From the IMG/VR virus record IMGVR_UViG_3300022885_000010: DNA of 64,000 nucleotides; one strand, written 5' to 3'. The notes under the pieces were generated by a model. The model was not told the origin of the DNA and ran no database searches. It was given only the letters and a program-made list of their open reading frames with translations. The DNA is from a virus. Shown here one piece after another: positions 1 through 64,000 of this stretch. How positions within the stretch are numbered: the first letter of the stretch is position 1; every line of letters starts with the position of its first letter. A program made the translations under genes and the position numbers.

Positions 1-1
1 C

Positions 2-178
2 TTATATTTAATGTCATTATGCAAACATAATATAATAGCAAATTCATCATTTTCTTGGTGGGGTGCTTGGGTGAATGGTAATATAGACAAAACAGTTGTA
101 GCTCCAAGTAAATGGTTTGGAGATAGTATAAACTTAGATTATAAAGATATAATTCCAAATGAATGGGTAAAAATATGA
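2..178 (+). CDS. C-terminal fragment of GT11 alpha-1,2-fucosyltransferase (5' truncated by window)
   Basis: Hand translation [38 protein letters not shown]; ANS[ST]FSWWGA is the GT11 motif; not in ORF track. Confidence 0.88.
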
Positions 179-765
179 AAATTTACGTTTCTGGTATATC
201 ACGTGGTATAGGACACGCAATTTACAATAGATTATTAAATGTATATGATGTTATTGGTGGGTCTAGTTCGGATGGACATAATATAGAAAGTAATTATGAT
301 GGAGTTATACAATATATAAATGATTGTGATGTATTCATTAATAATGCATATGCTCCTGAATATCAAACAAAGATGTTAATTGATATGTATGATTTATGGA
401 AATATGATAATAAGCACATTATCAATATAGGTAGTTGTGCTAGTGATATGAAACATGATAATCCAGATAGATTAAAAGAGTATCCACGTAATAAGATAAA
501 CCAAGATGATTTTATAAAAGATGTTAATATTGATTATTGTGTGAATGGATACAAAGATAAAGTTTTATGTAAAGTTACTAATATTAAACTTGGATATGTA
601 ATGACTGAGTTTCCATCTTTATATGATAAGCGATATTTTCCAACTATGGATGTAGATTACGTTTCTGATGTGGTTGAATGGATAATAAACCAACCAACTA
701 ATATTAATATAAGAGATATATCTATACATTCAACTAACACACCAATTTATAATGGGGTATTATGA
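175..765 (+). CDS. SDR-family NAD(P)-dependent oxidoreductase
   Basis: SGISRGIG Rossmann motif, FINNA, YxxxK (YPRNK); start 175 overlaps upstream stop (ATGA). Confidence 0.8.
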
Positions 766-1517
766 TTAGAACAACAGATCCAACCAAGATAGATTTCAAG
801 TCTTTATTTGACTTAACAAATAAAGTTATTGTGATAACTGGTCATAATGGATTAATAGGTAAGGCATTTGTAGAAGCATGTGAACAATTTGGTGCTAATG
901 TAATTGGATTTGATCTTCCTGATAACGATGTTACTGATAAAAATAACATCGAGAAATTTACAAATGATGTAATTGATAAATATGGTCATATTGATGGTTT
1001 GGTTAATTGTCATTGGTCTAAACCACAGGGGTTCTTTGATATATTTGAAAACTACGATTCTGATGTGTGGGATGATGTAATGGATTGCAATTTAAAAGGT
1101 ACATTTTTAATGTGTAAAATAATTGGAACTCATATGAAAGAAACTGGTGGTAGTATAATTAATATAGCATCCACATATTCTGTAGTAGCTCCAAACCATA
1201 GTATATATGATGGTTTATCACAGCCACTAAAGACACCAGCATCATATTCGGCATCTAAGGGTGGTATAATGGCATTATCAAATTATCTATCAACATACTG
1301 GGCTAAAGATAATATAAGAGTTAATATGATAACACCACACGGAGTCTGGAATAACCATGAAACCACATTCGAGGATAACTTTTCACATTTATCTCCTATG
1401 GGGAGATTAAGTTATAACTATGAAGTTGCTGGTGCACTATTATATTTACTTTCTAATGCATCATCATACGTAACAGGTCACAATCTAGTTGTTGATGGGG
1501 GTTGGACTGCATGGTAA
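762..1517 (+). CDS. SDR oxidoreductase (PtmA-like, nonulosonic acid pathway-associated)
   Basis: TGHNGLIG, YSASK, NIRVN, YVTGHNLVVDGGW. Confidence 0.85.
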   Translation: MIRTTDPTKIDFKSLFDLTNKVIVITGHNGLIGKAFVEACEQFGANVIGFDLPDNDVTDKNNIEKFTNDVIDKYGHIDGLVNCHWSKPQGFFDIFENYDSDVWDDVMDCNLKGTFLMCKIIGTHMKETGGSIINIASTYSVVAPNHSIYDGLSQPLKTPASYSASKGGIMALSNYLSTYWAKDNIRVNMITPHGVWNNHETTFEDNFSHLSPMGRLSYNYEVAGALLYLLSNASSYVTGHNLVVDGGWTAW

Positions 1518-1804
1518 TATATGTTGATATAGATGAGACTATTTGTTTTTATGATGGAGTTCGAAATTATGAATTTGCGATACCAAACAAAGTTAATATT
1601 GATAAAATAAATAATTTATTTGATAGTGGTAACGAGATAGTTTATTGGACTGCAAGGGGTAGTGGTACAGGTATAGATTGGACAGAGTTAACTATATACC
1701 AGTTAAATGAATGGGGTTGTAAGTATAATAGGTTATCTAATGAATACAAACCAGTTTGGGATTTATTGGTAGATGATAAAACTAAAATAATAGAGGAAGT
1801 ATGA
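1511..1804 (+). CDS. Small HAD-superfamily phosphatase
   Basis: YVDIDET (DxDxT), WTARG, DLLVDDK. Confidence 0.8.
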   Translation: MVIYVDIDETICFYDGVRNYEFAIPNKVNIDKINNLFDSGNEIVYWTARGSGTGIDWTELTIYQLNEWGCKYNRLSNEYKPVWDLLVDDKTKIIEEV

Positions 1805-2661
1805 AAGTAAATAATAACAACCCAGTATATTTTATTGCTGAGATAGGTCAGAATCACCAAGGTGATATTAACATTGCAAAGCAAATGGTAGATTCACTTA
1901 AAGGATTACCTATATCATGTATTAAAACTGCAAAGCGAGATATAGATGTGTGTTTATCGGAAAAACAAAAAAATATGATTTATGATAATGCAAATTCATT
2001 TGGTATGACTTATTATGAACATAGAAATGCATTGGAATTATCAAAAGATGAATTTATAGAATTAAAAGATTATGTAGAGAATGCTGGTTTTGATTTTATC
2101 AGTAGCTACACAGATATTAATAGCTTAGATTTTTTATGTGATATTGGAATATCTGGATTAAAAATTGCATCACAGAGAATAACCGATATAGATTTAATTG
2201 ATGCTACGTCAAATACAGGATTACCAGTTATAATATCATCTGGTATGTCATCTATAGAAGATATTGATATGGTAGTTAATATATTAAAACATAACGAAAA
2301 ATATGTATTGCAATGTACAAGTACATATCCATGTCCAGATGACGAATTAAATTTAAATGTGATTCCTATGTTACGTGATAGGTATAAGGAAAGAATAGAT
2401 GGAGTTGGTTTTAGTGGTCATCACAGTGGAATAGCACCAGATATAGCTGCTTATATGTTAGGATCAAGAATAATAGAAAGGCATTATACTTTAAGTAGAA
2501 CAATGAAAGGAACTGATCACGCAGCATCATTAGAATACAAAGGAGTTGAGAATATTTTAAAATATATAAATCAAGTAAAAACATCACTTGGAACATCAGA
2601 AAAAAGAGTATTGGATTCTGAACAAATAGCTATCAAAAAATTAAGATCGGATTTACTATGA
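1801..2661 (+). CDS. neuB: N-acetylneuraminate/nonulosonate synthase (short form, no C-terminal SAF domain)
   Basis: FIAEIGQNHQGD, LQCTSTYP, GFSGH, IERHYTL, GTDHAASL. Confidence 0.92.
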   Translation: MKVNNNNPVYFIAEIGQNHQGDINIAKQMVDSLKGLPISCIKTAKRDIDVCLSEKQKNMIYDNANSFGMTYYEHRNALELSKDEFIELKDYVENAGFDFISSYTDINSLDFLCDIGISGLKIASQRITDIDLIDATSNTGLPVIISSGMSSIEDIDMVVNILKHNEKYVLQCTSTYPCPDDELNLNVIPMLRDRYKERIDGVGFSGHHSGIAPDIAAYMLGSRIIERHYTLSRTMKGTDHAASLEYKGVENILKYINQVKTSLGTSEKRVLDSEQIAIKKLRSDLL

Positions 2662-4160
2662 TAGGTATAAATTTATTTGATAATGCATTTAAACATCTTG
2701 CAATTGATAGTGGTATATACTCAATTACTGATAATAGAACTCCCAAGTTTATAAAGTATAATAGGGGTAATTATGAATGGGATTCAATTACTATATTTAC
2801 AGATTCATATATACTATCTGATGTAGTTGATAAAGTTGATAGTAAATATAAGGTTGCTTGGATTATAGAGAACAGAGAGACTAATGGTAATAGGGTATTT
2901 GATAATATAGAATCGATTATAGATAAATTTGATTTTATAATTACATATGATGATGAATTACTAAATCAATACCCAGATAATACTGAATTTTATCCGTTTG
3001 GTGGGTGTTGGGTATTAGATGATAATTATGGTATATATGATAAGAGTAAATTAGTTTCTATGATATACTCACATAAAACAATGACAACTGGTCATAAATT
3101 AAGACATCAAATAGCTAATCACATAACTGACATGGTTGATTGTTACGGATCTGGGTGTGGTGTGGATTTTGAATATAAAGAAGAGATTTTAGCACCTTAT
3201 AAATTTTCTATAGTCATTGAAAATACGAAAAGTGATTATTATTTCACAGAGAAATTACTGGATTGTATGGCTGTTGGGACTATTCCTATATATTGGGGTG
3301 CAAATAAAATAGATAAGTTCTTTAATGTTGATGGTATATTAACATTTAATATTATTGATGAATTAGATGATATATTATCAATGTTAAGTGATGATTTGTA
3401 TAATGATATGTTACCACATGCAATTGATAATTTAGAAAGCGTTAAATTGTATGATACACAGGAAGATTGGATATTTGAGAATGTATTTTTAAAGCGAGGG
3501 ATGATTGATAATAATATCAATATTGATATTAACACCAACGACATCAGGACTTATGTTGATGGCAATCTGCAATCAGAATGGTTAAAATTATTTTTCGAGT
3601 CTGGTGGTGATAATATGTTATATGATATAGATAATATAACTGATAAATCTATAATTTTTGATGTTGGTTCTTATGATGGGGAATATTCATATGAAATGAA
3701 TAAGATATATAATTGTAAAACTTATGGTTTCGAGCCAGTTAGCGATTTATATTCAAAGTCAAATGCTAAATCCAATGAAAATATCAAATTCTTTAATTTT
3801 GCATTAGGATCTACAACTAAAAATATAGATATGGTGGTGTCAGATAACAAATCATCTGTGTTTTTGGGAACAGGTGAATTAGAAACTGTATCTCAAATGA
3901 ATATTATAGATGTTATTGATGATTTACACCTTAACCATATAGACTTAATAAAATTAAATATTGAAGGTGGTGAATATGATATTTTGAATAGTTTAATATC
4001 AAATGATAAATTGTCAATGTTTGGTAATGTATTGATACAATTCCATTATTACGGTGATAATCCTGTATATAAACGACATAAGATAATATCAGAATTATCT
4101 AAAACTCACGATGTTGTATTTTCATATCCATTTGTATGGGAATTATGGAGGCTTAAATGA
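2658..4160 (+). CDS. GT10 (alpha-1,3-fucosyltransferase-like) domain fused to FkbM-family methyltransferase
   Basis: YKFSIVIEN..YFTEKLLDC..GTIPIYWGA; C-terminal FDVGSYDG, FEPV, DLIKLNIEGGEY. Confidence 0.8.
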   Translation: MIGINLFDNAFKHLAIDSGIYSITDNRTPKFIKYNRGNYEWDSITIFTDSYILSDVVDKVDSKYKVAWIIENRETNGNRVFDNIESIIDKFDFIITYDDELLNQYPDNTEFYPFGGCWVLDDNYGIYDKSKLVSMIYSHKTMTTGHKLRHQIANHITDMVDCYGSGCGVDFEYKEEILAPYKFSIVIENTKSDYYFTEKLLDCMAVGTIPIYWGANKIDKFFNVDGILTFNIIDELDDILSMLSDDLYNDMLPHAIDNLESVKLYDTQEDWIFENVFLKRGMIDNNINIDINTNDIRTYVDGNLQSEWLKLFFESGGDNMLYDIDNITDKSIIFDVGSYDGEYSYEMNKIYNCKTYGFEPVSDLYSKSNAKSNENIKFFNFALGSTTKNIDMVVSDNKSSVFLGTGELETVSQMNIIDVIDDLHLNHIDLIKLNIEGGEYDILNSLISNDKLSMFGNVLIQFHYYGDNPVYKRHKIISELSKTHDVVFSYPFVWELWRLK

Positions 4161-4906
4161 TATTAAGTTCATATGAAGATATGTACAGGGGTAAAACTAT
4201 AGTTATCGTTGGGTGTGGTTATAGTATAAATAACCTAAGTGAATATGATATGAGTTTAATAAATGCATGTTGTTCTATAGGAACAAATCAATCATACATC
4301 AAAATCAAATCGAATTACTACATGTCTGGTCATTTCCACCACACAGCAATGCAACATAAATTTGGAAATGGTGATATGTGTTTTTTTCAGGGAGAACCAC
4401 ATAACTTTTTTGATAGTGATGAGTATAGTGATGTAACTACATTAACTAATATAAATGTAGTTGGTGATTATGGATGGCTACCAAAGATAACAGATAGTAA
4501 TTTTAAGTTGGTTGGTGCAGAACAGATAGCATTTTCAGCAACTCATATGGCATATATACTTGGAGCCAAACGAATAGTTTATGTAGGCTTTGATTTCTCA
4601 GCACAAGGACACTTTTATAACAATAATGATGTATTATTGGATATACTAAAGGAGAATTCCAAATATCTTATGGATAATTATTATGGTATAAATTCATTTA
4701 TAAATGAAGATATAGATGATTTCTTTAGATTGAATTTTGATGCTAATATAAACATTAATAAATTTAGAAATTCAACTGATATTATTAATAAATTTAAGTA
4801 TTATATAGATACATTGAAACGTAATGATATTGAGGTTTATTCTATCCATGATAATGTATTGATTGATATTGGTGCAACAAAAATAAATATAGAGGATATA
4901 ATATGA
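4157..4906 (+). CDS. DUF115/Maf-like (MptE-fold) sugar transferase-like protein
   Basis: IVIVGCGYS, IGTN, AYILGAKRIVYVGFDF. Confidence 0.65.
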   Translation: MILSSYEDMYRGKTIVIVGCGYSINNLSEYDMSLINACCSIGTNQSYIKIKSNYYMSGHFHHTAMQHKFGNGDMCFFQGEPHNFFDSDEYSDVTTLTNINVVGDYGWLPKITDSNFKLVGAEQIAFSATHMAYILGAKRIVYVGFDFSAQGHFYNNNDVLLDILKENSKYLMDNYYGINSFINEDIDDFFRLNFDANININKFRNSTDIINKFKYYIDTLKRNDIEVYSIHDNVLIDIGATKINIEDII

Positions 4907-5484
4907 ATATAATTGGTATTATACCTGCACGTGGTGGTTCTAAGAGATTAAAAAATAAAAACATATTACCTATAATGGGTAAGCCACTAATCAATTGGAC
5001 TATAGATGCTGCATTAAATAGTAAATATATATCACATAATAATTTATATGTATCTACGGAATCGGATGATATTATGACTGTAGTTGGTGATAAATGTAAG
5101 ATTGTTAGGCGACCTATAGAATTATCTAATGATGATGTTTGGATGCAAGTTCCAATAACACATGCAATAGAACATATTGGTGTTGATTTGGATGATGAGG
5201 ATATTATTGTTATATTACAAGCAAATTCACCACAGATGACTTCCGATACAATAGATGAATGTATAGAACGTCTATTATATAATGATGCTATTTGGGAATT
5301 ATCAACTATGGATAACGATTATATTAATAATAGCCATATACATGTAATTCGAAAAAAAGTATGTTATCATATTGGAAAATCAAATTATAATACATTGTAT
5401 GTTGTTGATTGGATAGATATTCATGATGAAACTGAGTTTGAATATGTTAAATTGTTATTAGAGGGGAATTATAACTATGATTAA
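4903..5484 (+). CDS. neuA: Acylneuraminate cytidylyltransferase (CMP-nonulosonate synthetase)
   Basis: IIPARGGSKRLKNKN, VSTES, RPIELS, IDIHDETEF. Confidence 0.9.
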   Translation: MNIIGIIPARGGSKRLKNKNILPIMGKPLINWTIDAALNSKYISHNNLYVSTESDDIMTVVGDKCKIVRRPIELSNDDVWMQVPITHAIEHIGVDLDDEDIIVILQANSPQMTSDTIDECIERLLYNDAIWELSTMDNDYINNSHIHVIRKKVCYHIGKSNYNTLYVVDWIDIHDETEFEYVKLLLEGNYNYD

Positions 5485-5914
5485 AATATACTCACGTATA
5501 GACGATACTATATTATTACATATAGTTGATTATTTAGAAATGCATATAAATTCAGATTATAACAGGATTGATATTTGTCCAGAATCTGAATTTATACAAT
5601 GTGCATTCTTAAAGCCAGATAAAGATGTAAAATATAGACCACATCAACATATATGGAAGGATGGGGAACCGAGTGTAATAGCACAAGAATCTTGGTGTGT
5701 AGTTAGAGGTAAAGTTAAATCGTACTTTTATGATACAGATGGTTCATTAATAGATACCTATGTTATTGGTGAGGGTGATGCAACATTTACATTTCAAGGT
5801 GGACATACATATGAGATACTGACGGATGATACTCTAATTAGAGAATATAAAACTGGTCCATATACTGGTGTTGATAATGATAAAGTATTTATACAGGATA
5901 ATATAAATGATTAA
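5477..5914 (+). CDS. WbuC-like cupin protein
   Basis: PHQH, QESWCVVRG, GGHTYE, EYKTGPY; glycan operon context. Confidence 0.7.
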   Translation: MIKIYSRIDDTILLHIVDYLEMHINSDYNRIDICPESEFIQCAFLKPDKDVKYRPHQHIWKDGEPSVIAQESWCVVRGKVKSYFYDTDGSLIDTYVIGEGDATFTFQGGHTYEILTDDTLIREYKTGPYTGVDNDKVFIQDNIND

Positions 5915-6449
5915 TATAAATATGGGTTGTGGGTGGAGAGATTTTGGTGATGATTGGATTCATATTGATGGTGGTGATTATTCACATTTGGATTATAATG
6001 ATATAACTAAACTAGAATTCATAGATAATAGTGTTGATTTGATATATGCATCACACGTTATAGAATATTTTGATAGGACATCAATTATTAACATTCTATC
6101 TGAGTGGAAACGTGTATTGAAACCCAATGGTATATTGAGAATTGCAGTTCCAGACTTTAACTCTATATGTAGGTTATATATGACTGGTGATTATAAACTT
6201 GATTCATTTACAGGCCCTTTATATGGCAGAATGGATATGGGTGATGATATTATATACCACAAAACAACTTATGATTATGATTCACTACAGGAATTATTAT
6301 CTAATAATGGATTTACTAATATTGATTATTGGGATTGGCGTGATACTGATCATGGGGTTTATGATGATCATTCACAGGCATACATACCTAAGATGGATAA
6401 ATCGAATGGAACATTGATAAGTTTAAATATTGAATGTAATAAAATATAA
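5907..6449 (+). CDS. Class I SAM-dependent methyltransferase
   Basis: NMGCG, DLIYASHVIEY, WKRVLKPNGILRIAVPD. Confidence 0.85.
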   Translation: MININMGCGWRDFGDDWIHIDGGDYSHLDYNDITKLEFIDNSVDLIYASHVIEYFDRTSIINILSEWKRVLKPNGILRIAVPDFNSICRLYMTGDYKLDSFTGPLYGRMDMGDDIIYHKTTYDYDSLQELLSNNGFTNIDYWDWRDTDHGVYDDHSQAYIPKMDKSNGTLISLNIECNKI

Positions 6450-6460
6450 GTTGGGGTTAT

Positions 6461-7051
6461 ATGTTTGAAATAGTTAGTGAGTTTGAAAATGAAATTGCTA
6501 AATTCTTTGGATCTAAGTATGCAATAGCAACTGATTCGTGTACTCATGGTATTGAGTTATGTATGAGATATAAAAATATATCAATATTTAGTGTTCCAAA
6601 ACGAACATATCTATCAGTTCCAATGCTAGGGAACAAATTAGGTATTCCATTTGAATGGAGAGATGAATCATGGGAAGATTATTATTATATGGGTGATAAT
6701 AACATAATAGATTCTGCTGTATTATGGAAACCAAATTCATATATAGATGGAACTTATATGTGTATAAGTTTCCAATATCAAAAACACCTTAGTCTTGGTA
6801 GAGGTGGAATTATATTAACTAATGACTTCGAATCTTACAATACATTAAAGAAAATGTCTTATGATGGTAGATTACCAAATGTACCATGGAGAGAACAGAA
6901 TATTGATGTGTTTGGTTATCACTATTATATGACACCAGAAACAGCTAAATTGGGATTAGAAAAATTAAATGATGCTAAAAATACTGAACCACGTAAATGG
7001 GTGTATACTGATTGGGTGGATTTAACAACAATGGAGATTTTTAATGATTAA
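6461..7051 (+). CDS. Short DegT/DnrJ/EryC1-family sugar aminotransferase
   Basis: AIATDSCTHG, SFQYQKHL (PLP Lys), GRGGIILT. Confidence 0.8.
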   Translation: MFEIVSEFENEIAKFFGSKYAIATDSCTHGIELCMRYKNISIFSVPKRTYLSVPMLGNKLGIPFEWRDESWEDYYYMGDNNIIDSAVLWKPNSYIDGTYMCISFQYQKHLSLGRGGIILTNDFESYNTLKKMSYDGRLPNVPWREQNIDVFGYHYYMTPETAKLGLEKLNDAKNTEPRKWVYTDWVDLTTMEIFND

Positions 7052-8015
7052 GAAAAAAGCGTTTATAACAGGTATATCAGGACAGGATGGGTCATATCTG
7101 TCAGAGCATTTATTAGATAATGGGGTTGATGTTTATGGTATAACAAGACGAAATTCAACACCAGAACATCAAATTAATAGAATAGATCATTTAGATGGTG
7201 ATATAGAGGTTTCTTATGGTGATTTAAGTGATGTTAATGGATTGAATCGATTAATAAAAACTATACAACCAGATTATATTTTTAATTTGGCTGCACAATC
7301 ACATGTAAGAATAAGTTTTGATGTTCCTGAATACACAGCTCAAACAAATGCACTTGGAGTATTAAATATATTGGAAGCATATAGAACTAATGCACCTAAT
7401 GCTAAATTCTACCAAGCTAGTAGTTCTGAGATGTTTGGTAATGCAGTAGATGATGATATGATGCAAAGAGAAACTACACATATGCAACCAGTTAGTCCTT
7501 ATGGATGTGCTAAGTTATATGCATACTCAATAGTTAGAAATTATAGAAATTCATATAAGTTATTTGCGTCAAATGGAATTTTATTTAATCATGAATCACC
7601 ACGTAGAGGTTCAAACTTTGTAACTAACAAGATAATAAAGTCAGCAGTATCTATAAAAAAAGGACTACAGGATAAACTCGAATTAGGCAACTTAGATTCT
7701 AAACGTGACTGGGGTCATTCTTATGATTATGTTAGAGCTATGAAATTAATATTAGATCATGATGTGCCAGATGATTTTGTAGTTTCAACTGGAATAGCAC
7801 ACTCAGTAAGAGATCTATGTGAATTAGCATTTAACCGTGTTGGATTGGATTATAGAGATTATGTGGTTCAGAATGAAAAATATATTAGACCAGAAGAATT
7901 AAATTATTTATGTGGTGATTGCAGTAAAGCAAAGAAAACATTAAATTGGAATACAACATATACATTTGAATCTATGGTTAATGAAATGGTTGATTATTGG
8001 GATAACAAGGTATAA
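7044..8015 (+). CDS. gmd: GDP-mannose 4,6-dehydratase
   Basis: ITGISGQDGSYL, NLAAQSHV, YQASSSEMFG, SPYGCAK, GILFNHESPRRG, RDWGH. Confidence 0.96.
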   Translation: MIKKKAFITGISGQDGSYLSEHLLDNGVDVYGITRRNSTPEHQINRIDHLDGDIEVSYGDLSDVNGLNRLIKTIQPDYIFNLAAQSHVRISFDVPEYTAQTNALGVLNILEAYRTNAPNAKFYQASSSEMFGNAVDDDMMQRETTHMQPVSPYGCAKLYAYSIVRNYRNSYKLFASNGILFNHESPRRGSNFVTNKIIKSAVSIKKGLQDKLELGNLDSKRDWGHSYDYVRAMKLILDHDVPDDFVVSTGIAHSVRDLCELAFNRVGLDYRDYVVQNEKYIRPEELNYLCGDCSKAKKTLNWNTTYTFESMVNEMVDYWDNKV

Positions 8016-8017
8016 TT

Positions 8018-8956
8018 ATGAATATTGCTATAATAAGCGAAAAATCTTATATTGGGAAAATAGATAGAACATCACATAATATACGAACTGATGTTGCTTG
8101 GTCTATAGCTATAAAGACTGATAATTTTCCATTCTTTTATAAAACAGATATTATATATGATATAGTTATATGTATATTCCCTAAGAATGGTATAGAAACT
8201 ATACTTGGTAGAGATGTAATTTCATATCTACGGTCTATATCAAAGAAAATATTATTTATGCAAGAAGGAGCTAATGATTATTGGCAAGATTATAATTTAG
8301 CAATCCAGATAGAATATATTAATGTTATAAATCAATTTGATGGTATATTATGTCATAATGAAAGTGATGTTAGGTATTACAAAGGATTGTATGATACACC
8401 AGCATTTACATTGCAATCATTGATGATAGAGGATAATATATTATTAACACGACCTATAGAACGGTCTGGTGTGATGATAGGTGGTAATATGTGTTCTTGG
8501 TATAGTGGTATGGATTCTTTATTGGTAGCTAATAATATATCAACTAACATAACTGCACCATCAATGGGTAGAAAAACACCAGATGAAGATAGATTTGATA
8601 GTGTTAAATATCTTCCTTATATGGAATTCAATCAATGGATATATGAACTCAATAAAGTTAAATATGGAGTTCATATGATGAGAACATTTGCAGCTGGAAC
8701 GTTTGCATTAAATTGTTCATATTTAGGGATTCCATGTATAGGGTATGATTATTTAGATACACAGAGAATATTACACCCAGAAACATCAGTTGAATTATGT
8801 GATATACAATCAGCAAAAGAATTAGCGATTAGATTAAGAGATGATGATGATTTTTATAATGAATGTTCTACAACAACGAAAGAGTTGTATAATAAGTATT
8901 ATAAAGAGAGTGTATTTTTAGAAAAATTTAATAATGTAATTAAGGAATTGGGTTAA
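8018..8956 (+). CDS. Putative glycosyltransferase
   Basis: GT-B-like C-terminal half (LGIPCIGY); operon context. Confidence 0.55.
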   Translation: MNIAIISEKSYIGKIDRTSHNIRTDVAWSIAIKTDNFPFFYKTDIIYDIVICIFPKNGIETILGRDVISYLRSISKKILFMQEGANDYWQDYNLAIQIEYINVINQFDGILCHNESDVRYYKGLYDTPAFTLQSLMIEDNILLTRPIERSGVMIGGNMCSWYSGMDSLLVANNISTNITAPSMGRKTPDEDRFDSVKYLPYMEFNQWIYELNKVKYGVHMMRTFAAGTFALNCSYLGIPCIGYDYLDTQRILHPETSVELCDIQSAKELAIRLRDDDDFYNECSTTTKELYNKYYKESVFLEKFNNVIKELG

Positions 8957-10146
8957 TGGAAATTTCGTTTATACAACCAAGCCGAAATAATTTAAAATAT
9001 TTAAAATGGTCATATGAATCAATTAGAAAAAATCAAGGTAAGCATATCGTAGAAATATGTGTTGCTGACGATAATTCTAATGATGGTACTTGGGAATGGT
9101 GTCAACAGATAATGTCTAATGATCCCAATTTCAAAGCTATACGTAATGAGTCTGGTGATAGAATTGGACATACCATTTTATATGATACACTGGTAAATGA
9201 TGTATCAACTAATGATATAGCCATTATATTTCATGCTGATATGTATTTAGCACCTAAAGCATTGGATGCTATTGAGAAACATATAAAAAAAGGTACTATT
9301 GTATCATTAACACGGATTGAACCACCATTACATCCAGATGGAGTAGAAAAGGTATTAAATGGATTTGGTATCGAAACTGAAGAGTTTGATGAAAAATCAT
9401 TTTTAAAATTCAACACTAAACTAATTAAAGAATATAAAGGTAAGGTCACAGAGGGTATATTTGCTCCGTGGGCGTTTTACAAGGAAGATTTTCAGAATAT
9501 AAATGGCCATGACCCATTATATAAGCCTCAGAGTAAAGAGGATTCGGATATTTTCGATAGATTCCAATTAAACGGTGTTAAGTTTATACAAACTTGGGAT
9601 GGATACGTGTATCACATGACATGTAGGGGTAGTAGATTTAATCCAACTATAACAAATGTTGGAACCGAAAGTGATGAATGGCTAAAGCAAAATCAAAAAT
9701 CAACTAGGAATTTCATTCGTAAGTGGAGTAGAATGGTAACTCATGACGAATATATGAAACCTATAATATATCCACGTTATAGAAAGTTATTGAATATTAA
9801 CAATCTGAATTTAATGAATGATACACAAATACAAGATTATTTACATTTATTGGAACCTTGGTTTGATTATATAAATGTAGATAATAACATAGTTAATGAG
9901 TATATAAACAAACGTCAATTAGAAACAGATTTTGATCTAAATGCTAAGTTTAACACGACAGAAACATCAGATATTAATATAACTATAGACGTAGGAACAT
10001 TCACAAAAGAAGATTATAGTTATATAACTATGTTAAGTGCAATAATACAAGATTCTGGTGTTATAGGTGAATCTATAATTGGCAATCTAAAATTAGATAT
10101 AAAGTCTATGACTGATTATAACAAAGAACTAATAATAAGGAAGTAA
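8956..10146 (+). CDS. GT2-family glycosyltransferase
   Basis: VADDNSNDGT, FHADMY (DxD-like), EDSD. Confidence 0.85.
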   Translation: MEISFIQPSRNNLKYLKWSYESIRKNQGKHIVEICVADDNSNDGTWEWCQQIMSNDPNFKAIRNESGDRIGHTILYDTLVNDVSTNDIAIIFHADMYLAPKALDAIEKHIKKGTIVSLTRIEPPLHPDGVEKVLNGFGIETEEFDEKSFLKFNTKLIKEYKGKVTEGIFAPWAFYKEDFQNINGHDPLYKPQSKEDSDIFDRFQLNGVKFIQTWDGYVYHMTCRGSRFNPTITNVGTESDEWLKQNQKSTRNFIRKWSRMVTHDEYMKPIIYPRYRKLLNINNLNLMNDTQIQDYLHLLEPWFDYINVDNNIVNEYINKRQLETDFDLNAKFNTTETSDINITIDVGTFTKEDYSYITMLSAIIQDSGVIGESIIGNLKLDIKSMTDYNKELIIRK

Positions 10147-10331
10147 TGACGTTAACTGAACTAAAACAATGGCTAAATGACTTACCAGATAACTATTATG
10201 ATACTTATGATGTAGTATCATCGGAAATTAATAATGATAATTCAAGAGAAGATAAAAATATATCAAGACTTAATATAGATGAAGAAACCAACCAAATAAT
10301 ATTATTTACAAAACTAAATGGTGATATATGA
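10146..10331 (+). CDS. hypothetical protein
   Basis: ORF track, coupled to upstream stop. Confidence 0.6.
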   Translation: MTLTELKQWLNDLPDNYYDTYDVVSSEINNDNSREDKNISRLNIDEETNQIILFTKLNGDI

Positions 10332-10708
10332 TAAGCGTAGAATATGAATCAAATAACGAAAAAGTAAAATTCAAATTACAATCAGATTACAACTTAAATA
10401 GTATAATCGCATTCTGTCAAGAACATAACTTTGATATGAGTAATGTAATTATATGTTCTGGTGTTAATGAAGCACTTCAAGATGCAGTAGTAGATTCAAT
10501 GCGTAGTGGTGTAATCACTGATAACCCAGAAGATCTAAGGTTACTTGGGATATGGCCATATAAAGATACTATATATGATCCAAAAACATATGATATTTGT
10601 GGTTATGTAACTAAAGATGGTTATATAGTATCAATCAATTCTAGTGGTACAACAGTGAACACGAATGATGGTAATGTAACATTTTACCCACGTAACACTC
10701 CTATCTAA
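10328..10708 (+). CDS. hypothetical protein
   Basis: ORF track, ATGA overlap. Confidence 0.6.
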   Translation: MISVEYESNNEKVKFKLQSDYNLNSIIAFCQEHNFDMSNVIICSGVNEALQDAVVDSMRSGVITDNPEDLRLLGIWPYKDTIYDPKTYDICGYVTKDGYIVSINSSGTTVNTNDGNVTFYPRNTPI

Positions 10709-10747
10709 AATAAAATTTGTTTATATCGATTTATTTTCGTAAATTTG
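10707..10747 (+). promoter_or_regulatory. Bacteroidota-type promoter copy 1
   Basis: AAAATAAAA-TTTG-N20-TAAATTTG. Confidence 0.85.
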
Positions 10748-10752
10748 TAATT

Positions 10753-11136
10753 ATGATACTTAAAAAATTATATATTGATGAAATCACATCTATTATTCAA
10801 ATATTCCATTCTAATAATAATAATAAAATTTATTATGAAGATAGTAATGGATTTTGGGTAAAAAGCGAATTTGATTCTAATAACAATAGAATTTATTATG
10901 AAGATAGTAATGGATTTTGGGTAAAAAGCGAATTTGATTCTAATAATAATGAAATTTATTATGAAAATAGTGATGGATATTGGTCAAAAAAGGAATTTGA
11001 TTCTAATAACAATCGAGTTTATTGGGAAACTGATGATGGATATTGGGTAAAACAAGAATATAATTCTAATAATATAGGAATTTATTTTGAAAGTAGTGAT
11101 GGAACTATATTTGACGAAAGACCTAACAAAAAATAA
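10753..11136 (+). CDS. 21-aa repeat family protein
   Basis: MILKKLY cap, DSNNNxIYYEDSNGFWVKxEF repeats, RPNKK end. Confidence 0.85.
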   Translation: MILKKLYIDEITSIIQIFHSNNNNKIYYEDSNGFWVKSEFDSNNNRIYYEDSNGFWVKSEFDSNNNEIYYENSDGYWSKKEFDSNNNRVYWETDDGYWVKQEYNSNNIGIYFESSDGTIFDERPNKK

Positions 11137-11170
11137 AATTTGTTTATATCGATTTATTTTCGTAAGTTTG
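11130..11170 (+). promoter_or_regulatory. Bacteroidota-type promoter copy 2
   Basis: AAAATAAAA-TTTG-N20-TAAGTTTG, overlaps repeat-gene stop. Confidence 0.85.
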
Positions 11171-11195
11171 TAATTATTTTAATACAGAGGAAACA

Positions 11196-11873
11196 ATGAA
11201 CAATTTATATTTTGATATAGAAACATATCCAATATATGATTCTTACAAAGAAGATGAACTATTAATACCTATATGGGAACGGTTTTGTAATTACAAATTA
11301 AATAAAAAGCCAGAATACGAAGATGAATTAAATAGATACGATCTATTATGGGATAGTTCTTCGTCATTATATCCTACATTTGCAAAGATATTATGTATAT
11401 CATTTATATATGATAATGATGGGGAATTACACACTGGAACATTAAAAGGTGAAGAGTCCGAAATAATAGGACAGTTCAATGAATTACTAGAGAACTATAT
11501 AGATTTTATAGTAGGTCATAACATACTACAATTTGATTTACCATTTATAATTAGACGTGCTATGGTAAATGGGATTCCATATAAGAATTTACCTAAATAT
11601 CTACACGTAGTAGGTAAAAAACCATGGAATTTACATTATATATATGATACTAAGCAAAAATTAACATTTACTTCTAACTTCGGTGGTGTTATAACACCAT
11701 CATTAGAACAAGCGTGTTATGAGGCTAATATAGACACACCTAAGACCGATATAGTCAATGGTGGTAATTTAGTACCATTTATCAAATCTGGTGGTGATAT
11801 AGAGCTTATATATGAGTATTGTGAGAAAGATGTTTATACTACATATAGGTTATATGAATGGATGAACCAGTAG
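11196..11873 (+). CDS. PolB-like DEDDy 3'-5' exonuclease
   Basis: FDIET, GHNILQFDLPFI, YCEKDV. Confidence 0.88.
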   Translation: MNNLYFDIETYPIYDSYKEDELLIPIWERFCNYKLNKKPEYEDELNRYDLLWDSSSSLYPTFAKILCISFIYDNDGELHTGTLKGEESEIIGQFNELLENYIDFIVGHNILQFDLPFIIRRAMVNGIPYKNLPKYLHVVGKKPWNLHYIYDTKQKLTFTSNFGGVITPSLEQACYEANIDTPKTDIVNGGNLVPFIKSGGDIELIYEYCEKDVYTTYRLYEWMNQ

Positions 11874-12073
11874 TCACACACATCGCTTTTGTTGTGGATT
11901 ATATTTATATACATTCAATACAAGAACCGAGATCAAACAGAACTATAGTTATAATGTTTTATAATTTTTTGGTGACTGGTGATCATAGAGTTCCATATTC
12001 CATCTATGGCTATCAGATTGAATATAATAGAATATACGAATCATACGTAAAATGGAAATTAATTAATGGATGA
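11858..12073 (+). CDS. WKL-tail family small protein
   Basis: C-terminal YESYVKWKLING. Confidence 0.65.
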   Translation: MDEPVVTHIAFVVDYIYIHSIQEPRSNRTIVIMFYNFLVTGDHRVPYSIYGYQIEYNRIYESYVKWKLING

Positions 12074-12272
12074 GCATGACTTTATATACTTCAGAGATGA
12101 TCATATAGAGGTAGATTTATATCCACCACAAACAGTGAATATGAAATTTGCTTATAATTTTTATAATAGTTTCCAACCTATAAACGAAGATTATTATAGG
12201 CGTTATGGGAATGAATTTAGTTATATACGTATTTTTTATAATTATGTAAAATGGAAATTAATTAAGGAGTGA
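12066..12272 (+). CDS. WKL-tail family small protein
   Basis: C-terminal YNYVKWKLIKE. Confidence 0.65.
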   Translation: MDEHDFIYFRDDHIEVDLYPPQTVNMKFAYNFYNSFQPINEDYYRRYGNEFSYIRIFYNYVKWKLIKE

Positions 12273-12275
12273 AAT

Positions 12276-12839
12276 ATGCCATGCTATTCATATTATGGTG
12301 AAAAGGATGATAATTGTGGTTGTAGAAATACACCAGAACCAACTAAGAAACAAAAAAAAGAATCCAAACGTCTTAATGTTTTGTATTACGTTAGATGTAA
12401 TTCGTTATTACTAAATAAATTAATTGAATGTACGATTACAATGTTAAATCCGAGTATGGATCCAGTAATATCTAAATCTATATTTGAAGATATTATTAAT
12501 AAATCTAGATTATCATTTAATATGTTAGAATTGGTATTTGATGAGAATGATACACTAAAGGAATTAAATAAGATTAAACATAAGTACGATTCCAGTCTAT
12601 GTGCTATATTAAGTTATCTTGATATGGAACTGATGGTAGATAATGTTATATCATCAAGTGAATATGAGAACTTCAAAGAGGACATCTACGAATTCTGGGT
12701 AGAACATAAAAGAAAAGATATAGATAGGGTTACTGCTGAACTCAATCGTGTGTTTAGTGAGACTGAAATGCATTTGTTAATTAATAATATTATAAATGAA
12801 GCTAAAGAACTTAAAATAATTCAGATGGTTATACTATAA
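12276..12839 (+). CDS. hypothetical protein
   Basis: ORF track. Confidence 0.65.
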   Translation: MPCYSYYGEKDDNCGCRNTPEPTKKQKKESKRLNVLYYVRCNSLLLNKLIECTITMLNPSMDPVISKSIFEDIINKSRLSFNMLELVFDENDTLKELNKIKHKYDSSLCAILSYLDMELMVDNVISSSEYENFKEDIYEFWVEHKRKDIDRVTAELNRVFSETEMHLLINNIINEAKELKIIQMVIL

Positions 12840-13047
12840 GAGTACGAGATTTTAACAATCGTGTAATTTATCATAAAGATATTAATGAAAATTGGCAAAT
12901 GTATAAATATGATTCTAAAGGTGACTGTATTTATATTGAAATAGTTACGGTGAATGGGCAAAAAAAGAATTTGATTTTAATGGTAATGAAATTTATTATG
13001 AACGTAATGATGGTACTATAATAGATAATCGACCTAACAAAAAATAA
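12796..13047 (+). pseudogene. Frameshifted 21-aa repeat family gene
   Basis: MKLKNL start, YDSKGDCIYIE and EFDFNGNEIYYERNDGTIIDNRPNKK* in different frames; two indels in A-runs. Confidence 0.7.
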
Positions 13048-13081
13048 AATTTGGAAGTTAATAAATAATTCCGTAAGTTTG
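13041..13081 (+). promoter_or_regulatory. Bacteroidota-type promoter copy 3
   Basis: AAAATAAAA-TTTG-N20-TAAGTTTG. Confidence 0.85.
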
Positions 13082-13141
13082 TAAATTATCTTTCAGAAAG
13101 AAAGTAATTAAGTTTTAACATTAACAAAAAGAGTAAATATA

Positions 13142-14038
13142 ATGAGTGTAGATATTAAATATGGTAGAAAGAAATCAGGTATCAGAAAGGAACTAAATAA
13201 AAAAGTATCTAATTGGATAGATAGTATAGATGATGAGAATATACAAAAATTATGTAGAAAAAATACAATCGTAACTGGTGGCTCTATAGCATCTATGTTA
13301 TTAGGTGATCCAGTAAATGATTATGATATATATTTTAAAACTAAAGATTGCAATATACAAGTAGCTAAATATTACATTAATAAATTAAATAGTATTAGAG
13401 TATCTAATAAATTAGATGAAGTTCCTATGAATGTAATTGAAAAGTCTATTTGTAATATTAAAGGTGTAGATGAAGATAGAGTTTATATTGAAGCAAGAGG
13501 TGGTAAGGGTATCGTAACAAATGAAACAGATTCTGATGATTTCGGTGATTTTGTTACAGATGAAAATGGTAAATATGCACCTGTGTTCATATCAAGTAAT
13601 GCTATAACATTAACAGATAAGATTCAATTAGTAACTAGATTTTATGGTGATCCACAAACTATCCATAGTAATTATGATTTTGTTCATGCTATGAATTATT
13701 ATGATTATGATAATGATACGTTGGTATTGCACCCAGAAGCATTAGAATGCTTGTTATCGAGGACTTTAGTATATAAAGGTAGTTTATATCCAATAGCATC
13801 TATATTTAGAACTAAGAAGTTCTTAGAACGTGGTTGGAGAATATCTGCTGGAGAACAATTAAAAATAATGTGGCAAATATCTGAAATAGATATGTCTGAT
13901 ATTAATGTCTTAACTGAACAATTAACTGGTGTTGATCAAGCATATATGTATGCGTTAGTAGATATATTACAAGATTCTAAGAAAGAAGATATTAATTCTA
14001 CTTATGTAGCTAAAATTATAGATAAGTTATTTGACTAA
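13142..14038 (+). CDS. Putative Pol-beta-fold nucleotidyltransferase-like phage protein
   Basis: VTGGSIASMLLG..NDYDIYF resembles GG..DxD NTase signature. Confidence 0.55.
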   Translation: MSVDIKYGRKKSGIRKELNKKVSNWIDSIDDENIQKLCRKNTIVTGGSIASMLLGDPVNDYDIYFKTKDCNIQVAKYYINKLNSIRVSNKLDEVPMNVIEKSICNIKGVDEDRVYIEARGGKGIVTNETDSDDFGDFVTDENGKYAPVFISSNAITLTDKIQLVTRFYGDPQTIHSNYDFVHAMNYYDYDNDTLVLHPEALECLLSRTLVYKGSLYPIASIFRTKKFLERGWRISAGEQLKIMWQISEIDMSDINVLTEQLTGVDQAYMYALVDILQDSKKEDINSTYVAKIIDKLFD

Positions 14039-14079
14039 AAAATAAAATTAGGATATGTCATTTCTTTTTCGTAAGTTTG
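14039..14079 (+). promoter_or_regulatory. Bacteroidota-type promoter copy 4 (drives ncRNA array)
   Basis: AAAATAAAA-TTAG-N20-TAAGTTTG. Confidence 0.85.
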
Positions 14080-14113
14080 TATTAAGAATTGACACAAAAT
14101 AAAAATTAAACTG

Positions 14114-14185
14114 TTTGCTATGATATTTCATACTTCTAAACTACTATACCATGAATATAACAAGAAACGAAATATCAATTACAAA
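14114..14185 (+). ncRNA. Y-RNA-like stem-loop unit 1
   Basis: TTTG/CAAA stem, CTA/ATTA internal loop, TGATATTTC/GAAATATCA stem, ATACTTCT loop motif. Confidence 0.75.
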
Positions 14186-14194
14186 TAATACTAT

Positions 14195-14262
14195 GGGTTG
14201 CTATATAGAAACATACTTCTAAAATATACAAAACGCAAACTACGTTTTTATAATTACAACCC
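14195..14262 (+). ncRNA. Y-RNA-like stem-loop unit 2
   Basis: GGGTTG/CAACCC, CTA/ATTA, TATAGAAAC/GTTTTTATA, ATACTTCT. Confidence 0.75.
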
Positions 14263-14283
14263 TTTCTTTTAAAATTAATTTAA

Positions 14284-14345
14284 GTCTGCTATGAAATTTC
14301 ATACTTCTATAATTTTGGATATTAATCGAAATTTCAATTACAGAC
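14284..14345 (+). ncRNA. Y-RNA-like stem-loop unit 3
   Basis: GTCTG/CAGAC, CTA/ATTA, TGAAATTTC/GAAATTTCA, ATACTTCT. Confidence 0.75.
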
Positions 14346-14357
14346 ATTTTTTACTTA

Positions 14358-14490
14358 AATTGCTATATGAAATCATACTTCTAACATTAAGGAACTTCAG
14401 GTCGTAGGTTCGAGTCCTACCTAATCGTAATAATCGGTTAGTAGCTCAGTTGGTAGAGCAGAAGTATAAAACGATTTCATAATCACAATT
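14358..14490 (+). ncRNA. YrlA-like RNA: unit 4 with circularly permuted tRNA module
   Basis: AATTG/CAATT, CTA/ATCA, TATGAAATC/GATTTCATA; inside: T-arm GTAGG-TTCGAGT-CCTAC, then CTAATCG/CGGTTAG acceptor stem closed by a loop, then D-arm GCTC-AGTTGGTA-GAGC. Confidence 0.82.
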
Positions 14491-14518
14491 TAATATTTAA
14501 TAATAAGGAAATCTTTAA

Positions 14519-16624
14519 ATGAATAAAGACCTATTAAAAATAGCATTAAAATATAGATCATCTATATTCATAATGGACTCATCTTCTACAGTATTAGAAG
14601 ATATTGATATTAATAATTACAAACAATCAATAAAAGAGACTATAGCATATAACCAAATATTGAATAATTTGGGTTATACGATAGATTCTCATTTACTTAA
14701 ACTTGTATTACGATATAACTTAAATTTAATTGATATAATTTTTATATTGGAAGAATTTAAAGGTGCACGTTCATATAAAACATTTTATCCAAACTTCCCA
14801 GAAGAAGTTTATAATATGTCTGAATTTGAGCTATACTTTAACGCTATAATACATTATTTGTCATTAGGCGAATACTATCCAGATATAGATAAAAAGCCAA
14901 GACAAACTGATATTGACGTATTAAACTTCAAACGTATAGGTATAATAGATATTAATGGTATGATAGAAATATTATGTGATTTATTATCTACTAATGATTC
15001 TCTATCTGATTTCGATAAGGAATCAGTTAAGGTATTAATAGCTCACTTTGGAGAGATATATGATATTAATACTATAAATATTCCATATAAAGAAAACTTA
15101 TGTTATGTAGTTGAATATACTGATAATTTAGAATTACTCAAAACACCAACTGATATACTACGTTACTGTACATATCTATCTGGTGGTGATGTATCATTAA
15201 CTGAAAATACCAAGTTTAAATCATTATCTAAAAGTCTTAGACGTAGAATAACTAATAGACTTGATAAAGTGTTTAACGTAGATGACTTCAAGAGACATAA
15301 AAATAAATGGATTAAATTAACACATTCATTACATTGTGGTGAATTTCTAAAACAATCCAAATTTTCAGATGTATTGAGATCATTTAGAAATAATAAAAAT
15401 GTAGAGAGTTTAAGCACTATTATAAATGAATCTTTAAAAAATAAAGACTATCATTCAGCTATTAATTCTCTAATGAAGAAACCAGGTGAATACGTAAGAA
15501 ACATAGTAACTTTAATTAATATCTCTGATGGATATAACTCTGGTAAATTAGGTATTGATAATTTAGAAGAATGTATATCAGAAGTATCAACACGAGTATT
15601 ATTACAAGCTAAAGGACACTTACAAGTTATATTAAAAGGTTATGATAGTAGATTAGTATTTCCTAAAGGTTCTACATCTAAAGTTAGAAGAGTGCAATTT
15701 AAGAAATTTACAGATTGGCAATTGCAATTAGTACAAGACTATCTAAATTGTATAAACTCACATTTAAGATTGAGATTACAAGGAACGTCAGAAGGTAAGA
15801 AAGTATATATAGATGAAAGATTAAGTCAATATACATTACCTACACAACAAAGAAGTGTATCGGAAGGTCAATTCTCTTATGGTAGAGGATCTAAGATTGA
15901 TTTAGAAGATAAAAATAAAAATATAACTTTACGAATGTTTTGTCATTGGATAGGACAAGATATTGATTTGTCAGCTACATTATATAATGATAAATTTGAA
16001 ATGGTAACTCATTGTTCATTTCAACAATTAAAAATTAAAGAATTAGAAATAGTACATTCTGGTGATATTACACGAGCACCAAATGGAGCATCTGAATTTA
16101 TTGATATAACTATGAATAAAGTAGTAAAATCAGAAGTTAGATATATAACATTAAATATAAATGTTTATAGTGGCCCAACATTTAAAGAACATAAAGAATG
16201 TTTCGCAGGTTTTATGCTAAGAGAACGTCCTAATTCAAATGAGATTTATGATCCTAAAACAGTTAAGTATTCTATGAAATTAGATGGAAATTCTAAGGTA
16301 GCAGTTCCATTTATCTTTGATATTGAAACTAAACAGATAATCTGGACTGATTTATATTTTAGAAATGGTGGTATGCATCATAACACAGTTATCAATAATG
16401 ATGTGAATGTATCTGATGTGTTAAGGTCTATAGTTAATCTAACTGATAAAACTACATTAAAAGACTTATTTAGTATGTACTATGCACCATCACAATTAAC
16501 ATTTGACATTGATAACGCTGATATGCTATATGTTACGGATGAGTATGAGGATGATACGTTAGATAATAAAAATGTTGTTAGAGCAAGTGATGTTCTAACT
16601 ATAAATTCAAAATATATAAAATAA
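14519..16624 (+). CDS. Probable Rot/TROVE-like helical domain fused to C-terminal TerD-like domain
   Basis: FYPNFPEEVYNMSEFELYFNAIIHY; C-terminal DIDLSA..HSGDITRAPNGASEFIDI (TerD-like); Rot assignment inferred from family recall and adjacent Y-like RNAs. Confidence 0.7.
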   Translation: MNKDLLKIALKYRSSIFIMDSSSTVLEDIDINNYKQSIKETIAYNQILNNLGYTIDSHLLKLVLRYNLNLIDIIFILEEFKGARSYKTFYPNFPEEVYNMSEFELYFNAIIHYLSLGEYYPDIDKKPRQTDIDVLNFKRIGIIDINGMIEILCDLLSTNDSLSDFDKESVKVLIAHFGEIYDINTINIPYKENLCYVVEYTDNLELLKTPTDILRYCTYLSGGDVSLTENTKFKSLSKSLRRRITNRLDKVFNVDDFKRHKNKWIKLTHSLHCGEFLKQSKFSDVLRSFRNNKNVESLSTIINESLKNKDYHSAINSLMKKPGEYVRNIVTLINISDGYNSGKLGIDNLEECISEVSTRVLLQAKGHLQVILKGYDSRLVFPKGSTSKVRRVQFKKFTDWQLQLVQDYLNCINSHLRLRLQGTSEGKKVYIDERLSQYTLPTQQRSVSEGQFSYGRGSKIDLEDKNKNITLRMFCHWIGQDIDLSATLYNDKFEMVTHCSFQQLKIKELEIVHSGDITRAPNGASEFIDITMNKVVKSEVRYITLNINVYSGPTFKEHKECFAGFMLRERPNSNEIYDPKTVKYSMKLDGNSKVAVPFIFDIETKQIIWTDLYFRNGGMHHNTVINNDVNVSDVLRSIVNLTDKTTLKDLFSMYYAPSQLTFDIDNADMLYVTDEYEDDTLDNKNVVRASDVLTINSKYIK

Positions 16625-16685
16625 TAATTAATTTACAAAAAACGTATCTCTATTTATTAATAGAAGTAAAATTAAAAAGATAATA

Positions 16686-16772
16686 ATGACTCGTAATAAT
16701 AAACATATGAATAGCTTTAGACCTAATATACACGTTGAGTGTGGGTTTGGGGTGTATGTACGAAGGGCATAA
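16686..16772 (+). CDS. 28-aa putative leader peptide of tRNA cluster 1
   Basis: MTRNNKHMNSFRPNIHVECGFGVYVRRA*, followed by terminator then tRNAs. Confidence 0.5.
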   Translation: MTRNNKHMNSFRPNIHVECGFGVYVRRA

Positions 16773-16800
16773 TAATAAATTCATTTCTAAAAATTTATAA

Positions 16801-16838
16801 AAATCCTTCAACTTAAAACACTGAAGGATTTTTTATTT
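16801..16838 (+). terminator. Intrinsic terminator upstream of tRNA cluster 1
   Basis: AAATCCTTCA/TGAAGGATTT stem plus T-run. Confidence 0.75.
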
Positions 16839-16845
16839 ATAATTC

Positions 16846-16918
16846 GGTCTTATCGTCTAAATGGTTAGGACACAACTCATTCGAAGTTGCAATCAGGATT
16901 CGAGTTCCTGTAAGATCA
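16846..16918 (+). tRNA. tRNA-Glu(TTC), atypical A33
   Basis: GGTCTTA/TAAGATC; CAACT-CATTCGA-AGTTG; CAGGA-TTCGAGT-TCCTG. Confidence 0.75.
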
Positions 16919-16926
16919 CAAGTTAT

Positions 16927-17010
16927 TGCGGAATGGTGTAATGGTTAACATCCTGGGCTCATAACCCAGAGACGAGAAGTATAATGACAGTTCGAATCTG
17001 TCTTCCGCAA
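16927..17010 (+). tRNA. tRNA-Met(CAT), initiator-like, 16-nt variable region
   Basis: TGCGGAA/TTCCGCA; CTGGG-CTCATAA-CCCAG (3 GC pairs); GACAG-TTCGAAT-CTGTC. Confidence 0.85.
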
Positions 17011-17021
17011 CTTTTTATTAT

Positions 17022-17096
17022 GGTGTTTGTAGCTCAGTTGGTTAGAGCGTCGGTCTGTGAAACCGAAGGTCGTGGGATCGTAGCCCATCATTCACC
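17022..17096 (+). tRNA. tRNA-His(GTG)
   Basis: G-1/C73; TCGGT-CTGTGAA-ACCGA; two acceptor mismatches; T-loop ATCGTAG. Confidence 0.8.
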
Positions 17097-17103
17097 CAAA
17101 TAT

Positions 17104-17177
17104 TGATCTGTAGCTTAGTTGGTCAAAGCAGCGAACTCATAATTCGAAGATCGACGGTTCAAGTCCGTCCAGGTCAA
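17104..17177 (+). tRNA. tRNA with CAT anticodon (Ile2 or elongator Met)
   Basis: TGATCTG/CAGGTCA; CGAA-CTCATAA-TTCG; GACGG-TTCAAGT-CCGTC. Confidence 0.85.
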
Positions 17178-17189
17178 CTCGTTAGAAAT

Positions 17190-17263
17190 GTACATTTGGT
17201 GTAATTGGCAACATTATCCTACCTCCAATTGGAGATAAAGGTTCGAATCCTACCTTGGGTACA
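17190..17263 (+). pseudogene. Degenerate tRNA (possibly Trp, CCA)
   Basis: D-arm TGGTGTAATTGGCAACAT and GGTTCGAATCC present; acceptor and anticodon stems poorly paired. Confidence 0.45.
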
Positions 17264-17275
17264 AAATATAATAAT

Positions 17276-17348
17276 GGTGAATTAGTCGAGTGGTTTCAGA
17301 CAACGGATTGCAAACTCGTTTACCCCAGTTCGAATCTGGGATTCACCT
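17276..17348 (+). tRNA. tRNA-Cys(GCA)
   Basis: GGTGAAT/ATTCACC, U73; loop TTGCAAA; CCCAG-TTCGAAT-CTGGG. Confidence 0.88.
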
Positions 17349-17366
17349 CTTTAAACTAAGGTATAT

Positions 17367-17846
17367 ATGTATTTCAAGACATTCCAAACAAACGAAATAA
17401 TTGATGATTGGATTTTACATGTTCAGAAATTCATTGAAATGAATCCTGATGCTAAAATAGCAGTTGGATCGGATTCAAAATATAAGAAGGCATCTAAAAA
17501 AGTTATTTATGTTACCGTGATAGCTATGTTTTATTATGGAACTGATGGATACAATAAAGGTGCTCATTTAATATATTCTATGGATAAACATAAAAAAGAA
17601 TTATCTATATTTGAAATGCTTTGGACTGAAGTAGAGAAATCTAAATGTATAGCCGAAGAAATACAAGATATTTTACAAGAACCTGTAGAAATCCATATCG
17701 ATTTAAATTCAGAAGCTAAATATAAATCTAATATAGCATATCCTGCGGCTGTAGGTTGGCTTAAAAGTTTAGGGTTTGATGTATTTGCAAAACCAAATGC
17801 ACCTGCTGCAACGTGTGCAGCTGATTTAATAGCTAATAGAAAATAA
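17367..17846 (+). CDS. RNase H-like YkuK-family protein
   Basis: AVGSDS, LWTEVEKS, VEIHIDLN, KPNAPAATCAAD. Confidence 0.8.
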   Translation: MYFKTFQTNEIIDDWILHVQKFIEMNPDAKIAVGSDSKYKKASKKVIYVTVIAMFYYGTDGYNKGAHLIYSMDKHKKELSIFEMLWTEVEKSKCIAEEIQDILQEPVEIHIDLNSEAKYKSNIAYPAAVGWLKSLGFDVFAKPNAPAATCAADLIANRK

Positions 17847-17880
17847 AATTTGTTTATATCATTATTTTTTCGTAAGTTTG
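17840..17880 (+). promoter_or_regulatory. Bacteroidota-type promoter copy 5
   Basis: AAAATAAAA-TTTG-N20-TAAGTTTG. Confidence 0.85.
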
Positions 17881-17916
17881 TATTATTATTTTAAACGATA
17901 TTAAAAAAATAACATT

Positions 17917-18387
17917 ATGAATGAGAATTATGAATTTTTCTGGTCAGGGCCATTTAGTCAATGGCATCCTTGTAAATTTGAAATAGATGGTGATATGTAT
18001 AATTGTACAGAACAGTATATGATGCAACAAAAGGCTTTATTCTTTGGTGATGAATTAACTGCTTCAAAGATTATGAATACTTTACATCCAAAACAACAGA
18101 AGAAACTAGGTAGAGAAGTTTCAAATTTCATTGCTGAAAAATGGTCAGTTGTATGTGAAGAAATTGTATATAAAGGAAACCATGCAAAGTTCACACAAAA
18201 CGAAAAATTATTAAATAAATTACTTGATACTAAAGATAAAACTTTAGTTGATGCTTCTCCATGTGATAAGATTTGGGGTATTGGTTTACTTGAAGATGAT
18301 CCAAGAGCACAAGACCCTGAACAGTGGTTAGGTTTAAATTTGTTAGGAAAGGTCTTAACTAAATTAAGAGATGACTTAGTTAAATAG
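17917..18387 (+). CDS. NADAR (YbiA-family) protein
   Basis: FSQWHP, EQYMMQQKA, KKLGR, AKFTQN, DKIWGIG, NLLGKVL. Confidence 0.92.
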   Translation: MNENYEFFWSGPFSQWHPCKFEIDGDMYNCTEQYMMQQKALFFGDELTASKIMNTLHPKQQKKLGREVSNFIAEKWSVVCEEIVYKGNHAKFTQNEKLLNKLLDTKDKTLVDASPCDKIWGIGLLEDDPRAQDPEQWLGLNLLGKVLTKLRDDLVK

Positions 18388-18423
18388 ACATATTAAGAAT
18401 ACATTAAAAAAAAGAGAGTAAAA

Positions 18424-19353
18424 ATGTTCTGGAAGAAGAAGAATGAAAGTAAAACTATAAGTTTAACAACTATATTATATGATTTATGTAGAAATAAAAC
18501 ACATAATAAACTATTTTGGAATGCAATTACAGAATCTATGGAACGTAATAGCTATAACACAGACGGTTTTAGTATAATTGGTAATTATCAAGATTTTGGT
18601 GATATAGATGTAACATATAATAATAATGACGAACGAATTACAATCGAAGTTAAACCACTTAGAAGTCTACACAATAGATACGGTTATGGGTGTTGTTATG
18701 ATGAGTATCATTCTTACAAATTCCCAAAGTGGAAACAACTTGACAAATTACAATCAATTACATTTTCCATTTCTACGATAGAAGATATAGATAAATTCAT
18801 AAGTCAATTTGAAGAATGGTTATCTGTATTAAATGATTTAGTGTCTAAATATGAAGTTTTAAATGATAGATTAACTAAGATAAAAACACATATAAATACT
18901 AAATTGTATAATGAGCATAAACAAATAAGAACTATAAAAATAAAAGATGATTATAACGATGAATATATAAAGTTTATGTCGTATAATGGTAAAACGAAAC
19001 AATTACAAGTAAGCGATTATATAAAACCAGATGCTGACACTACATGTTTATTAATTGATAATATAAGAATCAATTTTCAACAAGTAATTCAATTCTTGCA
19101 ATCTCATTTAGTAGGATTTGAAACTATAGAAATACAAGATGATCATGATGACTATAATTGTGAATCTCATGGTTCAACTACTACTATAGCGTTGACCAGT
19201 GAGAATATGAATATTAGATATGAAATACAAGGTACGAATAAAAATACTACGTTTTATTTTAATGTTATCGGTAGTATATTGATAATAAGCATAGATAATA
19301 TAGAACAAGATGGATGTCATATAGACACTAAATATATAGGGAATGTACAATGA
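18424..19353 (+). CDS. hypothetical protein
   Basis: ORF track, 309 aa. Confidence 0.7.
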   Translation: MFWKKKNESKTISLTTILYDLCRNKTHNKLFWNAITESMERNSYNTDGFSIIGNYQDFGDIDVTYNNNDERITIEVKPLRSLHNRYGYGCCYDEYHSYKFPKWKQLDKLQSITFSISTIEDIDKFISQFEEWLSVLNDLVSKYEVLNDRLTKIKTHINTKLYNEHKQIRTIKIKDDYNDEYIKFMSYNGKTKQLQVSDYIKPDADTTCLLIDNIRINFQQVIQFLQSHLVGFETIEIQDDHDDYNCESHGSTTTIALTSENMNIRYEIQGTNKNTTFYFNVIGSILIISIDNIEQDGCHIDTKYIGNVQ

Positions 19354-19655
19354 CAAATGAATTCGATAAATTTAAAAGGTTCATAACAGAATCTACAGTG
19401 GAAGATGAAATATCTTCATATGGTAATTGGGAAGAAACAGATACTAAGTTTAATTTAGATTCTATGGTCTATGGTGAACAATTGGGATATGAACTTACTT
19501 TTATAGATAATGATGGTACAGAACAAGTAACAAAATCCATCAGAACAGGAACAAGAAGTATTAGACCGATTAAGGTTCAATTCAAAACTGAAAATGGGAT
19601 TTTATTTTATAGGGTATTAGCAACTTTAGATAAAGAAAAGTTTCTCGTAAATTAA
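19350..19655 (+). CDS. hypothetical protein
   Basis: ORF track, ATGA overlap. Confidence 0.65.
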   Translation: MTNEFDKFKRFITESTVEDEISSYGNWEETDTKFNLDSMVYGEQLGYELTFIDNDGTEQVTKSIRTGTRSIRPIKVQFKTENGILFYRVLATLDKEKFLVN

Positions 19656-19658
19656 TTT

Positions 19659-19796
19659 ATATTGATATTGGTGAAAGATAGACACGCCTAACATAAGTAA
19701 AGTAGGAGTCAGTGCTTCTTATTAGATTAAGTTTTATGTGGGTTGACGTGCGTGGGAGAATCGTTTTTGTTGGTATCGAGTCCAACATATCGATAT
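19659..19796 (+). ncRNA. Oversized tRNA-like RNA (Leu-type D-arm, long central insert)
   Basis: 10-bp ATATTGATAT/ATATCGATAT closing stem, TGGTGAAAGATAGACAC D-arm, GTTGG-TATCGAGT-CCAAC T-arm. Confidence 0.55.
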
Positions 19797-19835
19797 AATT
19801 AATTTACGAGAAACTTATCTCTATTTATATATAAG

Positions 19836-19949
19836 ATGAAAAATACAATAATAACATATCAACAACCGAGTATATTACAACCAATCACATTGTGGTCGTT
19901 AGCGACTGCTCTGGATTCGATGGTAGGGGATATTTATGTTATTAATTAG
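19836..19949 (+). CDS. 37-aa putative leader peptide of tRNA cluster 2
   Basis: MKNTIITYQQPSILQPITLWSLATALDSMVGDIYVIN*, followed by terminator then tRNAs. Confidence 0.5.
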   Translation: MKNTIITYQQPSILQPITLWSLATALDSMVGDIYVIN

Positions 19950-19980
19950 ATAAAATAAAATTATATAATGAATATGAAAT

Positions 19981-20020
19981 AAAATCTCCTCTAATAAAAT
20001 AGACGAGATTTTTTCTTTTT
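19981..20020 (+). terminator. Intrinsic terminator upstream of tRNA cluster 2
   Basis: AAAATCTC-C-TCTA/TAGA-C-GAGATTTT stem plus T-run. Confidence 0.7.
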
Positions 20021-20022
20021 AT

Positions 20023-20109
20023 GGAAGTTCAGCAATTGGTGTAGCAAACTGTTTTGAAAACAGCTAAGCCCCTAATAAGGCAATGGGGTTTCGACTGCCC
20101 CAACTTCCT
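20023..20109 (+). tRNA. tRNA-Ser(TGA)
   Basis: GGAAGTT/AACTTCC; loop TTTGAAA; long variable arm. Confidence 0.8.
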
Positions 20110-20116
20110 CTTTAAT

Positions 20117-20201
20117 GCGTCGTACGGGAGTTGGAGATCCCAGCCAGACTGTAAATCTGGTTAGTTCATACTATAGCTAAGTTCGAATCTCTCACCACCT
20201 A
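20117..20201 (+). pseudogene. tRNA-Tyr(GTA) with unpaired acceptor and T stems
   Basis: CCAGA-CTGTAAA-TCTGG arm intact; 5' GCGTCGT does not pair with 3' ACCACCT. Confidence 0.6.
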
Positions 20202-20211
20202 CAACAAAAAT

Positions 20212-20284
20212 GCGAATGTACCCCAACGGAAGAGGGATCGAGTTTAAACCTCGTTCAGTGATGGTTCGAATCCATTCATTCGTA
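20212..20284 (+). tRNA. tRNA-Leu(TAA), short variable loop
   Basis: GCGAATG/CATTCGT; CGAG-TTTAAAC-CTCG; GATGG-TTCGAAT-CCATT. Confidence 0.8.
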
Positions 20285-20292
20285 CAATATAT

Positions 20293-20364
20293 TGGGTGGT
20301 AGCCAAGTGGTAAGGCATCGGTTTTTGAAGCCGACATTCGGTGGTTCGACCCCACCCCACTCAA
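20293..20364 (+). tRNA. tRNA-Gln(TTG)
   Basis: TGGGTGG/CCACTCA; TCGGT-TTTTGAA-GCCGA. Confidence 0.85.
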
Positions 20365-20369
20365 CATTA

Positions 20370-20426
20370 GTATGATATGTCATTCATATAACATATAATC
20401 CATATAATATGAATGATATATCATAC
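20370..20426. repeat. 20-bp inverted repeat between tRNAs
   Basis: GTATGATATGTCATTCATAT ... ATATGAATGATATATCATAC (one G-T pair). Confidence 0.75.
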
Positions 20427-20432
20427 AATAAT

Positions 20433-20506
20433 GGGCCATTAGCTTAATTGGGAAAGCACCATACTTGCAATATGGGGGTTATCGGTTCAAATCCGATATG
20501 TGTCCA
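20433..20506 (+). tRNA. tRNA-Ala(TGC)
   Basis: CCATA-CTTGCAA-TATGG; ATCGG-TTCAAAT-CCGAT; bulged acceptor stem. Confidence 0.78.
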
Positions 20507-20513
20507 CAAATCT

Positions 20514-20600
20514 ACCGGTATAGACAAATGGTAAAGTCACGCGATTTAGACTCGTGGGTAAACGAAGATACACTTGGAAGTTCAAATCTTCCTACCGGTA
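20514..20600 (+). tRNA. tRNA-Leu(TAG)
   Basis: ACCGGTA/TACCGGT; CGCGA-TTTAGAC-TCGTG; long variable arm. Confidence 0.85.
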
Positions 20601-20612
20601 CACTAAAAAAAT

Positions 20613-20697
20613 GGAAATACGGCAATTGGTGTAGCAAACTCTTTGCTAAAGAGTCAATCGTGAAAACGAGATGAAGGTTCGATTCCTTTTATTTCCG
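20613..20697 (+). tRNA. tRNA-Ser(GCT)
   Basis: GGAAATA/TATTTCC, G73; ACTCT-TTGCTAA-AGAGT. Confidence 0.88.
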
Positions 20698-20702
20698 CAT
20701 TT

Positions 20703-20732
20703 TCGAAGTACATCTATACTTCGACTTTTAAA
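20703..20732 (+). terminator. Hairpin at end of tRNA cluster 2
   Basis: TCGAAGTA/TACTTCGA followed by CTTTT. Confidence 0.5.
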
Positions 20733-20746
20733 TTTAACATATCATT

Positions 20747-20787
20747 AAAATAAAATTTGTTTATATCAATTTAATTTCGTAAGTTTG
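20747..20787 (+). promoter_or_regulatory. Bacteroidota-type promoter copy 6
   Basis: AAAATAAAA-TTTG-N20-TAAGTTTG. Confidence 0.85.
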
Positions 20788-20812
20788 TATATTATTAATT
20801 ATTAGATTTAAT

Positions 20813-21061
20813 ATGACACAATTTTACTCAACCATCGATGACGGATTAACTGGAATTGATAAAGATATATTTGAGTGTGAAATGGTAATAAATGAATTAG
20901 AAACCATTTTAAATACTAGATATGAGCTTCCAACGCACGGATATGAAGAAACTATATGGGATAAAGCTACTATATACCGAAATGAATGTAAACGAATAGT
21001 TGCAGAAAAGAATGTAGAATTACAACAACTCATAAAGCAAAAACATGAGTGTATAAAATGA
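20813..21061 (+). CDS. hypothetical protein
   Basis: First ORF after promoter. Confidence 0.65.
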   Translation: MTQFYSTIDDGLTGIDKDIFECEMVINELETILNTRYELPTHGYEETIWDKATIYRNECKRIVAEKNVELQQLIKQKHECIK

Positions 21062-21237
21062 AACTTAAATGTATATACAATACCAATAACCACAATTTAT
21101 CAAATATAATAGATAAGTTGCTTGTACGTGTATACAATACACATAAATCTTCTTATCCAAATAACATTATGATTTTGGAACTCAATGAACTCTCGATTGT
21201 GAATCGTGTGTATTTAGTACGATATTTTATAAAATAA
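21058..21237 (+). CDS. MxxKxxY-tag small protein
   Basis: MKLKCIYN start. Confidence 0.55.
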   Translation: MKLKCIYNTNNHNLSNIIDKLLVRVYNTHKSSYPNNIMILELNELSIVNRVYLVRYFIK

Positions 21238-21243
21238 AATAAA

Positions 21244-21753
21244 ATGAAACTTAAAATATTATATATCAATGTAACTGATGAAATAAATATATACAATTCA
21301 AATAATAAATGGGTTTATTGGGAATATAATGATGAATTTTGGGTAAAAAGAGAATTTGATTCTAATAATAATCGAATTTATCGTGAAGATAGTAATGGAT
21401 TTTGGGTAAAAAGCGAATTTGATTCTAATAATAATGAAATTTATTGGGAATATAATGATGGAAATTGGGTAAAAAGAGAATATGATTCTGATAGTAATGA
21501 AATTTATCATGAGGATATTAATGGATTCTTTTATATAAAAGAATATGATTCTAATAATAATGAAATTTATTATGAAGATAGTGATGGAGATTGGTCAAAA
21601 AGAGAATTTGATTCTAATAACAATCTAATTTATCATGAAGATAGTGATGGAACTATAATAGATAACAGACCTAAAGAAGTTAAAAGATTAACTCATAAAG
21701 AAATATGTGAATTAATTGGATTTGATGTAGAAATAATTAAAGAGAAGGAATAA
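21244..21753 (+). CDS. 21-aa repeat family protein with LTHKEICELIG tail
   Basis: MKLKILYINVTDE cap, repeats. Confidence 0.85.
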   Translation: MKLKILYINVTDEINIYNSNNKWVYWEYNDEFWVKREFDSNNNRIYREDSNGFWVKSEFDSNNNEIYWEYNDGNWVKREYDSDSNEIYHEDINGFFYIKEYDSNNNEIYYEDSDGDWSKREFDSNNNLIYHEDSDGTIIDNRPKEVKRLTHKEICELIGFDVEIIKEKE

Positions 21754-21762
21754 TAAAATAAA

Positions 21763-22200
21763 ATGAAACTTAAAATATTATATATCAATGTAACTGATGA
21801 AATAAATATATACAATTCAAATAATAAATGGGTTTATTTTGAAAATAGTAATGGAGATTGGATAAAAAGAGAGTTTGATTCTAATAACAATGAACTTTAT
21901 TGTGAAGATAGTGATGGATTTTGGGTAAAAAAGGAATTTGATTCTAATAACAATGAACTTTATTATGAAGATGGTGATGGATTTTGGGTAAAAAACGAAT
22001 TTGATTCTAATAATAATGAAATTTATTATGAAGATAGTAATAGATTTTGGGTAAAAAAGGAATTTGATTCTAATAACAATGAACTTTATTATGAAGATGG
22101 TGATGGATTTTGGGTAAAAAACGAATTTGATTCTAATAATAATGAAATTTATTATGAAGATAGTAATGGTATGATAACGGATAACAGACCTAAGAAATGA
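21763..22200 (+). CDS. 21-aa repeat family protein
   Basis: Same cap, GMITDNRPKK end. Confidence 0.85.
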   Translation: MKLKILYINVTDEINIYNSNNKWVYFENSNGDWIKREFDSNNNELYCEDSDGFWVKKEFDSNNNELYYEDGDGFWVKNEFDSNNNEIYYEDSNRFWVKKEFDSNNNELYYEDGDGFWVKNEFDSNNNEIYYEDSNGMITDNRPKK

Positions 22201-22634
22201 AACTTAAAATATTATATATCAATGTAACTGATGAAATAAATATATACAATTCAAATAATAAATGGGTTTATAGTGAAAATAGTAATGGACTTTGGGTAAA
22301 AATCCAATATGATTCTAATAATAATGAAATTTATTGGGAAAATCATGATGGACTTTTGGTAAAAAAAGAATACGATTCTAATAACAATCTAATTTATTGT
22401 GAACATAGTAATGGATTCTTTTATATAAAAGAATTTGATTCTAATAACAATGAACTTTATTGTGAATATAGTAGTGGACTTTGGGTAAAAAAAGAATTTG
22501 ATTCTAATGGTAATATACTTTATCGTGAAAATAGTAATGGACTTTGGGTAAAAATCCAATATGATTCTAATAATAATGAAATTTATTGGGAAAATTATGA
22601 TGGAACTATAATAGATAGTAGAACTAAAAAATAA
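22197..22634 (+). CDS. 21-aa repeat family protein
   Basis: Same cap, stop inside promoter. Confidence 0.85.
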   Translation: MKLKILYINVTDEINIYNSNNKWVYSENSNGLWVKIQYDSNNNEIYWENHDGLLVKKEYDSNNNLIYCEHSNGFFYIKEFDSNNNELYCEYSSGLWVKKEFDSNGNILYRENSNGLWVKIQYDSNNNEIYWENYDGTIIDSRTKK

Positions 22635-22668
22635 AACTTGTATATATCATTTCTTTTTCGTAAGTTTG
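22628..22668 (+). promoter_or_regulatory. Bacteroidota-type promoter copy 7
   Basis: AAAATAAAA-CTTG-N20-TAAGTTTG. Confidence 0.85.
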
Positions 22669-22692
22669 TAAATTATAATAAGGGAATATTAA

Positions 22693-23193
22693 ATGGGATT
22701 GATAGAACACGCACAAAAAGAATTACGTTTGGCAGGTGTAGATAGTAAAGAAGCTATGTACGATGGTATGTTGTATAATGCAATTATGGAATTAATAACA
22801 ACATTCAGTAAACAAGGACATTCTGGTTATTCAGCAAGAATAGTAATTGATATATTTAACAAATTAGCTAATTTTGAACCTATATCACCTTTAACGTATG
22901 AAGACGATGAATTTAATGATAATAATAAAAATATAAGACGTTCTGATGTATTTAGAGAAACCGAAGATGGTAGATTTTACTATATCAGTGCTATACAATG
23001 GTTAAATCCAGATGGTAGTGTGTGGACTGGTACTGCTACTTGTAATGGAAAATCAATATCATCAACACAATATATTAAACATAGAAATATGCCATTAAAA
23101 ACATTTACTATTGAAGTAGATGATGATTTTAATGTATTAAATAGTGATGATTTGAATGATGTGTTTGTTTATTATGATAGATATGAAACTTAA
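22693..23193 (+). CDS. Conserved-looking phage hypothetical protein
   Basis: HAQKEL..FSKQGHSGYSA motif recalled from phage proteins. Confidence 0.7.
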   Translation: MGLIEHAQKELRLAGVDSKEAMYDGMLYNAIMELITTFSKQGHSGYSARIVIDIFNKLANFEPISPLTYEDDEFNDNNKNIRRSDVFRETEDGRFYYISAIQWLNPDGSVWTGTATCNGKSISSTQYIKHRNMPLKTFTIEVDDDFNVLNSDDLNDVFVYYDRYET

Positions 23194-23683
23194 AATATTA
23201 TATATCAATGTAACTGATGAAATAAATATATACAATTCTAATAATAATGAAATTTATTGGGAAAATAGTAATGGAGATTTGGTAAAAAGCGAATTTGATT
23301 CTAATAACAATAGAATTTATTATGAAGATAGTAATGGAGATTGGTCAAAAAGAGAATATGATTCTAACAGTCTTGAAATTTATTATGAAGATAATGATGG
23401 ATTTTGGGTAAAAAGCGAATTTGATTCTAATAATAATGAAATTTATTGTGAATATAATGATGGAAATTGGGTAAAAAGAGAATATGATTCTAATAACAAT
23501 AGAATTTATTATGAAGATAGTGATGGATATTGGTCAAAAAGCGAATTTGATTCTAACAGTCTTGAAATTTATTATGAAGATAGTAATGGATTTTGGGTAA
23601 AAAAAGAATTTGATTCTAATAACAATAGAATTTATTATGAAGATAGTAATGGTATGATAACGGATAACAGACCTAAGAAATGA
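23183..23683 (+). CDS. 21-aa repeat family protein
   Basis: MKLKILYINVTDE cap, GMITDNRPKK end. Confidence 0.85.
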   Translation: MKLKILYINVTDEINIYNSNNNEIYWENSNGDLVKSEFDSNNNRIYYEDSNGDWSKREYDSNSLEIYYEDNDGFWVKSEFDSNNNEIYCEYNDGNWVKREYDSNNNRIYYEDSDGYWSKSEFDSNSLEIYYEDSNGFWVKKEFDSNNNRIYYEDSNGMITDNRPKK

Positions 23684-24496
23684 TACTTAAAATATTATAT
23701 ATCAATGTAACTGATGAAATAAATATATACAATTCAAATAATAAATGGGTTTATTGTGAAAATAGTAATGGACTTTGGGTAAAAATCCAATATGATTCTA
23801 ATAATAATGAAATTTATTGGGAAAATAGTAATGGAGATTTGGTAAAAAGCGAATTTGATTCTAATAATAATGAAATTTATTGTGAATATAGTGATGGAGA
23901 TTGGTCAAAAAGAGAATATGATTCTAATAATAATAGAATTTATTGTGAAGATAGTGATGGAGATTGGTCAAAAAGAGAATATGATTCTAATAATAATGAA
24001 ATTTATTGTGAAGATAGTAATGGAGATTGGGTAAAAAAAGAATTTGATTCTAATAATAATAAAATTTATTATGAAGATAGTAATGGATTTTGGGTAAAAA
24101 GCGAATTTGATTCTAATAACAATAGAATTTATTATGAAGATAGTAATGGATTTTGGGTAAAAAGCGAATTTGATTCTAATAACAATCTAATTTATTGTGA
24201 AGATAGTGATGGAGATTGGTCAAAAAGAGAATATGATTCTAATAACAATGAACTTTATTGTGAAGATAGTAATGGATTTTGGGTAAAAAAGAGAATATGA
24301 TTCTAATAATAATGAAATTTATTATGAAAATAGTAATGGATTTTGGGTAAAAAACGAATTTGATTCTAATAATAATTGTATTTATTGGGAAGATAGTAAT
24401 GGATATTGGATAAAAAAAGAATTTGATTCTAATAACAATCTAATTTATTTTGAAAATAGTGATGGTGGAACCTATGATTATAGACCTAACGGATGA
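23680..24496 (+). pseudogene. Longest 21-aa repeat family gene, frameshifted in an A-run near 24290
   Basis: ORF stops at 24300; repeats continue in shifted frame to DYRPNG* at 24496. Confidence 0.75.
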
Positions 24497-24690
24497 AATA
24501 TAAAACTATATATAATAATAAGAAAATTTATTTTTGGTGTATATATACGTATGACCACAAAATTAATTGTATTATAGGTAGGAAAATACATACATCACGA
24601 ATAGAATATGATTCTACTGGTTCTCCACATTATTACGAATATGATAGTGATTATAATTTAATACAAATCCCCAAACCTAAGCAATGGTAG
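24493..24690 (+). CDS. MxxKxxY-tag small protein
   Basis: MKYKTIYNN; degenerate EYDS repeat. Confidence 0.6.
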   Translation: MKYKTIYNNKKIYFWCIYTYDHKINCIIGRKIHTSRIEYDSTGSPHYYEYDSDYNLIQIPKPKQW

Positions 24691-24923
24691 TTAAAACAGT
24701 ATATAATAATGTACATATAATATATGATTTGTGTTTCGTCACAATATATCATATTAGAGATAATATTGAGTGTAGAATTGTGCATAGTTATGATTATGAT
24801 AAGGTACATCATATCTATAGTGATGGTTGGTGGTCAAAACATGAATACGGTCCTGGTAATGAAGAAATTTATTATGAAGATGGTGATGGAATTATAATAG
24901 ACAGCAGACCTAACAAAAAATAA
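24684..24923 (+). CDS. Divergent repeat family protein
   Basis: MVVKTVYN, WWSKHEY..EIYYEDGDG, RPNKK end. Confidence 0.7.
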   Translation: MVVKTVYNNVHIIYDLCFVTIYHIRDNIECRIVHSYDYDKVHHIYSDGWWSKHEYGPGNEEIYYEDGDGIIIDSRPNKK

Positions 24924-24957
24924 AATTTGGAAGTTAATAAAAAATTTCGTAAGTTTG
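24917..24957 (+). promoter_or_regulatory. Bacteroidota-type promoter copy 8
   Basis: AAAATAAAA-TTTG-N20-TAAGTTTG. Confidence 0.85.
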
Positions 24958-25010
24958 TATTAGTAATTCGAACAAATAATAATTTTAAATAATAATTAAG
25001 GAGTATAGAG

Positions 25011-25229
25011 ATGGACATCTATATGGAAAAATGTGTTTCGTTTGATATTCATAACGAGAAACACGAAGAAATAATCTGTCAGTTTTTTGCTGACAACACA
25101 GTTGTATTTACTATGGAGCCAACTGAAGAAGATGATATTAAACATGATATTGGTTATGCTGATACAAGTGGTTTAAATCGTTCGTATGTAGAGTGGAAGC
25201 TAACAGGTCAAAATTCAGCGAGGGAATAA
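25011..25229 (+). CDS. WKL-tail family small protein
   Basis: SYVEWKLTG near C-terminus. Confidence 0.6.
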   Translation: MDIYMEKCVSFDIHNEKHEEIICQFFADNTVVFTMEPTEEDDIKHDIGYADTSGLNRSYVEWKLTGQNSARE

Positions 25230-25230
25230 C

Positions 25231-26058
25231 TTGTCAGAAACTAAAGTTTTAGATAAAGGGTTTGTTAGATTAGTTGATAGTATGGGTGATGATTCATCTA
25301 TAGTTCAAGCAGCAAGAGTATCTTACGGTAAAGGAACTAAAACTGTAAATGAAGATAGAGGTCTAATTCGGTATTTGATTCGTATGAAACATTCTACTCC
25401 AGTAGAATTAGTAGATTTCAAGTTTCATGTTAAATTACCTATTTTCGTAGCTCGCCAATGGATGAGGCATCGTGCGTGTACATTTAATGAGTATTCTGGT
25501 AGATATTCTATAATGTCAGATGATTGTTATATTCCAGAGTTGGATAGAATAACAGAACAATCTACAGATAATAAGCAAGGTTCCAGTAACATAGTATTAG
25601 ATGACGCTGATAATATACAACTTAGTATGGAACAACAAACGCAGTCTGATTTGGATAATTACCATGATTTTTTGGATAAAGGTGTTTCTCGTGAGATAGC
25701 AAGAATCAATCTACCTGTATCAAATTATACAGAATTCTATTGGAAGATTAATTTACATAATCTATTTCATTTTTTGAAATTAAGAATGGATTCACATGCT
25801 CAATATGAAATTAGAGTTTATGCTGAAGCTATCTATGAGATGATAAAAGAAATTGTACCTTTAGCATGTGAGGCATTTGATGATTATGTATTAAACGCAG
25901 AACAACTATCATCTAATGAGTTATTTGCATTAAGACATATGATATTCAGTAGAAATATATCAAAACAAGATATATCATCTGAACTACAGTCTATAGAACA
26001 TAAATTATCTAAACGTGAATTAGATGAGTTTATTAAGAAACTTGGGTTCATAGTATAA
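25231..26058 (+). CDS. thyX: FAD-dependent thymidylate synthase
   Basis: AARVSY, RQWMRHR..NEYSGRY (RHRx7SxR), REIAR, LRMDSHAQYEIR. Confidence 0.96.
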   Translation: MSETKVLDKGFVRLVDSMGDDSSIVQAARVSYGKGTKTVNEDRGLIRYLIRMKHSTPVELVDFKFHVKLPIFVARQWMRHRACTFNEYSGRYSIMSDDCYIPELDRITEQSTDNKQGSSNIVLDDADNIQLSMEQQTQSDLDNYHDFLDKGVSREIARINLPVSNYTEFYWKINLHNLFHFLKLRMDSHAQYEIRVYAEAIYEMIKEIVPLACEAFDDYVLNAEQLSSNELFALRHMIFSRNISKQDISSELQSIEHKLSKRELDEFIKKLGFIV

Positions 26059-26090
26059 TATGTTAGTTAGAAAGATATATAATAATCATA

Positions 26091-26315
26091 ATGTTTATAT
26101 TACTTGGTTGTAATGAAGCATCAGAACCAGAATTAAATCGAGAAAAAGTAATTAATGACATCACATATATCTATACTGATAAAATGGTAGTTGATGGGCA
26201 GACTTACCTAATAACTAAATATGTAAGTTATGGTGTTTTTGTTAATAATCTAACATTAGATAAATTACAGAAAGAAAAATTAGAATTAGAAATCAAAAGA
26301 TTAAAGAATCAATAA
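26091..26315 (+). CDS. hypothetical protein (possible lipoprotein)
   Basis: LLGC near N-terminus. Confidence 0.55.
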   Translation: MFILLGCNEASEPELNREKVINDITYIYTDKMVVDGQTYLITKYVSYGVFVNNLTLDKLQKEKLELEIKRLKNQ

Positions 26316-26316
26316 T

Positions 26317-27390
26317 ATGAATATATTTAAATTAGAAAATGACATAACTTCCGAAGTTGGAGTTATAATAGGTAGGTTTCATGTAGATGACTTACATAAG
26401 GGGCATATAGACCTAATACAGAGAGTTTCTGATAGACATCAGAGAGTATTAATATTAATCGGTACAACGTCTGTAATGTCCACTAAATGTAATCCATTGG
26501 ACTTTATCTCCAGAGAGAGAATGATTAAACATAGATTTCCTAATGTTATATGTATGCCTATACAAGACGTACCACATTCAGATGAACTTTGGTCAGCTAA
26601 TGTAGATATAGCAGTTAGAAGTGTATTTGCCAGAGGAAGTGTATTGTTATATGGTTCAAGAGATTCATTTATCAAGTATTACACTGGTAGATTTGATTGT
26701 GTAGAGTTAGCCGAAATATATACTGCTACTGGAACATCTATAAGAGATAAGATTGGTAGTGGTGTTTATGATGATTCTTCATTTAGAGCAGGATGTATTC
26801 ATTCGTTCTACAATCAATATGATTCTGCATTTGCTTGTGTAGATGTAGCTATAATAAATACTAATAATGAGATACTATTAGGTAGGAAGGTTGGTAGAGA
26901 TGGTTATTGCTTTATAGGTGGCTTTGTAGACCCAACCGATGATAACTATGAACATACTGCCAGACGAGAGGTATATGAAGAAACAGGAATAGAAATAACT
27001 GGATTGGAATATATTACTAACGCAAAGATAAACGATAAACGTTATCAATCAGAGAATAACAAAATATTTTCTACTTTGTTCTTAGCAAAATATAGTTTTG
27101 GTAAACCAACTCCTAATGATGATATGCATGAGCTTAAATGGTTTGATATATCTACATTAAAGTCAAGTATATTTATTGAAGCTCATAGACTTTTTTATGA
27201 TAAATTACAAATGTATTTAAGTAGTCAGATTGTATATGAGAATCCATATAGAAATATCTCAATGGAGGATAACTCAGGTTATGATCCTACACCAACATGG
27301 AATATAACTTTTAGTGATACACTTGAAATGAGTGGATTACCAGGTATACCTTGTGTTCATGATGATGTATCACCATTGGTGATAACGTAA
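26317..27390 (+). CDS. nadM: Bifunctional NMN adenylyltransferase / Nudix hydrolase (NadM-Nudix)
   Basis: IGRFH..HKGH (HxGH), NPLDF; Nudix box GGFVD..ARREVYEETG. Confidence 0.9.
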   Translation: MNIFKLENDITSEVGVIIGRFHVDDLHKGHIDLIQRVSDRHQRVLILIGTTSVMSTKCNPLDFISRERMIKHRFPNVICMPIQDVPHSDELWSANVDIAVRSVFARGSVLLYGSRDSFIKYYTGRFDCVELAEIYTATGTSIRDKIGSGVYDDSSFRAGCIHSFYNQYDSAFACVDVAIINTNNEILLGRKVGRDGYCFIGGFVDPTDDNYEHTARREVYEETGIEITGLEYITNAKINDKRYQSENNKIFSTLFLAKYSFGKPTPNDDMHELKWFDISTLKSSIFIEAHRLFYDKLQMYLSSQIVYENPYRNISMEDNSGYDPTPTWNITFSDTLEMSGLPGIPCVHDDVSPLVIT

Positions 27391-27499
27391 TGGAAATATT
27401 AAAATTCATATTTAGTAGTGGTTGGATATTCATAGGGTGTGTTATACTACTCTGTGTTATAGGTGAAATTATAGTTGAAATTATTGATAGGATTAAACG

Positions 27500-27688
27500 A
27501 TGAAATTTAAAACATTATATGATTATAATGATATTGTATATGTGATAATTAATATTAATGGATGTATTATATACAAGAGTCATAGAAATCATTCATTAGA
27601 TAGAATCCAACAGGTATTACCTATGGCACAACCAACTGGAACGTTGTTTTACATAGATTATATATATGGAAACTCAAATGAAAATTAA
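27500..27688 (+). CDS. MxxKxxY-tag small protein
   Basis: MKFKTLYDY; PTGxLFYID shared with 27836. Confidence 0.6.
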   Translation: MKFKTLYDYNDIVYVIININGCIIYKSHRNHSLDRIQQVLPMAQPTGTLFYIDYIYGNSNEN

Positions 27689-27839
27689 AACTACATATAA
27701 TATTAATGATTTAGAAGATGTTATATATAATATGAATAACAGAATAATCTATGGGGCGTATATAACAACCATCTATGGATATAGTATTAATTCAACAGAC
27801 TGCATGATATATAATTTAGATAGTTTGGTCTGTAAATGA
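27678..27839 (+). CDS. MxxKxxY-tag small protein (53 aa)
   Basis: Hand translation MKIKTTYNIND...LVCK*. Confidence 0.55.
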   Translation: MKIKTTYNINDLEDVIYNMNNRIIYGAYITTIYGYSINSTDCMIYNLDSLVCK

Positions 27840-28042
27840 AAATAAAAACTAAATATAATTTTAATAGTATTTATGATAATATATTTGATTATGATGATAA
27901 TTGTATATATGGGCTTGCTTCGTTAAGAAGAAATATAATATTTGCACCAATACAACAATATAATATCAATATAAATCCTATATCATCCCCAACAGGACAA
28001 TTGTTTTATATAGATTCTAATATTACAGGAAAAATAAAATGA
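27836..28042 (+). CDS. MxxKxxY-tag small protein
   Basis: MKIKTKYN. Confidence 0.6.
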   Translation: MKIKTKYNFNSIYDNIFDYDDNCIYGLASLRRNIIFAPIQQYNININPISSPTGQLFYIDSNITGKIK

Positions 28043-28224
28043 AATTGAAACATACATATAATATGACAGAATACATGATTATAATAGATAAATATAGAGT
28101 TGGAATTACACGTGGAATATCAACTGCTAAATTTGATTTGAAATTGAATAAATGGACGAACTATCATGTATATTACAATTGCATTTCTGATAGGATTAAA
28201 TCAATGCCATCAGTAATAAAATGA
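28039..28224 (+). CDS. MxxKxxY-tag small protein
   Basis: MKLKHTYNMTEY; paralog of next ORF. Confidence 0.6.
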   Translation: MKLKHTYNMTEYMIIIDKYRVGITRGISTAKFDLKLNKWTNYHVYYNCISDRIKSMPSVIK

Positions 28225-28229
28225 GTAAT

Positions 28230-28394
28230 ATGAAAATTAAAAACACATATAATATGACAGAATACATAATGTTAATGGATAAATGTGGAGTTGGAATTAC
28301 ATATGGAATTAGCCATTATAAGTTTGATTTGAAATTGAATAAATGGACGCAATATGAATCATCCATAATTGTAACACTTAATAAGAAACGGTAG
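28230..28394 (+). CDS. MxxKxxY-tag small protein (54 aa), tandem paralog of 28039
   Basis: MKIKNTYNMTEY..KFDLKLNKWT shared. Confidence 0.6.
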   Translation: MKIKNTYNMTEYIMLMDKCGVGITYGISHYKFDLKLNKWTQYESSIIVTLNKKR

Positions 28395-28399
28395 AAAAA

Positions 28400-29116
28400 A
28401 TGAGAAATATATTCTGTGAAAGATTCACAAGAGATAAAAAATTATATACGATGAGCATAGACATTAAAGTCGATACTTCTAATCCGAAGATGAATGAGTG
28501 TGAGATTCTATCAATTATACGTGATTCCGATAAGAAACAAATGACTACGTTTGATTTAAAACATATAATACCAAATGGATTAGATGTGTGTGAAGCGTGG
28601 ATACCAAGAGGTAATGATAAGAATGTATTTATATATAATACTGAACCTGGTTATCAAGATGTAAATTGTTCACTTCCTTTGTTATTCATTGTAGCTTCTA
28701 ATTGGTATTCTTACTGGCCAAGCATATACGTCATAGATACATCTGACTTTGATAATATACATGTTACTTCGATAAATGAATATGATATATTTGATGTGAA
28801 TAGCGTGTATAATATGAATATAGATAAGTTTTCTATATTTGATTTAATCAGTGTCAAATTATCTTACGGAACTGATAATGTTATAAATGAATTTAATGTA
28901 TCTCTACCATTGATGGATGACGTTGGATTGGATTACGAAGAACAAATAGAAAATAAAGAATGTAATTATAATGGTAAACGATATAGAGTTGTATCATACA
29001 ACTATAGTGATAATATTGCTAAGATAGAAGAAATAACCGATATAATATCAGTTAATAAAAATGATTTGAAATTTGATAAAGAATTAGCTAAGCCAATAAC
29101 AAAGTTTGTAATATGA
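28400..29116 (+). CDS. hypothetical protein
   Basis: ORF track. Confidence 0.7.
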   Translation: MRNIFCERFTRDKKLYTMSIDIKVDTSNPKMNECEILSIIRDSDKKQMTTFDLKHIIPNGLDVCEAWIPRGNDKNVFIYNTEPGYQDVNCSLPLLFIVASNWYSYWPSIYVIDTSDFDNIHVTSINEYDIFDVNSVYNMNIDKFSIFDLISVKLSYGTDNVINEFNVSLPLMDDVGLDYEEQIENKECNYNGKRYRVVSYNYSDNIAKIEEITDIISVNKNDLKFDKELAKPITKFVI

Positions 29117-29251
29117 TATGTATATTTAAAGGTTGTAATTGTACATTTTTAAAATATAGTTTAGATTGTAAGTATATAACATTACTTAGAAATCATGATA
29201 TATTAGTTGTTGATTATGATAGAGTTTCATTTATTAATATAACGAAATGGA

Positions 29252-29482
29252 GTGTATAATATGAAAAGTACAGATATGGGTCTATTGAATATGTTATTAG
29301 TTCTATTTATAGGATTGAAATTAACTGATAATATAGATTGGTCTTGGTGGTTAGTGTTAAGTCCAATGATATTAAATATACTTAGTGTGGTTGCACTATA
29401 TTCTATAGACAAGATATGGAAGAAAGTCGATCCAGTTGGGTATCAAAAAATGAAAGTTAAATATATGGTAGGTGATGAATGA
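29252..29482 (+). CDS. Small membrane protein
   Basis: Two hydrophobic segments around IDWSWWLVLSP. Confidence 0.65.
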   Translation: MYNMKSTDMGLLNMLLVLFIGLKLTDNIDWSWWLVLSPMILNILSVVALYSIDKIWKKVDPVGYQKMKVKYMVGDE

Positions 29483-29664
29483 GTAAATCCAATTTAATGG
29501 TGTTAGATAGTATATTTGGATTTGGTAAATATGAAGGTAGTATGTTAGTAGATTTGATTGATACTAATATAGAATATGTCTTATGGTGTATTCATCACGA
29601 TATAATTTCTGTAGATAGCAATACTATGGAGTTAATAAATTCTAGAATTACGGATATATTTTAA
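29479..29664 (+). CDS. Small protein with FGKY-G motif (ExoX C-terminal/DUF3820-like)
   Basis: FGFGKYEG..YVLWC. Confidence 0.55.
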   Translation: MSKSNLMVLDSIFGFGKYEGSMLVDLIDTNIEYVLWCIHHDIISVDSNTMELINSRITDIF

Positions 29665-29673
29665 GGTAAACAT

Positions 29674-30197
29674 ATGAATTATAGTAAAATTGATTTTCTA
29701 ATCATAAATTAGACATTGTAGAAACGGAACATATTACGATATATGACTTTTCTATTCCAAATAGAAGAATACTTAATGTTGTGTTCGTAGTCGGTAAAGG
29801 AATAACATCCGTAACTGGTGATTTTGGTAATTGGATATTTTCAAAAGAATTTCACCCTATTAACGATGATACAATATCAAGAGGTTATGCTGATAGTAAA
29901 TTAACATATCTATCAGAACAAACATGTTCAAAATTTGATACTGGTGACACTATAGAATTAATAGAACAATTCAGGAATGAATTTATTGAATTGCACGATA
30001 GAGATATGAATGAAGATGAGGTAGATTGGTTAGAACAATTAGATAATCATGTATATGATGAAATAGAATATACATATGTAGCTTATAGAGAAAAACCAGA
30101 TAATATTGATTATGATTCTGTTCCATTTGGAACTATAAGGCATCCAAGATTAGATATAATCTATGATGTGTTCGATGAAATATGTAAAGTTAAATAA
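29674..30197 (+). pseudogene. Phage hypothetical gene with 1-nt frameshift in T-run at 29694-29697
   Basis: MNYSKIDF joins SNHKLDIVETEHITIYDF..VFVVGKG (track ORF 29781) if one T is added. Confidence 0.6.
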
Positions 30198-30231
30198 AAT
30201 TTGTTAATGTCAACATAAATTCGTAAGTTTG
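30192..30231 (+). promoter_or_regulatory. Bacteroidota-type promoter copy 9
   Basis: AAATAAAA-TTTG-N20-TAAGTTTG. Confidence 0.8.
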
Positions 30232-30269
30232 TAAGTAAGAGTTGAACATAAAAAAATATTAGGGATTAT

Positions 30270-30581
30270 ATGCTTCCGTATGTGTTTAAATTCAAAGATA
30301 ATTTGGATGAATCTAAAGAATATTTTTTAGATAATATAAAACATTGGTTTATCAAATATAGAAATGGATTGCCATCAACAATGGTATTAAATAAATATAT
30401 TCGTGATTTTGAGAACGGTGTATTAGTTTATAGACTCCCTGATGATTGTTGTAGGTTTTTAAGAACATTTACTTGTTGGGAATCTATTGTAAGGGGCGAT
30501 AAAGTAATTAATAAATTAGATAATGGTAGTAATCATTATCGAAATTTAAAAATTGGAAATTTAAAAATTGGAAATTTATAA
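30270..30581 (+). CDS. hypothetical protein
   Basis: First ORF after promoter. Confidence 0.6.
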   Translation: MLPYVFKFKDNLDESKEYFLDNIKHWFIKYRNGLPSTMVLNKYIRDFENGVLVYRLPDDCCRFLRTFTCWESIVRGDKVINKLDNGSNHYRNLKIGNLKIGNL

Positions 30582-30868
30582 TGGCTAATGAATCAATTGG
30601 AATGATATTTGGATTTATTTTTATAGGTGGAATCGGTTTAACTATTGCACTTTTACTAATTTTAAAGTCTTTTGGAAAGACATCAGCCCAATTATATTGG
30701 GAGAAACATTTATCCGAAAGAGATGAAGATTGGTTAAATCAATATCCACCAAAACCAATACCAAGATTCCCTGAAGACCCAAATAACGAATGGTTACAGA
30801 TGGTTGCTAAAGAAGAAAGGGATTTATGGTCTGCACATCAAGAAATTGAAAGACATTATGATATATAG
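30581..30868 (+). CDS. hypothetical membrane-anchored protein
   Basis: N-terminal hydrophobic segment. Confidence 0.6.
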   Translation: MANESIGMIFGFIFIGGIGLTIALLLILKSFGKTSAQLYWEKHLSERDEDWLNQYPPKPIPRFPEDPNNEWLQMVAKEERDLWSAHQEIERHYDI

Positions 30869-30894
30869 AAATTGAACGTTCTTTAAATAATTCT

Positions 30895-31003
30895 GGGTAG
30901 ATGGCGAAATTGGTAAACGCTTATGTCAGGTCGTAAAATCGACACACTCTATGAGTTCCGTAAATGCAGACGTGCAATGTAGGTTCGAATCCTACTCTAC
31001 CCA
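30895..31003 (+). ncRNA. Solitary oversized tRNA-like RNA (109 nt)
   Basis: GGGTAGA/TCTACCC acceptor, TGGCGAAATTGGTAAACGC D-arm, GTAGG-TTCGAAT-CCTAC T-arm, expanded anticodon arm. Confidence 0.72.
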
Positions 31004-31024
31004 CTAAATAACAAATGGATTAAA

Positions 31025-31504
31025 ATGAATAAATACAAGTATATCACTAAAGTTGTTGATGGTAAGCCATTAAGCAAAAAGAAAATAAAAAAATTACATA
31101 AACAATATGAATTTTTTATAGATGACGAACGTTTAAATTTTATTAATATTGGTGATTGGACTGAAATGTTCGATGCTAACACAGAAATGCATGTATATGA
31201 TCAGTTCTTAACAGAACATATAGTAGATAAGGTGCCTGTGATTGACTTTGAAACCTTATGGTTAGAAGTAGAAGAAAACTTTAAATGGAAACGTGTTCAT
31301 AAAACTATGAAATACTTAAATTGGGAATGGCAAGAACATGGTGTTCCAAGTAAAAAACAAATTAAAGCACAAGCTAAAAGACTATTAAAGTATTCATTTG
31401 ATACTGGTAATGCAACTTCTACTGGTGGTTTATATGCCTCTTGTGATGAAGATGGTTTATTATTACAATTTGTATTAGATAGTTGGGATGTATTTTATGA
31501 ATGA
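31025..31504 (+). CDS. hypothetical protein
   Basis: ORF track. Confidence 0.65.
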   Translation: MNKYKYITKVVDGKPLSKKKIKKLHKQYEFFIDDERLNFINIGDWTEMFDANTEMHVYDQFLTEHIVDKVPVIDFETLWLEVEENFKWKRVHKTMKYLNWEWQEHGVPSKKQIKAQAKRLLKYSFDTGNATSTGGLYASCDEDGLLLQFVLDSWDVFYE

Positions 31505-32014
31505 AGATTGGAAAGGAAACACTCAAAGTGTAATGGCTACGTTAAATGCAAGTAGTCACTCTGATACTGACAGAGAACAAAATGATTATTATGCTACTCC
31601 ACCTAAAGCAGTATCACAACTGTTAGAATTAGAAACATTCCAAAATAATATATGGGAATGTGCATGTGGAGAAGGACATATATCAAAGGTATTACTTGAT
31701 AATGGATTTAATATTATAAGTTCGGATTTGATAGATAGGGGTTTTGGTGAAGTATCAAATTTCTTAGAAACTACCGATGTATTCGACGGAGATATAATCA
31801 CTAATCCACCATTCAGTTCTTAGAAGGAGTGAAGAGAGGTATCATCTATAAGAAATATCCACCTAAGAAAGTTTATGTTGTATCTCGTAACATTAGATGT
31901 GCTAAAAATGGTGATTTTAAGAACGCTACAGGTAATGCTTCTACGTATTGTTGGTTCATATGGGAAAATGGTTTTGGTGGTGCTACGGGGCTTGGTTGGT
32001 TTAATGGGGATTAA
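31497..32014 (+). pseudogene. Amino (N6A/N4C) DNA methyltransferase broken by internal deletion/frameshift
   Basis: YATPP, WECACGEGHI, DIITNPPF then shifted frame QFLEGVKRG..YPPKKVYV..WFIWE. Confidence 0.8.
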
Positions 32015-32020
32015 GAATAT

Positions 32021-32293
32021 ATGAGATTTAAAAAACTATATAATGATAATATTAACATGACAATTAATGATTATAATATGTCAATTACATCTACATATCA
32101 TTCACCCATAGCAAATAGAATGGTATCCTGTGTACGAGTAATACCAATGAATGAATATGGTAGTTATGACTATTGGGAACAAGATGATAGATGGCATCTA
32201 AAAACGTACAAAACTGGTTCTATGGGCGAATATCTAATATGTGATATTCACGAGAATCCATCAGAATATATAAATAATATAATATATAAATAA
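32021..32293 (+). CDS. MxxKxxY-tag small protein
   Basis: MRFKKLYND. Confidence 0.6.
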   Translation: MRFKKLYNDNINMTINDYNMSITSTYHSPIANRMVSCVRVIPMNEYGSYDYWEQDDRWHLKTYKTGSMGEYLICDIHENPSEYINNIIYK

Positions 32294-32304
32294 GGAAATA
32301 TAAA

Positions 32305-33027
32305 ATGAGTGAATCACATGATAATCCCGGAAATTATTTTAGTAATTTCCTAAATGAGAATAAACCTCACTTCAAACAAGAAGTAAAAGTAGCAATAGGA
32401 TTACCTATGTTATTTCCGTTTATACCGATTAAATTCTTTAATTCATATCAAATGCTTAATAAACCTACTAATCACGTTGTAGTGGCTATGCCTGGCTCAA
32501 TAACAACAATAGCAAGAAATAACATATGTGATGTAGCTGAACAACAGAAATGTACTCATGTTATGTTCTTAGATACTGATATGACATTTCCATCAGATAC
32601 AATACAGAAGTTATTAGCTCATGATATGGATATAGTTGGTGGATTGTATTTTGAAAGATATGAACCATATAAACCAGCTGTATTTTGGAAACACCCTGAT
32701 GGTAGTGGTGATTATGCACTTAGAAATGATATACCTTATGGTGAAACTATAGAGTGTGATGCATTAGCTACTGGTTGTATGTTAATTAAATTAGATGTTC
32801 TTAGAAAGTTAGAGAAACCTTGGTTTGAGTATAGAGTAGCTGAATATGGTTCTAAGAAAGAAATTAAATTCTTTTCTGAGGATATAGTATTTAGTGAACG
32901 AGTTAAGGAATTAGGATATAAGATATTCGTTGATACTTCTATTGAATGTGGTCATATATTGAATGATGTAGAGGTTAATCGTGCTTGGTGGGAAGCTCAA
33001 CCTAAACAAGATGTTATTAGTAGATGA
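32305..33027 (+). CDS. GT2-like glycosyltransferase
   Basis: IARN, THVMFLDTD, GCMLIK, SEDIVFS, CGH. Confidence 0.82.
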   Translation: MSESHDNPGNYFSNFLNENKPHFKQEVKVAIGLPMLFPFIPIKFFNSYQMLNKPTNHVVVAMPGSITTIARNNICDVAEQQKCTHVMFLDTDMTFPSDTIQKLLAHDMDIVGGLYFERYEPYKPAVFWKHPDGSGDYALRNDIPYGETIECDALATGCMLIKLDVLRKLEKPWFEYRVAEYGSKKEIKFFSEDIVFSERVKELGYKIFVDTSIECGHILNDVEVNRAWWEAQPKQDVISR

Positions 33028-33395
33028 TACTTAAAACTTTATATAAAGTTATATATCCTATATGGTTGTATGATTCTAATAATAATAGAATTTATATTGA
33101 AAATAGTAATGGGTCTTGGATAAAACAAGAATATGATTCTAATAATAATAGAATTTATTGTGAAGATAGTGATGGATTTTGGGTAAAAATAGAATTTGAT
33201 TCTAATAATAATAAAATTTATTATGAAAATAGTAATGGATTCTTTTATATAAAAGAATATGATTCTAATAATAATGAAATTTATTATGAAGATAGTAATG
33301 GATTTTGGGTAAAAAGCGAATATGATTCTAATAATAATGAAATTTATTATGAAGATAGTAATGGTATGATAACGGATTATAGACCTAAGAAATGA
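33024..33395 (+). CDS. 21-aa repeat family protein
   Basis: MILKTLYKVIYPIWLY cap. Confidence 0.85.
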   Translation: MILKTLYKVIYPIWLYDSNNNRIYIENSNGSWIKQEYDSNNNRIYCEDSDGFWVKIEFDSNNNKIYYENSNGFFYIKEYDSNNNEIYYEDSNGFWVKSEYDSNNNEIYYEDSNGMITDYRPKK

Positions 33396-33898
33396 TACTT
33401 AAAAAATTATATATTGATACTGTAATTCATAATCCTATAGTGCTATTTGATTCTAATAACAATCTAATTTATTGTGAAGATAGTGATGGAGATTGGGTAA
33501 AAAAAGAATTTGATTCTAATAATAATAAAATTTATTGTGAAGATAGTAATGGATTTTGGGTAAAAAGCGAATTTGATTCTAATGATAATTGTATTTATTG
33601 GGAAAATAATAATGGAGATTTGGTAAAAAGCAAATATGATTCTAATAATAATAGAATTTATTGGGAAAATTATGATGGATTTTGGTCAAAAAGAGAATTT
33701 GATTCTAATAATAATCTAATTTATCGTGAATATCATGATGGATTTTGGGTAAAAAACGAATTTGATTCTAATAACAATAGAATTTATTATGAAGATAGTA
33801 ATGGATTTTGGGTAAAAAGCGAATTTGATTCTAATAATAATGAAATTTATTATGAAGATAGTAATGGTATGATAACGGATAACAGACCTAAGAAATGA
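33392..33898 (+). CDS. 21-aa repeat family protein
   Basis: MILKKLYIDTVIHNP cap, GMITDNRPKK. Confidence 0.85.
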   Translation: MILKKLYIDTVIHNPIVLFDSNNNLIYCEDSDGDWVKKEFDSNNNKIYCEDSNGFWVKSEFDSNDNCIYWENNNGDLVKSKYDSNNNRIYWENYDGFWSKREFDSNNNLIYREYHDGFWVKNEFDSNNNRIYYEDSNGFWVKSEFDSNNNEIYYEDSNGMITDNRPKK

Positions 33899-34275
33899 TA
33901 CTTAAAAAATTATATATTGATACTGTAATTCATAATCCTATAGTGCTATATGATTCTAATAATAATCGAATTTATCGTGAATATAATGATGGGCACTGGC
34001 TAAAACAAGAATATGATTCTAATAATAATGAAATTTATTGGGAAGATAGTAATGGATATTGGGTAAAAAGAGAGTTTGATTCTAATAATAATGAAATTTA
34101 TTGGGAAAATAGTAATGGAGATTTGGTAAAAAGTGAATTTGATTCTAATAACAATAGAATTTATTATGAAGATAGTGATGGATTTTGGGTAAAAAACGAA
34201 TTTGATTCTAATAACAATAGAATTTATTGGGAAAATAGTAATGGAATTATATTTGATAACAGACCTAAAAAATAA
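33895..34275 (+). CDS. 21-aa repeat family protein
   Basis: Same cap, stop inside promoter. Confidence 0.85.
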   Translation: MILKKLYIDTVIHNPIVLYDSNNNRIYREYNDGHWLKQEYDSNNNEIYWEDSNGYWVKREFDSNNNEIYWENSNGDLVKSEFDSNNNRIYYEDSDGFWVKNEFDSNNNRIYWENSNGIIFDNRPKK

Positions 34276-34309
34276 AATTTGTTTATATCAATTTAATTTC
34301 GTAAGTTTG
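34269..34309 (+). promoter_or_regulatory. Bacteroidota-type promoter copy 10
   Basis: AAAATAAAA-TTTG-N20-TAAGTTTG. Confidence 0.85.
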
Positions 34310-34342
34310 TAATTATAATTTAGAACTTAATGAGATAATACA

Positions 34343-35101
34343 ATGAACAAAGTTATAGCATATCATGGAAATGGACTTGGTTATACAAATAAAGATACAT
34401 ACTTAAAATTAAAAGATTATATATTAACTGATAGTACAGTATATAAATTACCAGATAATTTATTATGTTTAACTTGGTCTGACTATACAGATAAAATAAC
34501 TGATGCTGAATTAACATATACTAATAGAGGATATGGTGAATTACTTAGATTGGGTATAGATGGTGGGCTTGGAGATTGGTATCAATATAATAAAGTAGTT
34601 AATACAGACCATCCAGATAAATGGGTTAACATAAATAAATACTTTCTATTGAAGGACTTTCTATTAACAACCGACTTATCTAAGTATGATTATGTAGTGT
34701 GTATGGATGCAACTGATGTTCTTATCAATGGTGATTTAAATGAGTTAATCAAATATTTTGAAACTTTGAATTGTAACACACTATTCAACTCCGAAACTAA
34801 TATGTTTCACGTAAAAACAACACAGCCGTTCCAAGAAGAGATAAATAGAAATCATGGAATAGACGGTATAAACAAGAGATATAAATATCTAAACTCTGGT
34901 TTCTATATAACACGTAAAGATGAATTATATAAATTAGTTGATTTTGTATTAAATTATTTTTTAACTATGCTTACCACTAGTGACCAGTGCATATGTCACA
35001 ATTACTATAAATTAAATTATCCTAATGTTAGAGTTGATTTAAACGATGATGTAACGCAATGTCTATTTGATAACACTGATATTCGTGATATTAATCTATG
35101 A
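34343..35101 (+). CDS. GT-A fold glycosyltransferase (PLOD-GT-like)
   Basis: VVCMDATDV, LFNSE, YLNSGFYI, SDQ. Confidence 0.7.
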   Translation: MNKVIAYHGNGLGYTNKDTYLKLKDYILTDSTVYKLPDNLLCLTWSDYTDKITDAELTYTNRGYGELLRLGIDGGLGDWYQYNKVVNTDHPDKWVNINKYFLLKDFLLTTDLSKYDYVVCMDATDVLINGDLNELIKYFETLNCNTLFNSETNMFHVKTTQPFQEEINRNHGIDGINKRYKYLNSGFYITRKDELYKLVDFVLNYFLTMLTTSDQCICHNYYKLNYPNVRVDLNDDVTQCLFDNTDIRDINL

Positions 35102-35469
35102 TATTTAAAACTTTATATAAAGTTATATATCCTATATGGTTGTATGATTCTAATAATAATGAAATTTATTATGAACATAGTAATGGATATTGGGTAAAAA
35201 AGGAATATGATTCTAATAATAATGAAATTTATTATGAAGATAGTAATGGATTCTTTTATATAAGAGAATATGATTCTAATAATAATCAAATTTATTGGGG
35301 AAATAGTAATGGATATTGGTTTAAAAGCGAATTTGATTCTAATAATAATGAAATTTATTGTGAAGATAGTGATGGAGATTGGTCAAAAAGAGAATATGAT
35401 TCTAATAATAATGAAATTTATCGTGAAGATAGTAATGGAACTATACGAGGTAAAAGACCTAAAAGATGA
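35098..35469 (+). CDS. 21-aa repeat family protein
   Basis: MIFKTLYKVIYPIWLY cap, IRGKRP end. Confidence 0.85.
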   Translation: MIFKTLYKVIYPIWLYDSNNNEIYYEHSNGYWVKKEYDSNNNEIYYEDSNGFFYIREYDSNNNQIYWGNSNGYWFKSEFDSNNNEIYCEDSDGDWSKREYDSNNNEIYREDSNGTIRGKRPKR

Positions 35470-35849
35470 TACTTAAAAAATTATATATTGATACTGTAAT
35501 TCATAATCCTATATGGTTGTATGATTCTAATAATAATGAAATTTATTATGAAAATAGTAATGGATTTTGGGTAAAAAGAGAATTTGATTCTAATAATAAT
35601 AAAATTTATTGTGAAGATAGTGATGGATATTGGGTAAAAAGCGAATTTGATTCTAATAACAATCTAATTTATTGTGAAGATAGTGATGGAGATTGGTCAA
35701 AAAGAGAATATGATTCTAATAATAATGAAATTTATCGTGAAGATAGTGATGGAGATTGGTTAAAAAGAGAATATGATTCTAACAGTCTTGAAATTTATTA
35801 TGAAGATAGTGATGGAACTATACGAGGTAAAAGACCTAACAAAAAATAA
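35466..35849 (+). CDS. 21-aa repeat family protein
   Basis: MILKKLYIDTVIHNP cap, RPNKK stop inside promoter. Confidence 0.85.
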   Translation: MILKKLYIDTVIHNPIWLYDSNNNEIYYENSNGFWVKREFDSNNNKIYCEDSDGYWVKSEFDSNNNLIYCEDSDGDWSKREYDSNNNEIYREDSDGDWLKREYDSNSLEIYYEDSDGTIRGKRPNKK

Positions 35850-35883
35850 AATTTGGAAGTTAATAAATAATTTCGTAAGTTTG
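35843..35883 (+). promoter_or_regulatory. Bacteroidota-type promoter copy 11
   Basis: AAAATAAAA-TTTG-N20-TAAGTTTG. Confidence 0.85.
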
Positions 35884-36081
35884 TATGTGTTTAAGAAACA
35901 AAAGAAAATATATAACAATCAAAGGGAACTTAAATATGATAATAACTCAAGATATGGGTAATGTAAATCAAAATGATTGGATAGGACAACATCCATTTTA
36001 GGTTTTTTTATCATTGACTCTGAGAAGATGGAAGAACACAAAGAAGAACATTTATATAATTAAAATGGATTTGGAGAGAAT

Positions 36082-36314
36082 ATGAAAATTACACAACATA
36101 GACCAGCGTATATGACGGCTTTGAAAATGAAACTGTTGAGTTTAATAGTGTCGATGAAATATTAAATATCGAATTTGTTAAGAATTTTAGCAAGAGTGAA
36201 ACATTCTACAGATATTCATTAAGCATTTGGGATAATCCGATTTGTACTATTGAATCAATCAAGGTTTACCATATAGATAAAGTTCTTGTTGATTTAGTTT
36301 CGAAGTATCCGTGA
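36082..36314 (+). pseudogene. Frameshifted phage hypothetical gene
   Basis: MKITQHRPAY joins DGFENETVEFNSVDEILNIEFVKNF in another frame. Confidence 0.5.
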
Positions 36315-36342
36315 GTTATAATTATTAAATAAAGGAGAATAA

Positions 36343-36735
36343 ATGAAAAAATTTGAAGGGCTAACATTAACAGAATCTAAAAAGTCAAAGGTCAATTGTT
36401 TTAAATTAACAATTTCTTGTGATGTAGAAGATGAAGGTGTAGTAGAAGAAAAAGTTAATTGGTTTCCAGAAGAACAAATTGAAGATTACATGGACATTCT
36501 GAAATTCATTAAATATTTAATGAATAAGAAAACACATATAGAATCTTGTAATTATTCTGGGTTGATGGAAGAAATGGGTTATACGGAAGAACAGATTTCT
36601 GGCGTAGAAGATGAGTTAAATTATATTGCTATTAAAGCTCAATACGAAACAGAGTCAGAAAATTGTGATCACCGAATAGTAGAGTTTATTTACTATGATG
36701 AAAATGGTGTGATGTATAATGTGGAAGTTGAATGA
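36343..36735 (+). CDS. hypothetical acidic protein
   Basis: ORF track; AAGGAG upstream. Confidence 0.7.
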   Translation: MKKFEGLTLTESKKSKVNCFKLTISCDVEDEGVVEEKVNWFPEEQIEDYMDILKFIKYLMNKKTHIESCNYSGLMEEMGYTEEQISGVEDELNYIAIKAQYETESENCDHRIVEFIYYDENGVMYNVEVE

Positions 36736-36758
36736 TGAAGAAGTTAAACATAACATTT

Positions 36759-36799
36759 AAAATAAAATTAGGAATTGATTAAATAATTCCGTAAGTTTG
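36759..36799 (+). promoter_or_regulatory. Bacteroidota-type promoter copy 12
   Basis: AAAATAAAA-TTAG-N20-TAAGTTTG. Confidence 0.85.
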
Positions 36800-36862
36800 T
36801 ATATTATTCTTTCACAGAGAAATAAAAAAAGTTTTTAAAATTTAATTAATAAAGGTATTATT

Positions 36863-37612
36863 ATGGGTTTATTCAACTCAACAAAAAATACAGATTTACA
36901 GTCAACTAATGACTATTCATTATTCAAATTACATCCTAACAATAGAGATGTAGATAAAAAACACGTTGATAGTCTAAAGGCATCTATGCAAGTCAAGTAC
37001 ATTATGCAACCTATCATTGTGAATAACAAGATGGAAGTGATTGATGGTCAACATAGACTTAAAGCAAGTGAAGAATTAGGATATGAAGTATATTTCATTA
37101 AAGGTGATTATGAACTATCTGATATGGTAGCATTAAACACCAATCAGAAGAATTGGTCATTACCAGATTATGTGAATTATCACGCTACAAGTGGAAATAA
37201 AACATATCAACAATTATTAGATTTATCTAATGAATTTGGAGTTACAATATCATTAGTTTATTATAATACGATTGCCAATAAGGATGTGAGTGGTAACACC
37301 AATAAGAAAGAAACTAAAACATTGTCTATGTTCAAAAACGGTACATTGCAATTCAATTACGAAGATACATATGCGTTATTAGAAAAGGCATCTAATGTAT
37401 GTATTGCTTTAGAAACTAAAATGGAAACTAGACTTGTAGCTGCTATACGTAATATAAATCAAAGTGATAATTATGATCATGATAGAATGGTTGCAAAATG
37501 CAAAAAATATAATTATTTATTTGAGTTGAAACGTAATGCAAGTGAATATATAGATTTATTAGAACAAATCTATAATTTCCATAACAAATATAAGTTATCC
37601 TTAAAATACTAA
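36863..37612 (+). CDS. ParB/Srx N-terminal domain protein
   Basis: PNNRDV, PIIV..VIDGQHRLKA. Confidence 0.82.
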   Translation: MGLFNSTKNTDLQSTNDYSLFKLHPNNRDVDKKHVDSLKASMQVKYIMQPIIVNNKMEVIDGQHRLKASEELGYEVYFIKGDYELSDMVALNTNQKNWSLPDYVNYHATSGNKTYQQLLDLSNEFGVTISLVYYNTIANKDVSGNTNKKETKTLSMFKNGTLQFNYEDTYALLEKASNVCIALETKMETRLVAAIRNINQSDNYDHDRMVAKCKKYNYLFELKRNASEYIDLLEQIYNFHNKYKLSLKY

Positions 37613-37616
37613 TTGT

Positions 37617-37895
37617 ATGTTAGATATAAAAAGAATATTCTATAACCACTTAAAACATGGTTATTCACATGATGACGAATGGTATAATGACTATTGTGTA
37701 GATGTAGAGATTTCTAAAAGAAATCAATATGATATTAGGGTGTTGGTTACGATAGTTGATGAAGATGGTGATGAAGATGTATTATACAACGAGTCTATAC
37801 CATTCGATTGTTATGATGATTTAGAGATTATATGTGATACTCTATTTCAATCAATATATGCTATATTCAATATTAATGTTAAATATAAGGTTTAA
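37617..37895 (+). CDS. hypothetical protein
   Basis: ORF track. Confidence 0.6.
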   Translation: MLDIKRIFYNHLKHGYSHDDEWYNDYCVDVEISKRNQYDIRVLVTIVDEDGDEDVLYNESIPFDCYDDLEIICDTLFQSIYAIFNINVKYKV

Positions 37896-37939
37896 TTTTA
37901 TATTTATTATAGTAATTTTTAAAATTTAAGGTAGTAATA

Positions 37940-38812
37940 ATGTATTTGAAATTAGATGATACATGTAATGAAGTTAAGATTCTACAGGAACTTCTAAATA
38001 AAGCTATACAGTCGAAATTAACGACTGATGGTATATTTGGTAAAGGAACTAAAGAGGCAGTTGAAAACTTCCAACGAATACACAAATTAAAAGTTGATGG
38101 TATCGTAGGTCAAAACACCTATTCTGAATTATTAACTTCTCAAACGGATAAACACGAACTATATGAATCACAGGGTGATTGTGATATAGTTGGTTCTCCA
38201 AGAGAACATATAAATAAAGATAGTAAGTATATATGGCTATTAGATGCTGGTCACGGTGGAATGGTTAATGGTAAATACGTTACACCAGGAAAAAGAAGTC
38301 CAAAGATACCACCAGGTGTATATGAAGGTGTTGTTAATAGAAAAATAGTTGGTTATTTACAAGAATTACTAATTGATAATGATATTGATTGTGTTGTTAT
38401 AGTTCCAGAAGAAGAAGATGTTACTTTAGGTGAGAGAGTTAGGCGAGCTAATAAAATACATAAAGAAACTGGTAGAGCAAGATACATCTCTGTACATTGT
38501 AATGCTGCTGGTGATGGTGTATCTTGGAATATGGCTAATGGTATGGATACATTTTATGATGCTACATCATCTAAATCAAGGGATATGGCTGAAACTATCC
38601 AAGATAGACTAATTGAATTTACTGGTAGACGTGATAGAGGTAGTAAAGTAGCTAACTTCTATGTATTACGAAGTACAATTATGCCTGCTATATTATGTGA
38701 ATGTGGATTTATGACTAATTATGAAGAAGCATTGTTATTAGGTAGTGTAGAATTTCAGAAGTTGATAGCACATTCTATTATGGAAGGTATTTTAGATATT
38801 GAGAATGAGTAA
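37940..38812 (+). CDS. Endolysin: peptidoglycan-binding domain plus N-acetylmuramoyl-L-alanine amidase (Amidase_3)
   Basis: DGIFGKGT..FQR..LKVDGIVG; LDAGHGG, SVHCNA, LCECGFMTN. Confidence 0.92.
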   Translation: MYLKLDDTCNEVKILQELLNKAIQSKLTTDGIFGKGTKEAVENFQRIHKLKVDGIVGQNTYSELLTSQTDKHELYESQGDCDIVGSPREHINKDSKYIWLLDAGHGGMVNGKYVTPGKRSPKIPPGVYEGVVNRKIVGYLQELLIDNDIDCVVIVPEEEDVTLGERVRRANKIHKETGRARYISVHCNAAGDGVSWNMANGMDTFYDATSSKSRDMAETIQDRLIEFTGRRDRGSKVANFYVLRSTIMPAILCECGFMTNYEEALLLGSVEFQKLIAHSIMEGILDIENE

Positions 38813-38817
38813 TTGAA

Positions 38818-39072
38818 ATGGATTTAGTTAGAGAATATGATTGGTTGGACATGTGGACTGAACTTCGTGTTGGGGATGGAGAAGCATATATAGATTATGA
38901 TATAGCACATCCAATGTTATGTAGTATCCCTCATATAGAGTTTATTAGGAGTATCAGTCGTAATACTGGATGTAATATCATATATTGGTATATGATAGAA
39001 TATAGTTGTAATATAGAGTTAGAAATATACAGTTTATATTCTGAATATATAAAATGGAAATTGATTCAATGA
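38818..39072 (+). CDS. WKL-tail family small protein
   Basis: YSEYIKWKLIQ*. Confidence 0.65.
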   Translation: MDLVREYDWLDMWTELRVGDGEAYIDYDIAHPMLCSIPHIEFIRSISRNTGCNIIYWYMIEYSCNIELEIYSLYSEYIKWKLIQ

Positions 39073-39266
39073 CAATAGTATTGACATTTTCATCTATATA
39101 TAAGTTTAGAATTAAACAACATATGGAAATTCATAAAAAGTTTACAAGTGGTATATATATGAATATATTCCATATATATAAATATGCAAGTGATGACTCA
39201 CATGTATTTGGGTTTAACATCGAAACATTATATTCTGAATATATAAAATGGAAATTGATTCAATGA
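39069..39266 (+). CDS. WKL-tail family small protein
   Basis: YSEYIKWKLIQ*. Confidence 0.65.
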   Translation: MTIVLTFSSIYKFRIKQHMEIHKKFTSGIYMNIFHIYKYASDDSHVFGFNIETLYSEYIKWKLIQ

Positions 39267-39490
39267 CAATAGAACTTGTATCTCATCATAAAAATTTATT
39301 TAATAATTATTCATTTACATATGATCATAATATTGATAATCCTTTATTTTATAATGTATATGTAGACTTGTTAATTGAAACTGATACAGGTATCATGTAT
39401 AATATGGCTTATGGGCATAATACATTTCGTATTCGTATTAATCCGATAAATGTATATTCTAAATATATAATATGGAAATTGATTCAATAA
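39263..39490 (+). CDS. WKL-tail family small protein
   Basis: YSKYIIWKLIQ*. Confidence 0.65.
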   Translation: MTIELVSHHKNLFNNYSFTYDHNIDNPLFYNVYVDLLIETDTGIMYNMAYGHNTFRIRINPINVYSKYIIWKLIQ

Positions 39491-39491
39491 C

Positions 39492-39532
39492 AAAATAAAA
39501 TTTGTTTATATGGATTTAATTTCGTAAGTTTG
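39492..39532 (+). promoter_or_regulatory. Bacteroidota-type promoter copy 13
   Basis: AAAATAAAA-TTTG-N20-TAAGTTTG. Confidence 0.85.
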
Positions 39533-39618
39533 TAATTATAAAAAAGAGATTTTGTACAATATAACGTACAAAACTAAATTTAAAAATTTTTAATTAATAT
39601 TTATTAAAGGAGCTTGAT

Positions 39619-39867
39619 ATGGCTATTGATATATCAGAATATGACATCGATAGATTCACAGAAGAACAGAAGCATGTATATTTCTCTATGTTAGATGAGA
39701 TTATAACAAGTAATAAAATCGTAAATCCAATAAGTGGTGAATTTATTGATGATGAAGGTAACACTTATACAGCCGATGATTGGGATGATGCTAAATGTGT
39801 TGAAATATTCAAGCAAGCACACGAGAAATGGGTGAATGGTGTTGATTTTGAATCTTATAGAAAGTAG
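39619..39867 (+). CDS. hypothetical protein
   Basis: ORF track; AAGGAG upstream. Confidence 0.65.
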   Translation: MAIDISEYDIDRFTEEQKHVYFSMLDEIITSNKIVNPISGEFIDDEGNTYTADDWDDAKCVEIFKQAHEKWVNGVDFESYRK

Positions 39868-39876
39868 GAACTTTAT

Positions 39877-40059
39877 ATACCTCTATATGAATATAAATGT
39901 GATAAATGTTGTAAAGTTGAAACCATATTAGAAAAATCTAAACAAATAGATGGGTTTGAATGTGAATGTAAAGATGGTGTTATGTTACCAGTTATATCAC
40001 GTATATCATCTCCAAATTTTAAAGGTAATTGATTTTACGGAACAGATTATAAAAAATAG
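39877..40059 (+). pseudogene. FmdB-family zinc-ribbon gene with ATA start and internal TGA
   Basis: IPLYEYKCDKC..CEC..FKGN*FYGTDYKK*; family pattern MPxYEYxC..FKGxGFYxTDY. Confidence 0.65.
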
Positions 40060-40070
40060 AGGGTTGGGTA

Positions 40071-40436
40071 TTGGATTTATCCAAAATAGAGATTGATATT
40101 CTCAATCTTAGAACGGAAGGATATGTATTATGTCATAATGATATAAAACGTGATATAAACAGTATATGCACTCAATACAGGACAGAACATCAATATGTGA
40201 TATTATCTTCTACATTGTATAATAAGATGTGGCAGAACGACATTAAAATGGTTTATTTTAAATCTGATGAAGAAGGTCACGCTAAGATAATTGATATTAT
40301 TTATAGTATTTATGTAAAGAATACTATTGGTAAGAAAGAAAGTATAGAATTCTTATTTAATTATGATAAGGATCATCGGAAAAATAGAGATTTGGTTAGG
40401 ATATTAAACAAGCAAGGGTGGTATTATTCGCATTAA
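40071..40436 (+). CDS. hypothetical protein
   Basis: ORF track (TTG start). Confidence 0.55.
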   Translation: MDLSKIEIDILNLRTEGYVLCHNDIKRDINSICTQYRTEHQYVILSSTLYNKMWQNDIKMVYFKSDEEGHAKIIDIIYSIYVKNTIGKKESIEFLFNYDKDHRKNRDLVRILNKQGWYYSH

Positions 40437-40569
40437 CAAAGATATATATCTTGTATTTGTTTTAGATGGTAAATCAATATCATTAATCAGACATAATATA
40501 GTAGATGAAAATATCATTATTGATGACATTAAGGATTTTATAATTCATATAAAGAATAATAAGATACCA

Positions 40570-40839
40570 ATGGACTTGTATAGTATAGCTAATAGATTTG
40601 TTTTATATAGTTTCTTTGATGATATTTCATCTAATAGGAATTATACTGATTCAGTTGGGTATATGGCTTTAATAGATAATTCTATGAAATATAGTAGTAA
40701 ATACTCATTATATTCAGGTAAATATAATAGATATATATCTGGAGTTGTAGAATTAAATCTAAATACATTAACATTAAACATTATAAATTATGGATTTAAA
40801 ACTTATTTTAAAAACGATTATATTAGGAACAGACAGTGA
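40570..40839 (+). CDS. hypothetical protein
   Basis: ORF track. Confidence 0.55.
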   Translation: MDLYSIANRFVLYSFFDDISSNRNYTDSVGYMALIDNSMKYSSKYSLYSGKYNRYISGVVELNLNTLTLNIINYGFKTYFKNDYIRNRQ

Positions 40840-41078
40840 AACATAAAAAAGTTTTAAAATCTCTAATAGAAGAGTTCAGATCAGTTTATAATCTATATCA
40901 TATAGAAGTTCAATCTTATGATTATAAGAAAGACTTAAATGCTTATGCTGTGTATATACAAGAGAATAAAGGTGATGAACCATTTAAACTTTGCAATCGT
41001 TACTTTACTAATAAGGAATTACGTGAGTTTATAAACAATCTATTAGAATTTAAAGATCAAATTAGGTTAGGTAAATGA
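40836..41078 (+). CDS. hypothetical protein
   Basis: ORF track. Confidence 0.55.
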   Translation: MKHKKVLKSLIEEFRSVYNLYHIEVQSYDYKKDLNAYAVYIQENKGDEPFKLCNRYFTNKELREFINNLLEFKDQIRLGK

Positions 41079-41554
41079 TAGAAGAAGACCAAATTAGATT
41101 TGCTATGTCTAATACTATGAGTAATAAAGAGGCTGCAAGATTTCTTAGAGTTTCGTTTAATACTTATAAGAAGTATTCTAAAGCGTATATTGATTCCGAA
41201 ACAGGAGTTAGTTTATTCGAGTTGCATTTTAATCACGGAGAGAATAAATATAAATCTGTAGAATATACATCATATAAGTCTATGCCATTAGAGTCTATAT
41301 TAACATCCGACGGTAGAAAAAGTCCTATTGATGATTGGAAGTTAAGAGATTTATTAATTGAAAATCAATATAAGATTGATAGATGTGAATTATGTGATTT
41401 TGATGAGCAACGTATAACGGATGGTAAAGTGCCATTAATTTTAACTTATATAGATAACGATAATAACAATAGAGATATATTTAATTTACAATTTGTATGT
41501 CCTAATTGCTATTGTTTGACTGTAGGTGACATAATAGGAACTAACAAGATATGA
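41075..41554 (+). CDS. HNH-like zinc-binding protein lacking the usual His residues
   Basis: RCELC..PLILTYID..NLQFVCPNCY. Confidence 0.6.
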   Translation: MIEEDQIRFAMSNTMSNKEAARFLRVSFNTYKKYSKAYIDSETGVSLFELHFNHGENKYKSVEYTSYKSMPLESILTSDGRKSPIDDWKLRDLLIENQYKIDRCELCDFDEQRITDGKVPLILTYIDNDNNNRDIFNLQFVCPNCYCLTVGDIIGTNKI

Positions 41555-41778
41555 AATCTAAACCAAGTGAATTCGACTTTAGAGATAAAATAATATTACT
41601 GGAATTTGTAACATCTATAACTCAAATGAAGGGTATGAATATAGATCCACTAATATTAGAATCAGCTAATAAGTTAAAACAAGATGCAATTAACGATGTA
41701 AGTGGCAGTGAAGTTAAATTTTTAAGATTGAGGGATGATATACTACAACAAGTCAATAGTAGTTATCATGTGAATTAA
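41551..41778 (+). CDS. hypothetical protein
   Basis: ORF track. Confidence 0.55.
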   Translation: MKSKPSEFDFRDKIILLEFVTSITQMKGMNIDPLILESANKLKQDAINDVSGSEVKFLRLRDDILQQVNSSYHVN

Positions 41779-42164
41779 ATGACAAATAACGATAAATTAG
41801 ACAATAGAAAAGTTAAATTTGAAGAAGATTTAGTTTCTTTAATAGAAAAGTATCAATATGATATTTTAGAAGAATGTAATTTAACGATTGATATTACTAT
41901 CAATACACAGATGGATCATAGTGGATTATATGAATATCTTATAGATTTTAAGATATAAACGAATAACAAGGTATATTTATGTATAATAAAGAAGTTAAAA
42001 TTAAATCCAAAAAACACTCTGATATAGAGTATTTAGTATTAACTGGGTTTTTTAATAAGTTGGTTTATGATAATAAAGGTTATTATTATGGTAGTTATAT
42101 CATAGATAAAGATAATCAAGAGATATTATCAGAGTGCGATTCGATAAAGGAGTTATAATTAGAT

Positions 42165-42362
42165 ATGATTACATTTCAATATAATGTTATGGACAAATCA
42201 AAACATACATTACAAATATTAGAAAAAGACGATAGTGGTAGTTACGAAGCTATTATAGATGGTAAACATTGTATGATAGATAATGGGTTTCTACATAGTA
42301 TAATCGTTATCAAGAATGAAGGTGATGATGGACAAGCAACTAAATCTATGATATTAGGATGA
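42165..42362 (+). CDS. hypothetical protein
   Basis: ORF track. Confidence 0.5.
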   Translation: MITFQYNVMDKSKHTLQILEKDDSGSYEAIIDGKHCMIDNGFLHSIIVIKNEGDDGQATKSMILG

Positions 42363-42676
42363 TAGTAATTTCCGTAGTTGATATAGAACGTAGAATATTC
42401 AGAGTTTATACTAAGAAGTATGAATATAAAGAATATCCATTTAATAGTGATTGTGATATTACTAATAGTAAATTGGTACGTAGATATATACTTCATAAAA
42501 TAAATGATATTAGTAAGAATAAAAATAAATACGATATGTATGTTATAATCACTAATACTGATACTATAGATAAATTTAATGATACTTATACTGTAAATAA
42601 CATCTTAACTGATAAAGTTAATATTCTATTTACTTTTAGAAATTTTAAAACTAATAAACATTTGATAGTGAGTTAA
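42359..42676 (+). CDS. hypothetical protein
   Basis: ORF track. Confidence 0.55.
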   Translation: MIVISVVDIERRIFRVYTKKYEYKEYPFNSDCDITNSKLVRRYILHKINDISKNKNKYDMYVIITNTDTIDKFNDTYTVNNILTDKVNILFTFRNFKTNKHLIVS

Positions 42677-42679
42677 TAT

Positions 42680-42904
42680 ATGCTAATATTATTTATGTGG
42701 ATATACATATTACCATCCTTATTCTGTTACGCTGTGTATATTATAGCTGATCCAGAAAGTGATGCTACAACAGAAGACGAATATGATGTTACTGATCTAG
42801 CGATAGTAACTTATTTTATACCTCTTCTAAACATAGTAATTATGTCATTGATTGTATATGGTATGGTAACTGCTAATTACGATTCGGATGGAGGTGATGA
42901 ATAA
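42680..42904 (+). CDS. Small two-TM membrane protein
   Basis: Two hydrophobic segments, IPLLNI. Confidence 0.6.
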   Translation: MLILFMWIYILPSLFCYAVYIIADPESDATTEDEYDVTDLAIVTYFIPLLNIVIMSLIVYGMVTANYDSDGGDE

Positions 42905-43142
42905 TGAAAATGAACTATATTTCTATGAAGTTATATATAATACGCTATCTAATGAACGTGTGTATATACACAAGCCAAGCTCATTTGTAGAATACAAAGA
43001 CTTAACATATAAACTAATATATTGTAAAGGTTGTATCTCATTATTAATCACATCAGAACTTGATGTGTTTTCATTTGGTATTCAATTTGTGAGATATACT
43101 GATATTTTCACAGAGTATATAAAGTGGAAATTGAGTAATTGA
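42897..43142 (+). CDS. WKL-tail family small protein
   Basis: FTEYIKWKLSN*. Confidence 0.65.
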   Translation: MNNENELYFYEVIYNTLSNERVYIHKPSSFVEYKDLTYKLIYCKGCISLLITSELDVFSFGIQFVRYTDIFTEYIKWKLSN

Positions 43143-43193
43143 TTTATATTTATATCTGAATTATATTTTTTGCTTTAAATTAGAGAATCAACA

Positions 43194-46100
43194 ATGAATT
43201 TATATAAATCAGGTTATATACAATACTCATCTTCATTATCACAATCAGTTTTTAATGCTTCTTCTTCGTTATCCTATTCTAAGACTTATTCCGAAACAGC
43301 ACTATTTAATACTGCGTTAAACTACGATGGTACGACTTATACTGCTATAACAGGGATTTTGTCATTTGACACTAAAAATACGTCTGAACGTGATGTATTA
43401 AGCCCTACGGTTAGTTATAATATAACTGGTTCAACTGTAAACTTCCGAAGTAAAACTCTACCTGATGGAGTTACAAATTCAATAAAATTAATATCTTATA
43501 ATGGAAATCTAAGTAGCGATTCAGCTTATAGTATTATTAGTACGTCTAATAGTGGTGTTGTAGTTGGTGAAATAACTTTAGATGATTATTATAATTACAC
43601 GACTGGTAGTGATAATTACCAATCAGGTTCATTACAAGATTCTGGTTCTTTTACTTTAACATTAAGCTCATCAGCTATTAATAGATATGGTTATACTAAT
43701 TTAATTGCTTATACAGATCATTTATATCAACAGGTAGATATAAATGATAAAGAAGACCGAATAGATTATATCAATACATCAATATTATCCGATCCATCTA
43801 CATTCTCAGCATTTAATCGAGTTGATATAAGCTCAAATGGAACTTATATAGCGTCAGCTGATGTAAAAGTTTTGGTATTTAAGGCAACAGGTGAAGGTAG
43901 TGATAGAACATACACAAAGCTAAGTTCTCCATCCACATTTCCAAATGTAAACACAGTTAGACATACCAAATTCTCACCAAATGTGAATTATTTATGTGTT
44001 AGTGTTGATGGAAATCTAACTGGTGCCAATATAAATAAGGCATTTATGTATTATCGAAGTGGAGATTCATTTATAAAATTAAATTCACCAGTATCAAATA
44101 ATTTTAATTATGACGTAAGGTATTGCGTATGGTCACATGATGAAAATTATTTAGCTAGATTAAATGACAGTGGTGCTGATGGTAATATTCAATTTTACTA
44201 CAAATCAGGTACAGGTTCAGGAACTACATTCACCAGATTGACATTCCCCACTACATTACCTGGTGGAAGACCTGTATTGGGTGAATTTATAGATGGTTCC
44301 AATTACTTTGTAATGTCTACAGATACTAATTTAGTAACATACTCAGCTAGTGATAGTGGGGTTAATAGAACATATACTTTATTAGGTAGTCCAAGTACAA
44401 AACCAAGCACAACATCAGCATATAATGGTATATCTAAGACTACAGATGAAAACTATATTGCTATAACATCAGCTACAACACCATATTTATTTATATATAA
44501 ACATAATGGGGATGGAACATTAACTAAACTAAATAACCCAAGTAGCACGGTAACTGTTTCGAACACATTTGCGTTTTTACATAATACAAATACATTAGTA
44601 CGAAAACTAAGTTCCAAGTTACAAGTTTTTAATATAATAGATGATGTCGTTCAGGATCCACTTATATATGATTTGGGTCTTGTAAATGCAATCAATTATG
44701 CTATGGCAATTGATTCATCATCAACATATGGTGTTATCGGTGGTGGTGGAGTAATCACAACTTCAAGTGCATGGGAATTAATATATTTACCGCATATAAC
44801 TAACAATTTCACTCAAACAATAATATCACATTCAGATATAAATTCATTAAGTTTAAATCCATCTGCGTTACCACAACACACATTTAAGAAGTTAATAGAA
44901 CCTGATTATAAAGGAACTATTCAATTTACATCTTCTTTATCGGAATCGGTTTATAACGCATCTGGTTCATCTTATTATAGTCGTAGTTATGATATATTTG
45001 AGAGTGGTATGGAAATATCACAATCTAAATATATTAATAGAACTGGATTTGTTTCTTTTGATGTTCCCCAATACAAAACTGGTAATTCTACTGTTACAGC
45101 GTCATTAAACTTTACATTTAATGATAATGCAAGTGTATTTAGATCTAATGTATTACCTACTGACGTAGAGAATAAATTATATATTACTTCTTATACTGGT
45201 AGTATAACTGGTGATGCCGAATATAGTATTATTAGTTCTTCTTATCAACTCCCTACGGAGAGTATAATAGGAACTATCGATTTAGATAATTACTTTGCTT
45301 ATACAACACAATCAGGTGTTAATATAGTTAGTTCTTCTAAATTGGGTAATTATACAGCGTCTATAGTTATACCATCGGAATCTATCCAATATGGAGAAAC
45401 TAATAATTATTTGGTTTATAGTGATTTCTTTAAGAAGAAAGAAGACTTTGTAAATCAGGTTGAGGGGTATAATCCAATAAACATGGCAATTTCAACTGGA
45501 TATATTAATTATAATGAAAGTACATATCCACTTGGAGTTTCATCTGTGAATGATTATTTTGCATTGCAATTTGCAGCCACACCATACATGTATATATATA
45601 GAAATAATTATAATAATACATTTACTCGCATGAATAATCCATCGTCAGTACCAGCACTTACGAGTGGCAATAATAGAGGTATTGATATTAGTTCGGATGG
45701 TACGTATATAGTAACAAAGGATGATACTACTTCAAAATTTAGTGTTTTCAAGCGAAATGTGAATACAATTACTAGATTAGCAAATCCAGATACATTACCA
45801 CCACAAGCATCGAAAGGAATATCAATAACTAGTGATGCTGAATATATAGCTGTTAATGCAACAAATACATCACCGTATTTTTATATATATAATATGAATA
45901 GTGATGTGATGACTAAATTAAATGATGCAAATATAGACCAGTTTCCAAATGGGTATGTACTCAATCTTAAATTTAGTTTGGATGGTAATTTTTTGGCTGT
46001 ACAACACAGAACTTCACCATATCTATCAATATATTCTGGTAGTGGTGATGGGTTGAGTCGTACATTTACTAAGTTGGATGACCCAAATACATTATATGTA

Positions 46101-46649
46101 CAATTTGACCATAATCGATTATCACTTGATTTTAGTAATGATGGTTCACGGCTATTATTAGGATTTCAAACTTTATATTATGATAATATATTGAATAAAT
46201 ATAACAATCTTGTATATAATAACACTATGTATGGACATAACCAAGCAACTATATCTGGTGATGGAAATTTTGTTTGTACATATGGTGGAACTGCTGGTGT
46301 ATACCCTATAAGTTATGATATAGATGCCAATACAAATTCATATGTTAGGATTGATGACCCATCAACTATACTTGGTAGTGATGTAAGTTACATGGCTTTA
46401 CCACCAAATGACAAATATTTGGTTGTTACTCGTGTATCATCACCATATGCACAACTTTATGATTTAACCAATATGACATCAAATAAAACATCATTACGTC
46501 TTAATCCAGACATCAAATTAGAATTAGACGTGAATTACCCATTAGGTAAAATTGGTAGTGTGGGTGAAACTCCTATGTCAAATACAAAAAGAGTAAATAA
46601 CAAACAAATAAATGACATAGATAATATAAGTGGAATAGACAAAACATAG
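43194..46649 (+). CDS. 1151-aa internally duplicated beta-propeller protein, probably virion-associated
   Basis: Ser/Thr-rich; blade repeats (F/Y)TKLxxP and DISSDGTY; two homologous halves starting YKSGYIQYSSSLSQSV and YKGTIQFTSSLSESV. Confidence 0.7.
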   Translation: MNLYKSGYIQYSSSLSQSVFNASSSLSYSKTYSETALFNTALNYDGTTYTAITGILSFDTKNTSERDVLSPTVSYNITGSTVNFRSKTLPDGVTNSIKLISYNGNLSSDSAYSIISTSNSGVVVGEITLDDYYNYTTGSDNYQSGSLQDSGSFTLTLSSSAINRYGYTNLIAYTDHLYQQVDINDKEDRIDYINTSILSDPSTFSAFNRVDISSNGTYIASADVKVLVFKATGEGSDRTYTKLSSPSTFPNVNTVRHTKFSPNVNYLCVSVDGNLTGANINKAFMYYRSGDSFIKLNSPVSNNFNYDVRYCVWSHDENYLARLNDSGADGNIQFYYKSGTGSGTTFTRLTFPTTLPGGRPVLGEFIDGSNYFVMSTDTNLVTYSASDSGVNRTYTLLGSPSTKPSTTSAYNGISKTTDENYIAITSATTPYLFIYKHNGDGTLTKLNNPSSTVTVSNTFAFLHNTNTLVRKLSSKLQVFNIIDDVVQDPLIYDLGLVNAINYAMAIDSSSTYGVIGGGGVITTSSAWELIYLPHITNNFTQTIISHSDINSLSLNPSALPQHTFKKLIEPDYKGTIQFTSSLSESVYNASGSSYYSRSYDIFESGMEISQSKYINRTGFVSFDVPQYKTGNSTVTASLNFTFNDNASVFRSNVLPTDVENKLYITSYTGSITGDAEYSIISSSYQLPTESIIGTIDLDNYFAYTTQSGVNIVSSSKLGNYTASIVIPSESIQYGETNNYLVYSDFFKKKEDFVNQVEGYNPINMAISTGYINYNESTYPLGVSSVNDYFALQFAATPYMYIYRNNYNNTFTRMNNPSSVPALTSGNNRGIDISSDGTYIVTKDDTTSKFSVFKRNVNTITRLANPDTLPPQASKGISITSDAEYIAVNATNTSPYFYIYNMNSDVMTKLNDANIDQFPNGYVLNLKFSLDGNFLAVQHRTSPYLSIYSGSGDGLSRTFTKLDDPNTLYVQFDHNRLSLDFSNDGSRLLLGFQTLYYDNILNKYNNLVYNNTMYGHNQATISGDGNFVCTYGGTAGVYPISYDIDANTNSYVRIDDPSTILGSDVSYMALPPNDKYLVVTRVSSPYAQLYDLTNMTSNKTSLRLNPDIKLELDVNYPLGKIGSVGETPMSNTKRVNNKQINDIDNISGIDKT

Positions 46650-46840
46650 TGTTTGATAATACATATATAATAACACTACTATTATTAGAAAATCATGATT
46701 TTGATTCTATGCTATACTATATGACTTTGGGTGATATAGTGCCTGAATGGAAAATGGAATTTGTCGCTGATATATACAAAGAGTATATTTGTTGGAAACT
46801 TATGACGGTGGACTATGATTGCAAAGATACTTCACATTAG
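46649..46840 (+). CDS. WKL-tail family small protein
   Basis: YKEYICWKLM. Confidence 0.6.
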   Translation: MFDNTYIITLLLLENHDFDSMLYYMTLGDIVPEWKMEFVADIYKEYICWKLMTVDYDCKDTSH

Positions 46841-46974
46841 CAATTGATGATAACTATACAATATTGTATATGCATAATCGTGTTATATTTCACGATATTG
46901 ATTTTGTAAATCATATCTTTTATTATGAAAATATTTTAGTAGAGTATATAAAGTGGAAATTAACAGAGATTTAA
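46819..46974 (+). CDS. WKL-tail family small protein (51 aa, TTG start)
   Basis: Hand translation ending LVEYIKWKLTEI*. Confidence 0.55.
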   Translation: MQRYFTLAIDDNYTILYMHNRVIFHDIDFVNHIFYYENILVEYIKWKLTEI

Positions 46975-46982
46975 TTAATTCA

Positions 46983-47255
46983 ATGACAAATGTCGAATGT
47001 GATACTGAGTTTTCAATTGATAATTTCATATTTGATTTGATTGAGGGTATCACGTACGAAACTATGGAAGAATATGATATGAATATATCAATTAAATTCA
47101 TAAATGAATATATAGGGTATCATTTAGAATTATATACTATGATTAATGATGAAAATGACAATGTGAATAACTATACTAAATATATAAATCGACATCTAAC
47201 CAATACATCAAAGCCAATCTTTAAATCATACATATTCTGGAAACTGACCAACTAA
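46983..47255 (+). CDS. WKL-tail family small protein
   Basis: FKSYIFWKLTN*. Confidence 0.6.
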   Translation: MTNVECDTEFSIDNFIFDLIEGITYETMEEYDMNISIKFINEYIGYHLELYTMINDENDNVNNYTKYINRHLTNTSKPIFKSYIFWKLTN

Positions 47256-47296
47256 AAAATAATATTTGTATTTGTCAATTTAATTTCGTAAGTTTG
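47256..47296 (+). promoter_or_regulatory. Bacteroidota-type promoter copy 14
   Basis: AAAATAATA-TTTG-N20-TAAGTTTG. Confidence 0.85.
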
Positions 47297-47330
47297 TAAT
47301 TATATTTTAAATGAAATACGAGAAGTTAAA

Positions 47331-48419
47331 ATGAAATTTGACAAAAAAGAAATACGTCGGTTAGTAGATGAAAAGTATATTACCGAGAACAGACACCCAA
47401 ACTACAATATTTATGTATATAAATATACATCTAAGACTGTATATGAACGTTATTGGAACGATTATACATTAAACCTACGTGGAACTGTATTAGACAGATT
47501 CTCTAATTTAATATCTATACCATTCTCTAAATTCTTTAATTATAGCGAATACCCATCTCTTGAATTTTCTGATGACACTACCTATATCTATGAGAAGATG
47601 GATGGTGCATTACTAAACTTATTTAATTATGAGGGTAAATGGAATTTTGCAACTCAACAAAGGTTCGTTTCTGAACATACAGAACGAGCAATGAAAATAT
47701 TTGAAGGTAAGTATATAAAGCTAATGCCTATATTAGATCCAACAAAAACATATATGTTTGAGTTAATATCTGATGTATCACATGTAATTGTTAATTATGA
47801 AGAAGAAGATTTACATTTATTAGGTGTTAGGAATAACGTTACTTGTGAATATGATAATTTTGAATATTTCAATTTAAGAAATATGTTCTCATCTGCCAAA
47901 ATATTATTTAAAACTAAAAAACCAGAAGAAGTAAATAATTTTATAGCTAATATAGACACCATATTAGATGAAAATTCTGAAGGTGTTGTTATATACCAAC
48001 CTACTAATGACATACGTGTAAAGGTTAAAACTCAACGTTATATAGAACTGCATAAATTACTATATGTTAATAATGAACGTGCTATGTTTAATTCGTTAAT
48101 ACAAAATAAGAATATAGTCGATGAAACTATATTAAAAGATATACCTGATGAATGGTATAACAATATTAAGACTATGCAAAATAGAATTAAATCTGAAATG
48201 GATAGAATTATAAGTGAAGTGTCAATCTATGTTACTGATAATAGAGATGTAATCCGTTATATGTTAGAGAAGAATAAAGAAAATAGAAAGTTAATGGCTA
48301 TATCAATCAAAGATTATAAATATAAGCATGTGGTATTCTCTCTATTAGACGATAAGAAAGATGATGAATTGTTATTTGATATTATCAAATCTGAAAAGAA
48401 GTGTTTTAATGAAAATTAA
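47331..48419 (+). CDS. T4 Rnl1-type RNA ligase
   Basis: YKYT, RG.V.D, PFSKFFNY.E, EKMDG (motif I), FELI, EGVV, RVKVK. Confidence 0.9.
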   Translation: MKFDKKEIRRLVDEKYITENRHPNYNIYVYKYTSKTVYERYWNDYTLNLRGTVLDRFSNLISIPFSKFFNYSEYPSLEFSDDTTYIYEKMDGALLNLFNYEGKWNFATQQRFVSEHTERAMKIFEGKYIKLMPILDPTKTYMFELISDVSHVIVNYEEEDLHLLGVRNNVTCEYDNFEYFNLRNMFSSAKILFKTKKPEEVNNFIANIDTILDENSEGVVIYQPTNDIRVKVKTQRYIELHKLLYVNNERAMFNSLIQNKNIVDETILKDIPDEWYNNIKTMQNRIKSEMDRIISEVSIYVTDNRDVIRYMLEKNKENRKLMAISIKDYKYKHVVFSLLDDKKDDELLFDIIKSEKKCFNEN

Positions 48420-48546
48420 GAAATTGTATTTTGATTACCATATAAGTTCATATGCTAACGTAGGTAGTGTGATGTCACCACTTAGGTTTGATATGTTACA
48501 TTCTATGTCATTCGATACTAAAGGTCGTTATACTTATAAATACTAA
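48409..48546 (+). CDS. MxxKxxY-tag small protein
   Basis: MKIKKLYFDY. Confidence 0.5.
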   Translation: MKIKKLYFDYHISSYANVGSVMSPLRFDMLHSMSFDTKGRYTYKY

Positions 48547-48558
48547 GGGAAATTCAAA

Positions 48559-48723
48559 ATGAAGATTAAGAAATTATATTTACCTCTTGATATTATGATA
48601 TATATACATGACTATAAATTTAGATGGGTATATATATGTACAACCAGTAATTTCTTTGAATGTTACATTCATACTGGTGTGCGTGTGGAGAGTTATAGTG
48701 GATATAGAAGTGATGAAGATTAA
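48559..48723 (+). CDS. MxxKxxY-tag small protein (54 aa)
   Basis: Hand translation MKIKKLYLPLDI...SDED*. Confidence 0.55.
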   Translation: MKIKKLYLPLDIMIYIHDYKFRWVYICTTSNFFECYIHTGVRVESYSGYRSDED

Positions 48724-48874
48724 GACGATATATTTACCTCTTGATATTAATATTAATGTAATAGATGTAAAACAGAGATATATCTATACATGTCTATATA
48801 GTAATTCCTATATGGGATATATCTATTCTGGTAGCGATGTTATGCAATATTATGATGAACGAGATGAAGATTAA
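48713..48874 (+). CDS. MxxKxxY-tag small protein, paralog of 48559
   Basis: MKIKTIYLPLDI..RDED*. Confidence 0.55.
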   Translation: MKIKTIYLPLDININVIDVKQRYIYTCLYSNSYMGYIYSGSDVMQYYDERDED

Positions 48875-49004
48875 AAATATATATACTGACGATGATATAT
48901 TACTCTATGCTATATGGAAACCGAGAATGGTTTTATGGGGTATATCTATATTTGGATTGGAAGATTATATGTCTGTTTTTGATACCGATGGATTTTTACT
49001 ATGA
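48864..49004 (+). CDS. MxxKxxY-tag small protein (46 aa)
   Basis: Hand translation MKIKNIYTDD...GFLL*. Confidence 0.5.
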   Translation: MKIKNIYTDDDILLYAIWKPRMVLWGISIFGLEDYMSVFDTDGFLL

Positions 49005-49198
49005 TAGTTAAAAATTTATATATAAATTCCAATTTTAACTGTATCATGTACGTCAAGGATAACGAATACAATATAATATATGGTTGTTATATACATGTAG
49101 GTGGGTATTGGGTAAAACGTGTTATAGGTTCTAATAATAAACAAATATATTATGAAAATAATCATGGGTTTATAATAAATGAAAGACATAAGAAATGA
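49001..49198 (+). CDS. Divergent repeat family protein
   Basis: MIVKNLY; YWVKRV..SNNKQIYYEN. Confidence 0.7.
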   Translation: MIVKNLYINSNFNCIMYVKDNEYNIIYGCYIHVGGYWVKRVIGSNNKQIYYENNHGFIINERHKK

Positions 49199-49749
49199 TA
49201 CTTAAAAAATTATATAATGATGTAACTGGTATCATGAATATATTAAATTCTAACGAGAATTCTATATTCTGGAAACACACTGATGGGTTTTGGGATATAC
49301 AAGAATATGATTCCAATGGAAATATAGTTTATTCTATTAATAGTTTTGGGAATTGGTATCGATGTGAATATGATTCTAATAATAATCAAATTTATCGTGA
49401 ATATAATGATGGGCACTGGCTAAAACAAGAATATGATTCTAATAATAATGAAATTTATTGGGAAGATAGTAATGGATATTGGGTAAAAAACGAATTTGAT
49501 TCTAATAATAATGGAATTTATTGGGAAAATAGTGATGGATATTGGGTAAAAAACGAATTTGATTCTAATAATAATGAAATTTATTGTGAAAATAGTAGTG
49601 GGCACTGGGTAAAAAGAGAATATGATTCTAATGGTATGATCTATTATGAGGATAGTGAAGGTGAGTTGGTAGATAACAGACCTAAAGAAAATAAAATTTG
49701 GAAGTTAATAAATAATTTCGTAAGTTTGTATTATAATTTTAAACAATAA
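49195..49749 (+). CDS. 21-aa repeat family protein reading through the promoter
   Basis: Ends RPKENKIWKLINNFVSLYYNFKQ (promoter translated). Confidence 0.85.
   Translation: MILKKLYNDVTGIMNILNSNENSIFWKHTDGFWDIQEYDSNGNIVYSINSFGNWYRCEYDSNNNQIYREYNDGHWLKQEYDSNNNEIYWEDSNGYWVKNEFDSNNNGIYWENSDGYWVKNEFDSNNNEIYCENSSGHWVKREYDSNGMIYYEDSEGELVDNRPKENKIWKLINNFVSLYYNFKQ
49688..49728 (+). promoter_or_regulatory. Bacteroidota-type promoter copy 15
   Basis: AAAATAAAA-TTTG-N20-TAAGTTTG. Confidence 0.85.
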
Positions 49750-49763
49750 ATGGATTTGATAAA

Positions 49764-49988
49764 TTGATAAGAAATATATTCACTATAATAATAGAATTAC
49801 TAATGTCTACTTTGGTAGTATGGATAATAACTACATACTCAAAATGGAACTTTAGTGACACAGACCAATGCTTCTTATTTATATTACTTTACATAGTAAT
49901 GCAATTAAACAAGATAAAGTTGGCAAACGCATTAGTAATAAATAATTTGGTTATTGATAGTACGTCAGTAACAGAACCGAAAAAATAA
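49764..49988 (+). CDS. Small membrane protein
   Basis: Two hydrophobic segments; TTG start. Confidence 0.55.
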   Translation: MIRNIFTIIIELLMSTLVVWIITTYSKWNFSDTDQCFLFILLYIVMQLNKIKLANALVINNLVIDSTSVTEPKK

Positions 49989-49998
49989 TAAGGTAAAT

Positions 49999-50253
49999 AT
50001 GCAAAACAAGAATTTAATAGATAGTTTATTGATGTATCAAATAGACATCAATATAGATGGTAAAGTAATATCAGTCAAAGTAACTGTTAAGAACTTCGAG
50101 CCATTAAGAATAGAACCAGCTGTAAAAACTAATGATGATTTAATGTTGTTTATGAATTTAAAGCTAGACCAGAAGAAAGCTATAAATAAAATAATATCGG
50201 ATCATATGGAAACTATTAGGTATTCGATGGAGTACATACCAAATGAAAGTTAA
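49999..50253 (+). CDS. hypothetical protein
   Basis: ORF track. Confidence 0.55.
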   Translation: MQNKNLIDSLLMYQIDINIDGKVISVKVTVKNFEPLRIEPAVKTNDDLMLFMNLKLDQKKAINKIISDHMETIRYSMEYIPNES

Positions 50254-50509
50254 TTATGATTATCAGCAATTATATGACTTAATATATGAAACTATAACTG
50301 ATTTGGAATATGTGCATAATTTGAAACTTAATGATGCATTGATATTAACCGATAAGATAGTATTAGTGTATAAACGTGATGTAATGGTTTTAATTGACAA
50401 ATTCGGTAGAGACCTACAAGTCCATATACAATTAATTGATACTAATATCAAAGTTTTACTTGAAGAATATGATGATAGATACCAATTTATCATACAACGT
50501 AAATTTTAA
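50243..50509 (+). CDS. hypothetical protein
   Basis: ORF track. Confidence 0.55.
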   Translation: MKVNYDYQQLYDLIYETITDLEYVHNLKLNDALILTDKIVLVYKRDVMVLIDKFGRDLQVHIQLIDTNIKVLLEEYDDRYQFIIQRKF

Positions 50510-50535
50510 AACAATAAACAAAGAAGAGATATAAA

Positions 50536-50931
50536 ATGAAAAATGTAGAGTATAATATAGTAGATAATAAAATAGAATTGACTTGTAATTTGGATAATGA
50601 TTATGAATTATCATTAACTATATATAATAACGAAGATTACTTTGTATGTGACTTCACTATACATGATATATCTGATATTAATGATGTATTGGTTACAGGT
50701 GAGAATATATCATTGGAAGAGTTCGGTAAGAAAGCAAATATTAAATTCCCAGATTATAAGTTTAGATTGGTTAATAGAAATAATCAAACTATAGAATTAT
50801 TCAATTATATGGTTGAAAGTAATTATACACATAAAACTATAATATTAGCAACTGAAACTGGATTTGATAGTGTGTTCATTATAGATATTGAATATGCTGA
50901 GTTCGTGGAAGACTCATGTGATATGGCATAA
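50536..50931 (+). CDS. hypothetical protein
   Basis: ORF track. Confidence 0.6.
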   Translation: MKNVEYNIVDNKIELTCNLDNDYELSLTIYNNEDYFVCDFTIHDISDINDVLVTGENISLEEFGKKANIKFPDYKFRLVNRNNQTIELFNYMVESNYTHKTIILATETGFDSVFIIDIEYAEFVEDSCDMA

Positions 50932-51242
50932 TGATAGTTAAGAAATTATATAATATTGTGTTTGATCCAATAGATATAAACAACTCTAATAACAATCTAA
51001 TTTATTGGGAAAATAATAATGGATTTTGGGTAAAAAGCGAATATGATTCTAATAATAATGAAATTTATTATGAAGATAGTGATGGATTTTGGGTAAAAAG
51101 CGAATTTGATTCTAATAATAATGAAATTTATTGTGAAAATAGTAATAGATTTTGGGTAAAAAAGGAATTTGATTCTAATAATAATGAAATTTATTGTGAA
51201 AATAGTAATGGAACTATATTTGACGAAAGACCTAAAAAATGA
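50931..51242 (+). CDS. 21-aa repeat family protein
   Basis: MIVKKLY cap, GTIFDERPKK. Confidence 0.85.
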   Translation: MIVKKLYNIVFDPIDINNSNNNLIYWENNNGFWVKSEYDSNNNEIYYEDSDGFWVKSEFDSNNNEIYCENSNRFWVKKEFDSNNNEIYCENSNGTIFDERPKK

Positions 51243-51691
51243 TACTTAAAAAATTATATATTGATACTGTAATTCATAATCCTATAGTGCTATATGATTC
51301 TAATAATAATGAAATTTATTATGAAGATAGTAATGGATATTGGGTAAAAAGAGAATTTGATTCTAATAATAATGAAATTTATTATGAAGATAGTAATGGA
51401 TTTTGGGTAAAAAGCGAATATGATTCTAATAATAATCGAATTTATCGTGAAAATAATAATGGATTTTGGGTAAAAAGCGAATTTGATTCTAATAATAATG
51501 AAATTTATTGGGAATATAATGATGGATTTTGGGTAAAAAGAGAATTTGATTCTAATAATAATCTAATTAATCATGAATATAGTAATGGAATTATACGAGG
51601 TAAAAGACCTAAAGAAACAAAAAGATTAACTCATAAAGAAATATGTGAATTAATTGGATATAATGTAGAAATAATCAAAGAGAAGGAATAA
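51239..51691 (+). CDS. 21-aa repeat family protein with LTHKEICELIG tail
   Basis: MILKKLYIDTVIHNP cap; tail as in 21244. Confidence 0.85.
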   Translation: MILKKLYIDTVIHNPIVLYDSNNNEIYYEDSNGYWVKREFDSNNNEIYYEDSNGFWVKSEYDSNNNRIYRENNNGFWVKSEFDSNNNEIYWEYNDGFWVKREFDSNNNLINHEYSNGIIRGKRPKETKRLTHKEICELIGYNVEIIKEKE

Positions 51692-51695
51692 TAAA

Positions 51696-52331
51696 ATGAA
51701 GATGACTTTAGAAAAATTACTTAAAAATCAAGAATTTCCGAAGGAACTATTTGATAAAAACGGAAATCAAATTTATTGGGAACGTAGTAATGGAGATTGG
51801 TCAAAAAGCGAATTTGATTCTAATAATAATGAAATTTATTGGGAAAATAGTAATGGAGATTTGGTAAAAAGAGAATTTGATTCTAATAACAATCTAATTT
51901 ATTGGGAAAATAATAATGGATTTTGGGTAAAAAGCGAATATGATTCTAATAATAATGAAATTTATTATGAAGATAGTAATGGATTTTGGGTAAAAAGCGA
52001 ATTTGATTCTAATAATAATGAAATTTATTGGGAATATAATGATGGATTTTGGGTAAAAAGAGAATTTGATTCTAATAATAATAGAATTTATTGTGAATAT
52101 AGTGATGGATTTTGGGTAAAAAGCGAATTTGATTCTAATAATAATGAAATTTATTGGGAATATAATGATGGATTTTGGGTAAAAAGAGAATATGATTCTA
52201 ATAATAATAGAATTTATTGTGAACATAGTGATGGAATTATACGAGGTAAAAGACCTAACAAAAATAAAATTTGGAAGTTAATAAATAATTTCGTAAGTTT
52301 GTATTATAATTTTAAACGAAACAATAAATAA
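51696..52331 (+). CDS. 21-aa repeat family protein reading through the promoter
   Basis: MKMTLEK..FPKELFDKNGN cap; ends NKIWKLINNFVSLYY. Confidence 0.85.
   Translation: MKMTLEKLLKNQEFPKELFDKNGNQIYWERSNGDWSKSEFDSNNNEIYWENSNGDLVKREFDSNNNLIYWENNNGFWVKSEYDSNNNEIYYEDSNGFWVKSEFDSNNNEIYWEYNDGFWVKREFDSNNNRIYCEYSDGFWVKSEFDSNNNEIYWEYNDGFWVKREYDSNNNRIYCEHSDGIIRGKRPNKNKIWKLINNFVSLYYNFKRNNK
52261..52301 (+). promoter_or_regulatory. Bacteroidota-type promoter copy 16
   Basis: AAAATAAAA-TTTG-N20-TAAGTTTG. Confidence 0.85.
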
Positions 52332-52345
52332 TAAAGGAAGTAATT

Positions 52346-53602
52346 ATGTCAGTTAGATTCGATCTAATAAACAAAATAGACTCTATCCAATCAGAGCTAC
52401 AAAGAAAATATGCAGGTGTTATCTTGTCACAAGGAGCAACCTTATATATTAAAGGTGCGGCTGGAACAGGTAAATCAGCTGTATTACGTGAACTTGCTAA
52501 AAGTTTAGATATGCAAGTTATTGTACTTGTAATCTCACAAGTAGATGAGGCTGATTTAGGTATCTATCCAGAAACTTATGATTATATACCTGATGATGAA
52601 CCTAATGCTAAACCAGTTAGATGTTTTAGATATTTACCTGCTGAATGGGCTATCAAGGCAAGTCAACAACCAACGTTAGTTATATTTGAGGAATTGAATA
52701 GATCAACTATAGAAAAGAGAAATGCTTGTTTACAGATTTTAACTGAATGGAGAGTAGGTCAATATCTAATGAACAAAGAGAATGTATTTTTTGCCGCATC
52801 CGGTAATATAGGTAATGAAGATGGTAATGACGTAGATGAATTTGATAATGCTATGATTAATAGATTGTGTATTATGAATCAAATATCAAACTATCAACTA
52901 TGGAAATCAGAGTTTGGTGATGCAAACGTATCAAGTGTATTAATGGATTATTTAGATTCGACTGGTGGTAGTGTTATACACGATCAAGCACATGTTAAGA
53001 ATAATACAGCTAATCGTACTCCATACGCTACAGAACGTAGTTGGAGTAATCTATCAGAGTATATAGTTAGTATTCATCATACAGACCCAACAGATCCTAA
53101 ATCACCTATTAAGGATAAAGGTAAATTAATCTATGAATTAGATAATAATGGTATTGCACATGGATATATTGGTAATAATGCTATTAAATTCATTTCATAC
53201 TTGAAAAATTCAAATGATGTATCAGTAGATAATATATTAAATGATTTTGATTTAGTTAGAAAATCAATTAGAAAATTAGAACAATCTGACGCAACATCAA
53301 TTATATATGACTTAGGTAAGTTAGATATTGGTGCATTAAAAGAATCTCAAATTATGAATATATTTGCTTTCTTAGATTTAATGCCATCTAAGGATTTACG
53401 TGCTACTTACATTAAAGATGTATTTATGAAATGTATTGATGAACATGGAATGAAATTAACATTTATAAATGATAGACCTTCATATTTCAAGCCACAATTC
53501 ATTAGTAATTTCAAATTGTTTAGAGATAACAATATGGAGTTATTCAAAGAGACTATCAAAGGTTGTAATAATGATGAACTTGGCTTAACAAATACAAAAT
53601 AA
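52346..53602 (+). CDS. MoxR-like AAA+ ATPase
   Basis: GAAGTGKS (Walker A), IFEELNR (Walker B), AASGN, AMINR, TERSW. Confidence 0.85.
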   Translation: MSVRFDLINKIDSIQSELQRKYAGVILSQGATLYIKGAAGTGKSAVLRELAKSLDMQVIVLVISQVDEADLGIYPETYDYIPDDEPNAKPVRCFRYLPAEWAIKASQQPTLVIFEELNRSTIEKRNACLQILTEWRVGQYLMNKENVFFAASGNIGNEDGNDVDEFDNAMINRLCIMNQISNYQLWKSEFGDANVSSVLMDYLDSTGGSVIHDQAHVKNNTANRTPYATERSWSNLSEYIVSIHHTDPTDPKSPIKDKGKLIYELDNNGIAHGYIGNNAIKFISYLKNSNDVSVDNILNDFDLVRKSIRKLEQSDATSIIYDLGKLDIGALKESQIMNIFAFLDLMPSKDLRATYIKDVFMKCIDEHGMKLTFINDRPSYFKPQFISNFKLFRDNNMELFKETIKGCNNDELGLTNTK

Positions 53603-53617
53603 AGGAAAATAAATAAT

Positions 53618-55153
53618 ATGTATTTCGATTCAATAAAAAATATAAGAATACAAAATATATTAACTGAATTTATATTAAATTATAAATTAAATGCAAGGTT
53701 CTACGGATACTTTTGTCAATATATAAACTTTAGAGAAAACACACATACAAAGACATATCATCCATACGTGGATAAGCATGGTATGGTTGTATCATACAAC
53801 TCTGAATTTATAGATAGTTTATCAGAAGAAGAATTAAGATATTTAATATGTTTTGTATGTTTTCAATTTATATCTAATCACTCATTAGTAGAAGTAACAA
53901 ACGAAGCTACGTTTATAGATTTCTTATCATCTACGATAGTATTAACTAATATACTTAGTATGGCATCAGATCAAACTAACTTTAAACGTTTTGGGTTTCT
54001 ACCTCCATTTCCAAATAAAGAACTTGATGATTATACTGTATTCTATAAGAACACTAAACATCTAACTGAAATTAATGAGGGTGTTAAAGACTATATCAAT
54101 ACTAATTACAAAGGTAGAATGGATTATAGTGATTTAACAGATAAACTTATAGAGTTAAGAAATATAGACCCTACATTAATACAAAAGTTAATGGAAGCTA
54201 CTAAAGATATGACAGAGGAAAATAAAAATGACTATTCCGACATATTAGAGGAACATACAGAAGCTATACAAGCTATATCTGATACTAAAGATACTATCGA
54301 AGAGATAATAACTTCAATCAAAGAGTTCTTTGATTGGGTTGATACTGATAAATTCTTTAATAATAGTGATGATATTAAGAAGTATAATGAATCAAATAAA
54401 GAAGTAGAAGAATTTAAACCTGTTAGTGAAAATAACAAATCTAATAAATCAAGTGAATATACTTCGTTATTGAGAGTTCTTGCAAAAAAAGAACTTAACT
54501 TTGAAAGTATAGGTAGTGGTTGTTCAGGTAACAATTGTGAGAATAGAGGTTCAATTGAAAACGCATTATCATCAGCAAGAAATAGAGGGTCTGGTGCTGG
54601 TGCATTAGATAGACACTTAGATTCTTTAACTGAATCAAGAGTTGATTATATGAAATTAATTAAATCTAAAACTAATAGTTTAATGTCTAATTATACTAAT
54701 AGAAAATACACTAAACCTAATAGAAAAGGTCTTAAAGGTATCAAAGGTAAACATAAGACTGGTAATGCTATAACTTGTATATTAGATACATCGGGTTCTA
54801 TGTGGGGTTCATTAGAAGTTGTATTATCAACGATATTTAAACATGGTCTTCACGTTAATTTAATACAAATTGATACTAACGTTAAAGATCCAATTATATT
54901 AAAGAGTAAAGCTGACTTTTCTAAGATAGACTTGTTGGGTGGTGGTGGAACTGAATTGCAACCTGCTATTGACTATGTAGTTGAGAATGATAAATATAAT
55001 AAACATAATGTAGTTATTCTAACGGATGGTTATACTGATACATTAGATACTTCTAACTTAAAGCAAGTGTTGATATTGTCTGTTGGTGTGGAATGTGATT
55101 TAATAACATATAACAATGTAACTCAAATTATATTAAATCCAGAGGAATTATAA
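53618..55153 (+). CDS. DUF2201-like protein with C-terminal vWA domain
   Basis: ILDTSGSM (MIDAS), GGGTELQP, ILTDG; adjacent to MoxR ATPase. Confidence 0.85.
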   Translation: MYFDSIKNIRIQNILTEFILNYKLNARFYGYFCQYINFRENTHTKTYHPYVDKHGMVVSYNSEFIDSLSEEELRYLICFVCFQFISNHSLVEVTNEATFIDFLSSTIVLTNILSMASDQTNFKRFGFLPPFPNKELDDYTVFYKNTKHLTEINEGVKDYINTNYKGRMDYSDLTDKLIELRNIDPTLIQKLMEATKDMTEENKNDYSDILEEHTEAIQAISDTKDTIEEIITSIKEFFDWVDTDKFFNNSDDIKKYNESNKEVEEFKPVSENNKSNKSSEYTSLLRVLAKKELNFESIGSGCSGNNCENRGSIENALSSARNRGSGAGALDRHLDSLTESRVDYMKLIKSKTNSLMSNYTNRKYTKPNRKGLKGIKGKHKTGNAITCILDTSGSMWGSLEVVLSTIFKHGLHVNLIQIDTNVKDPIILKSKADFSKIDLLGGGGTELQPAIDYVVENDKYNKHNVVILTDGYTDTLDTSNLKQVLILSVGVECDLITYNNVTQIILNPEEL

Positions 55154-55480
55154 TTGTCAAGAAAGATATTAATTTCAAAGTTTAAACATAATAACTATAA
55201 CTTTGAATTTAAAGAACCTATAGTTGTTTCTGTTGGTGGATGTGAACGTGGACAAGTTAAGTTATCTAATGAATACTTTGAGATTTACGCAAGAGGTATA
55301 AATTATAAAGTAGCACTAACGAATTTTAAGATTAACTTTATAACTGGATATAGATTCTATACTATGAGATATTTAAACCACTTAGCACCATCAGTACAGG
55401 AACTAACTTATAAATTCAGTAATGATGTTATAATACCAAGAAGAAAGATTAAATATGATGAAATTGAAGAAGTTGTATAA
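55154..55480 (+). CDS. hypothetical protein
   Basis: ORF track (TTG start). Confidence 0.55.
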   Translation: MSRKILISKFKHNNYNFEFKEPIVVSVGGCERGQVKLSNEYFEIYARGINYKVALTNFKINFITGYRFYTMRYLNHLAPSVQELTYKFSNDVIIPRRKIKYDEIEEVV

Positions 55481-55570
55481 TACTAATAATAGAATATTAA
55501 AACATTACTATAATGTTGTGTTGGGTGAGTATAGATATAAATATATTTACGGTTCACGTTGGTATAAATT

Positions 55571-55738
55571 ATGAAACTTAAAAACTTATATAATGATTCT
55601 AAGCGATTGGAACTAATATATTCACGTATCAATCGTTATGTAGTCTATACATTACATCATACTACTGGTGGATTAACTTGGCAAAAGACAATAACTGGAA
55701 TATTTAATGTGTCATCTAAAATATATAACGTTAAATGA
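55571..55738 (+). CDS. MxxKxxY-tag small protein (55 aa)
   Basis: Hand translation MKLKNLYND...YNVK*. Confidence 0.5.
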   Translation: MKLKNLYNDSKRLELIYSRINRYVVYTLHHTTGGLTWQKTITGIFNVSSKIYNVK

Positions 55739-55947
55739 AAATTAAACGAATATATATTGATATTACTAATATTCATCGTGTATATACAAGAAAATATGAT
55801 GATCAGAATGTATTTGTAATAATAAATAATCCATCATATAACCATGTTGTATATCGGCACTTCTATAATAGAAGTGAAATTATGATACGACGTGATGAAT
55901 ATGATAAAAATTACAATTTAATTAGTGAAAATATAGTACGGTTTTGA
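55735..55947 (+). CDS. MxxKxxY-tag small protein
   Basis: MKIKRIYID. Confidence 0.55.
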   Translation: MKIKRIYIDITNIHRVYTRKYDDQNVFVIINNPSYNHVVYRHFYNRSEIMIRRDEYDKNYNLISENIVRF

Positions 55948-55951
55948 ATCA

Positions 55952-56239
55952 ATGAATAATACATACCAATTAGGACTTTTAAAGAAGTATAGAAAATTAT
56001 ATACTTCTATTATAGATGAGTTTATTTCTAAACATGAATTTAAAGATGATTTGGAGTGGGTAGAAAGCGACAGGATAAAGGTAGGGGATATAATCATATC
56101 TTTAGACCTAATACTAAAAGACTTTCAATATAACGCACCTAAACACGCTATTTTAGAGTATATGGATTATAGATATGAATCCGATACAGATCGTTCCAGT
56201 TATTATGACTTTTTAAAGGGATTATATGCAAAGAAATGA
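55952..56239 (+). CDS. hypothetical protein
   Basis: ORF track. Confidence 0.6.
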   Translation: MNNTYQLGLLKKYRKLYTSIIDEFISKHEFKDDLEWVESDRIKVGDIIISLDLILKDFQYNAPKHAILEYMDYRYESDTDRSSYYDFLKGLYAKK

Positions 56240-56457
56240 TATAGACTTCCTTATATAGAAGGAACATCAAGAAACACAAGAATACAAAGATATGGTTTCA
56301 GCTAAAGATATTGAATATAACAAATATATCTCTGAAATGGAATCTAAGGGATTTGATAATCAACATGATTATGAAGATTATATATTTAGTTCATTAATAA
56401 CAAATATTAAATTAATATCAATATCAATTTCTGTAATATCGTTAATATGTATAATAT

Positions 56458-56625
56458 ATGCAAATTAAAACTGTATATAAGTCTGTATTTAGAGAACCAA
56501 TGACTATATACAAGTTAAAGCATAAACTCGATTTCAGCTATCACAATAAAAGTAATTATTATGTATTTTATTATGATGAAAATGGTAAATTCATATCTAA
56601 CAATATAAGAAAAGTCTGGAAATGA
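56458..56625 (+). CDS. MxxKxxY-tag small protein (55 aa)
   Basis: Hand translation MQIKTVYK...KVWK*. Confidence 0.5.
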   Translation: MQIKTVYKSVFREPMTIYKLKHKLDFSYHNKSNYYVFYYDENGKFISNNIRKVWK

Positions 56626-56738
56626 TACTTAAAAAATTCTATAATACTAAACGTCAATCATGGATAATCAATAAAAATTACGAGATCGATTATGCGTTAG
56701 ACATAGATGGTTATTATGCACATGAAAGAACTATCTAA
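56622..56738 (+). CDS. MxxKxxY-tag small protein (38 aa)
   Basis: Hand translation MILKKFYN...ERTI*. Confidence 0.5.
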   Translation: MILKKFYNTKRQSWIINKNYEIDYALDIDGYYAHERTI

Positions 56739-56783
56739 TCTACAAGTAAATTTATCGAATATAATAAATATTCAATATGGCAT

Positions 56784-56824
56784 AAAATAAAATTAGGAAA
56801 TGATAAAATAATTTCGTAAGTTTG
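56784..56824 (+). promoter_or_regulatory. Bacteroidota-type promoter copy 17
   Basis: AAAATAAAA-TTAG-N20-TAAGTTTG. Confidence 0.85.
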
Positions 56825-56865
56825 AATTGTAATTTTTAACAATAACAAATTAAAAGGTAATTATA

Positions 56866-57471
56866 ATGGGAACACGAAATCTAACAATGGTCATTTTTAA
56901 TGACGAAGTAAAAGTAGCACAATATGGTCAATGGGATGGACATCCAGATGGTCAAGGTCAAACCGTATTTAATTTCTTGGCTAATACTGATTTAGATATA
57001 TTCAAATCAAAATTAGATAAAGTTAGATTCTTTAATGACGAAGACTCAAAAACATACGAAGAGTTTTGTACTAAATGTGCAATTGATGGTTGGATGGATT
57101 CTAATCAAGCTAATACACTACACGAAGAATACCCATATATATCAAGAGATTTAGGTGCTGATATTTTAGAGATGATATTAAAGTCTGATGACGAAGTATG
57201 TCTTCTTAACGATTCAACTACGTTTGGCTATGATACTCTATTATGTGAATATTCGTATATAGTTGATTTAGATAATAACAAACTTCATATATATGGAGTT
57301 GACATTGGCTATCTGAATAGTGGTGATAATTGGTTTGAGAACAACAAATCTAAATATGAATTAGAAGATGAAGATTTTGGTATTCAATCATTAATGAGTA
57401 TATTTGATATAAATGATATGCCTTCTTACGAAGATTATATATCTATATTAATACCTGTAGAAGTAGAATAG
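56866..57471 (+). CDS. Conserved-looking phage hypothetical protein
   Basis: MGTR..AQYGQWDGHPDG motif recalled from phage proteins. Confidence 0.7.
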   Translation: MGTRNLTMVIFNDEVKVAQYGQWDGHPDGQGQTVFNFLANTDLDIFKSKLDKVRFFNDEDSKTYEEFCTKCAIDGWMDSNQANTLHEEYPYISRDLGADILEMILKSDDEVCLLNDSTTFGYDTLLCEYSYIVDLDNNKLHIYGVDIGYLNSGDNWFENNKSKYELEDEDFGIQSLMSIFDINDMPSYEDYISILIPVEVE

Positions 57472-57659
57472 GAAGAAGATGAAGAAGATGAAGAAGATAT
57501 TGATAAAGCTAACATAGGTTCGGTTTGTTTTTATGAAATGCAAAAAACAGAAGTAAGAATTGAATCTATAAAAGTTAGAATTGAAGTTCTTGAAGAATGT
57601 CTTCGAGGTGAGGAATTAAGCAATTATGATTTTTTATAATAAATTAAACGAGATTAAAA

Positions 57660-58520
57660 ATGAAAATTAAAATATTACAAGGTGTCCCAGCATCAGGCAA
57701 GACAACCTACGCATTGGATTACTGCAATAAAAATACAGATTGGTTTCGAGTATCACGTGATGATATTAGAAATATGAGAGGTAAGTATTGGCTTCCTAAA
57801 GATGAGCAAATCATAACAGACATTGAAAAATCATGTATTAAATTTGCATTAGAACACAATAAAAACGTTATAGTTGATGCTATGAACCTAAATCCAAATC
57901 ATCTTAGAACATTAAAAGATTATATCAAATCTATAGATCCAAATACACAAATCACAATTAAGAAGTTTCATGTGGATATTGTAGTTGCTATTGATAGAGA
58001 TTCTAAACGTAGTAATCCAGTAGGAGAAAAGGTTATTAGAGAAATATATAATAAGTATTTCAAAATAGAACCTAAAGTCTTAAAACAAGATATATCATTA
58101 CCATCAGCTATTATATGTGATATTGATGGTACTATTGCTGATAGAGTAGATAGAAGTCCATTTGAATGGGATAGAGTAGATGAGGATATTGCTATACAAC
58201 CAATTATAGATATAATTTGTAAGTATAATGAATTAGGAACTGAAATTATATTTTTGTCTGGTAGAGATGGCGTGTGTTATGATAAAACTTTAAAGTGGAT
58301 AAATAATAACGTTGGATTTACAACGTTAGATACTAAGTTGTATATGAGAGATGAGGGTGATATGCGTAAAGATAATATAATCAAAACAGAATTATTCGAT
58401 AAGCATATCAGAGATAAATACAATGTATTGTTTGTATTGGATGATAGAGATCAAGTTGTTAAGATGTGGAGAGAAGAGATGGGTCTAACTTGTTTACAAG
58501 TAAATTATGGAGACTTCTGA
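57660..58520 (+). CDS. pseT: Polynucleotide 5'-kinase/3'-phosphatase (T4 PNKP-like)
   Basis: GVPASGKTT, SRDDIR; HAD ICDIDGT, LSGRD, DDRDQVV.MWR. Confidence 0.93.
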   Translation: MKIKILQGVPASGKTTYALDYCNKNTDWFRVSRDDIRNMRGKYWLPKDEQIITDIEKSCIKFALEHNKNVIVDAMNLNPNHLRTLKDYIKSIDPNTQITIKKFHVDIVVAIDRDSKRSNPVGEKVIREIYNKYFKIEPKVLKQDISLPSAIICDIDGTIADRVDRSPFEWDRVDEDIAIQPIIDIICKYNELGTEIIFLSGRDGVCYDKTLKWINNNVGFTTLDTKLYMRDEGDMRKDNIIKTELFDKHIRDKYNVLFVLDDRDQVVKMWREEMGLTCLQVNYGDF

Positions 58521-59161
58521 TGGATCGCAAATATGGAGTAGAACCTTTATTATTAGATAATATTAGGATTGATTGTAATGAAATGATGTTATATATGTAT
58601 TTGCCTATTTACATAGAAGATTTACATGATAATATCAGAGTTCCAGAGAGATTAAAAATATTTAATTCATTGATATATAGTTCTATTGGTAACGTTCAAT
58701 CTATGGATATAAAATATAAATATATGTATCTAACTGTTAAATGTAGGTATGTAGATAGATATAACTTAGCTAATAGACCAGGTTGGCACTCTGATGGCTT
58801 TGGTACTGATGATATTAATGTTATATGGTGTGATAATGATCCAACTGTATTTTCTATACAAGACTTTGATTTATCTGATGACCATAATCTTTCTATGAAA
58901 GAGATGACTAATCAATGTAATCCGATAAACAATAAAACTTATAATAGTTATGATTTGTTATTATTAGATCAATACGTTATACATAGAAGTCCTATTATAG
59001 AAGATGCAAAAATAAGAACGTTTTTTAAATTGAGTTTCTCTAATTATAGATATAATTTAATAGGTAATTCTCATAATTATTTATTTGATTATAAGTGGGA
59101 TATGCATCAACGACAAATAGAACGAAATCATCCAATATATGAAGAATCTGATATTTCATGA
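58520..59161 (+). CDS. Putative Fe(II)/2-oxoglutarate-dependent oxygenase
   Basis: NRPGWHSDG (HxD), distal IHRSP, RTFFK. Confidence 0.65.
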   Translation: MDRKYGVEPLLLDNIRIDCNEMMLYMYLPIYIEDLHDNIRVPERLKIFNSLIYSSIGNVQSMDIKYKYMYLTVKCRYVDRYNLANRPGWHSDGFGTDDINVIWCDNDPTVFSIQDFDLSDDHNLSMKEMTNQCNPINNKTYNSYDLLLLDQYVIHRSPIIEDAKIRTFFKLSFSNYRYNLIGNSHNYLFDYKWDMHQRQIERNHPIYEESDIS

Positions 59162-59352
59162 TACTTAAAAAATTATATATTGATGAAATCCATATTCTTA
59201 TACGGATATTTAAATTTAATCTTAATATTAAGCGAGTTTATTGGGAAAATAGTAATGGATTTTGGGTAAAAAACGAATTTGATTCTAATAATAATGAAAT
59301 TTATTATGAAGATAGTAATGGAATTATCGATGATAACAGACCTAAAAAATGA
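59158..59352 (+). CDS. 21-aa repeat family protein (short)
   Basis: MILKKLYIDEI cap, RPKK end. Confidence 0.8.
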   Translation: MILKKLYIDEIHILIRIFKFNLNIKRVYWENSNGFWVKNEFDSNNNEIYYEDSNGIIDDNRPKK

Positions 59353-59579
59353 TACTTAAAAAATTATATATTGATACTGTAATTCATAATCCTATAGTGC
59401 TATTTGATTCTAATAATAATGAAATTTATTGGGAATATAGTAATGGACTTTGGGTAAAAATAGAATATGATTCTAATAATAATGAAATTTATTGTGAATA
59501 TAATGATGGATTTTGGGTAAAAAGAGAATATGATTCTAATAATAATCAAATTTATCGTGAAGATAGTAATGGTAAATAA
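59349..59579 (+). CDS. 21-aa repeat family protein, C-cap frameshifted
   Basis: DNRPKI cap present in shifted frame just after the stop. Confidence 0.75.
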   Translation: MILKKLYIDTVIHNPIVLFDSNNNEIYWEYSNGLWVKIEYDSNNNEIYCEYNDGFWVKREYDSNNNQIYREDSNGK

Positions 59580-59598
59580 AGGATAATAGACCTAAGAT

Positions 59599-59967
59599 AT
59601 GATACTTAAAAAATTATATATTGATGAAATCCATAATCCTATAGTGCTATTTGATTCTAATAATAATGAAATTTATTGGGAATATAATGATGGATTTTGG
59701 GTAAAAAGAGAATTTGATTCTAATAATAATCGAATTTATCGTGAAGATAGTAATGGATTTTGGGTAAAAAGCGAATTTGATTCTAATAATAATGAAATTT
59801 ATTGGGAATATAATGATGGATTTTGGGTAAAAAGAGAATATGATTCTAATAATAATGAAATTTATTATGAACATAGTGATGGAATTATACGAGGTAAAAG
59901 ACCTAACAAAAATAAAATTTGGAAGTTAATAAATAATTTCGTAAGTTTGTATTATAATTTTAAATAA
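59599..59967 (+). CDS. 21-aa repeat family protein reading through the promoter
   Basis: Ends RPNKNKIWKLINNFVSLYYNFK. Confidence 0.85.
   Translation: MILKKLYIDEIHNPIVLFDSNNNEIYWEYNDGFWVKREFDSNNNRIYREDSNGFWVKSEFDSNNNEIYWEYNDGFWVKREYDSNNNEIYYEHSDGIIRGKRPNKNKIWKLINNFVSLYYNFK
59909..59949 (+). promoter_or_regulatory. Bacteroidota-type promoter copy 18
   Basis: AAAATAAAA-TTTG-N20-TAAGTTTG. Confidence 0.85.
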
Positions 59968-59983
59968 CATTAGAAAAAGTAAA

Positions 59984-60739
59984 ATGAATAAATACTATAT
60001 AAAATATCTCATCAACAAATTCAGAATCAGATTTAACAAATATATGTATAATGAATATTGGACTACTATCAAGCAAGAGACTATAGAATTAAAATCTCGT
60101 ATCAAAAATGAATGCTCTGAAATGAACACTAATAGACATGCTAATACTAAGTTATTAAATAGCAAATGTTCCAAATGTGATAGTAGAAATGTCATAGATA
60201 AATACGAACGAATTAAAGGTAAAGGTTCGTTTGATATGTCTGGTAGTTCTGTTTTCGGAATTGGGTCTATGTCTGGTCGTAGTAACATTTCACTTGATAC
60301 TAAAATTGTTAATGAATGTAGTGATTGTGGTAATCAATGGAAAAAAGCTAATTATAATTATAATTATCCATCTACTGGATTTGATAGTTATATTAATGAA
60401 GTTTACTGGTTTAGATATAGACATAACAATTTAACATCTGTAACATATGACGTTACTGATGCGTCAGAAAGTTATGATTCGTTAGAAGCAAAAGAGGAGG
60501 ATTTGAAACTATATGTACGATCTACAACCAATGCAATCAAGAAATATTCTAATGGAATTAGTATAGATACTTTATTAGAACTATATAAATTCAAACCAAT
60601 TGGTTATAGGTTTTCTGTAAGGAATTGTATCGCATTTTATAAAGGAAAATATAAAGAAGAATGTTTACGTTTATTTGATGTATATGACTTACAAGATAAA
60701 TTAATCCGAGATAAGAAAAATACTAAAGGAATTAAATGA
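59984..60739 (+). CDS. hypothetical protein with split CxxC..CxxC zinc ribbon
   Basis: CSKC ... CSDCGNQW. Confidence 0.65.
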   Translation: MNKYYIKYLINKFRIRFNKYMYNEYWTTIKQETIELKSRIKNECSEMNTNRHANTKLLNSKCSKCDSRNVIDKYERIKGKGSFDMSGSSVFGIGSMSGRSNISLDTKIVNECSDCGNQWKKANYNYNYPSTGFDSYINEVYWFRYRHNNLTSVTYDVTDASESYDSLEAKEEDLKLYVRSTTNAIKKYSNGISIDTLLELYKFKPIGYRFSVRNCIAFYKGKYKEECLRLFDVYDLQDKLIRDKKNTKGIK

Positions 60740-60921
60740 TTGAAATAACGATATTAGGATTAACATTTTTAATCATGGCATTAATAACTTTAATTATTAG
60801 TGTGTTTACTAATGACGAGTTTACAGATATTATTGGTGCATTTGCATTTATATCAATGGTATGCTTTATTGTTTCATTTGGAGTTTGGATTTATAATTTG
60901 TTATTGGGATTAATAAAATGA
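60736..60921 (+). CDS. Small two-TM membrane protein
   Basis: Almost entirely hydrophobic. Confidence 0.6.
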   Translation: MIEITILGLTFLIMALITLIISVFTNDEFTDIIGAFAFISMVCFIVSFGVWIYNLLLGLIK

Positions 60922-61529
60922 AAATATTACATTTGTATAGTGGTATTGGTGGGAATAGAAAGTTGTGGGGTAATGAACACCAAATTACAGCCGTTGAATT
61001 TGACCCTGATATTGCAGCAATTTATAAATCATATTTCCCTAATGATAAAGTAATTGTAGCAGATGCACATCAATTTTTATTAGAGAATTACAAGGATTAT
61101 GATTTCATTTGGAGCAGTCCACCTTGTCAAACACATTCAAGATTACTTACTTCTTGGAAAAACCAACCTAAATTCCAAAAACATATTAAATATCCTGATA
61201 TGAAGTTATATCAAGAGATACTATTTTTAAAACATTGGTTTGATGGTAAATATGTAGTTGAAAATGTAATTCCATACTATAAAGCATTGATAGAGCCAAC
61301 GATAGAATTACATAGACATAACTTTTGGACTAATATATCTTTAACTAAAAGAACATTTGAAGATGATAGAAAGCATAGGAACATTGAAGATAATACAACT
61401 GTATATGGTTTTAGTTTGGAAGGTATGAAGATAAAGGGTAAACGTCAAATATTAAGAAATTTAGTTAATCCTGAAGTTGGGAAGTACATATTAGATTCTC
61501 TAACTGATGATAATGTTAATCCATATTAA
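60918..61529 (+). CDS. Short C5-cytosine DNA methyltransferase
   Basis: LYSGIGG (motif I), SPPCQ (IV), VENV (VI). Confidence 0.88.
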   Translation: MKILHLYSGIGGNRKLWGNEHQITAVEFDPDIAAIYKSYFPNDKVIVADAHQFLLENYKDYDFIWSSPPCQTHSRLLTSWKNQPKFQKHIKYPDMKLYQEILFLKHWFDGKYVVENVIPYYKALIEPTIELHRHNFWTNISLTKRTFEDDRKHRNIEDNTTVYGFSLEGMKIKGKRQILRNLVNPEVGKYILDSLTDDNVNPY

Positions 61530-61540
61530 GTAAAGGTAAA

Positions 61541-61843
61541 ATGATGAAAGATATTGCAAATATAGCTTTGGTTGGTATCGTCTTATTCTATCTGATGATA
61601 CTTACTATTGAAAATAGTAATAGAATTAGAATTGAATTTCCATACAAATATACACCTGAAGAGTTACATGATGATAGTAATATAATATATAGATATGTTA
61701 AATGGGATAAGTGGAATAAAAGAATTGTAAAATTTAAAACTGATGAATTAGTTATACCAGTTATGAGAATAGTTAAGTGCAATGATGGTAAGATTGATAC
61801 GTTTTATAGATATAAACAACCGATGAATTATATAATATTTTAA
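61541..61843 (+). CDS. hypothetical membrane-anchored protein
   Basis: N-terminal hydrophobic segment. Confidence 0.55.
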   Translation: MMKDIANIALVGIVLFYLMILTIENSNRIRIEFPYKYTPEELHDDSNIIYRYVKWDKWNKRIVKFKTDELVIPVMRIVKCNDGKIDTFYRYKQPMNYIIF

Positions 61844-61883
61844 AAATAAAATTTGGAAGTTAATAAATAATTTCGTAAGTTTG
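61843..61883 (+). promoter_or_regulatory. Bacteroidota-type promoter copy 19
   Basis: AAAATAAAA-TTTG-N20-TAAGTTTG. Confidence 0.85.
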
Positions 61884-61913
61884 TAAATTAATAATCAAAG
61901 AAAAGGAATAAAA

Positions 61914-62342
61914 ATGTCAAAATACAAAGTAACTGATGAATATGCTAAATATTTAGAATTAGAAAATAAAATAGAATCGTTAGGAGGATTTGATTATGGT
62001 TATCTAATAAGTTCAAACGTAAAAATGATATTTAAAAAATTATATATGAATAAAGTCGATTATTCTATATGGATAAACGATTCCAATAATAATCAAATTT
62101 ATATTGGTAATGGTGGTGGTTATTGGTTTAGAAGAGAATTTGATTCTAATAATAATGTAATTTATCGTGAAAACAGTGATGGATTTTGGGTAAAAAGCGA
62201 ATTTGATTCTAATAACAATAGAATTTATTATGAAGATAGTGATGGAGATTGGTTTAAAAGTGAATTTGATTCTAATAGTCTTGAAATTTATTGTGAATGT
62301 AGTGATGGAACTATACGAGGTAAAAGACCTAACAAAAAATAA
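61914..62342 (+). CDS. 21-aa repeat family protein with extra unrelated N-terminal segment
   Basis: 37 foreign residues fused before MIFKKLY cap; RPNKK end. Confidence 0.8.
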   Translation: MSKYKVTDEYAKYLELENKIESLGGFDYGYLISSNVKMIFKKLYMNKVDYSIWINDSNNNQIYIGNGGGYWFRREFDSNNNVIYRENSDGFWVKSEFDSNNNRIYYEDSDGDWFKSEFDSNSLEIYCECSDGTIRGKRPNKK

Positions 62343-62376
62343 AATTAGGAATTAACTAAATAATTTCGTAAGTTTG
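62336..62376 (+). promoter_or_regulatory. Bacteroidota-type promoter copy 20
   Basis: AAAATAAAA-TTAG-N20-TAAGTTTG. Confidence 0.85.
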
Positions 62377-62411
62377 TATTATTAAGATAAACAATTAAGG
62401 AATTTATTAAA

Positions 62412-62684
62412 ATGAAACCAATCGAAGTAGTAAAATATGTTAATGATGGAGATACTAAGGGTTTCTGGTGGCATTTCTGGTGGAAGTGGGTAACATTAGG
62501 AACATCTATATTGATTGGATTAAATCTACTGATTTTATCTGATGTACTTGCCCTTGTTAGTTTTGTGTTAGTTTTATTAGTATGTTTGAGTAGAATTGCT
62601 TTTATGGATATTAGTTTATATGGGAGTTATAATGGACGACGTGAAGCAATGGCAAAGTTATTAATTAAAAAATACTTTAGATGA
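62412..62684 (+). CDS. Membrane protein
   Basis: Two hydrophobic segments, Trp-rich. Confidence 0.6.
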   Translation: MKPIEVVKYVNDGDTKGFWWHFWWKWVTLGTSILIGLNLLILSDVLALVSFVLVLLVCLSRIAFMDISLYGSYNGRREAMAKLLIKKYFR

Positions 62685-62942
62685 GATTATTATATTGATA
62701 TTAGATTTAAACATCATACATATTATATTGATTTAATTTATATAAATCGTAACACCAATACATTTAATAGTATTAATGATTGGGTATATAATGAAGATGA
62801 TATTATAAGTTTAACTGATGAATTAAAAGAGAAGTATAATAATATTAATAATGAACATCTATTATCTACCGAAGCAATTGATAGAATCAAAAGAAAATTA
62901 GATTTGTATAATAAAGAATTAAATAACTAACAAAGGATTAAA

Positions 62943-63560
62943 TTGATTAAATATAATATAAATGGAAATTTAATAGTTTCCGATAAAATAGATGAACTAA
63001 TAAATAAACCTATTATCGTTGATGTTATAGGTAATTTTGATGAGAAACAAGATAAAACATTTATTGAAAGTTGCGATAAAGCATTACAAACAGGACAAAC
63101 GATATTACCTATTAGGATTGATTCCTATGGTGGTCATGCGTATTCTGTAATAGGTCTAATGGATTATATTGATAATATAAGAAATCAAGGAATAGAAGTA
63201 GTTACTATATGCGTTGGTAAAGCTATGAGTTGTGGCTCTATACTATTCTGTATGGGTGATAGACGTTATGTAGGTGATAGAAGTATGTTATTATTTCATA
63301 GAGTTTCTGGTTGGACACATGGAAATCAAGATGATATACAAGTTGAGGCAGAAGAAATAAAACGACTTGATAATACAATATATAATGATTTATCAATTAG
63401 AATGGGCAAAGAAAAGAATTATCTTCTTAGCAAGATGAAAGAAAAGAATTATGCTGATTGGTACGTTACGTCGAAGTTAGCAAAAAAAGAAGGAATAGCG
63501 ACTGACATCGGAATACCTACGTTTGAAGTTAATATTGATACAGAATTTGTAATAGGATAA
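62943..63560 (+). CDS. clpP: ClpP-like protease subunit
   Basis: IDSYGG, AMSCGS (catalytic Ser), LFH (catalytic His). Confidence 0.88.
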   Translation: MIKYNINGNLIVSDKIDELINKPIIVDVIGNFDEKQDKTFIESCDKALQTGQTILPIRIDSYGGHAYSVIGLMDYIDNIRNQGIEVVTICVGKAMSCGSILFCMGDRRYVGDRSMLLFHRVSGWTHGNQDDIQVEAEEIKRLDNTIYNDLSIRMGKEKNYLLSKMKEKNYADWYVTSKLAKKEGIATDIGIPTFEVNIDTEFVIG

Positions 63561-63567
63561 AATAACT

Positions 63568-63795
63568 ATGGAAGATGAATTTAAAGCATACGTATTTGAT
63601 TTAGAAACAAGAATTATAGAATTAGAAGATGCGTTACTCAAACAATCTAAATTGTGTAAAACACTTACATACGCCCTATCACAAACACAAACTAATGTTA
63701 TAATGTTAAATAACGTTGTGTATGGCGAAGAAGATGAAGAGATTGACACAGATAAAATTAATTTATTAATTAAAATAGAATCTGAATATGAATAA
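63568..63795 (+). CDS. hypothetical coiled-coil protein
   Basis: ORF track. Confidence 0.55.
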   Translation: MEDEFKAYVFDLETRIIELEDALLKQSKLCKTLTYALSQTQTNVIMLNNVVYGEEDEEIDTDKINLLIKIESEYE

Positions 63796-63930
63796 CGAAG
63801 TTGAATATCTAATGGAATTAGTGCGTAGAAATGATATAATAATATCAGAGAAAAACAGAACTATAAATCAAATGACTGCATGTATAATTGTATTGTTATT
63901 ATCAATTACAGGTATAGTGTTTGGTGTAAA

Positions 63931-64000
63931 ATGAAAGTTAAAAACGTATATGAGAATGATAACTTGATTAGTATATATAAGTATGTTAGTTATGGTGGTA
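63931..64000 (+). CDS. MxxKxxY-tag small protein (3' truncated by window)
   Basis: MKVKNVYEND. Confidence 0.45.
   Translation, partial: MKVKNVYENDNLISIYKYVSYGG

Follow-up and report, generated by a model that had tools for sequence, protein, structure and literature searches.

Why a phage would devote about one-eighth of a stretch of its DNA to a single short repeat is the question raised by this locus in a salt-lake phage, where mini YD-repeat genes occupy approximately 8.7 kb, or 13.5%, of the 64-kb stretch analysed (hereafter the window). An earlier note, made from the letters alone, had described about 22 paralogous genes built from a 63-bp repeat with a fixed scaffold and hypervariable positions. 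That description holds: checking all 22 starts yielded 21 ORFs with the repeat (64 to 211 amino acids, each with 1 to 9 internal units and a terminal half-unit) and one decayed copy at 12796. The window contains about 100–110 units, each exactly 63 bp long, all on the plus strand and distributed over eight arrays; a loose motif scan retrieved 96 units on the plus strand and none on the minus strand, and Tandem Repeats Finder reported period-63 arrays in eight regions with about 110 copies in total. Per-position entropy separates fixed positions (D1, S2, N3, N4, N5, I7, Y8, E10, G14, W16, K18, E20 and F/Y21) from variable ones (6, 9, 11, 12, 13, 15, 17 and 19). The number of units per copy, previously put at 1 to more than 10, runs from 1 to 12, the upper figure applying if the gene at 23680 is read through. 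The genes, together with a non-member nested among them, are as follows.

10753..11136, plus strand: YD-repeat gene, 127 amino acids, three full units plus a degenerate first unit and the terminal half-unit; promoter-like cassette downstream.
12796..13047, plus strand: decayed copy in which a 7-codon leader (MKLKNLK) precedes two frameshifts; remnants of units persist, and the tail is ..IIDNRPNKK.
21244..21753, plus strand: YD-repeat gene, 169 amino acids, bearing the family C-terminal helix motif (..KRLTHKEICELIG..).
21763..22200, plus strand: YD-repeat gene, 145 amino acids; its stop overlaps the following start (ATGA).
22197..22634, plus strand: YD-repeat gene, 145 amino acids, closing its operon and followed by a promoter-like cassette.
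22693..23193, plus strand: Tad3-like gene (Thoeris inhibitor family; PF25185, E 8.8e-30), nested among the YD genes and not a member.
23183..23683, plus strand: YD-repeat gene, 166 amino acids, six units and the terminal half-unit.
23680..24496, plus strand: YD-repeat gene interrupted near 24290, where a poly-A run has one additional A.
24684..24923, plus strand: divergent short member, 79 amino acids, one recognisable unit and the tail IIIDSRPNKK.
33024..33395, plus strand: YD-repeat gene, 123 amino acids.
33392..33898, plus strand: YD-repeat gene, 168 amino acids.
33895..34275, plus strand: YD-repeat gene, 126 amino acids, folded by AF2 (model m74ef232c3aea).
35098..35469, plus strand: YD-repeat gene, 123 amino acids.
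35466..35849, plus strand: YD-repeat gene, 127 amino acids.
49001..49198, plus strand: short divergent member, 65 amino acids, one unit and the tail.
49195..49749, plus strand: YD-repeat gene, 184 amino acids, without a normal stop; the frame enters a promoter-like cassette (tail ..IWKLINNFVSLYYNFKQ).
50931..51242, plus strand: YD-repeat gene, 103 amino acids.
51239..51691, plus strand: YD-repeat gene, 150 amino acids, with the C-terminal helix motif; second AF2 fold (model m9227956347f0).
51696..52331, plus strand: YD-repeat gene, 211 amino acids, seven units and the terminal half-unit, a family-type leader (..FPKELFD) and a tail reading through into the cassette.
59158..59352, plus strand: short member, 64 amino acids, one full unit and the terminal half-unit.
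59349..59579, plus strand: truncated member, 76 amino acids, with the stop directly after the glycine of its last unit.
59599..59967, plus strand: YD-repeat gene, 122 amino acids, with a read-through tail.
61914..62342, plus strand: YD-repeat gene, 142 amino acids, its usual leader preceded by a 37-residue N-terminal extension (internal Met at 62025).

Three copies are broken (12796, 23680 and 59349) and in another three the frame runs on into the cassette, so some copies may be dispensable. The gene at 23680 consists of an ORF of 206 amino acids and nine units (23680–24300) that continues in the +1 frame (24287–24496) with three units and the tail, and its poly-A break is also present in an independent contig, L089.

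The window genes result from lineage-specific expansion within a phage-only family whose members are free-standing mini YD-repeat proteins. This family comprises 5,099 clusters (50% identity) at E ≤ 1e-3 and 308 at E ≤ 1e-30; the Atlas clusters among those listed are 95–100% viruses, the top BFVD matches are uncharacterised proteins of phages, and the only cultured phage with a copy is Verrucomicrobia phage P8625. The family has no name, Pfam model or solved structure, and literature searches found no paper on it. Its usual form is a 125-residue protein with a leader, four units, an IIDNRPK cap whose residues I119, D121, R123, P124 and K125 are at least 90% conserved (alignments A1 and A3), and a short C-terminal helix. 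The leader, units, cap and optional helix are common to members such as P8625 gp42 and BFVD entries A0A0E3M0X5 and A0A6J7XC94. The window proteins are 39–75% identical to family members and have the same leader hairpin, n units of 21 residues and G-x-I-x-D-N/K-R-P-K cap; the optional helix motif, T..E....G....I.K, is found in the genes at 21244 and 51239, whereas most window copies lack the helix of the usual member. A further difference is that the family is usually represented by a single gene of 105–147 amino acids or a handful of them, whereas the window holds 22 copies of 1–12 units. Expansions have also arisen independently elsewhere, as tandem sets of 6 to 17 or more paralogs in other phages, and units are more similar within genomes than between them.

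Structural modelling shows the unit as a beta hairpin of the YD/Rhs type, predicted to stack into an extended sheet, as the earlier note had proposed. AF2 models of the proteins at 33895 and 51239 (pLDDT 92.5 and 90.1) contain 10–12 strands in a strict 21-residue period. Foldseek searches against the PDB returned 35 matches at E ≤ 1e-3, the top 29 all being shells (Rhs, Tc or teneurin) and the remaining six OspA mutants; the best shells (Rhs, teneurin and TcB/TcC) align at E 1e-6 with TMq 0.70–0.75 and an r.m.s.d. of 1.8–2.9 Å over approximately 105 residues. Fold matches in AFDB are named RHS or YD proteins, and MORN proteins of Orpheovirus and others are weak fold matches. The YD hallmark is also evident in the units themselves, with F/Y21-D1 in more than 90% of 83 internal units, G14 in 81 of the 83, and N or G at position 4. 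At the level of sequence profiles, PF05593 (YD/RHS repeat) had no match at E ≤ 1 among six window proteins, RHS_core reached 18 bits against a cut-off of 2000, and no Pfam model of any kind, nor any NCBIfam Rhs model, passed its threshold; some relatives exceed the 22-bit cut-off of an Rhs-repeat model (P0063 at 26 and P0270 at 40). Of the families that had been named for comparison, YD thus stands by fold and period, and DUF2963 and MORN fall away, their Pfam models being below threshold: DUF2963 was absent from the matches at E ≤ 1 for six window proteins, and the best of the MORN models (PF02493 and PF07661) was MORN_2 at E 0.64, with 10.8 bits against a cut-off of 29.6.

The likeness to Rhs/YD shells (7Q97, 8QJA, 8UY4; TcB-TcC 4IGL; teneurins) extends to the period of about 21 residues, the aromatic-Asp pair at the strand-to-turn transition and the Gly/Asn turns. 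However, those shells span approximately 700–1,400 residues or more, whereas the window proteins, at 64–270 residues, are unable to close a cocoon. They also lack a plug, autoproteolysis motifs and a toxin domain, and are instead cytoplasmic and phage-encoded, with their own ladder (I7, Y8, E10, W16, K18, E20) and their own caps. An identity as an Rhs polymorphic toxin or Tc BC component was rejected, the motifs PVxxxxGE and DPxG[LWF] being absent from all window frames and no toxin domain being found. Choline-, cell-wall- and glucan-binding repeats (CW_binding_1, TIGR04035) are likewise hairpins, approximately 20 residues long and reminiscent of G-x-W-x-K ... Y-Y-x-D/E-x-x-G in sequence, but they form exported solenoids that bind wall polymers. 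This identity was also rejected: TIGR04035 scored 28.5 bits (E 1.4e-6) against a cut-off of 147.7, and no choline- or glucan-binding structure appeared among the Foldseek matches.

The earlier note had predicted that the variable residues share a single face. In the models, strands cover positions 6–11 and 16–21 and never positions 5 and 15, which fits a register with variable residues on either side of the sheet and speaks against that prediction; weak covariation points the opposite way. On a sheet without a buried core, the conserved residues Y8, E10, W16, K18 and E20, rather than the variable ones, could form the functional surface. It is conceivable, if unlikely, that this Tyr/Trp/Lys/Glu ladder binds or mimics a periodic polymer (a glycan, cell-wall polymer or nucleic acid, possibly as a DNA mimic like Ocr/ArdA), with repeat number setting avidity or length and the variable positions merely tolerated. 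Despite the lack of a buried core, scaffold residues are at least 90% conserved across phages of 23–50% GC, which fits such a role, as do the streptococcal glucan-binding match, sub-threshold as it is, and the acidity of the window paralogs (pI 4.2–4.7, net charge -8 to -24); a large glycan-synthesis operon in the same phage is a further point in its favour. On the other hand, pI across the family has a median of just 5.0, not nearly as acidic as known DNA mimics, the glucan-binding match lies far below its cut-off, and the proteins have no hydrophobic leader or export signal, so wall polymers would be out of reach before lysis. A polymer-binding ladder also leaves unexplained why non-synonymous changes are in excess at set positions of the unit.

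This excess emerged from a minimum spanning tree connecting 74 distinct units, which required 305 non-synonymous and 32 synonymous changes. The whole-unit dN/dS, with positions not pre-selected, is approximately 1.7; 74% of the non-synonymous changes fall in the eight variable codons (6, 9, 11, 12, 13, 15, 17 and 19), for which the ratio is 2.4, against 0.33 for scaffold codons. Because AT bias (27% GC) lowers dS and the shuffling of old variants inflates counts, values above one are indicative rather than rigorous. The earlier note had staked its reading on departure from neutrality, and the variation is indeed site-specific and exceeds synonymous change.

That note had further likened the repertoire to antibodies. 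Site-specific variation on a constant scaffold speaks for the comparison, which nevertheless goes too far. Arrays 22197–24923 and 59158–62342 are reproduced letter for letter in two independent assemblies, which identifies the diversity as germline paralog diversity; unit order derives from short-read assemblies, and the other arrays were not independently reproduced. Variant letters are few in contigs from four runs, substitutions involve all bases rather than adenines alone, no YxDD reverse-transcriptase motif occurs in any window ORF, and no RT domain was found among the large ORFs scanned. Despite the confinement of variation to fixed codons, a hypermutating or DGR-like locus generating diversity anew within the population is therefore extremely improbable. 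The genes instead form a germline multigene family comparable to the expansions of ankyrin or MORN repeats. Those expansions in giant viruses and poxviruses likewise consist of many short-repeat binding paralogs in scattered arrays with strain-variable copy number, and differ in repeat family, virus type and host.

Several observations point to shuffling among the paralogs. Exact common blocks of 60–132 nt connect genes of distant arrays, unit order and copy number vary among related contigs, and all differences between the window and six related contigs fall inside YD genes. The genes at 21244 and 59599 have in common a near-identical block of approximately 230 nt (127 nt exact); one contig fuses the two across 38 kb and another holds the reciprocal junction, although these joints may be assembly chimeras. 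The rhs loci of E. coli take their name, 'rearrangement hot spots', from unequal recombination between rhs copies. Here too genomes that are otherwise identical differ where paralogous YD-coding DNA supplies homology, again with the reservation that chimeras are possible. Such joints, the variable unit order and copy number, and the broken and read-through copies could also be read as the marks of largely neutral or selfish coding minisatellites, spread by slippage and recombination, in which individual copies do nothing beyond the function of one ancestral gene. This we consider improbable: units keep a strict 63-nt length, free of internal indels over about 100 of them, frames are intact in 19 of the 22 copies, and every copy retains its leader and cap. 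Scaffold codons are under purifying selection, unrelated phages have expanded the family independently, and the arrays are kept despite the strong constraint on phage genome size.

The arrays close operons, ending at 10 of the 20 copies of a promoter-like, sigma-70-like cassette. Gad2 and NADAR lie within 10 kb of arrays, an RNA ligase (RnlA-like) and Pnk are encoded in the same region, and the nesting of Tad3 among YD genes recurs in other contigs. Glycosyltransferases and many unknown ORFs also adjoin the arrays, which makes context a weak guide. This context, with Tad3 inside an array and Gad2 and NADAR close by, is the one line of support for the earlier note's putative sequestration of host defence proteins or nucleic acids. 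Elsewhere in the window are the glycan-synthesis operon (1–10146) and a ClpP-type protease gene (62943).

The leader M-x-L/I-K-x-x-Y is common to 38 ORFs of otherwise different sequence, approximately 17 of them other small ORFs. It might act as a capsid-targeting sequence like that of T-even Ip proteins, the products being packaged and delivered together with the DNA so that host defences are disarmed on entry. T-even Ip loci are likewise polymorphic sets of small genes with a common N-terminal tag, but show no likeness in sequence or fold, and packaging here is putative. Polymorphism among related genomes, small acidic products, the T4-like RnlA-like and Pnk genes and the ClpP-type protease are consistent with this idea. 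We nevertheless regard it as quite improbable. Leader residues 16–19 form a sheet edge strand in the AF2 models (pLDDT 78–82, with residues 1–10 at 52–61), so the leader looks structural; few leaders contain an (I/L)-x-E cleavage-like site; the wider family has another leader (MKTIAQQL..FPFEIKD); and the genes sit in operons behind the sigma-70-like cassette amid early-type genes.

The reading we tentatively favour, at somewhat less than even confidence, is that these are phage-only open YD sheets, shuffled and diversified, and made early as binders of host molecules. By prediction, each protein is a cytoplasmic, acidic beta-meander sheet without a signal peptide, one edge capped by a degenerate N-terminal hairpin (MILKKLY...), followed by n 21-residue hairpins of identical length and closed at the other edge by the conserved ..G-x-I-x-D-N-R-P-K-K half-unit. 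Unit number sets the length of the sheet and, as the sequences show, is altered by unequal recombination and gene conversion in the 63-bp register, both within and between paralogs, with the scaffold held fixed and eight surface positions apparently driven to differ. The arrays may be translationally coupled through ATGA overlaps and form the 3' ends of early operons, each directly upstream of the next promoter-like cassette. Their products would then be stoichiometric binders, produced early in infection, whose variable surface positions engage proteins of the host, most likely those of its defences or other targets of takeover; paralogs differing in length and surface would broaden the range of targets or host strains covered.

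A bolder extension, which we think doubtful, is that open YD-sheet binders form a germline repertoire in many phage lineages, diversified by unit shuffling and by selection at the eight positions and serving as a broad-spectrum toolkit for counter-defence or host takeover. The repeats would also be true rearrangement hot spots, at which accessory genes are deleted, duplicated or swapped between co-infecting genomes in stretches of tens of kilobases, as at the 38-kb joint of the genes at 21244 and 59599.

To our knowledge, the YD/Rhs hairpin has been recognized solely as a wall element, in closed toxin cocoons and in teneurins. Here it is predicted to form a free, open sheet of adjustable length in thousands of phage proteins, a naturally modular, small and cysteine-poor beta scaffold. 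Repeated independent expansion, a site-specific non-synonymous excess and counter-defence neighbours (Tad3, Gad2 and NADAR) are features resembling those of proteins in host-virus arms races, so that new activities against host defences or in host takeover may reasonably be sought in this family. Should the paralog joints prove real, YD genes would also explain how accessory regions are reshuffled in these phages.

Translation of the 22 proposed starts of the YD genes, the paralogs built from a 63-bp (21-residue) repeat, yielded 21 open genes of 64-211 aa and one decayed copy, in agreement with the earlier count of about 22. They follow a common plan in which a leader of ~20 residues (MILKKLY.. 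or MKLKILY..) precedes n 21-residue units and a terminal half-unit closing in ..G-x-I-x-D-N-R-P-K-K. A loose motif scan of the window recovers 96 units, all of them on the + strand, and Tandem Repeats Finder places ~110 copies in eight period-63 regions; the YD genes account for 13.5% of the window (~8.7 kb). The decayed copy at 12796 carries two frameshifts and ends at 13047, the 59349 gene is truncated, and a poly-A run with one A too many splits the 23680 gene, which goes on in the +1 frame to 24496 and would hold 12 units if read through. The encoded proteins are acidic (pI 4.2-4.7) and lack a signal peptide.

With the unit numbered as D1 S2 N3 N4 N5 x6 I7 Y8 x9 E10 x11 x12 x13 G14 x15 W16 x17 K18 x19 E20 F/Y21, per-position entropy stays below 0.75 bit at 12 scaffold positions, reaches 1.14 bits at F/Y21 and lies between 1.4 and 2.4 bits at positions 6, 9, 11, 12, 13, 15, 17 and 19, which upholds the proposal of a fixed scaffold with hypervariable positions. 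Scaffold codons are nearly constant even synonymously (TCT 77/82, GGA 73/81 and GTA in all 57 valines). Pooled Nei-Gojobori estimates put overall dN/dS at 1.06, with scaffold codons at 0.33 and variable codons at 2.4. As this split was picked after the data had been seen, we added a count without pre-chosen positions: a minimum spanning tree of 74 distinct units contains 305 non-synonymous versus 32 synonymous changes (53.4 versus 9.6 sites), with the eight variable codons taking 74% of the former, and its dN/dS of ~1.7 is to be read in light of an AT bias that cuts effective synonymous sites and of shuffled old variants being scored as change. When synonymous sites are halved, variable codons still exceed 1. 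The earlier note had looked to dN/dS for a sign of selection, and the excess of non-synonymous change supports such a signal at the variable codons, subject to these two caveats. A reading of the arrays as largely neutral coding minisatellites appears improbable.

No above-threshold match to the YD units was found in Pfam, PHROGs or NCBIfam, nor did a profile search of PDB sequences with the family return any. With an alignment of 70 relatives, AlphaFold2 models the 126-aa paralog (33895-34275) at a pLDDT of 92.5 as 12 strands, located at unit positions 6-11 and 16-21. A second model, of the 150-aa paralog (51239-51691), has a pLDDT of 90.1. Foldseek aligns the 126-aa model with stretches of the shells of Rhs effectors, TcB/TcC and teneurins (E down to 9e-7, TMq 0.70-0.75, rmsd 1.8-2.9 A), and AlphaFold DB clusters named RHS or YD repeat protein also match. 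The structural suggestion of YD/RHS-like beta-hairpin repeats is thereby supported at the level of predicted structure. Like Rhs cores, in which an aromatic-Asp pair lies at the strand turn (10.1101/2024.02.26.582050), the YD genes place such a pair where the strand turns. Unlike Rhs toxins, the YD proteins are far too short for shell closure, and neither Rhs cleavage motifs nor a toxin domain was found in them; we therefore regard them as members of the YD-repeat superfamily and reject the Rhs-toxin reading. A homodimer prediction for the 126-aa paralog scored 0.00 and was counted neither for nor against a dimer.

Below threshold, the streptococcal glucan-binding repeat TIGR04035 matches proteins 33895-34272 (E 1.4e-6) and 23680-24297 (E 8.9e-5), suggesting that YD and YG-type hairpin repeats are distantly related in sequence. 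This weak glucan-repeat match, along with the acidity of the YD proteins, would also favour a function in which the conserved ladder of the unit (I7, Y8, E10, W16, K18 and E20) binds or mimics a periodic polymer, a reading that we consider unlikely.

It had further been proposed that the variable residues share one face. Strand side chains alternate between two faces, so the assignment hangs on the pairing register of two hairpins. With both hairpins at a position sum of 26, positions 7, 9, 11, 15, 17, 19 and 21 lie on one face and Y8, E10, W16, K18 and E20 on the opposite one; at a sum of 27, conserved and variable residues are mixed on each face. The DSSP pattern of the models fits a sum of 27, at least for the inter-unit hairpin; no strand includes position 5 or 15, and position 11 belongs to a strand in every unit but the first, which follows a short strand. 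Covariation hints that would put odd positions on the same face (17 with the next unit's 9, 21 with the next unit's 7, and 9 with 15) are weak and lineage-confounded. Mutual information between unit positions mostly reflects lineage and, as the variable positions are nearly all odd-numbered, cannot separate the registers. On the predicted structures, one shared variable face seems to us slightly less likely than not.

Over aligned blocks, the window is matched at 97.2-100% identity by six related contigs that come from different samples or assemblers; all 218 of their differences from it fall inside a YD gene, at aligned-block ends. In the contigs that span whole arrays (L089, 22043-33164; L085, 51987-64000), the arrays are identical to those of the window, frameshift included, which argues for fixed paralog diversity and not for ongoing hypermutation. 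A hypermutating locus is hardly credible given this identity. The DGR reading was rejected, with no reverse-transcriptase motif found in any ORF. The antibody analogy of the earlier note is not established. Two related contigs, L076 and L084, join the 21244 gene (at 21296-21525) to the 59599 gene (at 59654-59883), L076 skipping 38 kb; a third, L088, has the reciprocal 59599/21244 joint, and L091 has one hybrid gene versus three tandem genes in the window. These variants may be true recombinants, which would recall the origin of the rhs name; wrong assembly paths through a near-identical block of 230 nt could account for them just as well. In Logan contigs from four salt-lake runs, where the single-copy parts (Tad3 and flanks) were found, repeat words stand at 10-28x the depth of unique flanks, and contigs break in the repeats.

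Adjoining YD copies overlap at ATGA, where the ..RPKK stop meets the MILKK.. start, and each array's final gene leads into a conserved ~45-nt element (AAAATAAAATTTG..17 nt..TTTCGTAAGTTTGTA). The element occurs 20 times in the window versus 0.5 expected, always on the + strand and ahead of an operon.

Sites of the ~45-nt element in the window
10735, 11158, 13069, 14067, 17868, 20775, 22656, 24945, 30219, 34297; + strand; sites 1-10
35871, 36787, 39520, 47284, 49716, 52289, 56812, 59937, 61871, 62364; + strand; sites 11-20

Judged by sequence, it is probably a phage early promoter. The 5' part is A-rich and shares bases with the ..NKK-stop of the preceding gene. Genes 49195, 51696 and 59599 read into the element and end in a tail ..IWKLINNFVSLYYNFK, owing, for 51696 and 59599 at least, to a poly-A run that is one A shorter; we rejected this tail as a domain, as in at least these two genes it is the downstream element read through. 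Poly-A runs at gene ends and inside units (~24290, 49700, 52275, 59925; 24915) show one-A differences between copies, which leave one gene split and produce read-through in others. At 24915, one contig in each of three runs lacks one A (about a fifth of summed depth). No two YD genes are alike over their whole length, and exact blocks of 60-132 nt are common to genes in distant arrays, so that the genes are mosaics of units.

The MK[IL]KxxY leader also starts ~17 further small ORFs (38-90 aa).

Leader-sharing small ORFs
27500-28391, tandem cluster
48409-49001, tandem cluster
55458-56735, tandem cluster
21058, 24493 and 32021, further ORFs

These ORFs share the invariant M1, K4 and Y7 with the YD genes and little else; they may be degenerate relatives, or else the leader may serve as a shared N-terminal tag. 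That the YD proteins are packaged internal proteins, with the shared leader as their tag, strikes us as decidedly improbable.

Elsewhere, a word-indexed search found 778 relatives; searching exhaustively with a profile gave 5,099 clusters (50% identity) at E<=1e-3 and 308 at E<=1e-30. In the commonest form, of 125 aa, the leader MKTIAQQL..FPFEIKD is followed by four units and the IIDNRPK cap, and the protein closes with a short C-terminal tail drawn from a small set. The tail seen most often can be aligned to those of the 21244 and 51239 genes, T, E, G, I and K hardly varying, and is predicted as a confident helix in the 150-aa paralog (residues 132-139); most window paralogs have lost the tail. 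The ESM Atlas clusters listed are 95-100% viral, the top BFVD hits are phage proteins that are uncharacterised, and IMG/VR contains 338 confirmed loci. Only Verrucomicrobia phage P8625, among 50,697 deposited phage records, has a copy, which lies in its early region. A description of the family was not found in the literature searched.

Other viral contigs also contain tandem sets (at least 17 genes in 14 kb of L016, 7 in L008, and 6 each in L009 and L030), each with its particular leader and tail flavour; that of the window is the largest among the loci sampled. Unit identity is 0.62-0.68 within a genome versus 0.49-0.63 in nearly all between-genome comparisons, which points to lineage-specific expansion with concerted evolution. 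Long relatives carry domain fusions (SET, HAD_SAK_1, DUF5661, DUF7666 and Cu_amine_oxidN1), some of them, among P0012, P0063, P0139 and P0152, joining the repeats to DUF7666, SET or HAD_SAK_1. Because the fusions are mutually inconsistent and part of them may be run-on gene calls, we took no functional hint from them. Relatives P0164, P0174 and P0185 are 4,600-7,300 aa long, with 23-29 matching stretches each.

The window comes from a large tailed phage and makes up its early, accessory portion. GC content is 27%, all long ORFs lie on the + strand, and there are ten tRNA genes and a glycan-synthesis operon at 1-10146, besides genes for Thy1, a NUDIX protein, an endolysin, an RnlA-like RNA ligase and a polynucleotide kinase. 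The 67,945-bp JGI metagenome contig L087 matches the window at 100% identity, and the public runs with its sequence are salt-lake metagenomes. Three counter-defence families lie inside 10 kb.

Counter-defence families in the window
13142-14038, Gad2 (PF26128), from precomputed Pfam on contigs 99.9-100% identical to the window over the stretch
17917-18387, NADAR (PF08719), from the same source
22693-23193, Tad3 family (PF25185; E 9e-30), inside the first YD array

The same region as the YD arrays also has RNA repair genes and a DNA methylase, and in at least three genomic contexts (the window and the contigs L090 and L092) Tad3 has flanking YD genes. Two large ORFs, at 43194-46649 (1,151 aa) and 14519-16624 (701 aa), have no Pfam family, and the sole match of the latter is phrog_33734, of unknown function.

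A distribution confined to viruses, an early position, repeated and independent expansion and a site-specific excess of amino-acid change fit proteins engaged in a host-virus arms race. We tentatively favour, at somewhat less than even confidence, a role for the YD proteins as early cytoplasmic binders of host proteins, with varied lengths and surfaces. Across a very large family, the YD hairpin is, as the models have it, used here as a free, open and expandable phage protein.

Follow-up and report, generated by a model that had tools for sequence, protein, structure and literature searches.

Repeat-gene arrays that end at Bacteroidota-type promoters in a salt-lake jumbo phage, and their possible role in recombination

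In a 64,000-nt stretch of phage DNA (record IMGVR_UViG_3300022885_000010, hereafter the window), several promoters lie at the very end of genes encoding repeat proteins, and each is followed by different cargo. This raises the question of whether repeat-gene end and promoter form one fused cassette that acts as a recombination hub, inserting, deleting or reordering operons as an integrase-free accordion, as originally predicted for this locus. The integrase-free cassette idea has already been described for promoter-early stem-loops (PeSLs) of T4-type phages (Arbiol et al. 2010, PMC2839356; Comeau et al. 2014, PMC4122927). The name salt-lake phage used here follows the label of the sequencing runs, salt lake metagenome.

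Promoters and the ends of repeat-gene arrays

We found 20 copies of a 43-nt element in the window, all on the plus strand and with zero indels in the alignment, with the pattern AAAATAAAATT[T/A]G-N18-T[T/C]CGTAA[G/A]TTTG[T/A]A. The motif AAAATAAAA occurs 33 times in the window against 9.9 expected. A box of the form TAnnTTTG at -12 to -5 (the -7 box) reads TAAGTTTG in 19 copies and TAAATTTG in one, and a -33 box (TTTG, TTAG or CTTG) was found exactly 20 nt before TAAGTTTG in 20 of 20. The generic Bacteroidota pattern TT[TA]G-N19-21-TAnnTTTG gave 23 matches on the plus strand and one on the minus strand, versus 2.1 in shuffles. Because the 20 copies are free of indels, have invariant TTTG/TAAGTTTG boxes at the published spacing (PMC7366714, PMC9723704) and show this 23:1 strand bias, we read the element as a promoter. 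Its boxes agree with the sigma-A consensus of Bacteroidota (TTTG at -33, TAAGTTTG at -7). Sixteen further copies were found beyond the window, mostly not after repeat genes, eight of them at ≤4 kb and before small genes; the boxes are kept at all 36 known copies, regardless of neighbor.

The element would thus be the phage's standard early promoter, read by a host primary sigma factor of the Bacteroidota type. It would comprise an A-rich upstream element, TTTG at -36 to -33 and TAAGTTTG at -12 to -5, with a predicted transcription start about 45 nt past the first A of AAAATAAAA. Promoter activity and early timing are predicted solely from the consensus. The repeat-gene arrays and promoters of the window are listed below, promoters being named by their start.

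Repeat-gene arrays and promoters in the window
10753-11136, +: array 1, a single YD-like repeat gene (127 aa, tail RPNKK-stop), putatively driven by P10707
11130-11172, +: P11130, spacer type A; its TAA is the array 1 stop; then a PolB-type 3'-5' exonuclease gene (11196-11873)
12838-13047, +: array 2, a repeat-gene remnant with two degenerate units, last ORF 35 codons, tail RPNKK-stop
13041-13083, +: P13041, type B; then a 298-aa gene (13142-14038, precomputed Gad2 match)
21244-22634, +: array 3, three repeat genes (169, 145, 145 aa), stop/start overlapping or close; last tail RTKK-stop
22628-22670, +: P22628, type A, CTTG at -33; then a Tad3-family gene (22693-23193)
23156-24923, +: array 4, repeat genes 23156-23683 and 23680-24300, fragments, and a degenerate gene 24684-24923 (tail RPNKK-stop)
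24917-24959, +: P24917, type B; then a 72-aa ORF and ThyX (25231-26058)
33024-34275, +: array 5, three repeat genes (123, 168, 126 aa), tail RPKK-stop
34269-34311, +: P34269, type A; then a GT_PLOD-like glycosyltransferase gene (34343-35101)
35098-35849, +: array 6, two repeat genes (123, 127 aa)
35843-35885, +: P35843, type B
49195-49749, +: array 7, a single 184-aa repeat gene whose frame runs on through the promoter (…RPKENKIWKLINNFVSLYYNFKQ-stop)
49688-49730, +: P49688, type B, read-through subtype
50931-52331, +: array 8, three repeat genes (103, 150, 211 aa), the last reading through the promoter
52261-52303, +: P52261, type B, read-through subtype; then a MoxR-like AAA gene (52346-53602) and a VWA/DUF2201 gene
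59158-59967, +: array 9, three repeat genes (64, 76, 122 aa), the last reading through the promoter
59909-59951, +: P59909, type B, read-through subtype; about 300 nt near-identical to the 52261 cassette
61914-62342, +: array 10, one gene (142 aa) with a non-repeat N-terminus and 4-5 units, tail RPNKK-stop, putatively driven by P61843
62336-62378, +: P62336, TTAG variant of type B
10707, 14039, 17840, 20747, 30191, 36759, 39492, 47256, 56784, 61843 (starts; the last ends at 61885), +: ten copies not behind repeat genes, 43 nt each

As noted before, ten of the 20 promoters (11130, 13041, 22628, 24917, 34269, 35843, 49688, 52261, 59909 and 62336) directly follow and overlap a repeat-gene tail, which is RP(N)KK except for RTKK at 22628. 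The gene upstream of 13041 is the 35-codon remnant, and that upstream of 24917 is a degenerate 79-aa member. The claim that the repeat-gene stop is in most cases the promoter's own TAA was borne out by an in-frame TAA at +4 of AAAATAAAA in seven of the ten. At 49688, 52261 and 59909 the TAA is preceded by a stretch that lacks one base, and here, again as described before, a shifted frame translates the promoter: the ORFs 49195-49749, 51696-52331 and 59599-59967 continue into it as NKIWKLINNFVSLYYNFK and stop 56-68 nt in. The cargo after the cassettes also differs as stated, ranging over a PolB-type exonuclease, Tad3, ThyX, GT_PLOD and a MoxR-like AAA protein.

The further proposal that the fusion of stop and promoter marks a special cassette did not hold. 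An upstream stop was found at about -4 to +4 nt for 16 of the 20 promoters, the exceptions being the three read-throughs and P36759, where the nearest upstream ORF has merely 16 codons. The TAA at +4 serves as the stop for four non-repeat ORFs too (17840, 20747, 30191, 56784), and at five other promoters the upstream ORF stops 1-4 nt ahead of the motif. No crossover within the promoter itself was found among the alternative contigs described below. Stop/promoter overlap is general to the promoters here and is no special trait of repeat genes or of a cassette. With about 22 repeat genes among some 135 genes, finding one of them directly ahead of 10 of the 20 promoters has a hypergeometric P of ~1e-4, for copies that are paralogous and non-independent. 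The converse association is stronger, with 10 of 10 arrays in the window ending at a promoter. In a densely packed phage genome of some 200 kb that uses one strand, promoters would start a few bases from the upstream stop, and a TAA within the A-rich element would often double as the stop of the upstream gene. The meeting of array end and promoter looks like the product of a compact genome and a duplicating gene family.

The repeat-protein family and its recombination

The family comprises 21 genes and about 117 units, encoding acidic proteins (pI 4.2-5.5) of 64-211 aa with 2-9 units each. The units are 21 aa long and have a fixed scaffold with variable positions. An AlphaFold model (mean pLDDT 89.8) contained 13 beta strands, and its best PDB matches with Foldseek were the YD shells of Rhs, Tc and teneurin proteins, including RhsA, Tse5 and Tc BC (E 2.5e-8 to 1e-6, TM 0.6-0.74). 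The repeat proteins are thus predicted to fold as short YD/Rhs-like strips of the beta-hairpins that build YD shells. With Rhs T6SS effectors, Tc toxin BC and teneurins they have in common the 21-residue beta-hairpin unit and a YD-like signature, and the predicted strip superposes on Rhs shells. Unlike these proteins, they have only 2-9 units, showed no Pfam RHS match in the ten members searched, and lack a closed shell, an Rhs core and a C-terminal toxin or other added domain within their 64-211 aa; they would also form an early multigene family, the timing being predicted.

The repeat genes stand in tandem arrays with a conserved gene-gene junction. They would constitute one multigene family of small acidic proteins, each built from a leader module, YD/Rhs-like units and a tail module. 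The ten arrays would always come last in their transcription unit, which would bring the final tail (RPNKK-stop) up against the next promoter.

Every leader type was found paired with several tail types. Arrays 10-38 kb apart share exact tracts of 93-132 nt whose flanks are 35-80% identical. These shuffled modules and exact tracts between distant arrays show past recombination within the family. The genome holds no exact repeat of ≥141 nt. The 49688, 52261 and 59909 cassettes all lack the same 1 nt and are identical in the promoter and in 15 further bases; their homology ceases near the predicted transcription start. Together with the near-identity of the 52261 and 59909 cassettes over about 300 nt, this supports that tail and promoter were copied as a unit at least twice, the direction of the copying events being putative. 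This much of the predicted hub stands, namely the copying of tail plus promoter and the marks of ectopic recombination in the family (the shared 1-nt loss and the mosaic tracts).

The family would grow and spread through unequal and ectopic homologous recombination among its own copies, and such exchange would necessarily bring the adjacent promoter along, leaving near-identical tail-promoter units before unrelated genes. No other dispersed direct homology in the genome comes near the arrays in size, and they would therefore be the likeliest sites of occasional deletion, duplication and circle formation, as with PeSLs, and no dedicated mechanism would lie behind such events.

Alternative gene orders in metagenome contigs

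Whether the arrays also reorder cargo was judged from alternative contigs. In active PeSL-like shuffling, deleted, duplicated, permuted and circular promoter-cargo-repeat forms would coexist with the reference order in natural infections, and cargo operons would move between positions and co-infecting genomes, as the hub and accordion idea holds. Several observations are as this would have it. In contigs from six independent assemblies the blocks are connected in different ways, and each junction falls within a repeat gene and preserves both reading frame and unit register. Several crossovers lie in parent-identical tracts of 36-132 nt, shorter than the assembler's final k of 141. Two joins, A>E on contig L032 and D>B on L006, form a reciprocal pair at one 127-nt tract; they stem from different samples and different assemblers. 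Contig L036 is a verified closed cycle of 10.5 kb, its first 141 nt being its last 141 nt, and a second cycle of about 16.2 kb is putative; excised circles would give such contigs, and in T4-type phages both mini-circles and indels mediated by PeSLs are on record (PMC2839356). The cargo consists of typical accessory early genes, for example Tad3 and NADAR.

Other features of the same contigs speak against shuffling, which we regard as possible but doubtful. Every alternative contig belongs to the same clone, with zero mismatches to the window outside repeat genes and zero SNPs in unique DNA across all samples, yet nearly each assembly has a different order. There are at least 11 different long-range joins, each on a single contig. 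Some junction genes are mosaics of three to four parents in phrases of 49-110 nt, and several need three successive exchanges within 700 nt between loci 10-30 kb apart. Both cycles come from one single MEGAHIT assembly, in which the three mapped blocks are each closed or self-joined and could not form a viable phage chromosome. Forward joins would remove the endolysin and ParB block. The longest contigs keep the window order and the exact array genes, and so do JGI, ENA and Logan contigs; the 168-aa gene of array 5 was found exact on four contigs. The sole recurrent variant was confined to MEGAHIT output, and the fusion of the array 6 genes into a single 145-aa gene (-314 nt) was limited to four MEGAHIT assemblies. 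No diverged relative was found in the collections searched.

Given the singleton joins, multi-parent mosaics, closed cycles, zero SNPs and disagreement with the longest contigs, we infer that the differing gene orders are probably for the most part assembly artefacts. Against this, the same assemblies carry unique DNA without a break over tens of kb. A clonal genome without an exact repeat of ≥141 nt should in principle assemble through, which suggests that the samples may contain some real variants of the arrays or hybrid molecules. For the predicted reordering of cargo, the breakpoints do fall in repeat genes as anticipated, yet they come from singleton, probably artefactual contigs; the arrays may insert, delete or reorder cargo operons. 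The lesson for method is that short-read metagenome assemblies of the salt-lake phage are scrambled at the arrays, so contig differences in gene order should not be taken as biology without read-level support.

Were the arrays instead an in-register gene-conversion reservoir that rapidly varies an early YD-repeat protein, much as antigenic variation does, the hybrids would be real and selected. That all hybrid genes are in frame and in register, that the unit scaffold is fixed with variable positions, and that the acidic family sits behind early-type promoters (expression predicted) would suit such programmed diversification, but errors of homology-guided assembly would be just as likely to give hybrids in frame and in register, the hybrids are singletons, and no recombinase, template-and-target asymmetry or reverse transcriptase was seen; we give it hardly any credence. 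It is also very unlikely that local tandem duplication only, with promoters conserved by function, adjacency through compaction and no dispersed recombination, accounts for the locus. The generality of stop/promoter overlap, the boxes conserved at 36 of 36 copies and the tandem arrays with their conserved junction would be expected from it, whereas the long exact tracts and shuffled modules connecting distant arrays, the frameshift and non-functional flanking bases common to three distant cassettes, and the ending of 10 of 10 arrays at a promoter would not. With moderate confidence we favor, as the best joint explanation, a standard promoter, a compact genome and a recombining gene family, with the alternative orders mostly artefacts. 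Duplication alone does not obviously predict that all 10 arrays stand at operon ends, which counts against this explanation.

Real junctions, which we consider unlikely, would mean that YD-repeat arrays recombine in register at high frequency in a natural, otherwise clonal jumbo-phage population. Hybrid early proteins and deleted, duplicated and circular promoter-cargo-repeat units would then arise, and a coding repeat family would double as a recombination scaffold that moves anti-defense and metabolic operons.

Relation to known systems

PeSLs resemble the cassettes in comprising many near-identical, strong host-type early promoters (activity predicted here) with an AT-rich upstream part holding the stop of the upstream gene, set between small accessory genes of a large lytic phage. 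Their proposed role is to provide integrase-free homology for indels, swaps and mini-circles. Unlike PeSLs, the salt-lake phage cassettes lack a stem-loop or terminator: RNAalifold predicted no pairs across the 20 copies, and only two terminator-like sites were found in 20500-40000, none within a cassette. The promoter is of the Bacteroidota -33/-7 type and not of the sigma-70 -35/-10 type, and the recombining homology observed lies in coding arrays of 0.1-1.8 kb upstream of the promoter and not in the promoter itself. The system represents the PeSL cassette idea in a variant form, with coding repeats and no stem-loop. If the arrays drive exchange, the PeSL principle, that repeated regulatory DNA provides integrase-free recombination sites, would extend to a putative Bacteroidota jumbo phage, to a stem-loop-less promoter and to protein-coding repeats as the homology. 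It would also explain the distribution of accessory genes such as Tad3, NADAR, the exonuclease and the glycosyltransferases.

In the Campylobacter group II phages CP21, CP220 and CPt10 (Hammerl et al. 2015, PMC4546147), which like the salt-lake phage are large phages of low GC, genome modules are split by kb-long repeat regions (RR1-RR4) of 72-86-bp units; unit number varies, module order differs from one phage to another, and short-read assembly cannot pass the repeats. Each of those genomes has four such regions, which lie mostly outside genes and contain inverted repeats as well, whereas the units of the salt-lake phage are codons of predicted expressed genes, all direct, in at least 10 arrays. 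Module rearrangement in Campylobacter phages was proven by PCR on isolates, while that in the salt-lake phage is putative and comes from metagenome contigs.

In the gene accordions of poxviruses and the multigene families at the ends of large DNA viruses, paralogue copy number shifts by unequal tandem recombination, and the poxvirus accordions amplify one adaptive gene transiently under selection. Unlike these, the salt-lake phage family is dispersed and diverged, and its interleaving with unrelated operons is stable.

Promoters and the gene ends that meet them

The 20 promoter copies in the window all lie on the + strand and align with zero indels, and their alignment gave the consensus AAAATAAAATT[T/A]G-N18-T[T/C]CGTAA[G/A]TTTG[T/A]A. 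Within it, TAAGTTTG matches the consensus of the TAnnTTTG -7 box of the Bacteroidota primary sigma factor. Both -7 (TAnnTTTG) and -33 elements have been published for Bacteroidota promoters, and with the -7 box set at -12 to -5, TTTG occupies -36 to -33 and so coincides with the published -33 element (PMC9723704, PMC7366714). A generic Bacteroidota pattern matched 23 times on the + strand and once on the - strand, with 2.1 matches in shuffles. The spacers fall into two subtypes, type A (TTTATATC.ATTTA..) and type B (GAAGTTAATAAATAAT or a GGAATT variant). No conserved hairpin was found within the promoter element and a stem-loop in the promoter was rejected; the search for terminator-like sites found no enrichment. 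The same genome holds 16 further copies outside the window. Eight of these are clustered in ~4 kb of L026 (17800-22000), a contig from a part of the phage outside the window. Each precedes a small gene, their spacers are highly uniform (TTTGGAATTGTCAAAATAATTTCG), and the array is denser than any in the window.

The original prediction described ten sites at which the end of a repeat gene overlaps a promoter, and all ten were found as described. The stop codon was the TAA inside AAAATAAAA in 7 of the 10. At promoters 49688, 52261, and 59909, the stretch before the TAA is 1 base shorter and the ORF runs through the promoter as NKIWKLINNFVSLYYNFK, in these genes:

49195-49749, + strand: last repeat gene of its array, running into promoter 49688
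51696-52331, + strand: last repeat gene of its array, running into promoter 52261
59599-59967, + strand: last repeat gene of its array, running into promoter 59909

Sequencing error was rejected as the source of these three frames, as the frames recur identically in independent assemblies and have flanking bases in common. With an A-run of just 5-6 A, transcriptional slippage is also unlikely.

All ten repeat-gene arrays in the window finish at a promoter. Inside the arrays, genes are joined stop-to-start by a different conserved junction of 34 nt. The idea that fusion of stop and promoter is peculiar to repeat genes did not hold: four non-repeat ORFs stop at the same promoter TAA and five others end 1-4 nt before the motif, so that the fusion is a property of the promoters. 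Two other conserved elements were observed at gene ends:

34-nt junction (…AAGAAATGATACTTAAAAAATTATATATTGAT): 15 window copies, e.g. 22190, 23673, 33385, 33888, 35459, 51232, 59342, and 59592; couples a repeat-gene stop to the start of the next gene and its MILKKLYID leader, which also heads many other small ORFs
Gene-end module (TATATAAA[A/G]TGGAAATT[A/G]A): at 12053, 12252, 39055, 39249, 39473, 43125, and 46954; codes for ...Y(I/V)KWKL, the C-terminus of small ORFs, and overlaps the next ATG in three places

The gene-end module is similar to AAAATTTGGAAGTTAAT, the -33 part of the type-B promoter, from which the KIWKL of the three read-through repeat genes is translated. Judged from sequence, a relic relationship between the two is possible.

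The repeat-gene family and exchange among its arrays

The family comprises 21 genes or remnants with ~117 units of 21 aa (63 nt), the unit consensus being close to EFDSNNNEIYYEDSNGFWVKS. The proteins are acidic (pI 4.2-5.5) except for a 64-aa member (pI 6.6), and Pfam gave no family match for them. The AlphaFold model, for which 13 paralogues were used, has a pLDDT of 89.8 and forms a strip of 13 beta strands. In the PDB it best matched YD shells, namely those of Rhs effectors, Tc BC components, and teneurins (E to 2.5e-8, TM up to 0.74). By the model and these matches, the repeat proteins are short YD-like hairpin arrays, and they have no shell, core, or toxin domain.

In each gene the units stand between a leader module, of which four main types exist, and a tail module of one of three types: DG.I.D.RP(N)KK, DGTIRGKRP(N)KK, and RPKE.KRLTHKEICELIG..VEIIKEKE. 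Leader and tail types were found in all combinations, which requires exchange. For example, the MKLKILYINV leader has a KEKE tail at 21244 and an RPKK tail at 21763, while the MILKKLYIDTVIH leader is combined with each of the three tails (33392, 35466, and 51239). Arrays 10-38 kb apart have exact tracts of 93-132 nt in common, with flanks that are 35-80% identical. The array sequences can be trusted, since exact copies of them are present in contigs from JGI, ENA, and Logan.

All three read-through cassettes carry the 1-nt loss together with an identical type-B promoter and the same 15 further bases; the pair at 52261 and 59909 is near-identical over ~300 nt. Cassettes are never homologous beyond ~20 nt past CGTAA, a limit close to the transcription start, which is predicted ~45 nt after the first A of AAAATAAAA. 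Tail and promoter were thus copied as one unit.

One gene in the family (21763-22200) contains two consecutive 126-nt copies of two units each (21917-22167), identical over 125 nt. The JGI contig L006 lacks one copy, leaving a 103-aa gene; this could be either real copy-number variation or assembly collapse.

Block orders in other assemblies

An exact look-up of cargo proteins led to contigs of at least seven other assemblies in which the order of blocks differs. All breakpoints lie in repeat-gene bodies, in frame and in unit register, and none in a promoter.

Table. Blocks and joins in contigs of other assemblies.
Block A: up to 21.3 kb
Block B: 21.3-33.4 kb
Block C: 33.9-51.7 kb
Block D: 52.1-59.7 kb
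Block E: from 59.9 kb
X, Y1, Y2, Y3: stretches of the same phage outside the window
Joins within window blocks: two of B>D (their breakpoints differ), two of D>B, and one each of D>C, A>C, C>C, C>B, A>E, A>A
Joins with outside stretches: X>C, B>Y1, B>Y2, C>Y3
Other changes: several array contractions

The alternative contigs and the window are from one clone; they show 0 mismatches in unique DNA over tens of kb. We consider the long-range joins to be probably assembly artefacts. The partner of a given block end differs in almost every assembly, and each long-range join is found on a single contig. Three or four loci contribute to some of the junction genes, which are mosaics, as in contigs L025 (51.0k / 33.4k / 59.5k / 24.4k) and L020 (21.2k / 22.3k / 21.97k / 34.2k). 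The phrases in these mosaics measure 49-110 nt and are often common to several paralogues, and the mosaics fit a walk through a pruned de Bruijn graph rather than three successive crossovers in a SNP-free lineage. In assembly ERZ27315640, all three mapped blocks are closed or self-joined: one closure was verified by a 141-nt end overlap, one was deduced, and the third contig has both its ends within one repeat gene. Such blocks cannot form a phage chromosome. The longest contigs carry the window order and the exact array genes, and contigs of JGI 3300022845 tile B-C-D in window order. The sole recurrent variant, in which the two genes of array 6 are fused into one of 145 aa, was present in four MEGAHIT k141 assemblies and absent from JGI and Logan contigs.

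Alternatively, the joins could be real molecules. The window contains no exact repeats of at least 141 nt, some crossovers fall in identical tracts of just 36-101 nt, unique DNA is contiguous in the assemblies with alternative joins, and A>E and D>B are reciprocal products at one 127-nt tract. In multi-k assemblers, single-copy edges beside many-copy k-mers may be pruned at small k and are never restored. Such pruning could lie behind the points favouring real molecules. An artefact is the likelier reading of the long-range joins; changes in copy number inside an array are more plausibly real. The repeat gene and promoter had been predicted to form a fused cassette that moves cargo operons without an integrase. 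This is supported in part: copying of tail and promoter as a unit and exchange within the family are supported; the block reorderings are not accepted as genomes.

The hybrid proteins were mostly absent from the protein collection by exact look-up, which is uninformative. At 29313-29319 and 48618-48628, JGI 3300022845 and Logan-run contigs end or begin in unique sequence, abutting within ~10 nt, with nothing unusual in the sequence at either place.

The phage, its relatives, and known systems

The window has a GC content of 27%, essentially all long ORFs on the + strand, and two tRNA clusters. It encodes glycan-synthesis genes, ThyX, NUDIX, a ParB-like gene, an amidase endolysin, ClpP, and a polynucleotide kinase-phosphatase, as well as genes of anti-defence type. 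Three individual genes were noted:

17917-18387: NADAR domain protein (E 1e-50), anti-defence-type cargo behind a promoter
22693-23193: Tad3 family Thoeris inhibitor (E 9e-30), anti-defence-type cargo behind a promoter
13142-14038: 298-aa protein, listed with the anti-defence-type cargo behind a promoter on a precomputed Gad2 match, which our own Pfam scan did not reproduce

The JGI contig Ga0222664_1000099 (67,945 nt) is 100% identical to the window. Another part of the same phage is the 68-kb IMG/VR contig L001 (IMGVR_UViG_3300023296_000416), whose CheckV completeness of 35% puts the phage genome at roughly 200 kb. At the end of L001 lie four or more additional repeat genes that have an MKMTLKKLLKNQEFPK leader. 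Sequencing runs with the phage, five of them full holders, are labelled salt lake metagenome; it also occurs in the samples of assemblies ERZ27315625, ERZ27315639, ERZ27315640, ERZ27315649, and ERZ27316044 and of JGI 3300022845 and 3300023296.

No diverged relative was found in the collections searched. Scanning for the promoter pattern gave 0 matches in both the viral and the metagenome contig collections, and in IMG/VR a 16-mer from the -7 region found no more than 39 matches, all single and chance-like. Against cultured phages, neither megablast nor tblastn of the 1151-aa gene returned anything close. The next best matches of the MoxR-like protein were 52%, 51%, and 36% identical, on contigs that were too short for neighbours or (L043) lacked the promoter and repeat genes. 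Three IMG/VR contigs with a repeat protein (L002-L004) have nothing else in common with the window.

The most likely reading is an ordinary one, in which these would be host-type early promoters in a compact genome, with a YD-like early gene family sitting at operon ends. The family would grow and spread by homologous exchange among its own copies, and this exchange would drag the adjacent promoter along. The promoter-early stem-loop cassettes (PeSLs) of T4-type phages work in a like manner (PMC2839356, PMC4122927) and also show overlap of stop and promoter. The window element lacks the stem-loop required of a PeSL, and the homology here is coding sequence. The repeat regions of Campylobacter group II phages (PMC4546147) also resemble the arrays in the window.

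What the first reader, a model, noticed from the sequence alone, without database searches (positions are those of the whole stretch)
14114..16624. Tandem array of four covarying Y-RNA-like hairpins in front of a probable Rot(TROVE)-TerD gene
Seen: a 440-bp 'intergenic' stretch right after a promoter holds four units with one architecture: outer stem ending TG/CA, invariant CTA opposite AT(T/C)A internal loop, 9-bp inner stem, then invariant ATACTTCT. Stem sequences differ between units yet stay paired (TTTG/CAAA, GGGTTG/CAACCC, GTCTG/CAGAC, AATTG/CAATT; TGATATTTC/GAAATATCA, TATAGAAAC/GTTTTTATA, TGAAATTTC/GAAATTTCA, TATGAAATC/GATTTCATA), which is direct covariation evidence for RNA structure. 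Established: Ro60/Rsr (TROVE) proteins bind a bulged terminal helix of Y RNAs encoded next to them and act in RNA repair/decay. Inference: a phage-encoded ribonucleoprotein with a multi-RNA cassette and a TerD partner domain in place of vWA. This is the strongest candidate for an undescribed system here.
Basis: partly seen in the sequence, partly recalled or inferred. Interest (0 to 1): 0.9.

Follow-up and report, generated by a model that had tools for sequence, protein, structure and literature searches.

The report
Phage RNA-protein particle resembling Ro/Y-RNA
A salt-lake phage carries four small structured RNAs, one of them a tRNA look-alike, in front of an unannotated 701-aa protein. The same RNA-plus-protein pair recurs in about a hundred other phage and bacterial loci, so it looks like an undescribed RNA-protein particle built on the plan of Ro60 with its Y RNAs.

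Summary
Window 14113-14490 (+) contains four units with one architecture. Each has a basal stem, a CUA bulge opposite AUUA/AUCA, a 9-bp inner stem, then invariant AUACUUCU. Unit 4 also encloses a circularly permuted tRNA-like domain of the YrlA type.

The array starts 30 nt after a phage promoter motif that occurs 20 times in the window.

The decisive evidence is comparative. A covariance model of the RNA handle (GG-CYA, 9 bp, UUCCUUCUA ... (A/C)UUU-CC) hits 94 of 99 loci that encode a homolog. All 251 hits lie on the gene strand, nearly all of them beside the gene. Carriers include the cultured phages Weasels2, XacN1 and LpeD. RING-bearing planctomycete paralogs carry the handle too.

No Rfam family or paper found describes this handle. 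Two earlier notes of this scan reported similar systems on other DNA.

Most likely this is a Ro/Y-RNA-like RNP tied to tRNA and RNA-repair biology. RNA binding itself is inferred, not shown.

The parts
14067..14081 (+). Phage promoter motif TTTCGTAAGTTTGTA. It contains a TAnnTTTG core, like the Bacteroidota -7 element. It probably starts the transcript that carries the RNA array and the gene.
   Evidence: 20 copies, all on the + strand, against 0.49 expected. The next copy downstream is at 17868.
14113..14186 (+). RNA module 1: handle plus a 31-nt A-rich apical loop.
   Evidence: R1 covariance model 43.7 bits, E 1e-10 (this unit was in the model's seed alignment). Fold z -2.95. Stems 9/9 and 5/5.
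14196..14261 (+). RNA module 2: handle plus a 23-nt loop.
   Evidence: R1 50.1 bits, E 1e-12 (in the seed alignment). Stems 9/9 with one G-U, and 5/5. The minimum-energy fold keeps only the outer stem.
14284..14345 (+). RNA module 3: handle plus a 19-nt loop.
   Evidence: R1 50.8 bits, E 6e-13 (in the seed alignment). Fold z -4.38.
14358..14490 (+). RNA module 4: the same handle enclosing a tRNA-like insert.
   Evidence: R1 34.5 bits with filters off; this unit was not in the seed alignment. Fold z -4.46.
14394..14465 (+). Circularly permuted tRNA-like domain inside module 4. In order: ACUUC (14394-98), T arm (14404-20), 7-bp acceptor hairpin closed by UAAUAAU (14421-41), D arm (14444-59), GAAGU (14461-65). 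There is no anticodon loop.
   Evidence: Rfam YrlA RF02553 positions 23-85, 37.9 bits, E 6.2e-6. About 80% identical to the YrlA-like element beside a DUF2828 protein in Klebsiella phage phi1_175008.
14519..16624 (+). Gene for the 701-aa protein. Related to NF041916 but without the RING finger. SD-like AAGGA at 14505-09.
   Evidence: More than 2,400 representative relatives. NF041916 hit at E 1.7e-83, 281 bits, cut-off 600. AF2 model pLDDT 90, pTM 0.88.
14957..15847 (+). Helical repeat region, residues 147-443. This is the Ro60-like part and the presumed RNA-binding platform.
15899..16432 (+). TerD-fold beta-sandwich domain, residues 461-638. Conserved DIDLS and HSGD...GASEFID acidic motifs.

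Best explanation
The four RNAs and the 701-aa protein are the two halves of one ribonucleoprotein system.

One transcript starts at the phage promoter at 14067. It carries four small RNAs followed by the protein gene.

Each RNA has a constant 'handle'. The handle is a basal stem closed by G-C pairs, a 3x4 internal loop (C-U/C-A opposite A/C-U-U-U/A), a 9-bp helix of free sequence, and a single-stranded pyrimidine tract (UUCCUUCUA in most relatives, AUACUUCUA here). Above the handle sits a variable apical 'cargo': short A-rich loops in units 1-3 and a sealed, anticodon-less tRNA mimic in unit 4.

Inferred: the protein's helical N-part, which is Ro60-like in shape and rich in invariant Arg/His, binds the handle. 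The TerD domain sits where Ro60 has its vWA domain.

Inferred: the particle works as Ro60/Rsr-Y RNA particles do. The RNAs gate or tether the protein to tRNA-handling or RNA-decay and repair enzymes during infection.

Shown here: the RNA structure through covariation, the strict genomic coupling, and the folds. Not shown: binding, RNA processing, and the biological role.
For: 1. Structure. In 54 modules from different loci, 96% of cells are paired against 59% in shuffles. 12 of 14 pairs show double changes. The covariation score is 0.975 against 0.215, and it collapses when partners are slid by 1-3 columns.

2. Independent check. 85 of 158 motif occurrences close both stems, against 47 of 787 when stems are swapped between modules. 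There are 78 distinct inner stems.

3. Coupling. The R1 model gives 251 hits at E<=0.01 in 905 kb. All are on the gene strand, and 94 of 99 homolog loci have at least one. There are none in the control locus L001. In the 64-kb window the default search finds only units 1-3; unit 4 is found with filters off.

4. Position. Arrays lie upstream of the gene in most loci and downstream in others, for example L010, L011, L041, L056 and Weasels2. That rules out a simple 5' leader.

5. Constraint. The same handle sits about 80 nt upstream of RING-bearing paralogs in planctomycete loci whose module GC is about 0.62, against about 0.25 for the modules here.

6. tRNA mimics. YrlA-type hits lie beside homologs in L002, L004, L008 and L010. 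A strict regular expression finds permuted T-to-D order in 31 of 105 loci; some of these are junctions between adjacent tRNA genes rather than permuted domains, as at 16990 in the window.

7. Fold. TerD domain, plus Ro60 structures as the only long matches to the helical part.

8. Context.
- All 228 tRNA genes in the loci are on the gene strand.
- An RNA ligase lies directly upstream in Zooshikella.
- RtcB lies about 3 kb downstream in Weasels2.
- PNKP is in the window.
- A CCA-adding enzyme is the most frequent named neighbour family, tied with HNH endonuclease (4 of 140 each).

9. No canonical TROVE gene is found in five phage genomes that carry this family.
Against: - No binding or expression data exist. 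The only runs that hold this DNA are salt-lake DNA metagenomes.
- No sequence link to TROVE: hhalign probability 0.1. In the control, the DUF2828 family matched TROVE only in the vWA part, so the test is insensitive for the helical part.
- The canonical Ro-binding motif GNCGAAN0-1G is absent from the RNAs (PMC4201824).
- No single partner enzyme is conserved next to the pair, so the downstream function is open.
- The modules in the covariation alignment were pre-selected for pairing. This inflates the percent paired, though not the diversity of pair types.
Confidence: 0.68

Rival explanations
1. The RNAs are substrates or decoys rather than cofactors. The modules, above all the tRNA mimic, are bait for host anticodon nucleases or other tRNA-targeting defences, or they are RNAs that the protein processes or chaperones only transiently. 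The protein would then be an anti-defence or RNA-maturation factor, not the core of a stable particle.
For: - The tRNA-like inserts, and one genuine-order tRNA inside a module (L008 2601-2729).
- The location inside tRNA gene arrays.
- Heal-and-seal enzymes in the same genomes.
- A 7-bp sealed acceptor stem like the RNase P-cleaved M. smegmatis YrlA (PMC4201824).
Against: - Most modules carry no tRNA-like cargo, yet they keep the handle under very strong constraint.
- The handle, not the cargo, co-varies with the presence of the protein, including in non-phage RING paralogs. That points to a recognition element for the protein itself.
Confidence: 0.17
2. The modules are cis-acting elements of the operon, such as attenuators, processing or stability signals, or translational operators through which the protein autoregulates its own mRNA. 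They are not independent small RNAs.
For: - They lie between a promoter and the gene with no terminator in this window.
- The RING-type paralogs have a single module about 80 nt upstream of the start codon.
- XacN1 has a terminator-like hairpin between the array and the gene.
Against: - In many loci the arrays lie downstream of the gene.
- Copy number ranges from 1 to about 8.
- Cargo includes whole tRNA-like domains.
- Known Y RNAs are likewise co-transcribed with rsr and then processed (PMC4201824).
Confidence: 0.1
3. There is co-location without interaction. The hairpins would be a family of tRNA-cluster-associated elements, or DNA-level repeats such as protein-binding sites or a mobile miniature element, that merely travel with the gene.
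For: Phage tRNA regions are rich in odd tRNA-like elements. Other notes on this window describe such elements at 19659 and 30895, and L012 has a GOLLD RNA.
Against: - 251 of 251 hits are on the gene strand and adjacent to the gene. There are none at the window's two tRNA gene clusters or anywhere else in 64 kb.
- Compensatory changes in 12 of 14 pairs demand a folded single strand.
- The handle is conserved from 26% GC phage DNA to loci with module GC near 0.62.
Confidence: 0.05

Closest known systems
Ro60/Rsr (TROVE) with Y RNAs YrlA/YrlB, including the phage versions (mycobacteriophage Ro; Thermus phage phiLo phiRo60 with Yrl1 and Yrl2)
   Same: - Two or more small stem-bulge-stem RNAs are encoded next to the protein gene, on its strand.
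- One of them carries a tRNA mimic in the order T arm, sealed acceptor, D arm.
- A pyrimidine-rich single strand is present.
- RNA-repair genes (RtcB, RNA ligase, PNKP) lie nearby.
- The protein is a helical repeat followed by a metal-binding globular domain.
- Ro60 structures are the best long structural matches (PMC4201824; PMC12135203).
   Different: - No TROVE sequence signal.
- TerD beta-sandwich instead of a vWA/MIDAS domain.
- About 146 extra N-terminal residues.
- The RNA handle is GG-CYA / 9 bp / UUCCUUCUA instead of GNCGAAN0-1G.
- Arrays reach about 8 modules.
MXAN_6230/SCO0854 family RING domain-containing protein (NCBIfam NF041916; Pfam Prok-RING_4)
   Same: Clear homology over most of the length: model positions 5-103, 175-347 and 381-767, with E 1e-82 to 1e-115 for family members. 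True members in Planctomycetota carry the same RNA handle just upstream.
   Different: The window's protein scores 281 bits against a cut-off of 600. It lacks the RING finger, which is inserted at residues 114-159 in L129. No function is published for either group.
DUF2828+DUF7788 'RNA-binding protein' with YrlA-like RNAs in Klebsiella phages (Stephanstirmvirinae)
   Same: A phage gene inside a tRNA array, followed by several stem RNAs. One of them has a permuted tRNA-like core about 80% identical to unit 4's.
   Different: - The protein is unrelated by sequence (BLASTP and hhalign).
- It has a Ro60-type vWA domain (hhalign 86% against TROVE proteins).
- Its RNAs carry a different constant tract (CAGCAA).
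- They are not hit by R1.
TerD family (tellurite-resistance TerD/TerE/TerZ)
   Same: The fold of residues 461-638, and acidic DxDxS / HSGD-type motifs at the positions of the Ca2+ sites. The Ca2+ assignment is inferred from family knowledge.
   Different: Here it is a domain of a 700-aa RNA-linked protein, not a stand-alone 190-aa protein of a ter operon. No other ter gene was seen among the window ORFs scanned.
Type III toxin-antitoxin systems (ToxIN-like)
   Same: An array of small RNA units directly upstream of a protein gene, presumed to bind the protein.
   Different: ToxI repeats are identical tandem copies processed by the ToxN endoribonuclease. Here the units differ in sequence and length and covary, and the protein has no ToxN-like fold.

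Membership tests
Ro60/Rsr (TROVE) protein | Sequence match to the TROVE domain (PF05731) | tested here: not met
   No Pfam hit for the protein or for 60 relatives. Profile searches against PDB sequences find no Ro60. hhalign against 25 TROVE proteins gives probability 0.1.
Ro60/Rsr (TROVE) protein | HEAT-repeat ring (toroid) fold | tested here: inconclusive
Ro60/Rsr (TROVE) protein | C-terminal vWA domain with MIDAS site | tested here: not met
   Residues 461-638 are a TerD beta-sandwich. The control DUF2828 family does match the Ro60 vWA domain.
YrlA / bacterial Y RNA (Rfam RF02553) | tRNA-like module: T arm, closed acceptor-like stem, D arm, enclosed by a 5'/3' stem | tested here: met
   Unit 4 at 14394-14465. 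cmscan aligns it to model positions 23-85 at 37.9 bits, E 6e-6, below the gathering score of 69. The arms can be read directly from the sequence.
YrlA / bacterial Y RNA (Rfam RF02553) | GNCGAAN0-1G motif near the 5' end (the Rsr-binding site; PMC4201824) | tested here: not met
   No G-N-C-G-A-A in 14100-14500. The consensus of 54 modules has GGCUAU...UUCCUUCUA instead.
YrlA / bacterial Y RNA (Rfam RF02553) | Encoded within about 4 kb of a TROVE gene and bound by it | tested here: not met
   The adjacent gene is not TROVE. No TROVE gene is found in five carrier phage genomes. Binding cannot be tested with these tools.
TerD family | TerD beta-sandwich fold | tested here: met
MXAN_6230/SCO0854 RING family (NF041916) | Score over the curated cut-off (600 bits) and presence of the Prok-RING_4 finger | tested here: not met
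   281 bits. No RING in the Pfam scan. True members have it at residues 114-159. So this is a homolog, not a member.
Type III TA (ToxIN) | Near-identical tandem RNA repeats plus a ToxN-fold endoribonuclease | tested here: not met
   The units share only the handle motifs. No ToxN-like match in the fold searches.

The most novel reading that the evidence does not exclude
The helical-plus-TerD core is a previously unrecognised, ancient RNA-binding module with its own dedicated RNA handle (GG-CYA / 9 bp / UUCCUUCUA). Phages would use it as a multi-RNA particle that displays tRNA mimics. In bacteria the same core, with the same RNA, is fused to a RING finger. That would imply an RNA-loaded or RNA-gated E3-like signalling protein in prokaryotic conflict systems. 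It would be a class of RNP independent of TROVE/Ro60, not a divergent branch of it.
Probability: 0.3. Interest if true: 0.9.

Novelty: new variant of a known kind. Interest (0 to 1): 0.8.

Why it matters
Ro60-Y RNA particles are the only well-understood case in which a ring protein is programmed by small tRNA-mimicking RNAs. They are thought to be confined to genomes with a TROVE gene.

Here the same logic appears with a different, unannotated protein family. That family has more than 2,400 representative clusters at 50% identity. The RNA handle is absent from Rfam. The pair occurs in jumbo and other large phages and in diverse bacteria.

Cultured carriers exist: Rhodococcus phage Weasels2, Xanthomonas phage XacN1, Lactobacillus phage LpeD and Zooshikella ganghwensis. 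The hypothesis can therefore be tested directly.

The finding would give a function to a large 'hypothetical / TerD family' protein group and a first molecular role for a TerD domain. It would link phage tRNA arrays and RNA repair to a dedicated RNP. Through the RING-bearing paralogs that keep the same RNA, it would also point to RNA-controlled RING proteins in bacteria.

Tried and rejected
- **Sequence route to TROVE.** Tried Pfam, PHROGs (only unknown-function phrog_33734 and phrog_5698), PDB phmmer and hmmsearch, and hhalign against the DUF2828 and TROVE families. All negative.
- **Foldseek.** Searches against PDB, AFDB Swiss-Prot and AFDB clusters gave TerD and family members only. One cluster is auto-named 'ZorC EH domain'. 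I did not follow it because no ZorC structure appeared in the VIA list.
Rejected as a general mechanism. Among 228 tRNAs in 116 loci this is the only tRNA that holds the complement, against about 5 expected from background.
- **Pairing of the tract with AGAAGUAU inside unit 4.** Not conserved in relatives. For example, L002 uses CGGC/GCCG for the anticodon-like stem. The alternative ACUUC/GAAGU tRNA-like pairing is more consistent with the family.
- **Sigma-70 promoter reading of TGCTATGAT.** The spacing to TTGACA is 24 nt, and the scan gives no excess of sites. The real repeated promoter motif is TTTCGTAAGTTTGTA.
- **Conserved protein partner.** A Pfam survey of 140 neighbouring ORFs shows none.
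- **Expression.** No RNA run holds this DNA. Contigs laid from four salt-lake runs showed the same sequence and no informative variants.
- **Literature.** No hit for the motif, for SCO0854 or MXAN_6230, or for TerD together with Y RNA. Burroughs & Aravind 2016, the Sim 2020 review and the supplements of the jumbo-phage paper were not available. A prior domain-level note of 'ROT/TROVE-TerD' by that group therefore cannot be excluded.
- **Complex prediction.** Not used, because it cannot take RNA as the partner.
Full report
**1. The observation**

Reading 13800-16800 shows the four units exactly as described. Each has a 5-6-bp outer stem ending in TG/CA and a CTA bulge opposite ATTA (ATCA in unit 4). 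A 9-bp inner stem follows, with a different sequence in each unit but full pairing. Then comes the invariant ATACTTCT.

My script scored every unit 9/9 in the inner stem and 5/5 in the outer stem. Folded singly, units 1, 3 and 4 give the proposed structure, and all four have z-scores between -2.95 and -4.46. Unit 2's minimum-energy fold keeps only the outer stem.

The 'promoter' is a 15-mer, TTTCGTAAGTTTGTA. It occurs 20 times in the window, always on the + strand, against 0.5 expected. One copy ends 31 nt before unit 1, and the next lies at 17868. The array, the 701-aa ORF (14519-16624), five tRNA genes and an RNase H-like gene lie between two promoter copies. A terminator-like hairpin near 16800 may end the unit after the protein gene.

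The motif contains TAnnTTTG. From my own knowledge that is the Bacteroidota -7 element, which hints at the host. The DNA comes from salt-lake metagenomes.

**2. What the finding as given did not say about unit 4**

Unit 4's 90-nt insert is a circularly permuted tRNA. Its parts, in order, are:
- ACUUC
- a variable loop
- the T arm (GUAGG-UUCGAGU-CCUAC)
- a 7-bp acceptor stem sealed by UAAUAAU
- the D arm
- GAAGU

Rfam's YrlA model aligns to it at 37.9 bits, E 6e-6. That is below the gathering score of 69 and covers only the tRNA-like positions 23-85. This is the hallmark of bacterial Y RNAs (PMC4201824).

The core is about 80% identical to an element in Klebsiella phage phi1_175008. There it follows a DUF2828+DUF7788 'RNA-binding protein' with a Ro60-type vWA domain.

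**3. The protein**

Pfam gives nothing for the protein. PHROGs gives only unknown-function families.

A full HMMER scan finds 2,443 representative relatives, most about 700 aa long. Sources name them 'hypothetical' or 'TerD family protein'.

NCBIfam shows clear homology to NF041916, the MXAN_6230/SCO0854 RING-domain family. The E-value is 1.7e-83 and the score 281 bits, against a cut-off of 600. The match covers most of the model, but no RING finger is present.

For the helical part, the only long structural matches are the three Ro60 entries:

Foldseek does not see Ro60. Profile comparison with real TROVE proteins is negative. That test also failed to link the helical part of the DUF2828 family to TROVE, so it is insensitive.

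My reading is that the protein is Ro-like in shape. Homology to TROVE is unproven. TerD stands where Ro60 has vWA.

**4. The comparative evidence**

I fetched 80 viral and 31 genomic loci that encode relatives, plus three cultured phages.

The tract TTCCTTCT, or ATACTTCT / TTACTTCT in some lineages, clusters on the gene strand immediately upstream or downstream of the gene in nearly every locus. It is preceded at fixed distance by GGCYA.

An alignment of 54 short modules gives this consensus: nnnGG-CUA-U(8 nt)C-UUCCUUCUA-(loop)-UAG(8 nt)-(A/C)UUU-CCnnn.

On that alignment:
- 96% of cells are paired, against 59% in shuffles.
- 12 of 14 pairs show changes on both sides.
- The covariation score is 0.975 against 0.215.
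- All measures collapse when partners are slid by 1-3 columns.

The modules were chosen for pairing, so I also ran a control that does not depend on that choice. 85 of 158 motif occurrences close both stems. Only 47 of 787 do so when stems are swapped between modules.

A covariance model, R1, gave these results:
- In the whole 64-kb window it finds only units 1-3.
- With filters off it also finds unit 4, at 34.5 bits. Unit 4 was not used to build the model.
- In 905 kb of loci it gives 251 hits at E<=0.01. All are on the gene strand.
- 94 of 99 family loci have at least one hit. Three of the five without (L067, L076, L092) are cut close to the gene at a contig end.
- It gives no hit in the DUF2828 control locus.

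Many loci have one module of about 130 nt. Where I inspected these, they hold a permuted tRNA-like insert. L008 even has a normal-order tRNA inside a handle.

Cultured carriers are:
- Rhodococcus phage Weasels2: four modules downstream of gp266, the third tRNA-like, with RtcB about 3 kb further on
- Xanthomonas phage XacN1: three modules upstream of ORF396
- Lactobacillus phage LpeD
- Zooshikella ganghwensis DSM 15267: an RNA ligase and an HNH endonuclease directly upstream

**5. Extension to RING paralogs**

In a sample of 301 Planctomycetota genomes, five have true NF041916 members scoring above 849 bits. One of them, L129, was checked and has Prok-RING_4 at residues 114-159. Three of the four whose upstream DNA is available carry one R1 module about 80-90 nt upstream on the gene strand. 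In L129 the module reads GGCUGA-GUCCAGGC-UUCCUUCU...GCCUGGAC-GAUCU-CC.

The tract is identical in loci whose modules differ this much in GC content (about 0.25 here, about 0.62 there). This argues that the handle is read by the conserved protein core.

**6. Mechanism**

The best-supported model is an RNP. Each RNA's handle would be the protein's docking site and the apical part a variable cargo. This matches Y RNAs, where the stem binds Ro60 and the loop or tRNA-like module recruits other factors (PMC4201824; PMC12135203).

Shown:
- folded RNAs
- obligate linkage on the same strand
- the TerD fold
- a Ro-like shape
- tRNA mimicry
- tRNA and RNA-repair neighbourhoods

Inferred:
- binding
- processing into separate small RNAs
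- a role in tRNA or RNA surveillance, repair, or counter-defence

Unit 4's 7-bp sealed acceptor stem resembles the M. smegmatis YrlA that RNase P cleaves and that then receives CCA (PMC4201824). CCA-adding enzymes recur among the neighbours. Cleavage and CCA addition are therefore a concrete prediction.

**7. What it is not**

- It is not a member of TROVE by sequence.
- It is not a canonical Y RNA, because the GNCGAAN0-1G motif is absent.
- It is not a ToxIN-type array, because the units are not identical and there is no ToxN fold.
- It is not a simple leader, because arrays also lie downstream of the gene.
- The idea that AUACUUCU pairs with the tRNA-Met variable loop does not generalise.

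**8. Novelty**

Rfam 15 has no family for the handle. The papers I could search do not mention it or the protein family.

Phage Ro60 with two upstream Y-like RNAs is known (PMC12135203). The jumbo-phage survey mentions ROT/TROVE proteins in some phages (PMC7824862), but I could not see which proteins it means.

Two earlier notes of this scan, e1-5165873 and e1-4657586, reached a similar reading on other genomes. The scan has therefore found this kind of system before. Those notes are unchecked AI notes, not independent evidence.

I class the finding as a new variant of a known kind: Ro/Y-RNA-like logic with a different protein family, a different RNA handle, and TerD in place of vWA. There is a real chance that it is an independent RNP class.

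Noticed in passing
window, 20 sites on the + strand (e.g. 11158, 14067, 17868, 20775, 47284, 62364): The 15-mer TTTCGTAAGTTTGTA is repeated 20 times against 0.5 expected. It is probably the phage's main promoter. Its TAnnTTTG core resembles the Bacteroidota -7 element and hints at the host.
   Followed up: partly
window 16927-17011: This tRNA-Met(CAU) has a long unstructured variable region containing AGAAGUAU, the complement of the array's AUACUUCU. Among 228 tRNAs in related loci no other tRNA holds such a complement, so it is probably coincidence.
   Followed up: yes
L129 1371-1425; L130 4138-4192 (-); L131 4126-4179 (-): RING-finger (Prok-RING_4) members of NF041916 in Planctomycetota carry one copy of the same RNA handle about 80-90 nt upstream of the gene. 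RING-type members from Actinomycetota and Myxococcota were not tested.
   Followed up: partly
L001 3800-4300 (Klebsiella phage phi1_175008): A DUF2828+DUF7788 protein with a Ro60-like vWA domain is followed by its own set of stem RNAs. They share a different constant tract (CAGCAA), and two contain tRNA-like cores. The record annotates tiny ORFs or nothing there.
   Followed up: partly
L012 5684-6150: A GOLLD RNA (Rfam RF02032, 184.7 bits) with an embedded tRNA lies about 700 nt downstream of a homolog of the 701-aa gene in a 100-kb viral contig.
   Followed up: no
L008 2601-2729: One module's apical insert is a normal-order, apparently complete tRNA (Rfam tRNA 47.1 bits at 2631-2701) enclosed by the handle stems.
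   Followed up: partly
L090 4671-5297 (Ca. Uabimicrobium chromosome): A DDE transposase gene is inserted between the three-module array (4248-4610) and the protein gene (5965-8172).
   Followed up: no
L082 (Rhodococcus phage Weasels2), record 88712-89809: RtcB RNA ligase (405 bits) lies about 3 kb downstream of gp266 and its four RNA modules. The layout recalls rsr-yrlBA-rtcBA loci.
   Followed up: partly
window 57660-58520 and 17367-18387: A T4-type PNKP (HAD_PNKP, E 4e-51) is present. An RNase H-like protein (PF04308) and a NADAR-domain protein follow the first tRNA cluster. The putative Rnl1 at 47331 has no Pfam hit.
   Followed up: partly
L100 11342-12727: A TnpB/Cas12f-like ORF (OrfB_IS605 plus the Cas12f1-like TNB domain) lies near a homolog locus in a Neomarinimicrobiota MAG contig.
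   Followed up: no
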